From contig NC_057754.1 of assembly GCF_004010195.1 (NCBI RefSeq), positions 4,403,681 through 4,467,680 on the forward strand: a stretch of 64,000 bases of DNA, read 5' to 3'. The notes below the pieces were generated by a model. The model had not been told where the DNA came from. It saw only the letters and a list, made by a program, of their open reading frames with translations, and searched no databases. Both the position numbers and the translations under genes were made by a program. This document shows, piece after piece, positions 1-64,000 of the stretch. Source of the DNA: Chiloscyllium plagiosum (lineage: Eukaryota). Numbering within the stretch: position 1 is the stretch's first letter; every line of letters begins with the position of its first letter.

Positions 1-898
1 CCATGAAGAGAGGGGATGCCAAGACAGTTAACAAAAATAGGCCCCGAGAACATGGACGGTCCACGGCTCTGGGAGATTTTTGCAGCCCAGGATGTCGTGT
101 GCAAACATCCCACTGGGGGCCCTACGGCTGACCTCCGTACTGCCAGAACGCTGCTAAACACACTCCCTCAATGTGAGAAATGAAATGCTTTTTGGTTCAT
201 TTCTTTCCCCTCCCTCTATAACTTGGCAAGCTGCTCCAAATCTCAGAGGACAGTCTTCTACCAGTCCTTGGCAGGGACAGCAGGCAATTATTGCGAGTCC
301 ATCTCTTGCTTATTTTGAGGCTAACCGTTGCCAGGGAGACCAGTTGGAAAATCAAGAGACCATGGGACAAGCATCCTCCTGTCATTCAAAGATAGAGAGC
401 AGGAGCTGCTGGCCAGACTGCGTGTAGTTTAAATTTGTGCTTACTTCAAATGTCAAACCTCTCCACAAGTATCTGCAACTGGACTTCCTCAAATGCAGGA
501 TAGTGACTTCTGGGTGATAGTGTCTCGCCTGTACAAGTGCCTGCACTTTTAATTCAGTCTCCATCAATATCACCGAGTCAGAAATCCAACGTCTAGCTTT
601 CAAACCAGATAAGAGCCTCCAACCTTATGCTAGCAGCCAACTGCAGGGAAGGACATGAGGTCACAGGAGCAACACATCTTTTGATGTTTAAACCGGCAAT
701 CCAACTTGGCAAGTGACAGGATCAGGTTGGAAAACATTTACAGTGCAGTTTGAAGTACCAATCCAAACAGCTTTCTCCAAATGCTTCCTCTCCAAATGGG
801 GATTCTCAGGCTCTGGGACTGAATGATAACATTTAGTTTTGAGAAATGAAGGTAAGGATTAGTGACTGTTTTTGTTACCAAACTTGACCCATGATCTG

Positions 899-1505
899 GG
901 GGGCAGGTGCAGAATAGGGTTAGATACAGAGTAAACTTCCCTGTACATTAGCCCCTTCAAATGCTCCCATGACAGAGCCAGCACAGAATTAGATATAAAG
1001 TAAAGCTAACTCTCCACTGTCCCACTCAAACACTCCCAGGGCAGGTGCAACACAAGGTCAGATACGGAGTAAAGCCCCCTCTCCACTGTCCCAATCAAAT
1101 GCTCACAGGGCAGGTACACCAAAAAGTTAGATACAGAGTAAAGCTCCCTACAAACTGTCCCATCCATCACTCTTAGAACAGGTACTGAACGGGGTTAGAT
1201 GCAGGGTAAAGTCAACACTGTCCCGACAAACACTCCCACGACAGGAACAGCATGGGATTAGATAGAGTTCTCTCCCTCCACTGTTCCAGTCAAACAGTTC
1301 CAGGGCAGATTAGATAAATAAAGCTACCTCTACGCTGTCCTTGTAAAGCACTGGGACAGGGACAGCTTGAGGTTAGATACAGAGTAAAGTTACCTCGACT
1401 CTTACAAACTGAAAGTAAAGCTCCCTCCAGATTGTCCCAATCAAACATTCTGAGGACAGGTACAACACAGGGTTAAATACAGAGTAAAGCACTCTCACGC
1501 CAGGG
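899..1505. repeat. Degenerate tandem array of a ~68-bp unit (~9 copies)
   Basis: The core TAGATACAGAGTAAAG recurs at ~921, 990, 1060, 1128, 1196, 1260, 1311, 1374 and 1474. It is usually followed by CTCCCTCT-ACTGTCCC-ATCAAACACTCCCAGGGCAGGTACA. Confidence 0.9.
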
Positions 1506-2924
1506 ACTGTAGAGGGAAAGGTTTCCCCATAGCAAAAAATTCCAAAATTAGAAAGTGTGCCTTACTTCACTGCAAACCCAGGGCCTCAATGTATGAAACT
1601 GCCAAGTACTTCTCATTAGTGATGGTTCGATGTCTTCTAGAAACTGGGTAATTTCATACAAAATGTTTTGCAACAGCTGAAAGAGGAAACCTTTATCTCT
1701 CATTGAGGGGTGGTTTTGAACAACAATGGAGGAAAGGCTGGTTCAACCATTGAACAGCCCTGTCCGCCACCTTAATGTTGAAATAACTAATTGTTCAAAT
1801 GAATATAATTCCCTTTGCCCAAAGCTTGTGGTAAGCTCTTTGGCAAGTATTTGTTTTTTGTTGCTCTTCAGTATTATTTGAGGGAGAAATGTTCGTCAGG
1901 TCGTAGGACCAACCTCTCCTGTAAGGATTCTGCAGAGATCTTTTATCTTAATTTGCGAGATCAGGTGGACTCTTTAACTGATTCTCTTCAGCTTTTTTCC
2001 CTTGTAAACAATGACATTTTCTTATGTGAGTACAGGTATCCCCCCACTCTTCAAATGTTCACATCACGCAAGTTTGCTTTTATGAAAGACCTACATTATT
2101 TACCTGTTTTCACGAATCCGAAGAGGATTTTCACTTTTATGAGAAACCGCTCTACTTTCCCCCATATAAATTATGCACCTTTGCTTTACGCAATTTCCGG
2201 CTTATGAAAAGTTTCCTGGGAACGCTCTACTTTCGAATAGCAGGGGCTACCTGTACTCACAAAACTTGGAGCTTAGACTTTCTGAGCTTTTAATAATCTA
2301 CAGATTCAAAAAAAATTCCCTGGTCTGGAAGCTACACCATCTAAACTTTTCTACAGCAGCAACTGACCAGCTGTAAGAAAATCTCCTTTCTAGGACAGAT
2401 ATGTCTCTTACTTCTGACCCATTAGGTCTCATCCAAACCACACTAAAAACATTCATCGTCTGGGTTTTCTAAACTAATATTAATCCTTAATTATTCTGAA
2501 GTGATAACAAACTAATGGCCTTCCGTGTTTAGTCTACCTGTTGTAAACCACCCACAGTATAAGCATTTCTCCATTAGCACCTCAGGGGTTTGCAGTCATC
2601 TGATCTCTAACTCTCACTGGACCAAGTCACTGCCTAATCCAGTTTAAACTTCACAAACTAACCAACACCCATTGCTCTTATTTTGAAATCCAGTCCCTAA
2701 ATATTATTTTTCTCTCCAAGCAGTTACTGCAACCTTCATGCTTAGTCTCAAGATAGTTTCCAGGTTGCGTTGCATCAGCCTTTGGAATTTCACCAGATGT
2801 CTGACGACATGATCTCCTGCAACGCCAAATTGAGCTCTACCCAGAAACCAAGTAGTAGGAAGTCTATTCTCAGCTACAGCCTTGAGTTAGGGAACTTGAT
2901 GACACTGCTAGTCTAAGCAGTCCG

Positions 2925-3630
2925 AGCGTGAGCCATAGAAATGTACAGCATAGAAACAGACCCTTTGGTCCAAATCGTCCATACTGACCAGATATCTTAA
3001 ATTAATCAAGTCCCACTTGCCAGCATTTGGCCCCTTTCCCTCTAAATCCTTCCTATTCATGTGCCCATCCAGATGCCTTTTAAATGTTGTAATTGTACCA
3101 GCCTCCACCACTTCCTCTGGCAGTTCATTCCGTATATGCACCACTCTCTGTGTGAAACAGGGTGCCCCTTCGGTCCTTCCTTTTACATCTTTCCCTCCTC
3201 ATCTTACATTTATGCCTGCTAGTTTTACACTCCCCTATTCTAGTAAAAAGCCGTTGGCTATTCACGTATTCAATCCCTTCATGATTTTATAAGCTTCTAT
3301 AAGGTCACCCCTCAGCCTCCAACACTTCAGGGAAAATAGCTGCAGCTTATTCAGCTTCTCTCTATAGCTCAAACCCTAGCAGCATCCTTGTAAATCTTTT
3401 CTGAACCCTTTCAAGTTTCACAACATGCTTTATACAGCAGAGAGACCAGAATTGTTACAGTATTCCAAAAATGGCCTAACTAATATCCTGTATGGCCCCA
3501 ACATGGCCTCCTAACTCCTATACTCAATGCACTGGCCAATAAAGGCAAGTGTACCAAACACCTTCATCTCTATCCTGTCTACCTGTGATACCACTTTCAA
3601 GAAACAATGAACTGGCACTCCAAGGTTTCT
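2925..3630 (-). mobile_element. CR1-clade LINE 3' fragment
   Basis: Minus ORF 2908-3144 (RNELPEEVVEAGTITTFKRHLDGHMNR) is a typical CR1 ORF2 C-terminus followed by the 3' tail. Confidence 0.85.
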
Positions 3631-4194
3631 TTGTCAGAAGGTAGAAAAGCCACCGATGCAGTCAGGCAAGATGGGTTAGCTCTAAGAGAGGTAGGAGCAG
3701 TAAGCAGGTAGTGCAGGAGTCTCCTGTGGCTATCCCCATCTCAAGCAAGAGGACAGCTAAGACACTGTCCTATGGCTGAATGGAGAACGAAGACAATCTT
3801 TGCAATAATTTGCTCTGCAAGACATTTCAGATGTGTTCTTCACAGACTGGGTTGCTATCATTAGAGAAGCATTTCCTTCAGCATTATTTTCCCAATCCCA
3901 CCACCTGCTTATTGGCACTAAAGTTGATTTTCCTGTCTTTCGTCTCTCTGAGCTTTTTCACCATGTCGTGGAGGGCACAGGCAGACAAGTGAAGGCTTTG
4001 ACAGACCAGCTGGACACTTCCCACCTGTCAATCTTCATGGTTATAGTAATAGACTTTTTTTTCCCCTTGAACGTTTTAAGGTTGAGTCACAGTCCATAGT
4101 TGGGAGCATTCTCCCAAAATTGTAGAAAAGCATGACAAAAATAAAATCCTTCTTTATGACATATTCTCTTTCTTTATGTGGGAAATCACAAAAT

Positions 4195-4870
4195 GTTGGT
4201 TTGCAGATGCAGCAGGTAATTTAAAAAACAAATTGAATATTGTCCTTCATTGCTGGAAGGATAGAATTTAAAAATCAGTAGGTAATGCTGCAACTATATA
4301 AGGTACTGGTGAGGCCACCCCTGGAGTACTGTGTACACTTTTGGTCTCCTTACTTGAGAAAGGACGTACTGGCACTGAAGGAGGTGCAGGGAAGGTTCAC
4401 TAGGTTGATTCCAGAGTTGAGAGGGTTGGCTTATCAAGACAGATTGAGTAGACTGGGACTGTACTCATTGGAATTTAGAAGGGGGCAGTAAATTGCACGG
4501 CAACTTACAAAAACATATAAAATTATGAAGGGAATAGATAAGTTAGAAGCAGATAGATTGCTTCCACTGACAGGTGAAACTAAAACTAAGGGGCATAGCC
4601 TCAAAATAAGGGGGAGCAGATTTATGACTGAGTTGAGGTGGAATTTCTTCGCCCAAAGGGTTGGGAATCTATGGAATTCCCTGCCCAGTGAAGTAGTTGA
4701 GGCTACTTCGTTAAATGTTTTTAAGGCAAAGCTAGTTAGATTTTTGTTTAGTAAAGGAATTAAGGGTTATGATAAGTGGGCAGCTGAGTCCACAATAAGA
4801 CCAGCTATGATCGTACTGAATGGCTCAAGGGGCCAGACAGCATATTTCTCCTACTTCTTATGTTCTCATG
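4195..4870 (+). mobile_element. CR1-clade LINE 3' fragment
   Basis: ORFs LYKVLVRPPLEYCVHFWSPYLRKD and FFAQRVGNLWNSLPSEVVEA. Confidence 0.9.
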
Positions 4871-5777
4871 ATGTGTACCCGGTAAGGAGCATCCTTCCAC
4901 AAAGAGCTCTGGTTGCTTCTGTGTACATGAATGCTTCAGCCAAACTGATAAAAGATTACAGACACTAGTTTGCACATTCTACTTAATTCTTAATGCAGAC
5001 TACAGCGTCCCGCAGGACAGTCTGAGACACAACAACAGAGCAACAGGGAAGCCTTGGCAATTAGTTGCATGGATGCATTCCTTAGATATCTAGGCTTAGT
5101 TATGAAAAATAAGCTGACTGGCAAAATCTGTGGCAAATCTGAGACTTGGAAGAAAGAAGTAAGGGAAAGGATCATTTCAGGTCAATGAAGTTGATTCCAG
5201 GTGGCACATAGCATGCAATAGGCATCATTGCATTATGCGCCTTCTTGTTTATCAAACAGGTCTGTTTCTGATGCGAGACATTACCTCACTGCACAGAGTG
5301 CAATGACCAGTCACCTCCCATTGAGTGTAAGTAGACCAAAAAAGTTCAAATTTAAGGCTGTATTTGCTGACATCAAAGACCACGCATATTAGCAGTGGTC
5401 TCTTATAAATATAATTACAAATAACAATATACTTCTTTTTTTAAACAGTACATCAGGGTAAAGAAATGAAGTGCAAAACAAAGTATAATGTGCATTTTAA
5501 ATTTTAGAAATTGGTTTAATATCATGTGCATACCTATTGCAGTGGTCAGTGTGCATTAGTCATAAATACCAGTTAAACATACAATTTTAACAAAGGAGGA
5601 TATTATGACAATAGTGTTTTAGGTAAAGACAAAGGCACCATTGTCCCAGAGGAGTATAGGGTTGTTCCCTCAACACAACTGACGGTGAGTTTACTGAGGG
5701 TCACCATGCCTCAGGTGAGGAGCAAGGTTGAGAGCGTGGGAACCTTTGCTACAAACTCATGCTGGTCATGGTAGCCT

Positions 5778-5908
5778 CATTCCTGATGAAGGGCTTTTGC
5801 CTGAAATGTCTATTTTCCTGCTCCTCGGATGCTGCCTGACCTGCTGTGTGTTTCCACCACCACACTCTTGACTCAAATTTCCAGCATCTGTAGTACGCAC
5901 TTTCGCCT
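5778..5908 (+). mobile_element. Short Penelope-derived element with hammerhead-like core, inserted in a tRNA-SINE remnant
   Basis: CCTGATGAAGGGCTTTTGCCTGAAATGTC followed by the family tail GCTGCCTGACCTGCTG...CCAGCATCTG, which is shared with the Penelope copy at 40660-40790. Confidence 0.7.
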
Positions 5909-6174
5909 ATAAACCCATGCTGTTGGCATCACTCTGCATTGCAAACTAGTGGTCCTGAGTTAACCAATCCCCGTAACTGTATTTTACAGTGAATATTTAA
6001 ATAAAATGTGAAACAAATTACAATTTTGCTTTAAATATTTGATTATCATAATATTATGTGCATGTGCGTGCACTGCAGTGCATTGATTTCAGCTAACAGA
6101 TCCTAAATTTAACTGATTTTTCTCTGGTCTACAGTGCAGCCTCTATGTTACAATTTTTGATTATTCACTCTATT

Positions 6175-6285
6175 TTTCTTATCAACCTGTTCAGAGATGT
6201 AATTACACACCTCTGGAGCAAGTGGGACTTGAACCTTGACCTCTTACTTCAGAGGTAGAGACACTACCACTGCATCACAGAGGGG
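6175..6285 (-). mobile_element. tRNA-derived SINE head
   Basis: The reverse complement has an A-box-like TGATGCAGTGG and a B-box GGTTCAAGTCC. Similar copies lie at 11590-12005 and 53005-53110. Confidence 0.6.
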
Positions 6286-7064
6286 GTCCCCCTGTTTTGG
6301 AACATAATAGCAGGAGACACTTATCCCGAAGTCCAAACTCATAGTCATAAGTGCAAGATACAATCATCAGTAATAGGAACCCAAGAGAAACCAATTCTGC
6401 TGACAGTGGTGACAAAGAGGAGTGCAATATGGCAAGTTGTTGTCAAAATGAGTAGCATACATAGATTTAAGTGTAAGTGGGCTAGGTACAACGGAAGATG
6501 GAATAGGATTTTTCTGTAAAGTTAGACACAAGCATGACAGGCTATACCTGTGGAACATAAACACCAGCATGGACACATTGAACTCAGTGGTCAGTCAGAT
6601 ACTGCCGAATTACAAAACTTTTCATTTCGACGTTCAAGCAGTGCTGTCGCCATACCCACCGGACAAAAACACAATTTATGGGACTGAATGCAAATTGGTT
6701 GCTATTTCATCCAACATTAACAACAGTGACAACACTTCAGAAGGTACTTAATTGGGTGTAAAGTGCTTTCAGTTCATGAAAAGCACTGGAAAATCCTATT
6801 TTGCTAGAACCCCGTTTTTCTATTCAGCAGGGAGTGGTACAGGAGATGGATGAGGGACTATGTGCAGGCATATCATGTCAGTAACTTAAGCAAGCCGTAG
6901 GAGGTGAGTTACAGGTCACTCAGTGAGTGCAAGGTGTGTGGTAACGCACAGAATTGCATATGTGCTGTAATCTGGAATTGGATAGTTATGGTAAAGGCTG
7001 CATTATTCACACCATCATGTGGCTGACTAGGAATCTTTCCTGCTTTCTATTCAGTTGCTCCAGC

Positions 7065-9335
7065 ACTTTCTGACTTTGATTGACTGTTGTCACTTTTGCT
7101 GAGATATGGTGAAAAATGTTGTTTTGTGTGCCTTGCAGGCAGATTGTACCATACAAAGTGCATCAGGATCACAGAACAGAGTGCAGAAAAGAGTGTTACA
7201 GCCACAGAGAAGGTGCAGAGACAGATCAACATTAACATTTGAGAGGTCAATTTAAAAGTGCGAAAATAGCAGGGAAGAAGCTGTTTTTGAATCTGTTCAT
7301 ACTTGTTTTCAAACTTTTATATTTTCTGCCCAATGTAAGAGGGTGAAAGAGAGTACAAGCGGGGTGGGAGGAGTCTTTGTTTATGCTGGTTGTTTTCCCA
7401 AGGCAGCGAGCAGTATAGATGGAGTCAATGAATGGAAGATTGGATTACATGATGGTCTGGGCTGTGTTCACAACTTTTGGTAGTTTCTTGAATCTTGAGC
7501 ACAGCAGCTGCCATGCCATGCTGTGATGCATTCGGATAGCATGTTTTCTGTGGTGCATCTATAAAATTGGTAACAGTCCTTGTTGAGATACCAAATTTCC
7601 TTCGTATCATGAGGAAGTAGCAACGCTGTTGTGCTTTCTTAATCATAATGTCGACATGGGTGGATCAGGACAGATTGCTGGTGATCATCACTCTCAGGAA
7701 CTTGATGTTGTCAACCATCTCCACCTCAACTCCGTTGATGCATACAGGGTCATGCCCTCCATTCCACCTCCTGAAGTCAATTACCAGCTCCTTTGTTTTG
7801 CTGATGTCGATGGACAGATTGTTGTTTTTACACCATGCCACTAAGTACGGAATCTCTTTCTTGTACACTGTCTCGATGTTGTTTGAGATCTGACCTACAT
7901 TGATGATGTCATCAGCAAACTTGTAAATGGAATTGGTGTGGAATTTGGCCACACAGCCATGAGTGTATAAGTAGTATAGTAGGGGGATGAGTACACAGCC
8001 TTGTGGAGCAGCAGTGTTGAGGATTATGGTTGAGGAGGGGTTGTCACCTATTCTTACTGACTGCAATCTATGGGCCAGGAAGTCAGGGATCCAGTTACTT
8101 AGCGGGGAGCAGAGATCCAAGCCTAGGAATTTGGAGAGGAGTTTGTCTGGAATTATGGTCTTGAAGGCAGAACTGCAACCAATAAAGAGAGTCCTGATGT
8201 ACATAGCCTTGTTATCCAGATGTTCCATGGACGAATGTAGGGCCAGGGAGATGGTGCCTGCTGTAGACTGGTTGGGCCGGTAAGCGAATTGCAAAGGATC
8301 ACGCCATTTTGTTAGGTTGGAGTTAATATGAGCCATGACCAACCTCTCAAAGCACTTCATAATCATGGAGGTCAGACACACCAGGCAGTTGTCACTGAGG
8401 CACACTGCATGATTTTTTTTTGATGGTGGTCTTCTTGAAACAGGTGCGGATTTCAGATTGTAGTAAGGAGGCAAAAGATGTCAGCAAATATGCCCACCAG
8501 CTGATCCATACAGAATCCAAGCCAGGGATTCCATCTGGACTAGTTCCTTTGTGGGTTCACTCTCAAGGAGGCTAATCTAATGTCTGCAGGGGTGACAGTG
8601 GATACGGTGCACCCAAAGCTGTTGGCATAGGTGACATTGTTTCACTGACCTTCTGTTCAAAGTGAGAATGTAACATATTGAGCTTGTCAGGTAGGGATGT
8701 ACTGTTGCCCATGATACCGTTCAACTTTGCTTTGTAGCCCATTATGTTGTGTAAATTTTGTCACAAATGGCAACTGCATATCTGGTTGGTCTGGGTCGCC
8801 AGCCTAGTTTGGTATATGCTTTTGGCATTTCTGATGGCCGTGCCTGGATTTCCTGTACAGGTTAGGGTAGCCCCACTTGTATGCCTCAGACCTGGAATCA
8901 GTAAAGAATAGATTTCCTGGTTCATTCATGGTTGCCAGTTGGGGAACATTCAGATTAAATTCTTCAACATGCAGTCTTCTAAGCACTCACTGATGAAGTC
9001 TGTGATGTTTGAGTTATACTCATTTAGGTTGGTTGCTGAGTTCTTTGAATCAGTCCACTGATTCTAAGTAGTCCTGTAGAATCCCTTCCATTGCCTCAGA
9101 CCAACATTGCATTTATTGCTGTTCTGGCCCTCATGTTTCAATTTCTGCTTGTAAGCTGGGAGGAGTAGAACAATGTTGTGATCTAATTTTCAAAAATGCA
9201 GACAGGGGATGGAGTGGTAGCCATCTTTGATGGTTATATAGCAACGGTCAAGGGTGTTCAGACCCGTTAATGGTATTTTAGCAGCACATTCTTGAGGTGA
9301 CCTGGTTGAAGTCATTGGCTACAATGAACAACACC
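7065..9335 (-). mobile_element. Rex1/Babar-like LINE (decayed RT ORF2 and 3' UTR)
   Basis: ORF 7665-8474 contains MKCFERLVMAHI, DPLQFAYRPNQST, APQGCVL and IYKFADD, with adjacent frameshifted segments. Confidence 0.85.
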
Positions 9336-9348
9336 TTGGAGCACTCTG

Positions 9349-9545
9349 TCGAGAGTGTGGTGCTGGAAAAGCACAGCAGGTCATGCAGGATCCAAGGAGC
9401 AGGAGAATCACCGTTTTGGGCATAAGCTCTTCATCATGAAAGATGGGCTAATGCCCGAAACGTCGATTCTCCTACGCCTCAGATGCTGCCTGACCAGCAC
9501 CACACTCTCGACTCTGATCTCCAGCATGTGCAGTCCTCACTTGCT
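9349..9545. mobile_element. Fold-back Penelope-derived mini-element with 15-bp TSD
   Basis: Inverted arms lie around GGGCATAAGCTC.../GGGCTAATGCCCGAAACGTC. It is flanked by CCTTGGAG(C/T)ACTCTG at 9334-9348 and 9546-9560. Confidence 0.75.
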
Positions 9546-10131
9546 CCTTGGAGTACTCTGCCTCAACACTGTTTGTAGTGTTGTATACTTCAAAGTGCAC
9601 TCTTCACTTCCACATGGGGTGAGATACAGATCTCAGTCAAGGTAGCAGAGGCGAACTCACGCAACAGCGCATAGGGAGAGTGCTTTACTGCAAGATATTC
9701 TAGGACCAGGGAGCAGTAGCTCACCAGAGTTGCCACATGCGAGTTGATTAGGAAGCAGTCCCCACTACCCCATGCCTTGCCTGAGGACACGGAGTGGTGC
9801 ATTCGGTGAACTGAGAAACCCTGAGTGTTTTGTCTCTCCAGCTCCTACAGCATGCCATTGGTAGGCTTAATAGAACTAAAGCTGATACTTAACTTCACAT
9901 TCCCGAATACACCTGCCTTGACACTTAGTAGGGATTACACTTTCATTTTCCTTCAAGACTATAAACTGGAAAATGAAAGTGGGACTGCTTTATCACTAAA
10001 AGTAGCAACAGGAGTTTTTGTGGCTATCTTCCCTGGATCTCTGTACGGTCACCCCCTCAGCCTCCAGAGGTTTATAAATTCGTGAGGGGCATGGACAGGG
10101 TGAAAAGCCAAGGTCTTTTTCCCAATATTTC

Positions 10132-11050
10132 TTCCTCACTAACACTCAATCTGGAGCTCTCCCCAAGGGTGTGCACTCAGCCCCCTACTGTACTCACTGT
10201 ATACCCATGACTGCATCAACCAATACCAGACTAATGCTATTTACAAGTTTGCTTATGACAACACCATAGTCGGTCAAATCTCAGGTGGCGATGAAACAAG
10301 ACTACTGACAGTAGGTAGAAGACCTGGAAAAATGGTATATTGAGAACAACCTAGCTCTCAATGCCAGCAAAACCAAGGAATTCATTACTGACTTTTGGCA
10401 GGATGTTACTCAAGCGCCCCCAACACACTAACAGCACAGAGGTGGAACGAGTGGTGATCAACAAGCTTTCTTGGACTCTTCATGTGGACACATTGGTTAA
10501 AAAGGCCTAATGTCTCTTCTTCCTCAGGCAGCTGAGGAAATCTGGCATGATAGCGAATTGCCTTGCCACCTTTTCTAGGTGCGCCATCAACAGCATTCCG
10601 TCTGGATGTATCACTACCTTGGTATGGCAACTGCACCATTCAAGATCAGAGACGGTTACAAAAAGTGGTGAACTCAGCCTGGAAAATCACAAAGGCCAAC
10701 CACCCATTTACAGAATCCATCTACCAGGCCCGCTATCAAGGAAAGGGCACCAGCATGCTCAAAGATCCCCCCCAACCTGACAATGTTCTTCTACAACCTC
10801 TACTATGAGGGAGAAGGTACAGAAGTCTGAACACGCACCAGCCGGTTTCGTAGATTTCTACACTCCTGTTGTTTGAATACTGAATGGACTCAAACTCTTA
10901 ACATTGACCTGTACCTGCGTTTTTGTTTTTGCACTGTTTACCCATTATTTACTTATCTACGCTACTTAACTGTGTGATCTGCCTGTATTGCGCACAAGAC
11001 AAAGCTTTTCACTGTGCCTTGGTACACGTGACAATAAATGCAATTCAATT
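10132..11050 (+). mobile_element. Rex1/Babar-like LINE 3' fragment
   Basis: CCCCAAGGGTGTGCACTCAGCCCCCTACTGTAC and TACAAGTTTGCTTATGAC (YKFAxD), translation WYGNCTIQDQRRLQKVV, and tail ACAATAAATGCAATTCAATTC. Confidence 0.85.
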
Positions 11051-11051
11051 C

Positions 11052-11355
11052 AGGGTAGGGATGGTCAAAACTAGACAGCAAAGATTTAAAATGAGGGGGG
11101 AAAGATTTAAAAGTGACCTAAGGGCCAACTTTTTCACGCAGAACATGGTCCATGTTTGGAATGAGCTGCCTTAAAAAGTAGGAGGCTGGTACAATTACAA
11201 CATTTAGAAGGCATCTGAATGGGAATATGAATAAGAAGGGTTAGAGGGATATGCACCAAATGCCGGCAAATGGAACTAGAGTAGTTTAGGATATCTGGTC
11301 AGCATGGAGTTGGACCAAAGGGTCTGTTTCCATGTTGTAGAATTCTCAGACTCTA
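11052..11355 (+). mobile_element. CR1 LINE 3' fragment
   Basis: RGERFKSDLRANFFTQNMVHVWNELP plus the CR1 3' tail. Confidence 0.8.
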
Positions 11356-11589
11356 ACTTTAAAAAAATTCAATTGGGATTGTGTGTGTAGACTTTAGATG
11401 TATAAGGTTGTTATTTCGGTAGAGTAGAAATGGATATTTTGGGATAGTTTTTCTTAACTTAAAAATAAAACTCCTGGTACCACGTTAATGACAGCCTTTG
11501 GATGGGTCCAATTGTAGCTTGCTACAGCTCTATAAGTGCATTTGCTATTTGTTGAAGAATAAGTTTGTCATTTTCCTGTTAATGAAGAT

Positions 11590-12005
11590 ATTCCTAATCA
11601 ACCTGATTAAAAGAGGTTATTACACACCTCTGGATTTCTGGGTTGGACTGGAGTCTAGGCATCCTGGCTCTGAGGTAGGGACACTACTACTGCATCGCAA
11701 CAGTCCTCCAAAACTCAGTATTTAAAAAAAAAAACCATTAACCTATTCAGCTGTGTTATGACACATATATACAGCATGTGGGACGTGATACCTGGACACC
11801 TGGCTCAAAAGGTAAAAGCACTACCACTTTGCTGGTGAATTACAATTGCCCTGAGTATTGGCCCATCAGGCAAATTGATTGTGGGCCTCAAGTATCAGTG
11901 CACCCTTTCCCAATTGAGTTGTGACACTACTAAGTCCCAGTGTGGACTTCGAAGTTGGAACTTCTGGCTCTGAGGCAGGGACATTACCCACGACACTACA
12001 AAGTC
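11590..12005 (-). mobile_element. Three adjacent degenerate tRNA-SINE heads
   Basis: The motif CTGGCTC(TGAGG)-AGGGACACTAC-AC recurs at ~11665, ~11800 and ~11965, similar to 6175-6285. Confidence 0.55.
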
Positions 12006-13557
12006 TCAACAAGCCATAGGGTAACGCCAATGACTGGCTGAAGGGGTAAGATGAACATCCAAATATGTACACCCCAACATATCATAGCCTGGCATTGACC
12101 CTCTCTGCTGCTTTAAATAGATTGAGACATTGATCTAGTTGGTGCATACTTGACTCACTTCTACACAGAGGCCCTGTTGTTTTGTCACCCCCTACAACAG
12201 ATGGAACAAACTATTCTGCTACTGTTATTCCTGCCAAAAGATCTGTTGTCATTTGCATGCAATGCATGTCAGAATTGCGTTCTCCATACATTTTGGATTT
12301 TACAGTATAGTTACAGACAACAATCAACCAATGATGCATAGGTCAACCCCTCATTCTTTCATCTTTCCAACTTCCCACCGGATCAGATCTCTGTGGTACT
12401 TCTGACCTGAGAAAATGACCAAAATGTAGACATTCACATATGGTCACTTAAAGGATTAATAGTTTCATTTGTCTGATGATCTACATGTGACATTTTTTAT
12501 TCAATCCACATTTTGAAAGCCTCCAATTTTCTTCCACAGCTCTTTACTTATTGTGCAGGTTTCTGAGGCAGACAGGAAAGTGGATAGAGCACAGCTCCTT
12601 ACAGATTGCCAAGTCTGATGAACTCCCAAAAAAAGACTCAACATCCATCTGCCAAGTCAATTCAGGGGCTGCTGGCAAGCCAATATTCCAATCTTATCGA
12701 AAGGCTTGTATCGTCATCAAGGACTTTGATCAGTACACTTATCTCATCTTTTGAGCAATCAGAAGAAACAGACAAGTTTAGCCTGGTATGTGCTCTGAAG
12801 TCGAAGTGTCACAGGCCAATACAAACAGTCTCTTCCCATTTATTGCCTACATTGTCAGTGCGGATGCGTTGTAGCCTGGACGCACTGTACCTGCTCTATT
12901 ATTTTAGGCAGTGCCTCTGTTTTGGTTTCATTCAAGTCAAACAGAGATGGAAGGAATGTCGTGGGTTCCCAGGCATTGCTCACATATTCCATAGCTGAGG
13001 TTATTGTCTGGAACAAGTCCCAATAATTGGGCTCCCAAGTTAACAATAACATAAGGGGGCCTGGGCTTTTTTTTTCAGGGAAGACGTCTGTCTGAATCAG
13101 TTGTAGATCGCTAAAGGTCAATTGAAGCAACAGGGCCAACTGAAAAAACAATTAATTTTCCTTTTCAAAAGCTTTTTCTCTTTGGTTGTGTACTGTTCTC
13201 AGCTTAGTCCTGAAAATGTTGCTAGGTTGAAATACTGCTGCAGCAGATGGATCTCGTGTTGAATTCATTAAAAAAATACCCACCATATCCAATATATTCC
13301 AGTTCCACAATGCTATTGGAAAAAAAAAGATTGCACATCTGCATGGAGGGACAAAGACTCCAGCAATCCAATACCCTCGAGAGTAATTCCAATTACCACT
13401 TGTCCATCTGAAGAGTAGCAAAGAGGTCTAATTCAGACCAATCTACTAACACAGCTGGCTGTGTTTACATGGAGTGCTACAGACAGAACACACCAGACAT
13501 CAGCACTTGCCTTTGCATAGTCTGTAGCAGAGGATCATGCACCTACTTGCCAAAGGT

Positions 13558-13770
13558 CAGGTGTCGTGGTAATATCACTGGCCTATTATTTCAGGGGTCA
13601 CTAGTTCAAATCCCACAAGGCAAATAGTGAAATTTGAATTCAATACAATAAAAATCTGGAATAAATAAAATATGGCTATATAACCATAGTTTAAAAAACA
13701 AGACTAGTTCACTAATTTTTTTTAGGAAGCAAAATCTGTCATCCTTACCTGCTTTGAGGTTCCAGACTTA
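13558..13770 (+). mobile_element. tRNA-derived SINE (family also at 43745-44050 minus and 58800-59390 plus)
   Basis: GTGGTAATATCACTGG...GTTCAAATCCCAC...GAAATTTGAATTCAAT...GTTCACTAAT is shared among the copies. Confidence 0.65.
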
Positions 13771-15832
13771 AGAATTATTGGTAAAAGAACTAAGGGGAAA
13801 TTATGAAAATATATTTTCCATTCCTCCTTTCCAAAGGGTTAATCACAAACAGATCCCAGAGGCGCTTCAGCATGTACTTGATAAGGACTATTTGCATGGT
13901 TATGGGTGCGTGCGTACATGTGTGCCTGCGTGTGCGCACGCATGTCTGCATATAAAGCAGAGGTGTGGACAGATCTTTCAAACAGCTTGCACAACAAGTG
14001 ACCTCCTTCAGTGCAAGACTGAAAAGTGCTTCTGTTTAAGACACAACTTTTAGAGGGATAAAAAAAAAGTGCGATCTGAAAGAACTGTTTATAATAAGGG
14101 AAAACTTTAATTCACATTAGTAGAAAGACATTGGTATGAATTTTAAAAAAAAACAGTGCACTAACAATTAGTAAGAGCAACTGACTAAACAGAATCAAGT
14201 GTTTCTTCATAAAAAATAGATTCAACCACTGATAATAAAGTGAAAAATCTCCTAAATTCTCAATCACTCTGGAATCAGTTACTTTATGTAGTGCAATTAG
14301 AAAAAGAAACAGATGCTGCACATGCACCCAGCAGTTTCCTTTGGATTCACTTCAGTGCAGTCATTCCATTGTCAGAATTTATTTCAGGGAGGAAGATAGA
14401 AGATTACATATTCATTGAATGTTCACCACATCAGCACAGTTCAGAACATGGTTGAGTTTAAAATTATTGAAGGCACTGTTTTGGGAATGTGACGTCAAAA
14501 TCAGTATCTTTAAACCACCCTCCGTTCCAGTTAAACCTTTGGGCCTTGCAATGACAATACCAATGATGTACCTCACAAGAGTCTTGATGCCCTTGTTTTA
14601 ATAGAAACCCATCAAAAGTTCAGATCACCATTTCAAGGCCTCAACATTTTTATTTTTGGTGGTGGTGGTGCAGTTAGGAAAGACTGGAGTTTTCTATTGT
14701 GAAGAGAACAGAAAGGGATCTGAACTTAGATTGGGAAATACCACTACCCTCTTTTAAAAAAATATTAGATTGCAACTCAGGACACTAAGATACAGACCTC
14801 TACAGGGTTCTGATCAATTGGGAGTGAGGCAGGTTACCACTGCCACAAAAAACTGATCAGGAATGTAAAGAAGAATGAAAGCTCAGCAACTAGAAGCCAT
14901 CTTTGAATGAGCAAATACTAGCATTGAATGCATGTTTCTGTTTGCACTGGGGAGTAGCCTCTTGCTGCTCCATCTCATCAGCCATCTCTGAGCACTCCAA
15001 GGCAGATGTTGTATTTAGTACAGATTAAAAAGAACCACACAGAGCACATGTGAAAAACAGAAAATACTGGAATACAATAGCAGGTCTGCCAGCGCTTCCC
15101 ACCCAAACATATTTTTAAAAACCTCTCCTTTTCCAGAGACTGACAAATTGTATTGTGCTAGCAGGCCCTATACCCTGCCTCAACAATGTGTTCAATTCCA
15201 AGAATTCCAAAGGTATTTTACCAGTGCATCAATCTATGAGTTATGCAGTCAGACAGACGATTAGATCAGTGCCAGACTGGGTGCAGTTTGCGGGCATGGG
15301 GCCCAAATGAGTTGAGGCTTTCACTAATTCATTTTTGCATGAGGCACCCAACCCAGCGAAGAAACATTTGCCCCAGAGTGGGCTTGATTTATCCAAGAAA
15401 TGAAAGGACCGGGGTTGAAGGACAGTATTTATCCCCCTGCACCATATCATTGCTACATTTCTACAATCAAGTTCATATATTTCTTAAATAAACAAAATAC
15501 ATATGTGCATTTTTTTCTCCCTATAATTCCTCTAAGACTCCTAGTTCAACACAGGGTGATTGGGACCCTCTGAATACTGCAACATCTGGATACATGGACC
15601 CTCTTGAAGGTGTCACTTAATACATTGAATGACAGTTGTGCGCTGTGCAATAATTCAGACCCTGCAAGCTCTCCTAAATCCACCAATTTTTTTTTTTGGT
15701 TGTTGGCAAATGTTTCATTTCCCCACCCCCAAATACCACTGGTCCACTTTGGGAACGTAAGCCCACCCACCCCCACCCAAATCATTCACTCCCTCCTCTC
15801 CCATGGAAATCTTTGTGTCTCCACAGATTGGG

Positions 15833-15951
15833 TCAGCCCTGTTCCAGAGTCTCTGTGACCTCCACGGCAGTATAAGAGACTGGACCCTGGGATATCTGAC
15901 GTGTAAAGAACGATGCCGCCCTCTTTGGCTTCACCCGCTTGATCTCTTGAC
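15833..15951 (-). CDS. FRMD8: FRMD8 last coding exon (exon 11): GQEIKRVKPKRAASFFTRQISQGPVSYTAVEVTETLEQG*
   Basis: Acceptor TTCCTTACTGTCAG and stop TGA at 15833-15835. It matches the FRMD8 C-terminus as recalled (RVKPKR..SFF.RQ.S.G..SYT......LEQG). Not present in the ORF track. Confidence 0.93.
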
Positions 15952-16059
15952 CTGACAGTAAGGAAAGCAGAAAGAGAAAGAGAAAATTGTCTTTATATGT
16001 CTCCTTTTGAAAACTCAGAACATAGTAAAGTACTCCACAATCAATGAAATACTTTTTGA

Positions 16060-16220
16060 GATATCCCTACAGCAATGCAGGAAACATTTACAGTCAATTT
16101 GCATAGCTCCACAAAAAAAAGAATGAAATTGTGGCCTGATAATCTGTTCTGTTTCATGTAGGATAATTATTGACCAGAGATCTCCAAGATGAAATCCCCT
16201 GCTTTTCTTTGAATTAGTAA
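16060..16220 (-). mobile_element. DeuSINE (SacSINE1/AmnSINE-like) remnant
   Basis: The reverse complement resembles the Deu domain (GAAAAGCAGGGGATTTC...TGGTCAATAATTATCC...CAGATTATC...GCAAATTGACTG). Confidence 0.55.
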
Positions 16221-16269
16221 TAAAATTGGTAAAACAAACAAGGGCACGACTTATCCAATTAAAGGCAGG

Positions 16270-16972
16270 GCCTTGGGTAGTGTTGTAGAACAGAGAAACC
16301 TGGGGTTTCAGGTGCATAATTCTTTGAAGTTTGCATCAAACGTAGTCAGGGCGGTTAAGGAGTTTAGCACACTTGCTTTCATTGTCGAGACCTTTGCGTA
16401 TAGGAGTTAGGATGTCATGTCGAGGTTGTACATGACATTGGTGAGGCCTCTGCTGGTGTACTTGTGCCCAGTTCTGGATGCCCTGTGATAGGATGGATAT
16501 TAAGCTGGAGAGGGCTCAGAAAAGATTTACCAAAATATTGCTGGGAATGGAATGTTTGAGTTATAAGGAGAGGCTGGGACATTTTTCACTGGAACATGGG
16601 AGTTTGAGGGGTGACCTTGTCGAGGTTTATAAAATCATGAGGGGTACAGACAAGGTGGCTGATAAGTGCAGTTTCCCAAGGGTGGGTGATTTCAAAACTG
16701 GGGGACATGTTTTAAAGGTGAGGGGAGAAAGATTTTAAAAAGACACGAAGGGCAATGTTTTAAAACAGTGGTTCTTGAAAGGAATGAACTTCCAAAGGAA
16801 GTGGTAGATACGGCTACAGTTACAATGCTTAAAAGACATTTGGATAGTTACATGAATAAGAAATGCTTGGACGCATATGGGCCAATAGAAGGTAGGTGGG
16901 ACTAGTTTAGTTTGGGATTATGGCCACATGGGCTGCTTGGACATATGGGTCTGTTTCGGTGCTGTATGACAA
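16270..16972 (+). mobile_element. CR1 LINE 3' fragment
   Basis: DIKLERAQKRFTKILLGME...LRGDLVEVYKIMRG. Confidence 0.9.
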
Positions 16973-18044
16973 TGCCTCCATTGGCATTAGGATCTCCTGA
17001 AGGGTAGACGAAGGACCAGAGGTCGACGTATTAGCTGAAAGATAGCATCTCTAGCAGAACAATGCTCCCATATTATGGCACGGGGACTGTCAACTTGGAA
17101 TGGGCCTTGCAACCACGATTTCTAACTCAGAGGCGAGACTGTTGCAAATGCAGCTGACATTCAAGATATTAAGTACCCAGCATTTGATGAGTGAGTCACC
17201 ACTGTTTGCGCATTTGGGTGGAATTTCTTTGGGGGTGGGGGGGATGGGTGGGATGAATGAGAGGAGAGAGGGGTGGGGAAAGAGACAGAGGAAGAGACTT
17301 TAACGTTAAGGAACTGTGGGCTACAAATGCTATCATTTGAATATTGGAAGACCGACTAAGATGCTGAAATAATAGAGTGCACATTTCTTGAAACAAGAAC
17401 AACTTTTGAAATACAGCTTACAGAGGCTCTCTAACAGCAGAAAGCTGGAAATGCACCAACATCAGATAGATTCTCATAAATGAATAAGACCTTTTCCACA
17501 CTTGTTTTCCCTAATGCCTGACACAGACTATTCACTCAATGTAGGAACAGTTGTGGTCATAAAGGGCACAGTACGTCACTGTGCTAACATACAGTGCAAT
17601 GGGTACAGTACAAGCATTCAAAAACATCCATCTTTATTGGAGTTGGGAGGGGGGGGGAGAAATGATTTAGGAATGATAAATTTGTCTGAAGATTATCTTA
17701 AGTAAAAGCCACTGTTCATTTACATCACCCTTACTGTTCTCAACTAGTTAGGTGATAAATGGTCACAATGCTCAGTGCTGAAAGGCGATTCAGCCCATTT
17801 AGTCTGTTCTGCCTATCTGAATTAGCGGTTCCTTCAAAACCATTCTCCTGCCTTTGCCTTATAATCATACACATTCTTCTTTTTCAAATAACTGTCTGAT
17901 TCCTATTCAATTGAATCAATTGAATTTGCCTCCACCACACTGAGGCAGTCCATTCCAAACCCAAACCACTCACTGCACAAAAAAAATCACCTTTGCTTTT
18001 GCTTCTTTTATGGATTAAATTGGTGTCCCCTCATTCTTGATCAG

Positions 18045-18225
18045 AGTCAGAGAGACGTACAGCATAGAAACAGACTCTTCGGTCCAACTTGTCCATGCCG
18101 ACCAAGTATCCTAAATCAGTCTAGTCCCATTTGCCAGCATTTGGCCATATCCCTCTAAACCCTTCCTATTCATGTGCCCATCCAGGTGCCTTTTAAATGT
18201 TATTACACCAAACTCCCCACTTCCA
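18045..18225 (-). mobile_element. CR1 LINE 3' tail
   Basis: Closely similar to 2930-3120. Confidence 0.8.
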
Positions 18226-19184
18226 TGAATCTGTTACTATCTTTGCAGATCCTCCATGACTTTGAAAATTCCTTTCAGCCTTCTTTTCTCCAAGGAAAAG
18301 TCTGAACTTCTCCAACTATCTTCATAATGAATGCTCCTGATCATTGGAACCACTCTCACAAAGCACTGAAAAGCCTGGTACTGCAATCCTATAGGGGAGC
18401 AACTGGAGACTTAGCTGACACCTCTTGTAATTCTATAAATCTCAGCATCCTTTCTTTTCAGATCACCTGAAAGCATTTTCACCGGTCGCTTATTTTATAA
18501 TCGTAGCTGTTTGGATTTACAATGGAGTTAGATTGGGGCAAAGTCTCTTATTTTAAAATCAATGCAGCTTTGGTCATTGTTCTACTTGAAACACTCTTCC
18601 TCCCAAATCTCCAGATACCCCAGTCGACACACTTCCTTCCTCACGGCTCATCTCCGGACAGCCAATTGGCAAAGGATAATACTGGAAACAATTTTACTCA
18701 GTCTCTACTTTTGCTTACAAAGTGCAGTTGCAAATAGCATGTCTTTCTTTTTCCTCTAAATTGGACAAATGTAAATAAATAGGCAAGTAACAGCTCGTGT
18801 AATGGACTGCAACAAAAAAATCAAATCCCAATGTAAAACTTACAAAGTTTCAATGAAAACCTGAATACAAGAGGGGTTTTGTATTCCAGCCCCTGAATTA
18901 CCCACAGGGCACAGAAGGCTTGAGTGTACAGTGGTCAAAACATCTCCGCTGCAGGGTTACCCTGGGAGTGACGTCACCGTTGAAGAAACCAGGCAGTTAG
19001 ATCCTCTTGGGCATTCATAATTCTTCAGTTCGGGGAAAAAAAAAAGCTCCTACCCAGACCCAGTCCACACCACCACTATGTGTACTGGCAGAGATGTCTC
19101 CCTTTATGCCAGTGTTAATCTGTGCTAAATTCTGAAAGCGTACCCTCTGCACCTTCCACCCAGTGAGTAAACCTACGAACAACT

Positions 19185-20090
19185 ATAAGATACAGGAACA
19201 GAATTAGGCCAGTCAACCCACTGATTCTGCTCCGCCATTCGAACATGGCTAATATATTTCTCAGCCCCATTCTCCTGCCTTCTCCCCATTACCGTTGATC
19301 CCCATACAAATTAAGAACCTATCTTTGTCTCAGAGACACTTAATGACTCGGCCTCCATAACCTGTGACAATAAGTTCCACAGACCCACCACCCTCTGGCT
19401 GAAGAAATTCATCTCAGTTCGAAAGGATCATCCTTTCACTCTAAAGGCTGTGCCCTCTGGTCCTAATCTTTCCTACTAGTGGTAACATCTTTTCCACTTC
19501 CACTCTATCCAGGCCTCTCAGTATTTTATAAATTTCAATCATATCCCCCCCTTCTCATCCTTTTAATCTCTAGAGTCCAAGCTGAGATCATTCTTGCAAA
19601 CCTCACATGCACCGACCACCCCACCCCCACTCACCCCAGATTCTCTTAACAGAATCCTGAACTAGGACTCCCTTTTGTGTTTCAGTTTTCTGAAGCCTTT
19701 CCCCATTTAGAAAATAGTCTCCAGCTCTCCTCTTCCTACCAAAGTGCATATCCTCTCACTTTCCCACATTGTATTGCATCTGCCACTTCTTTGCCCACTC
19801 TCCTAGCCAATCCAAATCCTTCTGCAGCACCCCTGCTTTCTCGACAGTAACTGTCCCTCAATCTATCTTTGTGACATCTACAAACTTTAGCAACAATGCC
19901 CTCAGGTTTCTTCATCTAGATTATTAATGTGTAACATGAACAGTTGTCCCAACACTGACCCTCATCTGATTAGTCAATGACTGCCATCGGTGAAAGACCC
20001 CTTTGTCCCCACTCTCTGCCATTGCCAGTCAACCAAACCTCTATCCATGCCAGTGTCTTGCCCCGAACACCATGGACTCTAATTTTACAT
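19185..20090 (-). mobile_element. CR1 LINE fragments
   Basis: KIRVHGVRGKTLAWIEVWLT RT motif, plus the 3' tail near 19190-19560. Confidence 0.8.
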
Positions 20091-20888
20091 AGCAGCAGTT
20101 GGTGTTCAGTCCGGCTGCCCGGGAGGGGAACGCGGACGGGGGTTGGGTGGGGGAGAACAGGGTGCGGGGTTGGGGAAGCAGTGCTGGACTGGGTTGCGGG
20201 TGTGGGCTGGGAGCGGACAGGGTGCAGGGTCTTGCATGCAGTGTGCTTTTGCCTAGCCTCCTGAACGGGAGCAGACTTCACAGAAAACCTGAAGCCCCAG
20301 AGGAAATTAACTAACCGAATAATCAATTATCCAAACGAAATAGTGCCCGCCCATCTCGTTTGGATAATCAAGGTTCCTCTGTAAATTGAAGCACTGGAGT
20401 TATGTTTTCAGCAATGAGGACTTAATGAGGGGAGTAGATTCTTAGATCTACTCACTCATTTAGGTTTCTATTGTTTCCTGTATGCTTTGTCAAAATATAT
20501 TTGAGGGGTAATTTATTTTTTGGATTGCTGTTAATAAATGTGGTTTTCAATGCAATTACCCTATTTGTACTATCAGGATTGTAGAACCATTGCGCAGTAC
20601 AGCAGCACCCTCTGATGGTAGGGAATGGAATGGCACCCACACAAAGCACCCATAGCATCCCTAAAAGCTTCCTGAAACCTTCCGGAAACATAGAGAATCT
20701 GCAGGCCATCCAGGAAAGGGCCAATATTTGCCAAAAGTCAAAAGGTAAGGTTGACTCTGCTGAGGGTCATGCTCCCTTGACCAATCAACAAGTGAGCTTA
20801 GCTCACAATTCTCATCCACCAATAGTTCGGTAATTATTCAGTGTCCACAGCAGATGCTACCCAAAAGGTCAGCAAGCAGGCCACCTAC

Positions 20889-21078
20889 CCTCTTCTACAT
20901 AGTCTATGGTTGAGAGCTGCTGGATCCGATTGCACACCACGCTGTTCTGCCTCTTCAGTTTGCCGCGTTTCTCCTTTGGTCTCGGTGGCTTTGCAGCAAC
21001 GGCGTCCTGCACCGGTGACACCTCGAAGGTGTTGTTGAAGTCAATGCAGTAGTCGATCATTCCACTCATCAGCTCCGC
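20889..21078 (-). CDS. FRMD8: FRMD8 coding exon 10: AELMSGMIDYCID...KLKRQNSVVCNRIQQLSTIDYVEE(G)
   Basis: CAG acceptor, GTAGG donor, 190 nt, phase 0 to 1. Matches FRMD8. Confidence 0.95.
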
Positions 21079-22108
21079 CTGGATAGATGCACACTAGCAT
21101 TAGTCCCGAGGCATCACTTCACTGCATCCCCAACCAGTTTTCCCATCCCCTGATTATACAACGAGTGGAGACAGACTATTCAACTGCAGGAGGAATCATT
21201 GCTCATCCAAATTTGGCTCAACAGTCACAAGATCTCAGTCCACAGGTAGCAATCCAGAACAGAAATCTTTAGCTAATTTCTCCAAACTAGTTTTTTACCT
21301 AGGGACACTATGGCTGGGTAGAGCAGTGCGAGAGCACTAACCAAACGTTTTCCTGGTCGGTCTTGTATAATAAAACACAGTCATGCTTTCACCTAACTTA
21401 GATATCCTGATCGACCTCAGGTAACTGGGTACAGCCTCTTTCTGCTCACTTCCACTTTACACTGAAGTTACGAAAGTTACTGGTTCCACACTCTTCAAAT
21501 ATAATTACAAGCTTGATCATTTAACCAGACAAGATATTCTTTTGCAATGAAACAATGTTTCTGTTACCTTTGCCCCCTCACTTCCAACAATTAAATCAAC
21601 TTGCAATTTTTTTAAAGTCAAGAAAACATATTAAAGGCAGAAAAACTGAACCAGAAAATGAAAAACTTAAAGCAGTTCGAGAGCAAAGAGAGGGAGAGTA
21701 ATGCCAGGACCAAAAACCAAACAGATGTTAAGCCTGGTGAGAAAGGTGTATGCATGCACAGTTAGAAAGCTACATAAATAGGTAAAATGTAAGTTACTGT
21801 TACAATGATCTGGTTATAGAATCCAGCTGGTACAGGGAATATAATTATTTCAATTCTGTCTCAGGCTCACTGGACAATATGGCCAATATGTTATCCATAT
21901 AGCACAGCATCAGAAAGTCATTCCATCCATCTGGTTTTGTATTCACGCTCCACTCAAATCTTTCCCGTACTTCTACATCTCACTATCAGCACATGATTAT
22001 AATCCTTTGTCACCTCAGCTTCTCCTTCAATGCATCGTTACTCTTTGCCTCAACTGCTCCTAGGGAATAGTGAATTCCACAATGAGAAGGCTGTCACTTC
22101 CTCAGTAC

Positions 22109-22258
22109 CTGTTTGGAATAGATCTTCAAAAGCTTGTTCACAACAGCTCCTCCTTCCTCTCCATCAAATTCCAGCCACAAGATGTCATCAGACTCCTCGT
22201 CCTCCGAGGACGTGTACTCCCACGACAGCTCGTGAAAACACAGGGTCAAAAGCACACA
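22109..22258 (-). CDS. FRMD8: FRMD8 coding exon 9: [15 protein letters not shown]...[25 protein letters not shown]
   Basis: Acceptor CTCTTGCAG, donor GTACTG, 150 nt. Confidence 0.95.
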
Positions 22259-22846
22259 CTGCAAGAGCGGAAGCAGAGAGTTGAAACCAATTACTCTCTC
22301 AATGACAATCAATCCAAGCACCTTGTTGTTTGTGGTTTACACTACGCATGCCATCCCCCACTAAAGACAATGGACTTGAGAAATTTTAAAGCAAGTGAAG
22401 CCTGGAGTTTGATTCAACATATATGACATAGCATCACACAATACGATTCATCCAGATTTTCTATTAGGATCTAAATGGACAATAGATTCCAAAAATAATA
22501 TGCTTTTTCAAGACAGGTGGGCAGCTTAAGCTCCCTCTTCACTGTCCCCATCAAAACCCTCAGGGCAGGTACAGCACCATCTGGCTAGTGCAAAGCTTGC
22601 TTGACACTTTTCCAAAAACATGGCTCAGGTCCAACCTCATAACAGTGCCATCAGCGCGACGACCCACGGCTGGAATTTCTCACACTGCCTTTACCCTGGT
22701 CGGCAGTATGTGGTTGCCTAATTATTATAAGCAACGGGAAACTCCAGGTGGATTCGATCATATGACAAAGAGAAGTAGATCATTTTAGAGAGAACATCAG
22801 ACCAGCAGGCAGACAATTAAGGCCGCTCAAAGTACAAAAATATTAC

Positions 22847-22970
22847 CTTCTCCTTACTGTCCATGACAGACACACCGTCCAAACTGATTGCGATGGTTAC
22901 TAGTTTGCGCCCATTCCGATGCAGAAAGCTCTGCACTGGTTTATCAATCTCCCCAGTGAACATCGCAGAG
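22847..22970 (-). CDS. FRMD8: FRMD8 coding exon 8: (G)[41 protein letters not shown]
   Basis: Acceptor TTTCAG, donor GTAATA, 124 nt. Start of the FERM C-lobe. Confidence 0.95.
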
Positions 22971-23134
22971 CTGAAACCACAAGAGACAAAAGGGTGAAGC
23001 AGCATAACAGAATTGAAAGCTTACAACTCGCAGGAATTACATTTGCAAGTTGGGAATCCTTTCTCTTAAAAGTGAATGGGTAACCATTAAAACTTGAGGG
23101 AACAGTAAACATAGAGGTTGTTTCTACTTGCATG

Positions 23135-23293
23135 CAGAGCAGCCTAAATTATCCAAACAACACAGACAGGGAATATTTTGTTTGGACAATTGAATGTCAG
23201 ATACACAGCTTAGCCAAGCATCAGGACCTTACAATCTGGTTTGGATAATCTGAAATTTGGTTAATCGAATGCCAGATAATCAAAGTTCCGCTG
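23135..23293. mobile_element. Pogo/Tigger-like MITE remnant
   Basis: Imperfect terminal inverted repeats CAGAGCAGCCTAAATTATCC...AGATAATCAAAGTTCCGCTG. A related end, TTTGGATAATCAAGGTTCCTCTGTA, lies at ~20360-20383. Confidence 0.5.
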
Positions 23294-24609
23294 CAGTCTA
23301 AAATCAAGGGCTCCAAATAAGATATTCACTAATAAATCAAATAGGGAATATTGGAGAAGCTTTTTTTTAAAAAAACCTCAGAATAGAACTCACCACCAAA
23401 CAACTGAAGCAAAGGCACAAATGCATTTAAGGGAGAATGCCAGATAAAAACAGAAAGTAGCAGGTTAAGTGGATAAGGTTGCCGATGGGAACATAAACAC
23501 CAGTGTATCAGAACAGTTGAGTTAAATGGCTGATTACTGTTTTATGATCCTAGCATATCAAAACTTAGCTTGATAGATCACAGGATCAACTGTCTGCAGT
23601 TGATTAACATTGTGGTTAATCACAAATATTTACACAAGGCTACATATGGCCTTTTACAACTAAAGTTTCTAATGCAAAAGACATAAACAAAGCCATACTT
23701 ACCACAAACATCTAAACAAAATTTCCATCTGTCTTACAGCAGAATCAGTGAAAGACTTTATCTCAGAAAAATTACTCCTATTTCAGCATTTATGAATGAA
23801 TTTTACTTAACTTACTTTCCCACTTTCTTCTTGCTGAACTATGGAGATAACGTGACAATTCTTTTCCAGCTGGCATGAGCCTTTCACAATTCTGATGACC
23901 TGAACTCTTCAGTTCTAAAACTCTCCCAGTTTGGAAGGTTCACAGATTAGAAATCATTTCAGCTGAGGCAACTGATTACTCAAAACTGCCTTGACTCCCC
24001 CTGCTCGCAGAAGCTATCTGCCTTCTGAACGAAACTTCTGGGTTCTTCTGAAACAAACAGCACCTTTGGTTCTGAAGTCAAAACTAGATGGTGTTTATTC
24101 TGCCTGTCATCAACTCATGAGCATCAACATTTTACTTTGTAACTCAAGGCAATAACCGCAATCACACGTTTTCTCATAACTCATGCACTTAGGTCACAGT
24201 CCAAATGACTTTTACGTGTTTAAAACAATCTGATCATTTCAAATCCAAATCGGAAATATATATTATACACCTTTAATCACAGCTGTAAATGTTATTTCAA
24301 CTCAATAGGTGCTCAGAACCCATAGGGATTCTGAAACAAGAGGGACCACAGGAGAAAAAAAAACACAAGCAGATAATCACTTAAGGATTACGAAAATGCA
24401 ATTCTGGCAAGAATGTTATTGACTTGGGATAGGTCGGAATCCAAATGTGGGTAAATTACCAAGCATCTTCTCTTACAGATACTGGCATCAAAGGTTCAAA
24501 GCTACAGCACTCACAATGAGGTCGGATGTTCCTTAGTAACTAACCTGCAGAACTGAGTCCCTCCTCACAGCATAGCAAGCTATCAGATGTTGCCAAAGTA
24601 GAGACTCAT

Positions 24610-24928
24610 CTGGTTAGCACTGCTGCCTCTCAGTGCCAGAGACTTGGGTTCAATTCCATCCTGGACAATTGTGCAAACTCCACACAGACGTTTTCCCTGT
24701 TGTTTGCATAGGTTTCCTCCACACTCCAAAAGATGTGCAATTCAGGTGGATTAGCCATAGGAAATTGTCCAGCTTCGAGGGATGTGTCAGTTAGGTAGGT
24801 TAGCCATGGGAAATGCAGGGTTACACAGGAATAATATAATGGGGTGGATTTGGGTGGGATGCTTTTTGGAGGGTTGGTGTTGACTCTCTGGGTTGCATGG
24901 CCTGTTTCCACACTGTAGGGATTCTATG
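24610..24928 (+). mobile_element. V-SINE (HE1-like) copy, internally rearranged
   Basis: TGGTTAGCACTGCTGCCTC...GGTTCAATTCC...GGTTTCCTCC...CCAAAAGATGTGC with a CR1-like tail. Confidence 0.8.
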
Positions 24929-25734
24929 ATTCCTGCCTCTTATCCAGTTTTCCAGTAAATGCAAAAGAAAATGCTTTTGGGAGGCTGGGAAAACGCTGGA
25001 GAGTACCATCTGTAAGTCAAGGAGTTGGGCCATTCTGCCCTTTGAGCCTATCCCACTAACCAATAAAATCTACACCTGAAGCTATATCCCTCAACATCCT
25101 CAGCTAAAAGACATGCATCAATCTCAAATTTCAAATTGAGTAAGCAGCTGTTGCATTGAGATACACAAGTCTGGGACTGTCGTGCTTTATATTAAAAAGT
25201 GCTTCAAAGTCTTTCCTGAATACACACCTTGTACTAGTTCTTCTCTTCTCTCCAGCTGGAATTCCCGTTTGCTCTTTTTTAAACTTGTTTATTTCTATTG
25301 CTTCTCATTTCCCTCCTGGTGTCAGATGAAATGTTTAGCACAACTTAATTTCAGGCATACCTCATCCCTCCTTGACTATCTCCATCTACCACTCCCTTTG
25401 CCTTTTGTGTGATACCTTTGATCTTTAATCTCTCTCACTCTTTAACCTTTCCTTTGTTCAGTTTGCCTCACCACCTTTTTCAACAGTTAAAAACAAACAC
25501 ATTTCTTCCTCTTCAGTTCTGAGAAGTTGCCATATTTGATACAGACCATTAACTCTGCTTCCTTCTCCATGGGATGAAACCCAGAATTTCTTTAACACTA
25601 TTTTCATTCTCAAATCTGCTGATTTTACTTTTGTCTATGCTCTAGTAAATAAAGTTTCTATTGTATCAAGTTTTTTCTAAACTTCTGAAAAACCAGCCCT
25701 CACCCATCTATGCTCCAGAAAATACAAACTTAAT

Positions 25735-25910
25735 TTGGCTATCGTTGACTTTTTTTTAAATACAGCATTTGTAACCATTCCCAAGAGAATTAATGATTAT
25801 GGTGAGGACTGGAGAGCCAGATTGCTTAAATTAGTGATCCTTCAAGAACAGAACTGTTATCTGAATGATTATGCCACATTCCTTGATCATACACATAACA
25901 GGAATCTTAT
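25735..25910 (+). repeat. ~175-bp direct repeat, copy 1 (copy 2 at 27029-27200)
   Basis: TTGGCTATCGTTGACTTTT...CAGGAATCTTATG is nearly identical in both places. Confidence 0.9.
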
Positions 25911-26094
25911 GAGGGGGGGTGGGGAATCAAAAGGGTTTCAGGAGCTCTTAAATGTTCTAGTTGGAACTATGCATGTAGACTGAAAGTTTTGTGACTAGCG
26001 GTCTCTCATTTTTCCACAACACAGTACTTCAGACCTTCAGTCAAAAGACATCTAGCAAGGCAGTGTGAGGAAAAAAAAAGTGAGGTGCGATGAG

Positions 26095-26772
26095 GCCAGG
26101 GTGTCATGGTGGAATAGTCGCTGAAGGTTAAAATGCAGGTGTAACAGGCAGTGGGGAAAGCAAGGCATGCTGTCCTTCACAGCGAGCAGATTTTAGTACA
26201 GGACTACTGATGTCTTGCTACCTTGGTGAGGCCACACCTTGAATATTGCATGCAATTTGGTGTCTAGTCTGAGGAAGGACATTCTTGCTTCTGAAGGGGT
26301 CCAGTGAAGGTTCACTAGACTCATTCCTGGGTTGGCAGGACTGACATATGAAGAAAGACTGTATTAACTGGGCTTATATTCACTGGAATTTAGAAGAATA
26401 TGGGGCCATCGCACAGAAACAAAATCCTGATGTAACTGGACAGGCTAGATGTGGGAAGAATGTTCCCGATGTTGGGGAAATCCAGAACTAGTGGTTACAA
26501 TCTAAGAACAAGGGGTAAGCCATTCCGGACTGAGATGAAGAAGCATTTCTGCACGTAGAATTGTGAACCTGTGGAATTTTCTATCACAGAAAGCTGTTCG
26601 GGCCAGTTCGTTGGATATGTTCAAGAGGGAGCTGGACATGGCCATTGCAGCTAAAGAGATCAAGGGGTATAGAGTGAAAACGGGACTGTGATATTGAAAT
26701 GGCATGATTAGCCATTGAATGGTAGTACAGGCTTGAAGGGCCGAATGGCCTACTCCTGCACCTATGTTTCTA
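26095..26772 (+). mobile_element. CR1 LINE 3' fragment
   Basis: TTGGTGAGGCCACACCTTGAATATTG...GTGAACCTGTGGAATT...CR1 tail. Confidence 0.85.
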
Positions 26773-27028
26773 AGGCACTGCACAATACAATGACACCTTT
26801 TAAAAAAGGCAAGAGAATTTAAATGAGACTCTTAAAAGGAGACAAAACTAGAAGCACAAGGAAGAAAGTTCAACTATTCAAGATGAGAATGCCAGAAAAT
26901 TTACTCAACTTCCCTCAGGAGAGCCTTTTCTCAGGGCAAAATGGGTAGATAGGTACGGCTTGGAGTGGAGTACCATGTGGATCTAGTCAGGGTACCAAAA
27001 GTATGAACTTGTCAGTTTAAACAGGTCT

Positions 27029-27200
27029 TTGGCTATCGTTGACTTTTTTAAAAATACAGCATTTGTAACCACTCCCAAGTGAATTAATGATTATGGTCAG
27101 GACTGGGGAGCCAGATTGCTTAGTGATCTTTCAAGAACAGAACTGTTATCTGAATGATTATGCCACATTCCTTGATCATACACAAAACAGGAATCTTATG
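27029..27200 (+). repeat. ~172-bp direct repeat, copy 2
   Basis: Duplicate of 25735-25910. Confidence 0.9.
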
Positions 27201-27358
27201 CTTTATCACCATGTTACCTAACTTTGTGCACTCAATGCACTGCATTACATGATGGCAACATCAGTAACTAAGGCCATCATTTATCAAATTAAAAAATGCT
27301 TCCCGCTTTCTTCAACTGAAGGTATTGCAGTACAGCTAAAGAAGTCTACAATTACCGA

Positions 27359-27706
27359 GGGCAGCACGGTGGCTCAGTGGTTTGCACGGCTGCCGCTCAG
27401 CACCAGGGACCTGGTCCAATTCCACTCAGGTAACTGTGTGTGGAGTTTGCTTACTCTCCCTGTGTTTATGTGGGATTCCTCCGGTTGCTCTGGTCTCCTC
27501 CCACAGTCCAAAGATGGGCAGGTTAGGTGGATTGGCTATGCCAAATTGTCCATTGTATCTATGAATATGCAGGCTAGGTGGATTAGCCATGGGAAATGCA
27601 GGGCTACAGGGATAGGGTGGGTCTAGGTGGAATGCTCTTTGGAGGGTCAGTGTGGACTTGATCGGCCAAATGGCCTGCTTCCACAATGCACAGATGCTAT
27701 GATTCT
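27359..27706 (+). mobile_element. V-SINE (HE1-like) full-length copy
   Basis: GGCAGCACGGTGGCTCAGTGG tRNA head, V-domain TGTGTGGAGTTTGC...CTCCCACAGTCCAAAGATG, and a CR1-derived tail. Confidence 0.85.
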
Positions 27707-27776
27707 ACCAGGAGTGGGTCAAATTTCCACAAGGTGAATGGTGAAAGCGGGAGGCCAACCCAATCCCACATCTTAC

Positions 27777-27995
27777 CCATAGTAGCGTAGCAGATGACAC
27801 TTTTCCAGATATGATCGGTAGTGTAGCTTTAGTGCCTCTGGCTCCTCACGTGCTGCATCGTCCACTAGCTGCCTGAAGGACTCCAGGAGTTCCTCTTCGT
27901 AGCCGTGCTGCTTGGCTCCTCGGGACCGGAATGCTGCCAGGAACCCACCGTGTTTCTTGCACAGATGAGTGGGAAGACACGTATCAATTTTCTCC
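27777..27995 (-). CDS. FRMD8: FRMD8 coding exon 7: (R)EKIDTCLPTHLCKK...LKLHYRSYLEKCHLLRYY(G)
   Basis: Acceptor TTTCTCAG, donor GTAAGA, 219 nt, phase 2 to 2. Confidence 0.95.
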
Positions 27996-29539
27996 CTGAG
28001 AAACATTGCGCAATAATAGGTTAACCCAAGCTGGCACAGGAGTTCAGTTCAAGTTAGCAATATAGCAGCACATAATGAATAAGATGATTCACAGACAAAA
28101 TGTAAATACACTGCCACATATTGTGAAAAGCTGTAGACAGCAGTAATTTGCTGATCTGAGCCCCTACAGCAATTGATGTCACAACGGTCAGTCAAGACTC
28201 CTGCTCCAGATACAACCCACTGGCTCACCCATCTCCCGACTGCACCTACCCCATAAGCATCCAATCTAGCTGTAGTACCAGCCAGCAGCCAGAAACTTAG
28301 CAGACCAGACTGAACCTCAGTAATTCACTCACAGAAGTCCATTTCTGCGTTTTAGTCCTGCTTTGTGTGGGGTTTGCTCCTTCCAGTCAGTGCTGCAACA
28401 GGACAGGGCTGTTTGTTGCTCAAGTGACGTCTCCTGGCTCACCATCGACTGATCAGTGCAGGACTTCCAGGCATAAACAACTGTAATGGAGGGAAGACCG
28501 ATATCAACCAGGAAATCAGTAGTGCAAATGCACGTTTTCCTGAGAGGATCACGATCACTTGATTTTTGTGTTTTAAAAGCAAGGGGAGGGTTGGTTTGAA
28601 ATGTTAGAACTTTCCCCATCAGGCCACTGAAGGAGCCAACTGCAGCTAGAGAAGCCATTTCAGCCATTGAAACATGACCGGTGACACTGTGTAACATACA
28701 ACAGGGCCAGAGAATTAAACTGACCCACTTGAAGCAGTTCAGCTGAATGGTATGGTGACACCATTATAAAAATAAGGCTCATGATAATAAAGATGGCCCA
28801 GTTCAGAGCCTGATCAAAACAACAAAACTTAAGAGATCAGAGAGGCTTTTGAAATGATGAGTGTCCTTGATAAAGGAAATAGGGAAGAAATACCACTGTT
28901 TAGTGAGTTGGTAACTCAACGACACACAAAAGATCATACCTTCCCCCTCTATCATTAGGCAATCTTTTCCTGGCAGGGCTGTTGGGATTAGAAAGCTTTA
29001 GAAAGGGAGCGATTTAATATTTAAATATGAAAAGTTTAAAAAGAAATAAGGCAAAACAATCAATCTTCGAGATTATCATATGAAACTTGTACAGACTGAG
29101 GGCATCTCAAAGCACTTTACAGCCAGCTAAGTACTTTTTACCAAACTCTATTCACTGTTCTAAGGGAAAAACAACCAAATTACGTACAAAGTCCCAGAAA
29201 CAGTAATAAGCTACCAAATGACTTTTAAAAAAGGTGAATAGCTCATGATGAAACAAAGTGGCAAAGTCTAAAATTCATCACTGAACTCCATCATGATGCA
29301 AGCATGCACAAGAGTTGGGACATCTTTGGTGCAATAAATTTTCTTCAGCAATTGATTTTTGTCATTCAAACTTAAAAGGAAACTGGCAACCAGAATGACT
29401 TTGCGTGTTTGTATTTGAAAAGTCAGTCATTATGTATAGACTTTAACCTCACTCCTCCTGCCTATTATCTCTTCCAATACTTGCATTCCCAGTCAGCTAG
29501 GACCTGTCTATACTTTGCCATGTATCAATGTAGCCTCAC

Positions 29540-29706
29540 CTGATGAGAGCCAGGTTGTGCTGGTCCTGATTGAAGGGACCAAGCTCAATTCGACAAGTGA
29601 GGGCACCCAGCTTGAGACAATCCTCCATGTCGTAAGGGTACCGGCCCTCCAGAATATTAAACTTGGCCTCTTCATATAACAATCGGAGGATGCCTTCATC
29701 CTCGAT
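29540..29706 (-). CDS. FRMD8: FRMD8 coding exon 6: IEDEGILRLLYEEAKFNILEGRYPYD...LALI(R)
   Basis: Acceptor TTTCAG, donor GTGAGG, 167 nt. FERM central-domain motif LLYEEAK.N.L.GRYP. Confidence 0.95.
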
Positions 29707-30061
29707 CTGAAATTTCAACAAACATTGACTACTCAGCAAAACAAGGAAATAATTTTGAAAAGCAAGACATTGTGAAAATTTCTGTGTACTGCTAAGTAAT
29801 CACATTAACAATCAGTGTGGGAACAGCATGGATCACTCGGAGGCAGACTCTAAAGCCATGCTACACAAGGATAAAAACAAACATGCAATGCTAGCTTCAG
29901 AATCTACTGCTGTTGGCCCTTTTCCTTTGGGTACACTTCCTTTTTAGTCTCTAACATTTTTCATTTCTGGTGTTTTAAAAGATTCCAATTTCAGGAAATA
30001 TACTATATTCCTCAGTCATTCTACAGGAGCAAGTGGTCTTAAACTGGTGGTACACACATAT

Positions 30062-30192
30062 AGGAGAAAGTGAGGACTGCAGATGCTGGAGATCATAGCT
30101 GAAAATGTGTTGCTGGAAAAGTGCAGCAGGTCAGGCAGAATCCAAGGAGCAGGAGAATCGATGTTTCGGGCATGAGCCCTTCTTCAGGAATT
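30062..30192 (-). mobile_element. Short Penelope-derived element with hammerhead-like core
   Basis: Reverse complement ATTCCTGAAGAAGGGCTCATGCCCGAAACATCG followed by the family tail. Confidence 0.75.
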
Positions 30193-30399
30193 CCTGCTTC
30201 AGTCCACAATGCAACTAAATTGTGTTTTAACTAAATTGTAGACCAAAACAGGCCTATGTGCTGGAAAGCACACACACTAAGGCAACCAGCAAAAGGGTGA
30301 TTGCTGGGGGAAAAAAACCAAGACTAAAATTCTGTACATCCAAAGATGAGGAGTCTGAAGTGTCTGAAGCAGAGTCAGTGGACTCAAAATGTTATAACG

Positions 30400-30585
30400 G
30401 ACAAAACTGCTCGAAAAACTCAGATGATCTGGCAACATCTGTGGAGAGAAATCGGAGAAAACATTTCAGGACCAATGACCCTTCCTCAGAACATTTTGGT
30501 TTTTAAGTGACTTGTAATGTTAAGTCTTTCTCTCCACAGATGCTGCCAGACCTGCTGAGTTTCTCCAGCATTCCCTGTTTTGGCA
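30400..30585. mobile_element. Fold-back mini-element of a second hammerhead-bearing family
   Basis: Inverted arms (CTCAG..GATCTGGCAACATCTGTGGAGAGAAA / TTTCTCTCCACAGATGCTGCCAGACCTGCTGAG) and a minus-strand CTGAGGAAGGGTCATTGGTCCTGAAATGTT. Confidence 0.65.
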
Positions 30586-30728
30586 ACTAGAATGAAGATT
30601 GTGTCATACAGTACACATGCATTTACATAAAGCACTTGGAGCTCCTGACTGAACATTATAGTTTAAGTAGCATTTCAAATCATTACTGGGATTATGAAAT
30701 CACAGCAACGAGTTGTGACAGAACTCAC

Positions 30729-30787
30729 TTGTAACTCCTTGCCTTTGGGAAAGAACACATTCTTTCGAAACTGCAATGATGGTTCAT
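30729..30787 (-). CDS. FRMD8: FRMD8 coding exon 5: (D)EPSLQFRKNVFFPKGKELQ
   Basis: Acceptor GACAG, donor GTGAGT, 59 nt. Matches the FRMD8 DEP.LQFRRNVFFPK motif. Confidence 0.95.
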
Positions 30788-31731
30788 CTGTCAGACGTAG
30801 AAATATCATTAAGAGAGTAATTGAACTACCAAAAGGAAACAAACTAAATTTTCAATTCACTTGGTTGCATTTTCCATAAAAACAAACAATTAGGACTAAC
30901 CGCCATTTGGTCCCTTGAGCCTGCTCGGCCAGTCAATAAACCGCTCATGGCTGATCCGACTACAGCCTTGACTCCAAATTCCCTCCAAGACTAATACACT
31001 TGGACTCCCTCTTTAGTTAAGACCAAGCTTTGCCATAAAAATATTCAATAGTCCTGCATCCATAACTCTCCTAGGAAGAGCTACACAAACTCTCAACCTT
31101 CAGACAAAAGAACATGCGACATTTCTGTCATAAATGGGAGACCCCTCACTTTCACGCATGAGGAGAGATGTCGCCTAATAAAACAGGAGATGGGGCGGGG
31201 GAGCTCACAGTTGAGGCGATCCATACACCTCGTCACAGAGCAGGATGGGTGAGTGGCTGGGGGAAAGTGTGTCACCTTCCGGATACGAACTTTAGCAGAC
31301 AGCTCCTTGTCTGAGCATGAAGGTGCCAATATGAAAGGTGTTAACTCGGATGAGACCACAAGTCTGCTTAGGCCACAAGTCAAATCGGGACTTGCTACGT
31401 TTCTGCATCTTGGGGGTGGAGAAGAAAAAAAGATATTTGTATGAATTTTTTTGGTGGTGGCAAGGGGAGTTTTATAAGGTGGTTAGCGTTTTAATTAGTA
31501 GAGTTAACGTTGACAGTTCACAATTGTTTAGTACAGAAGCCTGGTCTGTGCTTTCAGTCAACCTGAGTCGAAAAGACAAGTAAATATGAATTTTTTTTTG
31601 AATATTTTTATATTTTCTTTAACCTTCATAATGATTCCTAGAATTGTGGAGCTTTATTTCCAGCGTGCCACCCACTGAGACAAAATCTGTTCCTTAAAAC
31701 TCTCAAAGTTATCAACCAGTGCAACACTCAC

Positions 31732-31833
31732 CATGAACAATTTCATCAACAGAACATTTAGTAAATCGATAAAGCAGATCTGGCCACTGCCGGCTGACCT
31801 TGTAGGGATGATGCTTGGGTTTTAGTTGCAGCT
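31732..31833 (-). CDS. FRMD8: FRMD8 coding exon 4: (E)[33 protein letters not shown]
   Basis: Acceptor CTCACAG, donor GTGAGT, 102 nt. QLKPKH.PYK..RQWP.LL.RF motif. Confidence 0.95.
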
Positions 31834-33349
31834 CTGTGAGTAAGCAAAACATGCCAGATAGGTGAATGTTACATGAAAGACATCGACCAGAGAACTTCTA
31901 ACACACTGTTCTGTTTCCCCTCTACTCCCCCCTTGGGCTAAGATTGTGCAGAATTGCTTACAAATGGATTGATGCATCAGAACATTTCAACCAGATGAAT
32001 GGCCAACAACGTGATCATCACAATAATGGGAAACAAGATCTCCTGTTACAGAGGAGGGCTGGGACAATGTCTTTTTGGCGTCCGTCTCACGATGATTTCT
32101 AAAGAAAGCGGCACAATATGGCCATTGTACTGTGCACAATCTATGGTATTTAAATGCCTGTGGGTGTAGTCATTTGGACATAGAAATCCTGAGGGTGTAT
32201 TATTTTATGTAAGACTTGTTCATAATGAAGAAATTTACTGCAAAACATATTTACACAGATCAGGCCTTACAGGAGCCTTCCCATCATGTTTTTCTCCCCC
32301 TCACCCTTGAATAATACCTCCATTTACATATCACATTTCATATGACTCAGTGGCTCAGACAATGAACTTTTTAAAATAGGACTGCAGTCACTGTTACACA
32401 TGGCAGAAATTCTGTGCCAGCAACCACAAGAACAGCAATTCAATGTCTGCCTCGCTGTTGAGTTTCTTTGGTGGTGTTGAGTGAGGGAGCAACATTGGCT
32501 AAAGCACTGTTTAATATCAGACATGAAGAGACTTGTTTTAATGTTTCATCCCAAGGCTGAATCATGGACTTTGGTCATTATATTTGGCTAATCGCCTGGA
32601 AGAGGTTAAATATATAATAAGAGATAATAGATTCATGGAAGTTTTGAGATGGGAAGTACAGGCTCTCTGTCCAGACGAAGCAGGTGCTATGCTACTAAAC
32701 TGTAGCAAAAATTGTTTAATAATAGGGACTGCAATGATCCCCCTTCTACTATGAAGGGTCACTTGTGTTCTGCATCACTTGCAAGGTTTGGGATTCAGGA
32801 AGGGATGATGAGTTCAAAGTATAAACAATGACAAGGCAACAGCAGGCACACAAGAATGCATATATGGAATTCTCAAATATGCTTCCACGTTGCTCTCTGA
32901 GAGATCCTCAATATTAGATGGAGGCCAATACAGGAATGTGAACGCTACACTGCTTCATCCAAACTGACAGAGCTCAGTCCACCTGCAACCATTTCCCTCT
33001 GACTCTCAAGGAACTACACAGAATCATTTGTGCATGGTGACCAAGTGCACCCTCTTGCAGATGCTTCCTACTGCCACTGAGCAAATGAACTGCTCCCTGT
33101 AAGAGCATGCATCTCACTGGAACTGCAGTTTGTCAATTATGGACTTTCAGCCTTAACCCATTATTCTGACGTCCAATTTTTTTCCTTCAGGAAAGGAAAC
33201 AATGGTGGTGGTGGAGGAGGAGGAAAAATGAAAGGGGACTGCAACTAGATGATTTACATCGTAGGAGGCAGCACAACAAAATAAAGCAGGGAATCAAAAG
33301 AGAAAATGCTTTAAAAGAAAACCGACTTCCGGTACCCAATATTAAGCAG

Positions 33350-33408
33350 AGTGTGTACACACGTGCGCACACACACGCGCGCGCACGCACGCACGCGCAC
33401 ACACACAC
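33350..33408. repeat. Alternating purine-pyrimidine (CA/CG) microsatellite
   Basis: GTGTGTACACACGTGCGCACACACACGCGCGCGCACGCACGCACGCGCACACACACAC. Confidence 0.85.
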
Positions 33409-33484
33409 CAGATAAAGCTCCCTCTACTGCTACAGCAATCCCAGCCTCAGAAATGGCATCGTCTCCACCCACACAATTTTCCTT

Positions 33485-34443
33485 CAGGTTGTAAGTTTGC
33501 TTGATGAGCTGGCAGGTTTGTTTTCAGACATTTCGTCACCATGCTAGGTAACATCACTGATTAAAAATGTGTTGCTGGAAAAGCGCAGCAGGTCAGGCAG
33601 CATCAAAGGAGAAGGAGAATAGACGTTTCGGGCATATGCCCGAAACGTCGATTCTCCTTCTCCTTTGATGCTGCCTGACCTGCTGCGCTTTTCCAGCAAC
33701 ACATTTTTAATCAGTGATCCCCAGCATCTGCAGTCCTCACTTTCTCCTATCATCATCACTGAGCCTCCAGTGAAGCACTGGTATTCTCCCCTGCTTTCTA
33801 TTTATGTGTATTGGTCTCTTAAGGTGGGTGATATCATTTCTGGTTCTTTTTCTCAGGAGGTTGATAAATGGGGTCCAAGTTCATATGTTTATTGATGAAG
33901 TTCTGGTTTGAATGCCAGGCCTCTAGGAATTCCTGTGAATGTCACTGTTAGCCTGTCCTAGGATGGATGTATTGTCCCAGTCAAAGTGGTGTCCTTCTTC
34001 GTCTGTAAGGATACTGGTGATAGTGGGTCATGTCCTTTGATGGCTAGTTGGTGTTTGTGTATCCACTATCACTAGCATGTCTACATACAGATGAAGAAGG
34101 ACACCACTTCGACTGAGACAATACATCAATCCTAGGACAGGCTAAACAAAGACACACACGGGAAGTCCTAGAGGACTGGCATTTAAACCAGAACTCCATC
34201 AATAAAGACATTAATTTGGACCCCATTATCAACCTCTGAGAAAAAGACCAGAAATGATATCACCCACCTTAAGAGACCAAGACACACAAATAAAAAGTAG
34301 GACAGAACACCAGTGCTTCACCAGATGCTCACTGATGTTACCTAGCATAGTGACAAAATACCTGAAAACAAACCTGCCAGCTCAGTGAGCAAACTTACAA
34401 CCTGAACCTCAACTTGAGATACAAATCTTCTCCAAAATCGCAA
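33485..34443. mobile_element. Large fold-back Penelope-derived element with 12-bp TSD, containing a nested palindromic element (33557-33750)
   Basis: 33483-34028 is the reverse complement of ~34062-34406 once the nested insert is removed. It is flanked by ACAATTTTCCTT at 33473-33484 and 34444-34455. The arms encode a GIY-YIG C-terminal-like remnant (H.FD....ILGQ......REVLEDWH). Confidence 0.85.
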
Positions 34444-35119
34444 ACAATTTTCCTTTTCCTTACACAGTGGTTCTTGAGTAAGATTATCAATGTAGTTGAA
34501 AACTAGAGGGGCTGCTTTGTGAATTGCTCACTAGGACTCGGATTTGAAATACTTGCATTCATCTGGCACCGTTGAAGTAAAATGGGGTAGGTGAAACAAT
34601 AGGAGCACCACTAAAAAAATTATACCAAGTCATACAAAGATACATTACAGCAGACAATCAAACGTTTGATCAAAGAGCTATATTTTAAAGGAACATCTTA
34701 AAGAGGGAGAGAGAGGGTGAGAAATTCAGGGAGGGAATTCTAAGGCACAGTGCCCAGGCAGAAGAGTTGTGGCGGACAGATCCAGGTGATGGTATTGAGG
34801 CTGAGACAGGCAGGTTTGTCAACAGAACATATCTGGTCAGAAGCCTGTTGCAGGATCGAAGAATGCTTAAAACCTAGTTAATCCAGTCCATCTTGCAGAC
34901 AGGGAAGACATCACTTGACAACCTGACTTCAAGTTCAGCTTAAGTTGTCCAACCTACCGGAAGGTTGGAGATTACACTAAAGCAGTTTCCCTAATTATCT
35001 TGTCAAAATGCACTCCCAGCAGCTTTTACAGCAAATGCACTTATTAACCCACAAATTAAAAACACTCCCTACCACACCCTCCCCAATCTACAGGGTCATT
35101 AAAGACTGCAGACACTCAC

Positions 35120-35287
35120 CTAAGAAAGGCGAAATGAGCCACAATGAGAAAATCTCTTGAGCCTGATCAGGCAACTGCAGTGCTTCCCGAACAGTTCTGG
35201 CAAGCTCCCCCGCTGTCAGGGCTGTCAGACTCTCCACAGAAACCTGAATAACAGTGTCATTCACCAGGTAAACCAGTACTTCTGGGT
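35120..35287 (-). CDS. FRMD8: FRMD8 coding exon 3: (H)PEVLVYLVNDTVIQVSVE...IFSLWLISPFL
   Basis: Acceptor TTTTCTTCCCAAG, donor GTGAGT, 168 nt. FERM N-lobe. Confidence 0.93.
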
Positions 35288-36054
35288 CTTGGGAAGAAAA
35301 GGGGTCAGAAAAAAATAAATTAACTGAAGAACACATGCATTTAGGTAAATTTATTACACTGAAAGAAATAGAAGGGAGAATCTAGACTGAGAATCTTAAA
35401 CATGTCCTCAAGGCACATCTTCTGGATTTTTGTTTTAAAAGCTTGTAGTCAATAAAACTATGGTTATGGATCAGAGTACACTGTATTGACCTCTGCACAT
35501 TACAGTCCCGTTTATTCTCTCACCTATGATATGCAAAATTAATCAAATTTTGATTTGCAACTGATTTTCTTTCAGGTGACAATGCAGTCAAGACAGCAAC
35601 TAGATTGCTTGCTCTCCTCAGGTCTTCTGACAGCACTGACTTTTGTCAGGCTCTGTACTGGTGCCTCAGTGTCAGGCAATGTGTCAGTGAAATGGCAACA
35701 TAACCAAACTCAACCTAGACGCTCAGTCATTGGATAACAGAAGGGAACCCAAACACTGGTAGATATTCCTGTCTAAATACAAACAGGAATAACAGTAGGC
35801 CACTTGGCATTTTGAGCCTGCTCCACCATTCAATAAAGGTCATGACTGATCCGATTCTCTTGCTGCTATTGCTTGGTCTTAGTTGGAAGCAGCTGGCTCA
35901 GTGCAGACTGCAGGGTAAAGCTTTTCAGCACCTATATATATCAGGTACAGTTTAACATAATTGATTATTTTTGATGAAAGACCTTTCCATAAGCCCCAGT
36001 ACAGCGCACAACTCAGCAGAAACTGGCTTAAAGAGAACATTACAACACACTCAC

Positions 36055-36136
36055 GTCTAGTCGCAGATGAGGATACACTCCCCCGCTGGGAACCTTCAGG
36101 CACTTCAAGCACATTTCTCGGCTCACTTGGATCCAT
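36055..36136 (-). CDS. FRMD8: FRMD8 first coding exon (exon 2): MDPSEPRNVLEVPEGSQRGSVSSSATR
   Basis: Acceptor TTTCTTTTCCAG directly followed by ATG, donor GTGAGT, 82 nt. Resembles the FRMD8 N-terminus (S.RSSVSS..AR). Confidence 0.9.
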
Positions 36137-38329
36137 CTGGAAAAGAAAGAAATCCAGTATCAGAAACACGCTTGCATTAAACCGAGGGTTTCAATCACTC
36201 TCTAACTACTGTAGGAAGATGTTTTGGATTCCTGACTCTCAAAGCAAATTTAAACTAACCTACTTCACTATGGCGATAAAAGTTACTATGCTGCTAACAA
36301 CTAGTTCCTATCAATTATGGTTCCCAGCAGAGTTACTGCTCCATGTCCCTTTGAACCATGTTTGATTATAAAGAACCTGATCAATTGGGTTGCAATGCTT
36401 TATTTGCATTCCAGGGAGTAAATTAAACTTCAACAGCACTAGTGTCCCTCCCTTCTTCCTGCATGGACATGAACGAGCTCCTTTGCCAACTCCTCTCTGT
36501 CATAATCAAAGCACAGGCTTGACATGCAATTTTGTAACGTTCCCAAGATATACAAGTTGTCTTAGGAGAGTGGGTTGGACAGGTTGGTCTTGTTTCCTAG
36601 GAGTGAGCAGTAGGCCATTCGAGCCTGCTCTGTTATTCAATACGATCACTGGTGATCCTCTTATCTCAACACCATAATCTCACTTTCCACTGGACTTTAA
36701 AAGAGCATGTGGTGGTTAGACTTTATTGAAATGCACAATAGTCTGAATGGTCTTGACAAGGTAGATATGGAACTCGCGTTTCTCCTTGCAGTTGAATCCA
36801 GGGCTCACTGATTTAAAATTAGAGGCTGTTCTTTCAGGATAAAGATGAAAATTTTTATTTTCCCTCTGTTTCACAGCTGTACAAACCTCAAACTGCCTCA
36901 GAAGGTAGTGGATGCAGGGTTGTTGAATATTTTTTAAGGCAGTGGTAGATAAATTCTTGTTTGGCAAGGGAATCAAAGATCAGTTGGAGAAGGAAATGCA
37001 AAATTCTGAAGAAACAGGTCTTATTGGAGGGGGGAATGGCCTACTTCTGCCCTGATGTTGAATGTCTGAGTGAGGCAGAAAGGCAGCAACAATGCACCTG
37101 AATAGGTTGGGTGGGCAGGCAGAGAGTTCCTACAGTGCAACACTTTGAAAAGACTAAATCCTAATTCTCCTGGGGCAATCAAGACAACTCTTCTGATTGC
37201 TCCATTGAATTCAGGCAAATGCAAGATGATCATGCAACACTGTTAGAAAGTGACTATGAGCTTCGACAAACATCCCTCACAGTTGGCTCTGTTTGGCAGA
37301 GAAATAGAGATCATCTCAGAATTCATCTTATCGGTGCAGAATGATTCAGACATAGTAGTTGCAACAGATCAAAGAAGTAACACAGCATGTAATGAATTTA
37401 TGAACTAGTTCAAAGTGGTAAACTTCAAGTGTTTTCTCTCAGCTAAATGGCATTCTCATTGCAGACAGTATTGGACCTTTGGGGAAAAAAAAGATCACAA
37501 ATTGTAGAGAAATAGAAAGCAGTAGAACGTAAAAGATCAGACTTGAGCAATCAAGGGAAAAAGAACACTTAAATGGGATGTGGAAACGATAAGAGCCTGT
37601 ACTGATCAAGTATCAGTAAGCCTCACCTAACCAAATTGAGATTTTGCACCAAAGAGTCATATTGGACTTGTTAACATTTTCTCTCCCCAAAGATACTGTC
37701 AGTCCTGCGGAGTTTCTTTATTATTTTTGTTATTTATAATCTTTGATATCCACAATATCATGTTTTGTTCAACTGAAGTTTCATTTCATAATTCTTTGGC
37801 TAACCAGGCACAGGATTACATTTTTGTGTTATTCCATAATTTTAAAAATCTGCATTATTCCTCCCTGCAATTCTCTTCAGCAGTTTTGAGGGATCCTGCT
37901 ACGTTGAGCTTCCAAGCCACCAAATTCTACTCCACCTTTCCACCAACCACGTCACTCGCCAAATCCACAAATAAGCAAAACCTCGAGATGCTCATGTAAT
38001 CCCAGTCATACTGGGTTCATCAGCAATTTACAAATCTCTCACTGTTAAACAAATGGCCTACTGTGATGATTAAAAGTAGTGTATAATCCCCTGGTGGTGG
38101 TTTTCATAAATCACTCATGGGTTGTGGTATTGCTGGCTAAGCCAGCATTAATCTCCCATCCTAGTACAAATAAGAGACTTGCTCAGCCATTTCAGACTGG
38201 TCATGGGATGCAAGCCATAAAAGGATGTTAGTCAACCAAGTGGTTTCATATAAAAATTCACTAGCTAGATGACGACTATAATGAATATGCATTCCTATTT
38301 AAAATTTAGATTTTCCTTTTATTTTTATT

Positions 38330-39115
38330 AATTCAATGGTGTGGGTATTACTGGTTAGGTCAGTGCTCATCGACTATTTCCAACTGTCTTTGAGACTGTG
38401 CTAGTTAACTACCTCAAACTGCTGCAGTCTTTGGGATGTAGGTACTGTACATCTAGAGTGCTGTGAGAAAATGGAGTTCCAGTATTTTGAACATTGAGAA
38501 GTGAAGAAATGACAACATAATCCCAATTCAGGATGGTGCATGGTTTGGAGGAAAATTTGCAGATGTGTCTACTGCCCTTGCACTTCTAGGTGTTTGAGAT
38601 TGCAGGTTTGGAAGGTGCTGTCAAAGCAGCAGACGTGAGATAGATCTTGCAGATGGTGCTCACTGCTGTCACAAAGTCAGTGAAGCAACTGAATACTCAA
38701 AGTGGTTGATGGGGTGCCAATCATGTGGACTGTTATTTCCTTAGTGCAGCTCCAAAAGCACCCAGTAGTCCAGTGTAGTCCTGACTTGTGCCTTGTAGAT
38801 GGTGGACAAGTTTTGGGAAGTAAGAGATGAGTTACTCACTCCAGAATTGCCATGGTATTTGCAGTTGGTCAAGTTCAATTTCTGGTCAACGGTAACTCCC
38901 AGGATGTTGACAGCAGGGGATTCAGCAATCTAGCAATACCAGTATTATTAGTAATACCACTAAATATTAAAAGGAATGATTAGATTGTCTCTTTCTAGAA
39001 AAGGTCATTGCCTGATACTGGTCTTGTGTGAATGTTACATGCCATCTATCAGCCCAAGCTTGGATGTCATCCAGTTTACTGCACACAGATATGGGCTGCT
39101 TCAGACTGAGGAAAA
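38330..39115 (-). mobile_element. L2-like LINE remnant
   Basis: Decayed segments (CTGGTCAACGGTAACTCCCAGGATGTTGAC, GCCTTGTAGATGGTGGACA) typical of the L2 ORF2 3' part. Confidence 0.55.
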
Positions 39116-40659
39116 CTATCTGAATTTAAACTCCTCAGTTGCCATGATAGGTTCTGCCCTGTCTGGATCATTAATCCAGGACTCAAGGTTACCAGTCCAG
39201 CAACCAGGTATTCCTTTGCCTATGAACTTGTAGGGGGGGAAAAATCAATCTCCTGAAGAGCACACTCTCTTTAAAAACAAGTTGAGAGATAATTTTCAGG
39301 GACCGACAAGTGCACCACCTGTATGAGAACCTTAAGGTTGTGGCATAATGAATGGAAAATAAGGAAGACAAGCAAAGGAAGCGAACACCAGATATCACAG
39401 ATCATTTCCCAAAGCTGACAACATCCGATCCAAGCCAGAGGATAAGTAAAAATCTGATTAATCTTTGGGTTCTGCGACAGTACAGGAGAAAGAACAATGC
39501 CATAGTGCTTTATATCTGCCAGTCTCCTGCTTACTGTGTCCTCAATGTAGGTTAAGCAACAGGTTAAGAAAGGACGGACCTGACACCATCACATCTAGAT
39601 AATTAACTATCAGCATTCCAGGGTCTGATGCTGAGCCAAGTGGAGCTATTATGTTCGCATCACCAGGCCATTACTTATCACAGCAGAATCACAGACTCAT
39701 GCAAACTAAGCACCAAACAGATGAAGTTGCACCAATCACTGACGTTAGGATCCCTGTTGTGTCTAGCAGAATGGAGATGCAGTTGCTTAAGTGCTTCTAA
39801 TTGCCAGTATATTGAGCTCACATTATGTTTCAGGAAAGTAAAAATAAGGAATTCACTTCAACTTAAAAATAAATGCATTAACATTTTCCATGTGATATAA
39901 GGGAGCTTGCTACAAAGACAGTTAACTGTTCGCTTGAGTTTTCTTTGTCACACCTCATTAAAAGCCATAAAATGTATTGCAGACCGTCAAATCAACATTC
40001 TTCCGGGTAGGGGTGATTCAGAATGAGTTAGCCCGTGCCAATAAAACCACATAAATCCTCACAACCAGAGAGAATTGGTAGATTCATAAACTTCTGAGAA
40101 ATGGTAGATATGCAACACCTAAAGAATTGGGACACATTTGAAAAGCGAAAAGAAAAGCTGCAAATGTTAGTTATGCATGCCAATTAATATCTGAAGTAGC
40201 AAAACACTGGCCAATATTTAAGTGGGAGCTTAATCTGTTTTAACTATAAGTACTTTTTTTTTGTCTGATGCCATTCTGCACTTCCAGCTTTGTTGCAAAA
40301 GCAACAGCAAGTTTTTAGGCTAAAAGATGTGCCATCCTTCAAATGAGATGGTAAAGTATTATCTTATTTACCCTTACCACAAGGCTCAGCGCTAGTCTCA
40401 ACCCTATTCAACACACAAATCTTTTAATAACACAGCTCGCTAAAAAAACACAAAGAAGTGCAGTTCTGAAACAAATATAGAAATTGCTGGAGAAACTGAG
40501 AAGGTCTGGAAGCAACCATGGGAAGAAAGCAGAATTAACATTGAGTCTGATGACTCTTCATCAGATGATGTTCTTTTTGTAACACACCTCGCTAGTTCAT
40601 TTATGGTGATGACAACATCTGAACTACCAGTCTGAGATGTACAAGGAAACAGACCCTTT

Positions 40660-42430
40660 GAGAAAGTGAGGACTGCAGATGCTGGAGACCAGAGTTGGAA
40701 AGTGTAGTGCTGGAAAAGCACAGCAGGCCAGGCAGCATCCGAGGAGCAGGAGAATAGACATTTCGGACATGAGCACTTCTTCAGGAATGAGGCTGGTGTG
40801 CCAAGCGGGCCAAGATGATAGGCAGAAGATGAGGCACTCTTCCTCCAGGCGTCGTGTGGCCAGGGTCTGGCGATGGAGGAGGCCAAGGACCTGCATGTCC
40901 TTGGCGGAGTGGGAGGGGGAATTAAAGTGTTCAGCCACGGGGCGGTTGGGTTGGTTGGTGTGGGTGTCCCATAGGTGTTCCCTGAAATGTTCCGCAAGTA
41001 GGCAGCCTGTCTCCCCAATGTAGAGGAGACCACATCGGGGTGCAGCGGATACCGTAAATGATGTTTGTGGAGCTGCAGGTGAATTTGCGACGGATATGGA
41101 AGGATCAATTGGGGCCATGGAGGGAGGCGAGGGCGCAAGTTTTGCATTTCTTGCGGTTGAAGGGGAAGGTGCCAAGAGTGGAGGTTGGGTTGGTGGGGGG
41201 TGCGGACCTGACGAGGGAGTCACGGAGGAAGTGGCTCTCCGGAACGCTGATAGGGGTGGGGAGGGAAATATATCCCTGGTGGTGGCATCTGTTTGGAGGT
41301 GGTGGAAATGACGGCGGATGATACGCTGTATATGGAGGTTGGTGGGGTGGTAGGTGAGGACCAGTGGGGTTCTGTTCTGGTGGCGATTGGAGAGGCGGGG
41401 TTCAAGGGTGAGGGAGCGGGAAGTGGAGGAGATGTGGTGGAGAGCATCCTCGACCACGTCGGAGGGGAAATTGCGGTCTTTGAAGGAGGCCATTTGGGCT
41501 GTTCGGTAGTGGAATTGGAGCTCTTGGGAGCAGGTGTGGCAGAGGCGAAGGAATTGGGAATATGGGATGGCGTTTTTACAAGGGGCAGGGTGGAAGGAGG
41601 TGTAACCTTGGTAGCTGTGGCAGTCTGTCGGTTTGTAGTAAATGTCCGTGTTGAGTCGGTCACCCGGGATAGAAATGGAGGGGTCTAGGAAGGGGAGGGA
41701 GGAGTCTGAGACGGTCCAGATAAATTTGAGGTCGGGGTGAAGATGTTAGTAAAGTGGATAAACTGTTCAACCTCCTCGTGGGAGCATGAGGTAGCGCCAA
41801 TACAATCATCGATGTAGTGGAGGAAAAGGTAGGGGGTGGGGTCAGTGTAGCTGCTGAAGATGGGACTGTTCCACATATCCCAAGAGGCAGGCATAGCTGG
41901 GGCCCATGCAGGTGCCCATGGCTACTCCTTGGGTTTGGAGAAAGTGGGAGGATTGGAAGGAGAAGTTGTTAAGAGTGAGGACCAGGTCAGTCAGTCGAAG
42001 GAGGGTGTCAGTGGAAGGGTATTGGTTGGGTCGGCGGGAAAGAAAGAAGCGGAGAGCTTTGGGGCCTTCGTGATGGGGGATGGATGTGTATAGGGACTGG
42101 ATGTCCATGGTGAAGATAAGGCATTGGGGGCTAAGGAAGCGAAAATCATGGAGGAGGTGGAGGGCGTGGGTGGTGTCCTGAACGTAAGTGGAGAGTTCTT
42201 GGACTAAGGGGGACAGGACCGTGTCGAAGTATGCAGAGATGAGTTTGGTTGGGCAGGAGCAGACTGAGACAATGGGTCGGCCAGGGCAGTCAGGTTTGTG
42301 GATTTTGGGCAAGAAGTAGAAACGGACGGTGCGGGGTTGTGGGACTATGAGGTTGGAGGCGGTGGATGGGAGATCTCCTGAGGTGATGAGGTTATGGATG
42401 GTCTGGGAGATGATGGTTTGGTGGTGGGAT
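40660..42430 (-). mobile_element. Penelope-like retroelement remnant (RT + GIY-YIG endonuclease + terminal repeat with hammerhead-like core)
   Basis: PKIHKPDCPGRPIVS, FTMDIQSLYTSIP, QTQGVAMGTCMGPSYACL, LHYIDD and LLYIGETG...HFREH...VAEHFN...RRLEEE, all frameshifted. The 3' end reads CTGAAGAAGTGCTCATGTCCGAAATGTC. Confidence 0.92.
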
Positions 42431-42431
42431 C

Positions 42432-42630
42432 CAACTCATCCATGCTGACCAGATATTCTAAACGAATCTGGTCCCATTGGCCAGTATTTGGCCCATACCA
42501 CTAAATCCTTCCTATTCATATACCCACCCAGATGCTTTTCAAATATTGTAATTGTACCAGCTTCTACCACCACCTCTGGCAGCTTAATCCGTACACGCAC
42601 CACCTTCTGTGTGAAAAAGTTGTTCCTCAA
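42432..42630 (-). mobile_element. CR1 LINE 3' tail
   Basis: RNNFFTQKVVRVRIKLPEVVVEAGTI. Confidence 0.8.
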
Positions 42631-42959
42631 GCACTGTGCCCAGTACTAATCTCCTCATTTAAGGAAGGCTGTAAATGAAGCACTTCAGAGAGGACAGTCA
42701 AGCTCCATCCTTGTACAATCCAGACTAGATCCCAACCAAAGACTTTACAGTGCAGATAGACTACTACAGCACACTATTGCACAAAGAATACCTCCAAAAT
42801 CATATCTAGTCTGTTCCACCTTAAAATAAGGCCAGCGCCAAAAACGAATTATATGTCTACATGGATGGTCAGAACTAAAACAATAGTCCAGTCTAACATG
42901 CTTGGAAGTAACTCTAGTTAGGGCCTTGCTCACCTCAACATCTGAAGAAAACAGAAAAG

Positions 42960-43560
42960 ATCAAAACCTGAAACAATCTGAGAATCAAAGTTGATGGATC
43001 TATACAGGGAACTGCTAATATATTCAACCTCAGCATTTGGGCTATTGTACTCCACAGCAGAGTACTGTGCACCCATCTGGAAAGTCATCTTGTTGAAATG
43101 CAACTGAAACATAACAATGAACATTAAAACCCTTTGTTCCACACCCTTCAACTGACCTCCTGCCCCCACACACACACACATCCACAAGCTGGTTGAAACC
43201 ATCCAGGTTGCACCTCACTTACTCACTCCATGAGCACCTGTTCAATACACCTACTGCCACCCTTCAACCCATGTCCCCAAATAAAGCAAGCCTCCTAAGG
43301 AGGCATCCTTCAGATCAAGGAATTGAAAGCACGGGACATCACTGATAAGTTCCTTGTCAAAAACTCCAGGTTTTGAATGGCATTCTTTGAATTACCACAT
43401 GACAAGAGTAGCCCTTACTGTACAGGTTCAGAATAGGCCACAGATGCGACACAGCCCATCTCCAAAGCAGTGCCTCAGTATAAACTTATGGATGTTGCAC
43501 GTTACCAAATTGCGTTTCCATCTGCATACTAAGTGGTGGGCTAATCATAAACTCTAAATG
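42960..43560 (+). mobile_element. Old non-LTR retrotransposon remnant (RTEX/Ingi-Vingi-like)
   Basis: About 43030-43080 translates to SAFGLLYSTAEYCAPIW, a post-RT motif of these clades. The rest is heavily decayed. Confidence 0.5.
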
Positions 43561-45131
43561 AGGTGCAAACAGATTTACAGATTTGCTTTTCCTAAAATAA
43601 TAAAAAACTTAAAATGGATCAATTCAGGTGGATCTCAAAGCTACCATCCCATAATCAGAAGACAATCTAGATTTCCTATGACTTAAGCTTCTACCTCAAA
43701 ACAACACTATCATTAGTGAACCTATGCAGGTTGCTTCAGTTTTTTAAAAATTCATTCATAGGGTGAGGGCGTCGCTGCCCATCACTAATTGCCCAGAGGG
43801 CAGTTAAGAGTCACCCACATTACATGTAGGCCAGACTGGGAAGGATAGCAGATTTCCCTCCCTAAAAGGACATTAGTGAACCAGATGGGTTTTTGCTCCT
43901 AACAATTGACAATGGATTCCTGGTCATCATTATTCTCAATTCCTTTTTTTGAAATTCAAATTCTGGCATTCGCCATGGGACTTTTAAACCCAGTTTACAA
44001 AACATTACCTCGGTCACTGGTTTAACCATCTAGTAATAAATATCACTAATTCATCGTTCTACAAACTAGGGGAGACAATGTTCTCTATGTTTGTTAGCTC
44101 ATTCAGCCACAAACCAACAAATCATCACATTTCATAAGTTAACCTATACTGCGTAAAGTATTTCAAAGACACAAAAGGCACAATATAACTGCAAGTTACC
44201 GTTTAAAAGATAATTTGACAGCATATTAAGTCATTCAACATGGTAGCCTAATTGGTCCCATTACCCTGCCCTTTGCACACAAGTAATGATTTTTTCCTTT
44301 CTCAAATATTTATTCACTTTTAAAAGCTAAGCATTTCTGCACCCACAGCTGTTTGTGGAAAGACATGCCATATCCAAGCAACCCCTTGTGTAAAAGAAAA
44401 ATCTCCAATTCACTGCTTTTATTTGGCTGTCTCCATTCCTGCCTCAGGAACCAGGCCGAATTGTTTTTACATGAGTAGCAAAGAGATACAGCAGATCTGA
44501 CAAAATCAGCAGCAAACACAGCATCTGACTCATGCCCTTCTTCAGAGATAAACAAATGCAATAAACAGAAAAGGGGAAGAGAGGGAAAAACGGAAATGCA
44601 GAGAAAGTGATATTGCTGAGTGATTTCACTCAACAAATAACCTGAGGCATTAAGTAAACACGAAAATTGCTGAGGTAGGAGGAGGGAGATTAGGGAAAAG
44701 GCAAGAAAGTGATAACAAATTGCAGAGATTAGGTTTCAATTCAAAACAGGCAATATAGTAGAAATGTGAAATAAACTTTTTTTTTAAAAAAGTGCTTACA
44801 ACATTTCGAATTGGATATTTATGGTCAAATAACTAATGTAAATTAAAAAATCTTTCCCTGCTTTACTTTTTGGCCATCTTCACTGCTGCCACAGGAACCT
44901 GTCAAAACAGTTTGGCCATGAAGATCAGGGAAAGGCCAAAATCAGCACAAAGAACAAAAGTACTACAAACATGAGAAATCTGAAACAAATAAAAGTGGAA
45001 AATTGGTCTTGCCTCAAAAATAAGCTTACCTTCAAAAGCAAAAGACACACAAAGAACAGGAGACAACCTGATTACCCGACCGGAATCCATTTTGGAAAAT
45101 AAATAACTACCAAAAGACTACAATTGTGAAA

Positions 45132-45300
45132 CAAAAACAGAAATTGCTGGAAAAGCTCAGCAGGTCCAGCAGCCAACGTGAAGAGAAATCAGGGTTAACG
45201 TCTAGCGGCCCTTCCTTGGAACCCATTCAGAAACATTAACTCCAATTTCTCTTCACAAATGCTGTCAGAACTGCTGAGCTTTTCCAGCAATTTGTTTTTA
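45132..45300. mobile_element. Fold-back mini-element (second hammerhead-bearing family)
   Basis: AAATTGCTGGAAAAGCTCAGCAG...CTGCTGAGCTTTTCCAGCAATTT inverted arms. Confidence 0.7.
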
Positions 45301-45697
45301 TGTCTGATTTATAGAGCACCCATAGTTCTTTCTGTTTTTATGCAGCAAATCTGAAGCTGGAATCACAGGTCAGCACTCCCCTACTATCAAAATAGGAAAA
45401 CAAACTTTGTCATGCTGTATAAATTGGTGTCCTTTCTCCAATCCCCTCACCTTTCTGTTCCTAGTTCTGCAACTTCTTGTCTCTCTCTGACAAGCTTTAG
45501 GTTCAACACTTGCAAGCAAATGAGAAACCCCATGATTCTAGATATATTTATCAGGTTGCATACAGCATTTTTAAAAAAATGGCAGGAGCAAATTACTGCA
45601 GATACTGGCCTTTTGGTACATTACATTCAGACTAGTTATCAAGCACCTACCTCCACAAGTCCCACTTTCCAGCACTTGGCCTTGTGGGTGCTATGTA

Positions 45698-46202
45698 AAA
45701 ACAATGACTGCAGATTCTGGAAACCAGATTCTGGATTAGTGGTGCTGGAAGAGCACAGCAGTTCAGACAGCATCCAAGGAGCAGTAAAATCAACGTTTCG
45801 GGCAAAAGCCCTTCATCAGGAATAAAGGCAGAGAGCCTGAAGCATGGAGAGATAAGCCAGAGGGTGGGGGTGGGGAGAAAGTAGCATAGAGTACAATAGG
45901 TGAGTGGGGGAGGGGATGAAGGTGATAGGGCAGGGGGAGGGTGGATTGGATTGGTGGAAAAGATGATAGGCGAAGATAGGCAAGTAGGACAAGTCATGGG
46001 GACAGTGCTGAGCTGGAAGTTTGGAACTAGGGTGAGGTGGGGGAAGGGGAAATGAGGAAACTGTCGAAGTGCACATTGATGCCCTGGGGTTGAAGTGTTC
46101 CGAGGCAGAAGATGAGGTGTTCTTCCTCCAGGCGTCTGGTGGTGAGGGAGTGGCGGTGAAAGAGGCCCAGGACCTCCACGTCCTCGGCAGAGTGGGAGGG
46201 GG
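45698..46202 (-). mobile_element. Penelope-like 3' fragment with intact hammerhead core
   Basis: 46080-46200 matches the GIY-YIG end of 40820-40920. The reverse complement of 45787-45824 is TATTCCTGATGAAGGGCTTTTGCCCGAAACGTTGATTT. Confidence 0.85.
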
Positions 46203-46415
46203 CTATGTCAGTTGAAGGGATTACCTAAATACAGCTTAAAGTTTGCAATGGTGTCTGCCCTTGTCACCCTTTCTGGCACTGAATTGGAAGACACACACCA
46301 CACAGTGGACGATAAACCTCTGCCTCAAAATCACCTGCACTTTCCCTTACATTTACACTCTCTGTACCAAGCGGAAAAGCTTCTTCATGTCCATGCCCCC
46401 CCCCCCAATATCATA

Positions 46416-46710
46416 ATGTGGAGGTGCTGGTGTTGGACTGGGTGGTCGAAGTTTAAAAAAAAATCACACCACCAGGTTATAGTCCAACAGGTATATTTAG
46501 AAGTACACACTTTGAGAGCGCTGCTCCATCAGGTAGCTGGTAGAATAGGATCATAGGACACAATGTATAGGACTATGATCTTTTGCCATAAATTCTATGC
46601 CTTATGATCCTATCCCATTTGCTACTTGACAGAGGAGCAGAGCTAGGAAAGCTGGTACTTCCAAATAAACCGGTTGGGCTATAACTTGTGGTGCTATGTG
46701 ATTTTTAACT
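46416..46710. mobile_element. Fold-back element of a third hammerhead-bearing family
   Basis: AAATCACACCACCAGGTTATAGTCCAACAGG... is inverted against ...CCGGTTGGGCTATAACTTGTGGTGCTATGTGATTTT. Same family as 48925-49305. Confidence 0.7.
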
Positions 46711-46919
46711 CACCATCATGAACCTCAAGGCCCAGGCCATACTGGGGGGGGCGAAAGGGGAGGAAGAAGGAAAAAAAAAGAAGAGGCCAAGAGGTTGGGT
46801 TGGGTTGGTCCTCCTAAGGGTCGACGGTCACTTTCCAACCTTACCTCACACTCACAGGTTCAAATCCAACCAGGGACTGAAAGTGCACCATTTTTCTCAA
46901 AAACAAAAGTAGACATACT

Positions 46920-47200
46920 TACGAGCGCAGACCTGGGCCGCTCGGACCCAAGGCCCCTCTTTACACGTTACCCCCGACTCCCGTCTCAGTCGACAACAAA
47001 CACCAACCAACTCTCCGGTAGGCCGGCCTCTGCGCCTGCGCAGAGACCGCGAGCGCCTCGCCGCGTCTCCCCGCGCAACGTTCGCCGGGAGTTGTAGTCT
47101 TCTGGGCGGCGTTTGCTCATTACGGCGCATGCGCCCTCAGGCAACTCCATTGACAGGCGTCACGCCCTCCCCCAGTCTCCTGCCAAATTCGCGCCTTTTT
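46920..47200 (-). promoter_or_regulatory. CpG-island promoter of FRMD8 with ZNF143/SBS-type and NRF1 motifs
   Basis: Densest CpG cluster in the window. ACTACAACTCCC on the minus strand (47087-47098), GCGCATGCGC (47125-47134) and GCGCCTGCGC (47032-47041). Confidence 0.8.
46923..47030 (-). other. FRMD8: Putative non-coding exon 1 of FRMD8 (5' end approximate)
   Basis: CpG-rich stretch ending in a strong donor CTC|GTAAGT (GT at 46922-46921). Exon 2 begins at the ATG, so an upstream exon is required. Confidence 0.65.
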
Positions 47201-47679
47201 TCACCCCCCTCAGTAACTGCCATCTGCAAAGAAAGTGCGCAAGAGGTGTCCTGGATGGAGGGACAAAGGGATTGGCTTTGCTATTCCTCACCATCGCCAT
47301 CCTTATACACACTTGGTAGGGTAGACCATGGGATGTATACAAAATATGTTAGAGACAAAAAAAAACTGCTGATGCTGGAATCCAAAGTAGACAGGCAGGA
47401 GGCTGGAAGAACACAGCAAGCCAGGCAGCAGAAACTAGACCATTCAGTCCATTGAGTGTGGTCTGCCATTTAATGAGATCATAGCTGACCTGACCATCCT
47501 TAACTCCGCTTTCCTGCTTTCCCCTCCCGCCTTGATTCCCATCAGGATGAAAAATCTCAGCCTTGAATATACTCAATGACCCAACTTTAATAGTCCCTGC
47601 AGCAACCACATCCGCTGATTATCCTCTGAGAAAATGGAAATTTCTGCTAATCTCCAACTTCAATGGGGTGAACCCTCCA

Positions 47680-47775
47680 TCTGGGGAGGGGTCATTCCAC
47701 CTGAAACGTTAACTTTAATTTCTCTGCACAGATGCTGCCAGTCCTGCTGAGCTTTTCCAGCAATTTGTATTTTTG
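47680..47775 (+). mobile_element. Short hammerhead-family element (degenerate core)
   Basis: CTGGGGAGGGGTCATTCCACCTGAAACGTTAAC followed by CACAGATGCTGCCAG...CTGCTGAGCTTTTCCAGCAATTT. Confidence 0.65.
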
Positions 47776-47780
47776 ATTCC

Positions 47781-48328
47781 TGTTAGAAACGAAAATCGCT
47801 TCTCAATAATCGCTCTAGACAAATTCAGGAAAACAAAGTTTTATTAACAAGTCAAGTCTGCAGAGTCGGGCACCCTTAAAGAAAAGGCGCGCTGAGGCTT
47901 ACAAAGTCTCCCATTATATACAGCACAAGTCCCTCCTCTCCTTGGCTCCAACAAGCCATGAGGTTCACATTCTTAAAAACATCATTATTTTTATCACAAA
48001 GTCTGCAACAAAAGGCTCCAGAGTCTCCAAAGTTTGTTTTTCTCACCCTGTAGTCTTATCAGTCAAAGACTTATTCTTCTCTGTCTGTGCTAGCAGTCTT
48101 ATCAGTCAAGGACTCATCCTTCCCTGCTGTGTTAATGGCTTCATCAATCAAGAGCCTGCTTGTTTTTACTATCGCTCACAAATTGTCAGCATTCTGCACA
48201 ATTTAAACTATTCTACTTTTGAGTATATAAAATGGTTGTTAGAAAAGAAACAAAAGTTTTGTCTTTTATTATAGATCAGTCTGTGGTCCAGGCACATCTT
48301 AAAGTTTAAACCGAAATTACCTCTCACA
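47781..48328 (-). mobile_element. Solo LTR (548 bp) with 5-bp TSD
   Basis: Ends TGTTAGA...TCTCACA, flanked by ATTCC at 47776-47780 and 48329-48333. On the minus strand TATATAAT (~47913-47920) precedes AATAAA (~47840-47845). Confidence 0.8.
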
Positions 48329-48439
48329 ATTCCTCAATCTGAGATTTTGCCCTTTTCGTCACAAGGGAAACAACCTCTCTGCATTTATTCTGTCCAGTCC
48401 TCTAAAAATCTTGTCTGTTTCAATATTCTAAACTCCACG

Positions 48440-48749
48440 GTGTAGGTTTGCTCACTGAGCTGTAGGTTTGATATCCAGACGTTCATTACCTGGCTAGGTA
48501 ACATCATCAGTGGCAACCTCCAAGTGAAGCGAAGCTGTTGTCTCCTGCTTTCTATTTATATCTTTCTCCTGGATGGGGTTCCTGGGGTTTGTGGTGATGT
48601 CATTTCCTGTTCGTTTTCTGAGGGGTTGATAGATGGTATCGAGATCTATGTGTTTGTTTATGGCGTTGTGGTTGGAGTGCCAGGCCTCTAGGAATTCTCT
48701 GGCATGCCTTTGCTTAGCCTGTCCCAGGATAGATGTGTTGTCACAGTTG
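48440..48749 (-). mobile_element. Penelope-derived fragment (same family as the 33485-34443 arms) with hammerhead-like core
   Basis: Reverse complement CCACTGATGATGTTACCTAGCCAGGTAATGAACGTCTGG at 48475-48513. Confidence 0.75.
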
Positions 48750-48924
48750 ATCTGCTATCCTTCCCAGTCTGGCCTAAATGTGACTCCAAACCCATTGTAA
48801 TGTGGGTGACTCTTAACTGCCCTCTGGCCAATTGGTGATGGGCAGCGACACCCTCGTCCTGTGAATGAATTTTTTAAAAACTGAAGCAACCTGCATAGGT
48901 TCACTAATGATAGTGTTGATTTGA

Positions 48925-49305
48925 TACATTTTTTAGATTAGAATCAGTCTAAACATTATGGCACAGACAGCAGCACACAGGGGGCTAATACCTTCAACAC
49001 ATTAGCTGGGCTGACACCAATTATTAAAGTTCACCTGAGAATGTAATTTATAAAAAATGTTTTGTGATTTACATATGAAAGAAGTGAAACTAACATGGTC
49101 ATTCTAACAGATGAGAGACTTCACAATCAAGGTATTTTTCAATGTATAATTTTAGTTACATCACACTGTAAACTTTTGCTATAAACTCTGTGTCTTACAA
49201 TTGTGTACTCCACAACCACCTGATGAAGGAGTGGTGCTTCGAAAGCTAGTGCTTCCAAATAAATCTGTTGGACTATAACCTGGTGTCATGTGACTTTTAA
49301 CTTTA
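48925..49305 (+). mobile_element. Penelope-type terminal-repeat element with intact hammerhead core
   Basis: CAC-CTGATGA-A-GGAG-TGGTG-CTTC-GAAA-GCTA-GTG at 49217-49251. Confidence 0.7.
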
Positions 49306-49330
49306 TTTTGAGCTAGCTACACTTAGAATA

Positions 49331-49603
49331 GGGGCGGCACAGTGCTCAGTGGTTAGTGCTGCTGCCTCACAGCACCAGGATCCCAGGTTCAAATCCAGCC
49401 TTGGGTGACTGTGTGGAGTTTGCACATTCTCCCTGTGTTTGCGTGGGTTTCCTCCCACAGTCACAAAGACCTGTGCAGGTCAGGTGAATTGGCCATGTTA
49501 AATTGTCCATAGTGTTAGGTGCATTGGTCTGGGCGGGTTACTCTTTGGAGGGTCGGCGTGGACTGGTTGGGCCGAAGGGCCTGTTTCCACATTGTAGGGA
49601 ATC
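49331..49603 (+). mobile_element. V-SINE (HE1-like)
   Basis: tRNA head, V-domain and CR1 tail as at 27359. Confidence 0.85.
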
Positions 49604-51562
49604 TAAAAATAAACCAGATCAGGAGCATCACCACGTGACTTGCCTTGAGCTGCTCTCAGATCAGTCGTGTGTTCTGAGGAAAGACTGCCTGCTTCTCTGT
49701 CTCCTTTTCTTTCTTGCCCCTCATTTCTCTCTCTCTTTCCATAACTTTTGGAAATGTGCTGTGTTTTAAAGCAAGGAATCTGCTGGATAATCAGAGACCC
49801 ACCAGTGAATGCCTACCCTATCTTATAATCAAAATAGTTTCCAGTGGAGGTTTAGGGATTTCTGAGACCTTTGAAGAAAGACTGACTGGACATAATGTCC
49901 ATATTAGAAAGTGCAGGAAATACTCAGCTATTTCAGTTTTTAATGCGGATTTCTAGCATCCACAGTGTTTGCCTTTATATTGGGATATTGATGTTGCTGC
50001 GTGGGAAAGCTGACTGCTAATTATACACACTTGTTTGTGGGGTGTGAGTCTGCCCTGAGGGGTGCACTAGATTGCATTCAACATATGCTAAAGTGTTATC
50101 ACCAAAACCATTTACAACAGAGCACAACCTCAGAACCAGAACTCTCAAGCAAAAAAAACACGCTGCTGTCTGCTGTCATGCCTATGTGTGCTGGGATCAT
50201 TTTCACAGCTGATCGCAAATTTTAAACACCTGCAGGTCTCACTACCTCCTGTATACAAAACCAGAAGTGATTTGATGGTTGATTAAATATGCTGCATTCC
50301 GATTAGAAATCCCCGTGGAAAATTATTTTAGTATACTGAAAACAGCAGGAATACACTTCAGCTAGCACTGTCCTTACATTGTCATAACTGAATATATTTC
50401 TGAACATAGGCTGCTTTGTTTCAATCCTAAAGACATTCTTCTATTGTTGCATTGTGAGGTAAGCCTGCTGTATGTGATATAGTTATATCTGTTAGTAGTC
50501 AGAACAAAATTTATTATTTACTTACACTGAAACAACTGCAACATTTCATTGCCTATTAGAAATTTCTATAAGGTCTGCTCAAAGTATGAGCAGGGAATTC
50601 AGCAATTGGTGATCCCGCCAGCTGCTTTCTTTCTAATGTTATAACGTATTTATTAAAGGGGGTAATTTTTAAAAAGTATTTATTACGCAACAAACAGGAC
50701 ATACTGTAATACAGAATGTTGGTACCTCTGTATTAGCTTATGTACAAGTACAGTATGGTGCAGGTAAAAGTGTAGAATTCGCTCCTTTATATGGGGCTGC
50801 GAGTCTCAGTGTCTTCTGTACCTGTGCAGCACATGGGAGCGAAAAAGGTAGAACTTGTGGTGATCTGTTACTGTACAGGTCAAGTATGCTACAGTGATAT
50901 TTGCATCTTCTTCTGTATTTGTACACTTTACTGGGTAAAACAGAATATTTCACACTCCCTCTCCCCTAGCTTGTAATTTCGCCTTGTGTACTGCCAGTAC
51001 CAGTACACATTGAACAAAAGAAAATAACTCACTCCTCTTTGGAAAAAAAAGGGCTACATGGACAGTACGGGTGAAAGGAAACCATTCTCTTCTCTAGTAT
51101 AGTATGACTTTTACATGTCCTGATGTCAGCTCATGTACATGCATACAGCAAATAAGAGGGTATGAGTTAGGAGCAGAAGTTGGTAATTTGACCACTTAGG
51201 CTTGCTCCACCTTTCAATAAGGTCATGATTGATCTGTTCATGTTTTAAACCTTTGATTCCTAGTTGATTTGCTCCATTTGCATTGTCACCTTTCCAGAGG
51301 CTTTTGTATTACGGGCCTTTGTAAAACTGGAAATCTTTGCCTGCACAGCAACTAGGGAAGGTATTAGCGGCTCTGGGACCAAACAGATGCATTGTGTCAA
51401 TTTTCACATACTAAGAGCTATTGATCAAACAATTTTGAATTAGGCAATGGGTGATCACTTCCCCCAGATTTTTGCCAATTAATTACCTATTTTGAAGTGT
51501 AGCCTCTGTTGCAGTGCAAGCAATTAAAAGACATAAGCAAACACAGCAGTACAAAAAGTTCC

Positions 51563-51872
51563 CACGCGGTGGCTCAGTGGTTAGCACTGCTGCCTCATGT
51601 TACCAGGGACCCAGGTTCAATTCTGGCCTTGGGTGACTGTCTGTGTGGAGTTTGCATACTGTCTGCGTGGCTTTCCTCTGGGTGCTGTGGTTTAGCCCCC
51701 ACAGTCCAAAGATGTACAGGTGACAGTGAATTGGCCATTCTAAATTGCCCCGTTGTGTTAGGTGCATTGGTCAAAGGGAAATGGTTCTGGATGGGTTACT
51801 CTTCGGAGGGTCGGTGTGGACTTGTTGAGCCGAGGGGCCTGTTTCTACACTGTTGGGATTCTAATCTAATCT
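51563..51872 (+). mobile_element. V-SINE (HE1-like)
   Basis: CGGTGGCTCAGTGGTTAGCACTGCTGCCTCA...TGTGTGGAGTTTGCA...CTAATCTAATCT tail. Confidence 0.85.
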
Positions 51873-52279
51873 AAAAACAAAAGTGATAACAGCCAGATAG
51901 TATTTTTATATGTTAATTAAGGGACACTGAGGATAAATTCTTATCCTTTGTTGTTGTACTATTTGAGGTCTTTCATGTTCACCATCTACAAGAAACACGT
52001 CAGGAATTTGATGAAATACTCCACTCTTGCCTGCATACATGTGACTCGAACAACACTTGTAACTCAAGACTAACCAGAGCAAAGCAGTCGATTTGATTTC
52101 ACCACATCCACAAACGTTCACCCACTCCACCACCAACACACAGGTGCAGCAGTGTGAACCATCTACAAGATGCATTGCAACAGCACTTAAGCAGAAATAC
52201 TTCATTAAACCCTATGTTGAAGCTATAACATTTGAGTTGAGGGGAGGTTCTGGAAAGTGACTTGGATAAGAAAGGCAGC

Positions 52280-52482
52280 AAGAGTTGGAGAAACTCAATA
52301 TGTCTGGAAGCACCTACGAGGAGAGAAGCAAAGTTAACATTTTGAGTCCCTGAGTTTCAAAGAAGAGTCATTTGGACACAAAATGTTAACTCTGTTTCTC
52401 TCTCCAGAGGCGCTGCCAGACACGCTGAGCACTTCCTATTTTTATTTCAGATCTCCAGCATCTGTGATATTTTGCTTTTAAT
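52280..52482. mobile_element. Decayed fold-back hammerhead-family element
   Basis: GAGAGAAGCAAAGTTAACATTTTGAGTCC is inverted against GGACACAAAATGTTAACTCTGTTTCTCTC. Confidence 0.55.
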
Positions 52483-54041
52483 TCACTGGAAAGTTACTCC
52501 CTTGTTTTCCTCCAGCCTTTGCCAAAAGAGGGACAAAGACCGATTTGGCAGTTGAGTCATTTCCCTTTTTTTCTTCCCCTGTTGTGTAATGTATTGGAAA
52601 GTGGAGATAACTTTACTCTCTTTCACCAGAAACTATTAAAGCTGACATGGCTTGCAATTAAAATGGAAACTTCTTCAGGGGCTACCTGAATCACTGGGTT
52701 TGCAAATACAAATCCATCTTAGCACTGCTAGGGAGTATTGGAACCATCTTGAACCTGTTTGTGATCATATATGTCAACATTTACACTTCTGTTTAACAAA
52801 AGTGCTATTCAAAAATATCTTGATTGAATTGACTAAATTGATTGCATTGGAACTACCCAGACACAATGGGGCTGAGTGGAATTCCTCTGTGCTAAACCAT
52901 TCTGTTATTCTACGTCCTCACAATGTTTTGTCACAATATTCATGGAGCTGTGAACACAAAACTATACCTGGAACACTCACATCCAAGCTTCCCCATCACC
53001 CAGTTCGGTCTTGTGGCAAGGTCGGAGTGTCCCCATTTTTGGGCCAGAGAGTCTGGGTTCAAAGTCCCATCTGCTTCAAAGGTTGGCCAAATAGGTTGAG
53101 TAAAAATAATTTATTAAAGCTTCATTGTCATTTCAAGACTGCAACATCCAGGTGAAATCTCAGTTTCCTCCAGGAATCCCAGCATGTTAGCCTTCACTTT
53201 TCTGAGTTCAAGAAGGAATGAACAATTCAAGACCATGATGCAGGAAGACGAGGTTCTTAGGTGGTGCTCAGTCAAACTGTATCCGTGCTGGTGAAAGGAA
53301 AGAAAACTTGAATTTGTATAGCACCTTTGCCACCCATCAAAATATTTCATGGCCAAAGCCTTTTCATGTTATGCTGTGAACATCATTTTGGATGGGAACA
53401 GCCTCAGTTGAAGGTGCTTTGTGATGCTTTCACAGATTTGCTGGATAGGAAGATATATTTGTGTAAATCATCATCACTACAAAGGCAAATCTCACGTTAC
53501 TGGAGCTGTGAACAGGGTGAACACAGCAATGTTACACACATTGCTTCCAGCAATAGGCAAAATGAACAAGAGCAAGTGATTGAAGAGACACTCTAAGGAC
53601 ATGCTTACCACAAATATTTCTGACATTGAACAATCGGGAATATTGTGACAAAACATTGTGAGGAACCTTGACGTAGAATTACAGAATGGTTTAGCACAGA
53701 GGAATCCCACTCAGCCCCATTGTGTCTATGCTGACTCTTTGAAAGATTAATCTCACACCACTATGCTCTTAACCATAGCCCTGCAATTCAGAGGAGAATG
53801 GAGTTGAGGATTATCAAATCAGCCATGATGTCATTGAATGGCTGAGTAGACTCAATGCGCTGAATGACCTACATCATTCCCGCTGAAGAGATTATGCCCG
53901 AACCGTTGACTCTCCTGCTCCTCGGATGCTGCCTGACATGCTATGCTTTTCCAGAGCCACACTTTTCAACCACATCTTCTATTATGTTTTATAGTCTCAG
54001 TAGGTGGTCACTGAATATTTTTAAGGCTAAATTATTACTTT

Positions 54042-54263
54042 TAGGAGAAAGTGAGGACTGCAGATGCTGGAGATCAGAGCTGAAAATGTATTGCTGGAAA
54101 AGTGCAGCAGGTCAGGCAGCATCCAAGGAGCAGGAGAATCGACGTTTCGGGCATGAGCCCACACTCTCCTCATTCCTGAAGAAGGGCTCATGCCCGAAAT
54201 GTCGATTCTCCTGCTCCTTGGATGCTGCCTGACCTGCTGCGCTTTTCCAGCAACACATTTTCA
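54042..54263. mobile_element. Fold-back Penelope-derived mini-element with 16-bp TSD and hammerhead core
   Basis: Near-perfect inverted arms and a plus-strand CCTGAAGAAGGGCTCATGCCCGAAATGTCG (54175-54204). Flanked by GCTAAATT(A/C)TTACTTT at 54026-54041 and 54264-54279, within a CR1 fragment. Confidence 0.85.
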
Positions 54264-55309
54264 GCTAAATTCTTACTTTGCAAGGGAATCAGAGGAACTT
54301 GGGGACAGACGGGAATGTGGAATTTGAATGACAAACAAATCAGCCTTGACTTTATTAAGTGATGCAGCAGGCTTGAGGGGGATGATTGGCTTACTCCTGC
54401 TTCTAATCTGCATGTTTGTGGTAATTGTCAAACTGCCATTCTTCATTAGGCTGTGGTGTGTTTGGTTCTAGCATAACTGTTCCCCTGGGGATTTTCTGGA
54501 ATTGATTGTTTATTCTCACAGGACCTCTCCTTAATTTACTGTGACAAGTCCAGGCTGGCCTGACTAAAGTAAAAGCTGACTCACTTTGTCAGATCAACTG
54601 GATAATCTCACCTCCTCCTCTTCCCCAACCCAACTAATTTTCACCCCTTAAGGGCCTGCCAGTTACCAAGAACCACACCAGTGCTCCAAGGCACAGAGCA
54701 AAGTAACTCAGATGTTGGAACTTAATGAAGTGTTCTATATTGAGGTGAGATACTGCATTAGTACAGATGCCAGGTTATAAATCATTGACCTGAATGTACT
54801 CAAAAGTACCTTTTTGGTAACTGCAGAGACAGAAGTCGATGTTGCAGATATCAAAGGTACAGAGAGAGAGACCAAAATAATCAAAGTGATGAGGACTTTG
54901 AATTATAAAGTGTGATTGTGAAAATTGTCCACACTATCACTTGGAGAGAGATGGTTCTGAGGTGATATATGGGTTTGCTATTAAGGGAACTCTAAAGGAT
55001 TTGGATGTTACAGACCAGAACTTTGTTCAAAAGTGAAGAATCAGGCAATGCAGATGCCTTCAGGTGGGTAGATCTGCAGAAACACTGACCTTGATATGAA
55101 CACTCCCATGATAGTTTGCTGGGACTGACAGTGGGTGGAGCATGTTAAAGTGTTAACTTTGGGGACTACATTGCCAACCTATCTTATATATGGGGAGAGG
55201 TATGAAACTCAATTTGTGCATTTAAATCAGATTTCCACTTGCTCTGTCACAACCCGATTTAAAATTGATTACTGATGTATGGCTATCCCAGGGGTTCCCT
55301 CATGTATGA

Positions 55310-56065
55310 ATTGCAAAAGGTTGATTAGGAAAGCTAGAATTCTGTTATATGTTGTTGTGTGGAGAATTGAATACAAAAGTGGGAGAGTTATACACTTGCT
55401 ATTCCGGACATTGGTGAGACCACACCTAGAGTCCTGAGTTTAATGGTTTATAAACTAATAACAGGAATGGGGGAATTGTCTTACAAGGATAGGTTGGACA
55501 GGCTAGGCTTATACCTGGAAAAGGTGAGGATGCAGATGCTGGAGATCAGGGCCAAAAAGTGTGGCACTGGAAAAGCACAGCAGGTCAGGCAGCATCCGAG
55601 GAACAGGAAAATTGACGTTTCGGGCATAAACCCTTCCTGATGCGGGACCTGCTGTGCTTTTCCAGCGCCACACTTCTTGACTCTAGGCTTATGCCTGCTA
55701 GAGTTTAGAAGAGCCAAAGGTGATTTGATTGGAACATATAGGATACCAAGTAGACTCACAGGCTGGATGTGAAGACAATGTTTCCTTTGTGGGACAATCA
55801 CAGTTTAATGACAAGGGATTGCCCATTTAAGACAGAGTTGAGGTGAATGTTTTTCCCAGAGGATTGCAAGTGTTCAGAAGTTTCTTCTTCGAAAGGCTGT
55901 GGTAGCGGAGTCCTTGAATATTTTTAACACAGCAATAGATGGGTTCTTAATAAGCAAGAGGATGGAATGTTTTCAGGGAGTTGGGAATGTAGAGTTATCA
56001 GAGCAGCTGTGATCTTATTGAATGGTGAAAGAGCCTCAAGGGACCAAACCCCCTGCTCCTGGTTG
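55310..56065 (+). mobile_element. CR1 LINE fragment interrupted by a fold-back mini-element (55518-55682)
   Basis: CR1 motifs (LVRPHLE, SYKDRLDRLGLY). The insert is flanked by CTAGGCTTAT(A/G)CCTG at 55503-55517 and 55683-55697. Confidence 0.8.
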
Positions 56066-56711
56066 TAACTGCACATTAGGAATTGGATGTTACAGACCAG
56101 AACTTTGTTCAAAACTGATCAGATGATACAAATGCCTTCAAGGAATGTTGACAGTGAAAGAAACGTGGAAGCTGCTAGCTCCACAAAGTGGTGCCTTTAT
56201 GAGGATTGTAATGTTGGAACAGGAGAAGGACTGCTCACCTTTCCATCCAACCTCAACACTGATCACCAACCTCTTCAAATCCCCAACCTTCCACTACTCC
56301 TCTCTCTTTCCTCCCCGATCATCACCTTCTCAATCCAGTTGCAGCATCTGTCCACCTCCAACTACCCGCCCCACCCCCAACTCCCCCACTGTTGCAGCCC
56401 CTCTCCCCCATCCTGCGGTAGACTTTTTCTACCTAACTGGTTGCGGACATTCTCCTGAAAGCAGGGAATGATACCCAAGGGGCCCCATTTGTGCCCCACT
56501 GTCATTCCCTCCATTCTCCCAGATGTTACAAACAAGCAAAACCAAAATTATGGATTGTCACTAAAATCTGCAGTTTATTTTGATTTAAAACGTGACCTAT
56601 TTCAACATATGCCAGAATTCCCTATATTTAATAGGGAGGAAATTAATTTTGGTCCACCTGCAACCCAAAATAGTCAGGAACTGAGACCTGCTCCAGAGAT
56701 TAATTAGTGTG

Positions 56712-56965
56712 TGTCAGTCTTGGCTGAGTGATAGCCCTGTCCCCTCGGCGGACAGAAAGGTTTGAGCTCCACTCCAAAGACCTGGATACATTATCCAGGT
56801 TGACAATGCAGTGCAGTAATAAGGGAGTGCTTCAGTTGGGAGGTGCTTTCAATGGATGAGATCTTAAATCTATTCCACATCACTCTTATATATGAACCTA
56901 AAACAAAATCCCAAGGTACTTTCCAAGGAGCAGGGATATTTTCCTCACATTCTGAGCTAATGGAG
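56712..56965 (+). mobile_element. DeuSINE (SacSINE1/AmnSINE-like) remnant
   Basis: CAGTGCAGTAATAAGGGAGTGCT...GGAGGTGCTTTCAATGGATGAGATCTTAAA...AAATCCCAAGGTACTTT..AAGGAGCAGGG resembles the Deu-domain consensus as recalled. Confidence 0.6.
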
Positions 56966-57579
56966 AAACAGAGGCTTTTTATCATATGTCAAAAGAGACT
57001 GGGTGACTTACTGCAATGTGTCATGTAAATGGTTCACACTTCCATGTCATTGTTCGAACAAATGAGTGTTTAAGGAGAAATTCTTTCTTTTGCACTATTA
57101 GCTTCTATGCTGTTGTTCCACCATTCATTTTGTGATTTCTGAAAATATTCCAGTGAATTATTCTCCCTATCGGACCCCCACTACGATGATCCTGACTTCA
57201 TCAAATAAACCACCTTCTTCCTTGAAGCATGATAATTACGCTATTCACCAGAATAAAATATGCAGCGTCCTTTCCCCAAATAGGATCTTAATAGCACATT
57301 GTAAATCATTAGAATGAGGCAGGAATTGGACAAATTGATGAATAATTTATGATGCATTCCCTGAATCCCTGGCATTATGCTCTCCATTTGCTATTTTTAA
57401 ACACATGGATGTCACAGTGTGAGTGGCTCCGACAACAGCTTAAGTCGCACTGTCAGAGCGGTCGCAAAGCACGCCAAGAAAGATGCCAAGAAAACGTGGA
57501 ATGTGCTGCAGATGCAGGATATCTGAAATAAAGGCACAAAATGGAGGATAGCTAATGGTGGGGTTTCTTTATGTTCAAG

Positions 57580-57980
57580 AAGCGTATTACAGAAGAGGAA
57601 GTGCCAGTAAACATAAAGGTGAATAAATCTCCGGGACCCTGTCGAGTGTATCTCAGGAAGTTGTGGGAAGTTAGGGAGGTGATTGTGGGGCCTCTCGCAA
57701 AAATATTTGTATCATCTGTAACTATGGGTGAGGTGCTGGATGACTGGAGAGTGGTTGATGCTATGTCCTTGTTTAAGAAGGGATGTAAGGAGAAGCCTGG
57801 GAACTATAGACCTGTGAGTCTGACTTTGGTGGGGTGTTGTTGGAAGTGATTGCAAATTATAGGATTTATATGCATTTGGAGAGGCAAGGAATGATTAAAG
57901 ATAGTCAGCATGGTTGGAGGGGGTGGGGGGATTTGTGTTTCTTGAGAAAGTAACCAAGAAAATTGATGAGGGCAAAGCGG
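57580..57980 (+). mobile_element. CR1 LINE RT N-terminal fragment
   Basis: IKVNKSPGP...GEVLDDWRV...LFKKGCKEKPGNYRPVSLT. Confidence 0.9.
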
Positions 57981-59023
57981 TCCTCCTGTGAGCCTGGACC
58001 TCTTGTGAACCCAGTCCTCCTGTGAACAGCCCATCTATTGTGGACTGTTGCTGAAGGGTGCTGACAATTTGATCAGGACGAAAAGTCATGATGTCAACAC
58101 TGTGCCAGTGAATCCCTCTGAGATTTTGCCACATGCTGAACAGTGAACATAAATTGAGGAATGGCTCTGGGCGGAAAATCTGGTATCAAGTATCCAATAC
58201 GTAAACTCAAGGTCAAATTCAACACCAGCATTGCCCTGTTTGGCTAAATGGCTTGATACTGTGCTAGGGACTCTGCATGCCTGCGTGAGATATCAGGGCA
58301 TGGCCAGTAGCCTAATATGAGGAGAGAAAGGACAAAGAAACTTCAGCAGCTTAATACGTTTATTTGGTTTTAGTTCACATTAGTTCAAACTTATATGTAC
58401 AATCACTCATGCATAGACATTTGCACAGACATATGCCATCTTGATGCAGTGACCCACATAGAGGGAAACTGAACCAAAGACTTAACAACCATTGCTCCTG
58501 ACAGCCCCAGCTGAGATATTTTGGATTAAAGCCAACAAATAATAACAACCAGGAGCTAATGAATGTTTTACACACTGGGGCAATGCTCCTTGGTGTCACT
58601 TTAATTCAGACAGCTATTACTGTGTAAGCGTAAATGGGTTTGTCTGTCAAGAGGAAATCGTGGTACTTATTTTACTGTTTTGATAAATGGATTGTTTTGA
58701 CTGAGGCGAAGGTTAGAAACTACAACACATCTGTAACTTAAGAACATCTTCAAGACCTCTACAGTGGCTAATTTGAAAATGCACAGTCCACCATGTGAAA
58801 ATGTGGCGAGGTAGTGGTATTGTCACTGTGGACTGGTAATCTAGAGGTTCAGGCTGAAGCCCTGGAGTCATGGTTTTGAAATCCCACCATAGCAGATGGG
58901 AAAATTCAAATTTAATAAAATCTGAAAATAAAAGTTATCCTAATGGCAACCGTGTGTTTTGTCATGATTCCCTTCAGAAAGGCAATCTGCTGTCTTTACC
59001 TGGCATATGTGATTGACACTTAA

Positions 59024-59290
59024 GGGTGGCATGGTGGCTCAGTGGTTAGCACTGCAGCCTCACAGCACCAGGGTCCCAGGTACGATTCCAGCCTGGGGTG
59101 ACTGTGTGTGTGGGGTTTGCATGTTCTCCCTGTGTCTGCTCGGTTTCCTCCCACAGTCCAAAAATGTGCAGGTTAGGTGAATTGCCCATAGCGTTAGGTG
59201 CATTAGTCAGAGGGAAATGGGTCTGGGTGGGTTACTCTCCAGAGGGCTGGTGTGGACTGGGTGGGCCGAAGGGCGTGTAGGGAATCTAAT
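59024..59290 (+). mobile_element. V-SINE (HE1-like) nested in another SINE (58800-59390)
   Basis: GGGTGGCATGGTGGCTCAGTGGTTAGCACTGC head. The host SINE resumes at CTTAACTGTCCTCTGAAATGG. Confidence 0.8.
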
Positions 59291-59919
59291 CTTAACTGTC
59301 CTCTGAAATGGCCTAGAGGGTCATTCAATTCAAGGACAAAAACTCATCTTGCCAGCAACATGCACTTCCCATGTCAGAATGAAAAAAAGAGTATTTTAGA
59401 CCAAGGAATGTTCCATCCACAATAACTGCGAAGTTAGATTCTAACTGACAATTGAACGGACACATATGAGGGAAGAGTCTGCTTTTCAGTGAATGAAGCT
59501 GACGTGTAGTGGTGAATTTACATTCAGCAAGTTCTCACAAACAGCAATGTGCTAATCACCAAATTGATCTTTTTAGTGATGCTGATTATATTAGTCCAAG
59601 ATACAGAGGAGAACGCCATTGCTCTTCTACAGTGTAACTAATTCAGCATTTCTTGTTCTTAAGAAAATATCCAGAAATGCTATTAAAGACTTAACACCAG
59701 AATAAATTTGTATTTCCAATCGGTAAGCTTAAAAACCTATCAGCAGAGGATTGCATTGGTCTTACCGTTAATGCATTGTGTAAGATGAGAAACTCCACAT
59801 AAATGACTGTAACTTTGTGTGACTCTACAGCACAAAGCCATAACTTCCCTCTTTCTCCTCCATATGAAGTCATTGTCCATTTCACTTTAATCTCTTGGAT
59901 GGTTGTCAGTGTAGTGCAA

Positions 59920-60545
59920 AGTATTTCAAAGGATGCGAGGGCCTTAGTTAGCTCATCCAGAGAAAGCGGTTGGTCGAGCCTCTCCCGCGTGCTGTCGTCT
60001 GAGACATCCGTGATAGAGGACAGGAACAACTGGGAGACTGCGCTGTCAGTTGGCTTTGAGTCATACAGACTGGCATAAAAGGATTTGCTGATCCTCATGA
60101 TGTCAGACTGAGCTATCTTCTTGCGTTACTGAGCTATCTTCTTGCTTCAGGCTGCTGAACACAGAGCTCTCCCTGTGCACCTTCTGGAAGAAGAAACGTG
60201 AGCACATCTCATTCTGCTCCATGGAGTGGACCCTGGACTGGAAGATTATCTTGGAGGTCTCCAAGGCAGAGAGCGAGGCTTGCTGGCCCTTCACCTCCTG
60301 GACGTCCTCCGTGACATCGACCTGCATCGTCTGCAGCAGGAGTGAGTTCTGCATACTTTCCTGGAGTCTGGACAGATTTCCCTGTCTCCCCCTTGTCTTC
60401 TGAACACCTTTGAGGATGAAGAACCTCTTGATATTCCCTTTTACCATTGCCCACCAGTCCACTGGAGACTCAAAGAGCACTAGATGGTTCTCCAATCTGC
60501 ATGACCCCTGTTGAGCTCCTCAATGTTTTCTGGGGTCAACAACCT
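59920..60545 (-). mobile_element. L1/Tx1-clade LINE ORF2 fragment (endonuclease-RT linker)
   Basis: DWWAMVKGNIKRFF, EQNEMCSRFFF, SFYASLYD and LDQPLSLDELTKAL. It contains a 21-bp-period tandem duplication at ~60107-60146. Confidence 0.8.
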
Positions 60546-60890
60546 TGTAGACTAGACCAGGTAAGAATAGCAAATTTTGTACCTTGAACAACATTAATGG
60601 GCCAGGTGGGTTTTTCCCATGTTATAATTCCACGTGATAGTAGCTTTTTATTCCAAATTTATTGCATTCAAAACCACAGCTGCCATACTTGTTTTGATAG
60701 AGTAAATAAAGAGACAAATTTTCCAGTTGTTGGTGGCATGGGTCAGAAATCTGAGAACACAAACTTAAGAGACATGAAAAACATATTGATGACGTAGCAG
60801 ACCATACTGTACTTGTCTGAACAGAGCACACTAAGTAAAAAAAGAAAAGTGAACTTTTCCAGATCAGATTCTCAATGTTTTTCAATGCCT

Positions 60891-60896
60891 TTTATT
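60891..60896 (-). terminator. Candidate polyadenylation signal of the kinase gene
   Basis: Minus-strand AATAAA ~2 kb past the stop codon, followed by a U-rich tract (TTCACTTTTCTTTTTTT). Confidence 0.35.
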
Positions 60897-62294
60897 GTTC
60901 AAGGTCAGTACATTGTAAAGTGTGAACAATTTGAAAAATAGTTATTTTTCACCGATTTACAATCACTGTGTTTGCATTTTTTTAAACATAGAACAAACTA
61001 GATTGCGTAGGGGGCCTCCCTGCCTATCTTGAAGCTCTGTTTAACACAAATCTGTGACAGCACTCTTCCCCCCCCCCCCCCAACCCCAGCAATTTATCAC
61101 AATCTTACTGTCTTTGGCAAAAAGGACTAGAGTGAGAGTTTGGGAGAATTAAGAAAATTTGTTCTTCATACAGCAAACTCCAGAGACGTCATGATCTCAA
61201 GTGCACTAGATGAAAGGGTGGCAGAAGAAGAAATCAGGGAATTGGATGAGTAATCAAAAAGAGTTGCAAGGCAGGAGTGTGGTAACTGAATGAGCTTCTT
61301 TCAGAGTGGTGTGATTCCATGAGTATCAGACTGTGCATTTCTGCTGCACCAGCACCACCTAGTGAGATTAATATGTATTACAGTGGCACGCTTTATCATC
61401 ATTGAACAGTTAGGTCATTACATTGAAACTATTTGAACCTTTGTCTACAAACGCCTGGTCTGTTGAGTGTTTCTTGCATTGCCTGTGGTCACATGCCAGC
61501 ATCTGCAGTACTTTGCTTTCTCCTATTTCTTTCCCCAACCACCCACTCCAAAACATGTAATGCATGCACCCAAAATTGACTGGTTTCACTGGAGTGTCTG
61601 TTTCCATGCCGAATGACTCTATGACTAGGTAGCGGTTTACACTTTCTCCATGCCGGGGTTGGTGGTGGTGGGGGATTGCATGGTATTAGAGGGAGAGTGG
61701 AATAAAGAGCATGGAAGCTGAGTATGGCTCTCTCAGATTCTACTCAACAAGTCAATCCTCACTCAAGCAGCAGTAATGGACCCTACATTAACCTCAGGTT
61801 CCCCAGACTCAGGAGGAGAGTAAATTCTGGCTTCACATCATCTCCTGCTGCTTGTGCCTGGAAGTGGGACGTAAACTCTACTTTATCATGGTCACTGTCC
61901 ACCCACTTAATCTCCTCCTGCAGCTCATTATAAACCTTACCCTATCATGGATTCTATACAACCACTTAATCTTTTCCCAAAATCTGTCTATATGACACTT
62001 TAATGGACCTTACCCATCCAACTGATCTCTTCCCACAGCAGCATGTATATCCCCCTGCATCACTCGACCAAGAGATTTTAACATGAGCTTTCAAGTTATG
62101 TACTGCCTTTTTACTGATGGATTGCTTGGGAGAATATATAGACATGTAAGCCATGGGCGCAAGATCATTGGGGCCCTACTTCCTGTTGCATCGAATATTA
62201 GCACCCATTTTCGGACGGCCTGGGTCGATCATCCAAGATAGTGCCTGAACATCCCAGGAGACCTCAAGCTCATTTAGATATAGAACTCTAGGCA

Positions 62295-62725
62295 GAGTTC
62301 TGGAGCACAAGAAAAGACCCTTGGGCCCATCAAGTCTGTGCTGACCAAGAAGAAGCATGTAACTATTCAAATCACATTTTCCAGCACTTGGCCCATAGCC
62401 TTGTATGCCTTGGGATCGCAAGTGCACATCTAAATACTTCTAAAATATTATGAGGGTCTCTGCCTCTACCATCCTCACAGGCTGTGTGTTCCAGATTCCC
62501 ACCACCCTCTGGGTGAAAATTATCTTCCTCACATTCCCTCTAAACCTCCTTTCCCTTACATTAAATCTGTGCCCCTTTGTCATTGATCCATCCACCATGA
62601 GGAAAAATTTCTTCCTGTCTATCCAGTCAGTGCCCTTCAATATTTTATACATCTCAATCACAGCCTTCCTTGTCCTCTCTGCTCCAAGGAAAACAGCCTA
62701 GTCTATCCAGGCGTCTTCAAAGTTG
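62295..62725 (-). mobile_element. CR1 LINE 3' fragment
   Basis: IEMYKILKG...IFTQRVVGIWN. Confidence 0.85.
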
Positions 62726-62954
62726 AATAAACTATCCTCCTGATGCCTCGTATTAAAGCAACTAACACTGCAGGAAATTAATTGCACCAGAAGTAACTGT
62801 GAAGGGATTTTGTCCAAATGATGCACTGAATGTTCGCATGATTAAATCAAGTATTGTTAATTTTGCTCAATAACTCATGAGGCCAGCTCAACCCATCAGT
62901 TCCTTCCACAATCTAATCAATATTGTGTTCTCATCCGATAATTCAATCTTCACC

Positions 62955-63228
62955 CTAAGTCTCTAATGTCCTTTCGCAGTCACTGCCAGTATCCATATCA
63001 TCATCCAGCACCACTACATAGAAGTTTCTTGTGTCATCATCCCCGACCTCAGCCCCGCTCGTTGTTTGGGCTGCTGCTCTATGTGCCCCAGTGTTCGTGT
63101 AGTAGACCTCACCCTGGTCCTCGAGGATGGGCAAGGTGGACAGAAGTTCCTGGAGAAGTGATCTGAGCTCAGCAAAGGTTGGTCGCTGTCCTGGATTCAG
63201 GAACCAGCAGCTGAGCATGAGGTGGTAC
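62955..63228 (-). CDS. Last coding exon of a TAM-family (TYRO3/AXL/MERTK-like) receptor tyrosine kinase; the rest of the gene lies beyond the window
   Basis: Acceptor TTCTCTTCCCAG, phase 2. Translation YHLMLSCWFLNPGQRPTFAELRSLLQELLSTLP...EVYYTNT is kinase subdomain XI plus a TAM-type YxN tail motif. Confidence 0.8.
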
Positions 63229-63231
63229 CTG

Positions 63232-63780
63232 GGAAGAGAAGACTGTTATCAGCAAAGAGGCCGCTCGATGTCACCAAAACTTTGATGTCAATAGTGTCTA
63301 TCAGACTTCCATCATGAAAACCAGCCTCCCATCAGTTGGCTTCATCTATACGTCCTGCTGTCTTGGTAAAGCAACTAACATAATCAAAGACCCCTCCCAA
63401 CCCCGCTTATACTCTCTTCCACCCTTTTCAGCTGGGCAGAAGATGTAAATGTTTGTTTACATTCACAAAGAGAAGAAGATGGGAAATTAGGGATGGGCAA
63501 TAATTGCTGGCCGGTGCAGCGATGCCCTCATCCGGTGAATCAATAATAAAAAAAAGAACAGATTCAAGAACACCTTCTTCCCTGCTGTTGTCAGATTTTT
63601 GAATGGACCCCTTTAATGTCAATATTGATCTCTCTGCATTTTCTGGGCAACTGTAACACTATCCTGCACTCCATTCTGTTATGCTGATGCACTTGTAATA
63701 CTATGATCTGCCTATAAAGCACATGTGCAACACTTTTCACTGTACCTCAGCACACGTGACAATAATAAATCAAATCAAAT
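63232..63780 (+). mobile_element. Rex1-like LINE 3' end with an inserted SINE tail
   Basis: AACATAATCAAAGACCCCTCCCA...CTTTTCACTGTACCTC..ACACGTGACAATAATAAATCAAATC matches 10750-11050. Confidence 0.7.
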
Positions 63781-64000
63781 TGGCAGCTAGTGACTTTTAT
63801 TTATTTACGGTGTTGTTGGGAAGCACTTCTTCAGTCAAAGGGGCATGTAAACCTGAAATGTTTTCCCCTTCTCTTTTAATGGGATGTGGCCAACAATTGT
63901 TACCCATCCATTTTTTTAAATTGCAAAAACATACACGTATTTATGAAATAACTATCTGTCAGCACATACAAAGAGCCCTAAAACTGTTCCGTACAGTCTG

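Follow-up and report, generated by a model that had tools for sequence, protein, structure and literature searches.

Probable minimal hammerhead motifs at the 3′ ends of Penelope-like elements in a carpet-shark genome

Minimal hammerheads are known from the pLTRs of metazoan Penelope-like elements (PLEs; Cervera and De la Pena 2014, PMC4209133). The motifs described here, from a 64-kb stretch of carpet-shark DNA (the window), share with that set the order of elements, an extra nucleotide after A9, the G10.1-C11.1 pair, a palindromic 15.1-16.1 tetramer and a short helix I. As in that report, several divergent families occur in one genome, mostly as single truncated copies and sometimes as opposite-strand pairs. 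By eye, our family A resembles the Acropora Neptune row of its Fig. S3, family C the Chrysemys row and family D the Clonorchis rows, and A, at 2 bp and a mismatch, has a helix I at the short end of the set. None of its 56 rows (40 species) comes from cartilaginous fish. The kind of motif has been known since 2014 and is seen here in a carpet-shark genome. Read depth, although not a copy number, points to copies in far greater numbers than the thousands given in PMC4209133. Extending a known element class to sharks, at high abundance, is of use for annotation and unsurprising.

A second comparison is with PAc, a Poseidon element of Anolis carolinensis (Frangieh et al. 2024, PMC11167929). It has in common with our elements a hammerhead at the pLTR/ORF junction, an optional tail and what appears to be an uncut RNA template, and family D is of the same clade type. 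In D, unlike PAc, the stop codon of the upstream ORF lies in loop II, and whereas PAc has been assayed, D is known from sequence alone. The layout also follows Neptune and Penelope/Poseidon PLEs (PMC8557442, PMC3846280) in having an RT followed by GIY-YIG, 5′ truncation, an inverted arm and a 30-40-bp tail; unlike these, the window holds no intact or tandem full-length copy. The non-LTR retrozymes of animals (PMC7229834; bioRxiv 10.64898/2026.07.22.740005), reported in one chondrichthyan, are likewise short non-coding repeats that are related to PLE pLTRs and contain hammerheads of type I. They form head-to-tail arrays with a motif per unit, whereas the window units are solos and inverted pairs. 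The layout of family C is like that of the Clec2 3′-UTR hammerhead as PMC6765202 summarises it, in which the poly(A) signal follows the cleavage site, so that cutting removes the tail. Clec2 is a discontinuous host-gene ribozyme with a tested effect, whereas C is a retroelement motif with predicted cleavage.

We conclude, at a probability of about 85%, that the motifs are minimal type I hammerheads at the 3′ ends of at least three Penelope-like lineages (this is established for A and D, and B and C are likely to belong here too), and that the window copies are likely inert leftovers of truncated insertions.

Hammerhead motifs in the window

The original prediction had named motifs of four families (A-D) and four variants of A, and all were found where it placed them, letter for letter. 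A descriptor consisting of CUGANGA, 0-1 nt, helix II, GAAA, NN and UH matched 7 times in the 64-kb window, whereas 100 dinucleotide shuffles averaged 0.52 matches and never reached 7. When a palindromic tetramer and a helix I of at least 2 bp were added, 3 matches remained against a shuffle mean of 0.0. The 7 matches (5 A, 1 B, 1 C) are repeat copies and therefore not 7 independent events, and D was missed because of a lost A. The family motifs agree with the consensus in print, down to the extra nucleotide behind A9, G10.1-C11.1 and palindromic 15.2-16.2, which bears out the view that their type is the minimal type I hammerhead of PLEs, whose helix III is palindromic. For example, CUGANGA plus one unpaired nucleotide is found in the A majority, the C copy, the D copy at 48510, the B copy at 30489 and the loose ends of other B copies, and is lost in many single copies. 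Helix II has at least 4 bp closed by G10.1-C11.1 in A, B, C and D (C and D by inspection), the GAAA box is present in A, B and C, and the palindromic 15.1-16.1 tetramer is accompanied by an NUH site that reads GUC, GUU or CUA. Helix I is short throughout: A has 2 bp and a mismatch, C and D have 3 bp each, and other aligned copies of B show 4 bp.

The catalytic nucleotides had been said to be kept, and this is so for the families but not for most copies. Among 27 hand-compiled motif-bearing arms (12 A, 9 B, 3 C, 3 D; 4 weak or tail-only matches left out), every feature is present in 2, namely 45788-45823 minus and 49217-49251 plus; at least one feature is lost in the other 25, two of which differ in the tetramer only. 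Similarly, the helices do differ yet stay paired between families, but no statistical covariation was found within A or B among the few copies in the window. In A, 91.7% of helix II cells are paired, the G-C pair (10.1-11.1) stands in 11/12 arms and the ACGU tetramer in 7/12, being changed in the rest. No pair shows a double-sided change across these 12 arms, and changes at pairs only weaken pairing. In B, 81.8% of helix II cells are paired and 3 pairs carry a double change, against a shuffled mean of 1.8, a count matched in 116/500 shuffles from few copies; C and D each have one swapped helix I pair among 3 copies per family. Non-CpG mismatches among the 12 A copies number 5/93 in the core and 72/648 in the tail, so that the core rate is half the tail rate, a difference that is not significant (p = 0.10) in a comparison of little power.

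Rfam models (Hammerhead_1, HH9, HH10 and others), which had been proposed as a check, gave 0 matches at gathering score and no hammerhead among 15 matches at E up to 10. Monomer and dimer folding did not favour the hammerhead fold, which is a weak test, core stacking lying outside the energy model. Several scan candidates were rejected. A CUGACGA hairpin at 41208, antisense to the PLE ORF, is without GAAA and NUH, and a match at 14011 (minus) from a relaxed scan that had no shuffle control shows a core mismatch and no palindrome. Pattern-scan matches in viral contigs (1 for A/B, 2 for C) and metagenome contigs (22) were treated as chance, and 0/25 of these loci resemble the window by BLAST.

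Families and their coding sequences

The family A motif ends a Neptune-type RT/GIY-YIG ORF, with which it is continuous as ORF remnants in 2/12 arms. Its copies are the following.

40655-42435, minus: broken, 5′-truncated Neptune-type PLE with RT, Cys linker remnant, GIY-YIG endonuclease, damaged A motif (40753-40788) and tail (RVT_1, tblastn, translation)
45697-46201, minus: 5′-truncated A element with endonuclease C-terminus, ~250 nt of 3′ UTR, motif, tail and 7-bp target duplication
45788-45823, minus: intact A minimal hammerhead with the tetramer ACGU, a GUU site, 2 bp in helix I and 4 bp in helix II; sense-oriented within the inferred intron 1 of FRMD8
5773-5910, plus: solo copy, closing pair of helix I broken
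9334-9553, both strands: inverted pair with one-arm tail and 8-bp target duplication, both motifs broken or truncated
30060-30191, minus: solo copy, core intact, non-palindromic tetramer ACAU, sense in an FRMD8 intron
33553-33749, both strands: inverted pair joined at the helix II hairpin, inserted in the core of a family D motif
53873-53970, plus: solo copy, core broken
54041-54266, both strands: inverted pair with target duplication; plus arm (54172-54207) with intact core and a wobble in the tetramer
55521-55686, both strands: inverted pair, 10-bp target duplication, core truncated

The element at 40655-42435 matches RVT_1 at E 2.4e-5 and PLE-type proteins by tblastn at 70% and 40%, and its alignment to a PLE-type protein of 803 aa covers residues 248-790, with the RT followed by the C-terminal GIY-YIG endonuclease. 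A CX2-5CxxC linker before the endonuclease is intact in its relatives P0003 and P0007, while the first Cys is mutated in the window copy.

The family D motif ends a Poseidon-type ORF, and continuity with ORF remnants is seen in 3/3 arms.

48430-48760, minus: 5′-truncated Poseidon-type PLE, endonuclease C-terminus running into the D motif (48475-48513, one A lost), stop codon in loop II
33482-34404, both strands: inverted pair with endonuclease remnants; minus motif split by the A insertion, plus motif broken

The D remnant matches the end of RT-bearing proteins. The A missing from its motif is present in the copy at 33518-33557 and, at 48481, in 29/59 reads and 49,592/129,510 of the contig depth aligned there. 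The Cys linker is present in the A-linked ORF and its relatives and absent from D-type relatives; the Neptune and Poseidon clade calls rest on such linker motifs, not on a tree, and Nematis also has the linker.

For family B, no linked ORF was found within the window.

30387-30575, both strands: inverted pair; minus arm (30455-30493) has the core, helix I broken
37640-37715, plus: decayed copy
40469-40564, minus: decayed copy, GAAA box damaged
45128-45310, both strands: inverted pair, decayed
47680-47783, plus: copy with A6 mutated; other copies aligned there show an intact core
52284-52454, both strands: inverted pair, decayed

The families had been described as otherwise unrelated, which fails for A and B; both have the same downstream segment, and BLAST and profile searches match each to the other. 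Judged by sequence, A and B are one lineage, and the tail shared with A makes a PLE origin of B likely. The prediction of a dense and diverse population agrees with what we see, several families being present and very abundant.

Origin of the short copies

The copies are mostly 5′-truncated PLE ends, either solos or head-to-head inverted pairs. A tail on one arm only is found in 4/4 A pairs and in the C pair, as described for PLEs, and at least 3 units lie between target duplications of 7-10 bp. By hand, the start of 10/12 A arms falls in an interval from ~16 nt before C3 to ~9 nt after it, and 0 begin at the cleavage site. Loose ends of other copies cluster, with low agreement, at 45823, which is 4 nt before C3, and depth over motif and tail is 2.5-4-fold above upstream depth. 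A uniform-truncation binomial for this clustering was set aside, the interval having been picked post hoc and truncation being non-uniform. Because the short A copies span both sides of the cleavage site, they were likely templated by uncut RNA.

Extrapolating from the anole element (PMC11167929), the element RT would start within its own RNA ~70-110 nt past the motif, two start sites would give the optional tail, and synthesis would often stop near the 5′ edge of the motif or fold back there. The RT would copy uncut RNA, which would explain why short copies contain the motif in full. The ribozyme of an active tandem element would cut slowly, only as a dimer or with an element protein, and thereby process read-through RNA.

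The tight clustering of 5′ ends and the higher motif and tail depth also fit self-spreading short units. Indeed, the original prediction had treated the copies as a class of non-autonomous elements, and one can imagine true SINE- or retrozyme-like families whose transcripts, pLTR-only RNAs of ~140 nt, depend on PLE enzymes for mobilisation in trans. Examples of non-autonomous PLE derivatives exist, B and C have no adjoining ORF in the window, and both the narrow boundary common to 10/12 A arms and the recurrent boundary at 45823, with raised motif and tail depth genome-wide, would suit such units. However, PLE coding sequence leads straight into A and D, as their continuity with ORF remnants indicates, an inverted pair with a one-sided tail is an ordinary PLE insertion product, and tandem arrays of units are absent (0/7 tandem rows in the window cover them). 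We consider a separate class unlikely and take the short copies to be standard truncated PLE insertions. A more radical idea is that even in active elements the motif is no longer a ribozyme and is kept as protein-binding, splice or start-codon context. The weak helix I of A, polyadenylated C-family RNA that spans the cleavage site uncut, and the lack of a read-end pile-up at cleavage sites in a library type unable to show cut ends would all agree with it, as would the anole element, in which insertion in vitro does not need cleavage and RNA-seq shows no ends at the site (PMC11167929). Yet three lineages with different helices have in common the palindrome, the G10.1-C11.1 pair and an exact core, and the anole motif cleaves with protein and shows C3-G8 rescue (PMC11167929), so that we find this loss of function very improbable. 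Truncated insertions of ribozyme-bearing PLEs thus remain our reading.

Copies in FRMD8 and the family C poly(A) site

15836-36136, minus: host gene FRMD8, ten coding exons
46922-47100, minus: inferred non-coding FRMD8 exon 1 (CpG, GTAAGT donor, acceptor directly before ATG, X15 cover)

Some copies had been placed in sense orientation within FRMD8 introns, and this is correct, FRMD8 lying on the minus strand and 45788-45823 being sense in the inferred first intron. The inferred exon 1 has a CpG observed/expected ratio of 1.18 versus 0.27; run X15 gives cover at this exon only, and no spliced read was seen. Could such copies have been co-opted as intronic ribozymes cutting FRMD8 pre-mRNA? The copy at 45788-45823 is intact, and amniote intronic hammerheads offer a precedent, but Rfam gave no match to the amniote hammerhead families and the GUU site arose through CpG-type decay. 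Alone this copy is unable to form helix III, the remaining sense arms in FRMD8 are damaged, and its hammerhead dimer fold, at -12.7 kcal/mol, is well above the dimer optimum of -21.5. Nor is there an orientation bias, 9 of the 15 FRMD8 arms being sense and 6 antisense. We therefore give co-option almost no credence. With no intact same-strand partner motif within FRMD8 and sense copies not depleted, 45788-45823 is likely inert, and lone copies in host introns would likely stay uncut.

Family C stands apart in its position beside a poly(A) site.

46405-46718, both strands: inverted C pair with two broken motifs; the left arm alone carries a tail, of ~35 nt
48925-49303, plus: C copy with ~290 nt of non-coding upstream repeat, intact motif and poly(A) signal
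49217-49251, plus: intact C minimal hammerhead with the tetramer AGCU and 3 bp in helix I; cut predicted at the CUA site, after 49248
49258-49290, plus: AAUAAA (49258-49263), family poly(A) addition sites at 49275 and 49278, GU-rich stretch behind

No ORF adjoins C within the window, and a PLE origin is likely from the inverted pair, the tail structure and the likeness to a published turtle motif, which in its source (PMC4209133) is itself not tied to an ORF. AAUAAA lies 10 nt past the predicted cleavage site, and poly(A) ends were seen in one RNA run. Run X22 yielded 0 aligned reads and has no bearing here. As the motif sits just upstream of a poly(A) site read from RNA, a cut there would strip the RNA of its tail; in an active C element, the cut that processes read-through RNA would also take off the poly(A) tail. 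One could speculate that the hammerhead of C, like that of some other PLEs throughout the animals, works as a switch gated by dimerisation or protein, cutting 10 nt before AAUAAA and stripping the retroelement poly(A) tail, an idea that we think rather doubtful. If true, the very many dispersed copies would hand shark genes ready-made, cuttable poly(A) sites. The role of PLE hammerheads becomes more testable through two observations, namely short insertions apparently made from uncut RNA and a C site placed before a used poly(A) site, and the C layout gives a simple cellular readout of cleavage in the form of tail loss.

Hammerhead motifs in four repeat families

The motifs in the window are new members of the known minimal hammerheads of Penelope-like elements (PLEs), mostly decayed. 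All four motifs named in the original prediction, with their variants, were found in the sequence as written. A minimal type I descriptor (CUGANGA, helix II, GAAA, two bases, UH) recovered seven sites (five A, one B, one C); 100 dinucleotide shuffles gave 0.52 sites on average, and none reached seven. Since the sites are repeat copies, this count overstates their independence. With a palindrome and a helix I of 2 bp also required, three sites were left in the window versus a shuffle mean of 0.0. An Rfam search, also proposed with that prediction, returned no hammerhead family match to the window. Hammerhead positions are numbered by the standard scheme, which is also in use in PMC4209133.

Profile searches and alignments identified 27 motif-bearing repeat copies, or arms (12 A, 9 B, 3 C and 3 D), a count that omits four weak or tail-only matches at 44486, 47362, 55639 and 61453. 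Two arms retain all features, 45788-45823 (minus, family A) and 49217-49251 (plus, family C), and at 54172-54207 and 30156-30191 the helix III tetramer is the sole departure. Among the 12 A arms, non-CpG core cells were off the majority in 5 of 93 cases versus 72 of 648 in the next 55 nt (p = 0.10), and no paired position had changed on both sides. Family B has three pairs with a double change, a number equalled in 116 of 500 shuffles; C and D have one swapped helix I pair each, among three copies per family. Based on these rates and counts, structure is conserved between families and single copies look as if they are decaying freely, at low power.

The families are clearly very abundant genome-wide. 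Four sequencing runs were aligned to 45600-49330 at 80% likeness, and one of them, X22, yielded no aligned reads. Depth in the DNA run X1, which does not equate to copy number, was 2-7 in unique bins versus 2.5 million for A, 0.3 million for B, 1.1 million for C and 0.27 million for D. Loose ends were taken as the best 18 of 3,931 and substitutions as the best 40 of 253; within the former, the core is intact in those at the B start, and their 5′ strand yields a 4-bp helix I.

The minimal PLE motif was defined in PMC4209133, where cartilaginous fish are absent from the 56 rows, and retrozymes have been reported in one chondrichthyan (bioRxiv 10.64898/2026.07.22.740005); additional background is found in PMC6155905, PMC7229834 and PMC2377424. 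A literature search for Penelope hammerhead ribozymes in sharks matched one paper, in which 'shark' describes a shape.

Element relationships and insertion structure

The family A motif terminates a long coding remnant:

40655-42435, minus strand: broken family A ORF with reverse transcriptase (RT; RVT_1, E 2.4e-5, below Pfam's cut-off)

This ORF aligns at 40% with an 803-aa RT/endonuclease protein, spanning residues 248-790 of that protein, and at 70% with a Chiloscyllium protein. Upstream of its endonuclease, family A has a linker of CX4CXXC type, and such a linker is described as a mark of Neptune and Nematis (PMC8557442, PMC3846280). The A copy at 45697-46201 retains the endonuclease C-terminus, the 3′ UTR and a 7-bp target duplication. 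Families A and B, originally taken to be unrelated, have a downstream segment in common and therefore form one lineage. The endonuclease that family D terminates is a different one; its stop codon is placed inside loop II, and its relatives have an RT and lack the linker, as in Penelope/Poseidon (PMC8557442, PMC3846280). The A that D has lost is carried by 49,592 of 129,510 depth in X1, by 29 of 59 reads of the raw RNA run X21, and by the window copy 33518-33557. D endonuclease ends also occur in predicted shark host proteins (P0018, P0019, P0021-P0024, P0027), whose names include CUE domain protein 2, WBP2-like and MAP3K7; this points to either exonisation or read-through in the annotation.

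Many copies lie in head-to-head pairs, and in all four A pairs, as in the C pair, a tail of ~35-40 nt occurs on a single arm; paired arms with a one-sided tail are the insertion structure published for PLEs (PMC8557442, PMC3846280). At 33553-33749 an A inverted pair, its arms meeting exactly at the helix II hairpin, is inserted within the CUGAUGA box of a D motif. Assigned by hand, the starts of 10 of the 12 A arms fall in an interval from ~16 nt before C3 to 9 nt after it; no arm of the 12 starts at the cleavage site. Loose ends of other copies (best 18 of 3,931) accumulate 4 nt before C3 with an agreement of 0.33-0.44, a pile-up to which upstream subfamily differences could add. For an anole element, reverse transcription starts within the RNA at two sites, which define the tail, the main template is uncut RNA, and hammerhead cleavage requires the element's protein (PMC11167929). 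By analogy, we infer that a similar route applies to the elements in the window: short cDNAs would extend from the tail back to the 5′ edge of the motif, sometimes fold back, and then insert. In tandem elements that are active, cleavage by the motif would be slow and would occur with protein or as a dimer, the latter described for minimal hammerheads in PMC4209133. Lone copies cannot form helix III.

At 47711-47735 (plus) and in other B copies the tail resembles a 3′ splice site directly past the cleavage site, with a branch-like UUAAC, a pyrimidine tract, CAG and then ATG; judged from this sequence, the B motif may be part of an intron in the element's 5′ UTR. The tail of an additional A/B-like subfamily, truncated after the motif, is found at 47362-47445 (minus), and loose ends at 47430 (best 18 of 3,931) reveal GAAACGUU as part of it in other copies.

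Family C and polyadenylation

The three C copies adjoin no ORF in the window, and repeat sequence continues ~290 nt upstream of the C copy that bears the following feature:

49248-49290, plus strand: family C poly(A) site (AAUAAA, X21 poly(A) ends 12-15 nt past the hexamer, GU-rich stretch behind)

AAUAAA begins 10 nt past the predicted cut in two of the three copies; the third has a mutated version. In X21, a single-cell oligo-dT run and the one source of poly(A) data, 327 reads end in A-runs at 49275 and 697 at 49278, and C-family reads are strand-biased (822 versus 188). These ends may instead stem from genomic A-tailed copies; almost all C reads come from other copies, with 182 of 7,364 at at least 99%. 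Depth carries on upstream across the predicted cut site, in a library that is blind to cut fragments. AAUAAA also stands just past helix I in 9 of the 56 Fig. S3 rows of PMC4209133, as counted by eye in AU-rich flanks without a control. The boldest reading, in which the family C hammerhead, with its predicted cut, is coupled to the element's own poly(A) site, is unlikely. A paper bearing on hammerheads and polyadenylation concerns Clec2 (PMC6765202), and we claim no novelty for this layout.

The FRMD8 host gene and other sequences

36136 to 15836, minus strand: ten FRMD8 coding exons

Chiloscyllium plagiosum FRMD8 and the exon at 20890-21078 share 100% identity, which makes the window carpet-shark DNA. 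Because the ATG directly follows a splice acceptor, a CpG island carrying a GTAAGT donor is located at ~46922-47100, and the presumed RNA run X15 has reads on this island and none on adjacent unique bins, the island is probably a non-coding first exon of FRMD8. Sense copies within the gene, as predicted, were confirmed: it holds 15 of the 27 arms, nine sense and six antisense. The same-strand neighbours of the intact copy at 45788-45823 are all damaged, and in computed folding its hammerhead dimer lies 9 kcal/mol above the optimum. At 30156-30493 (minus), on the sense strand of FRMD8, a distance of 302 nt separates a B motif with the tetramer AUGU from an A motif with ACAU; these tetramers, both decayed, are complementary by chance and a joint helix I would be weak.

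Elsewhere, 47818-48330 is LTR-like, repeated to a moderate degree and has close relatives, and its RNA reads show a strand bias; 889-1496 is a degenerate tandem array of ~7 units of 69 bp. The window also contains an unrelated RT fragment of a LINE (RVT_1, E 4.9e-18), further pieces of LINE-like ORFs, and SINE copies that are tRNA-like:

7665-8480, minus strand: unrelated LINE/SINE sequence
59691-60519, minus strand: unrelated LINE/SINE sequence
49330-49617, plus strand: unrelated LINE/SINE sequence
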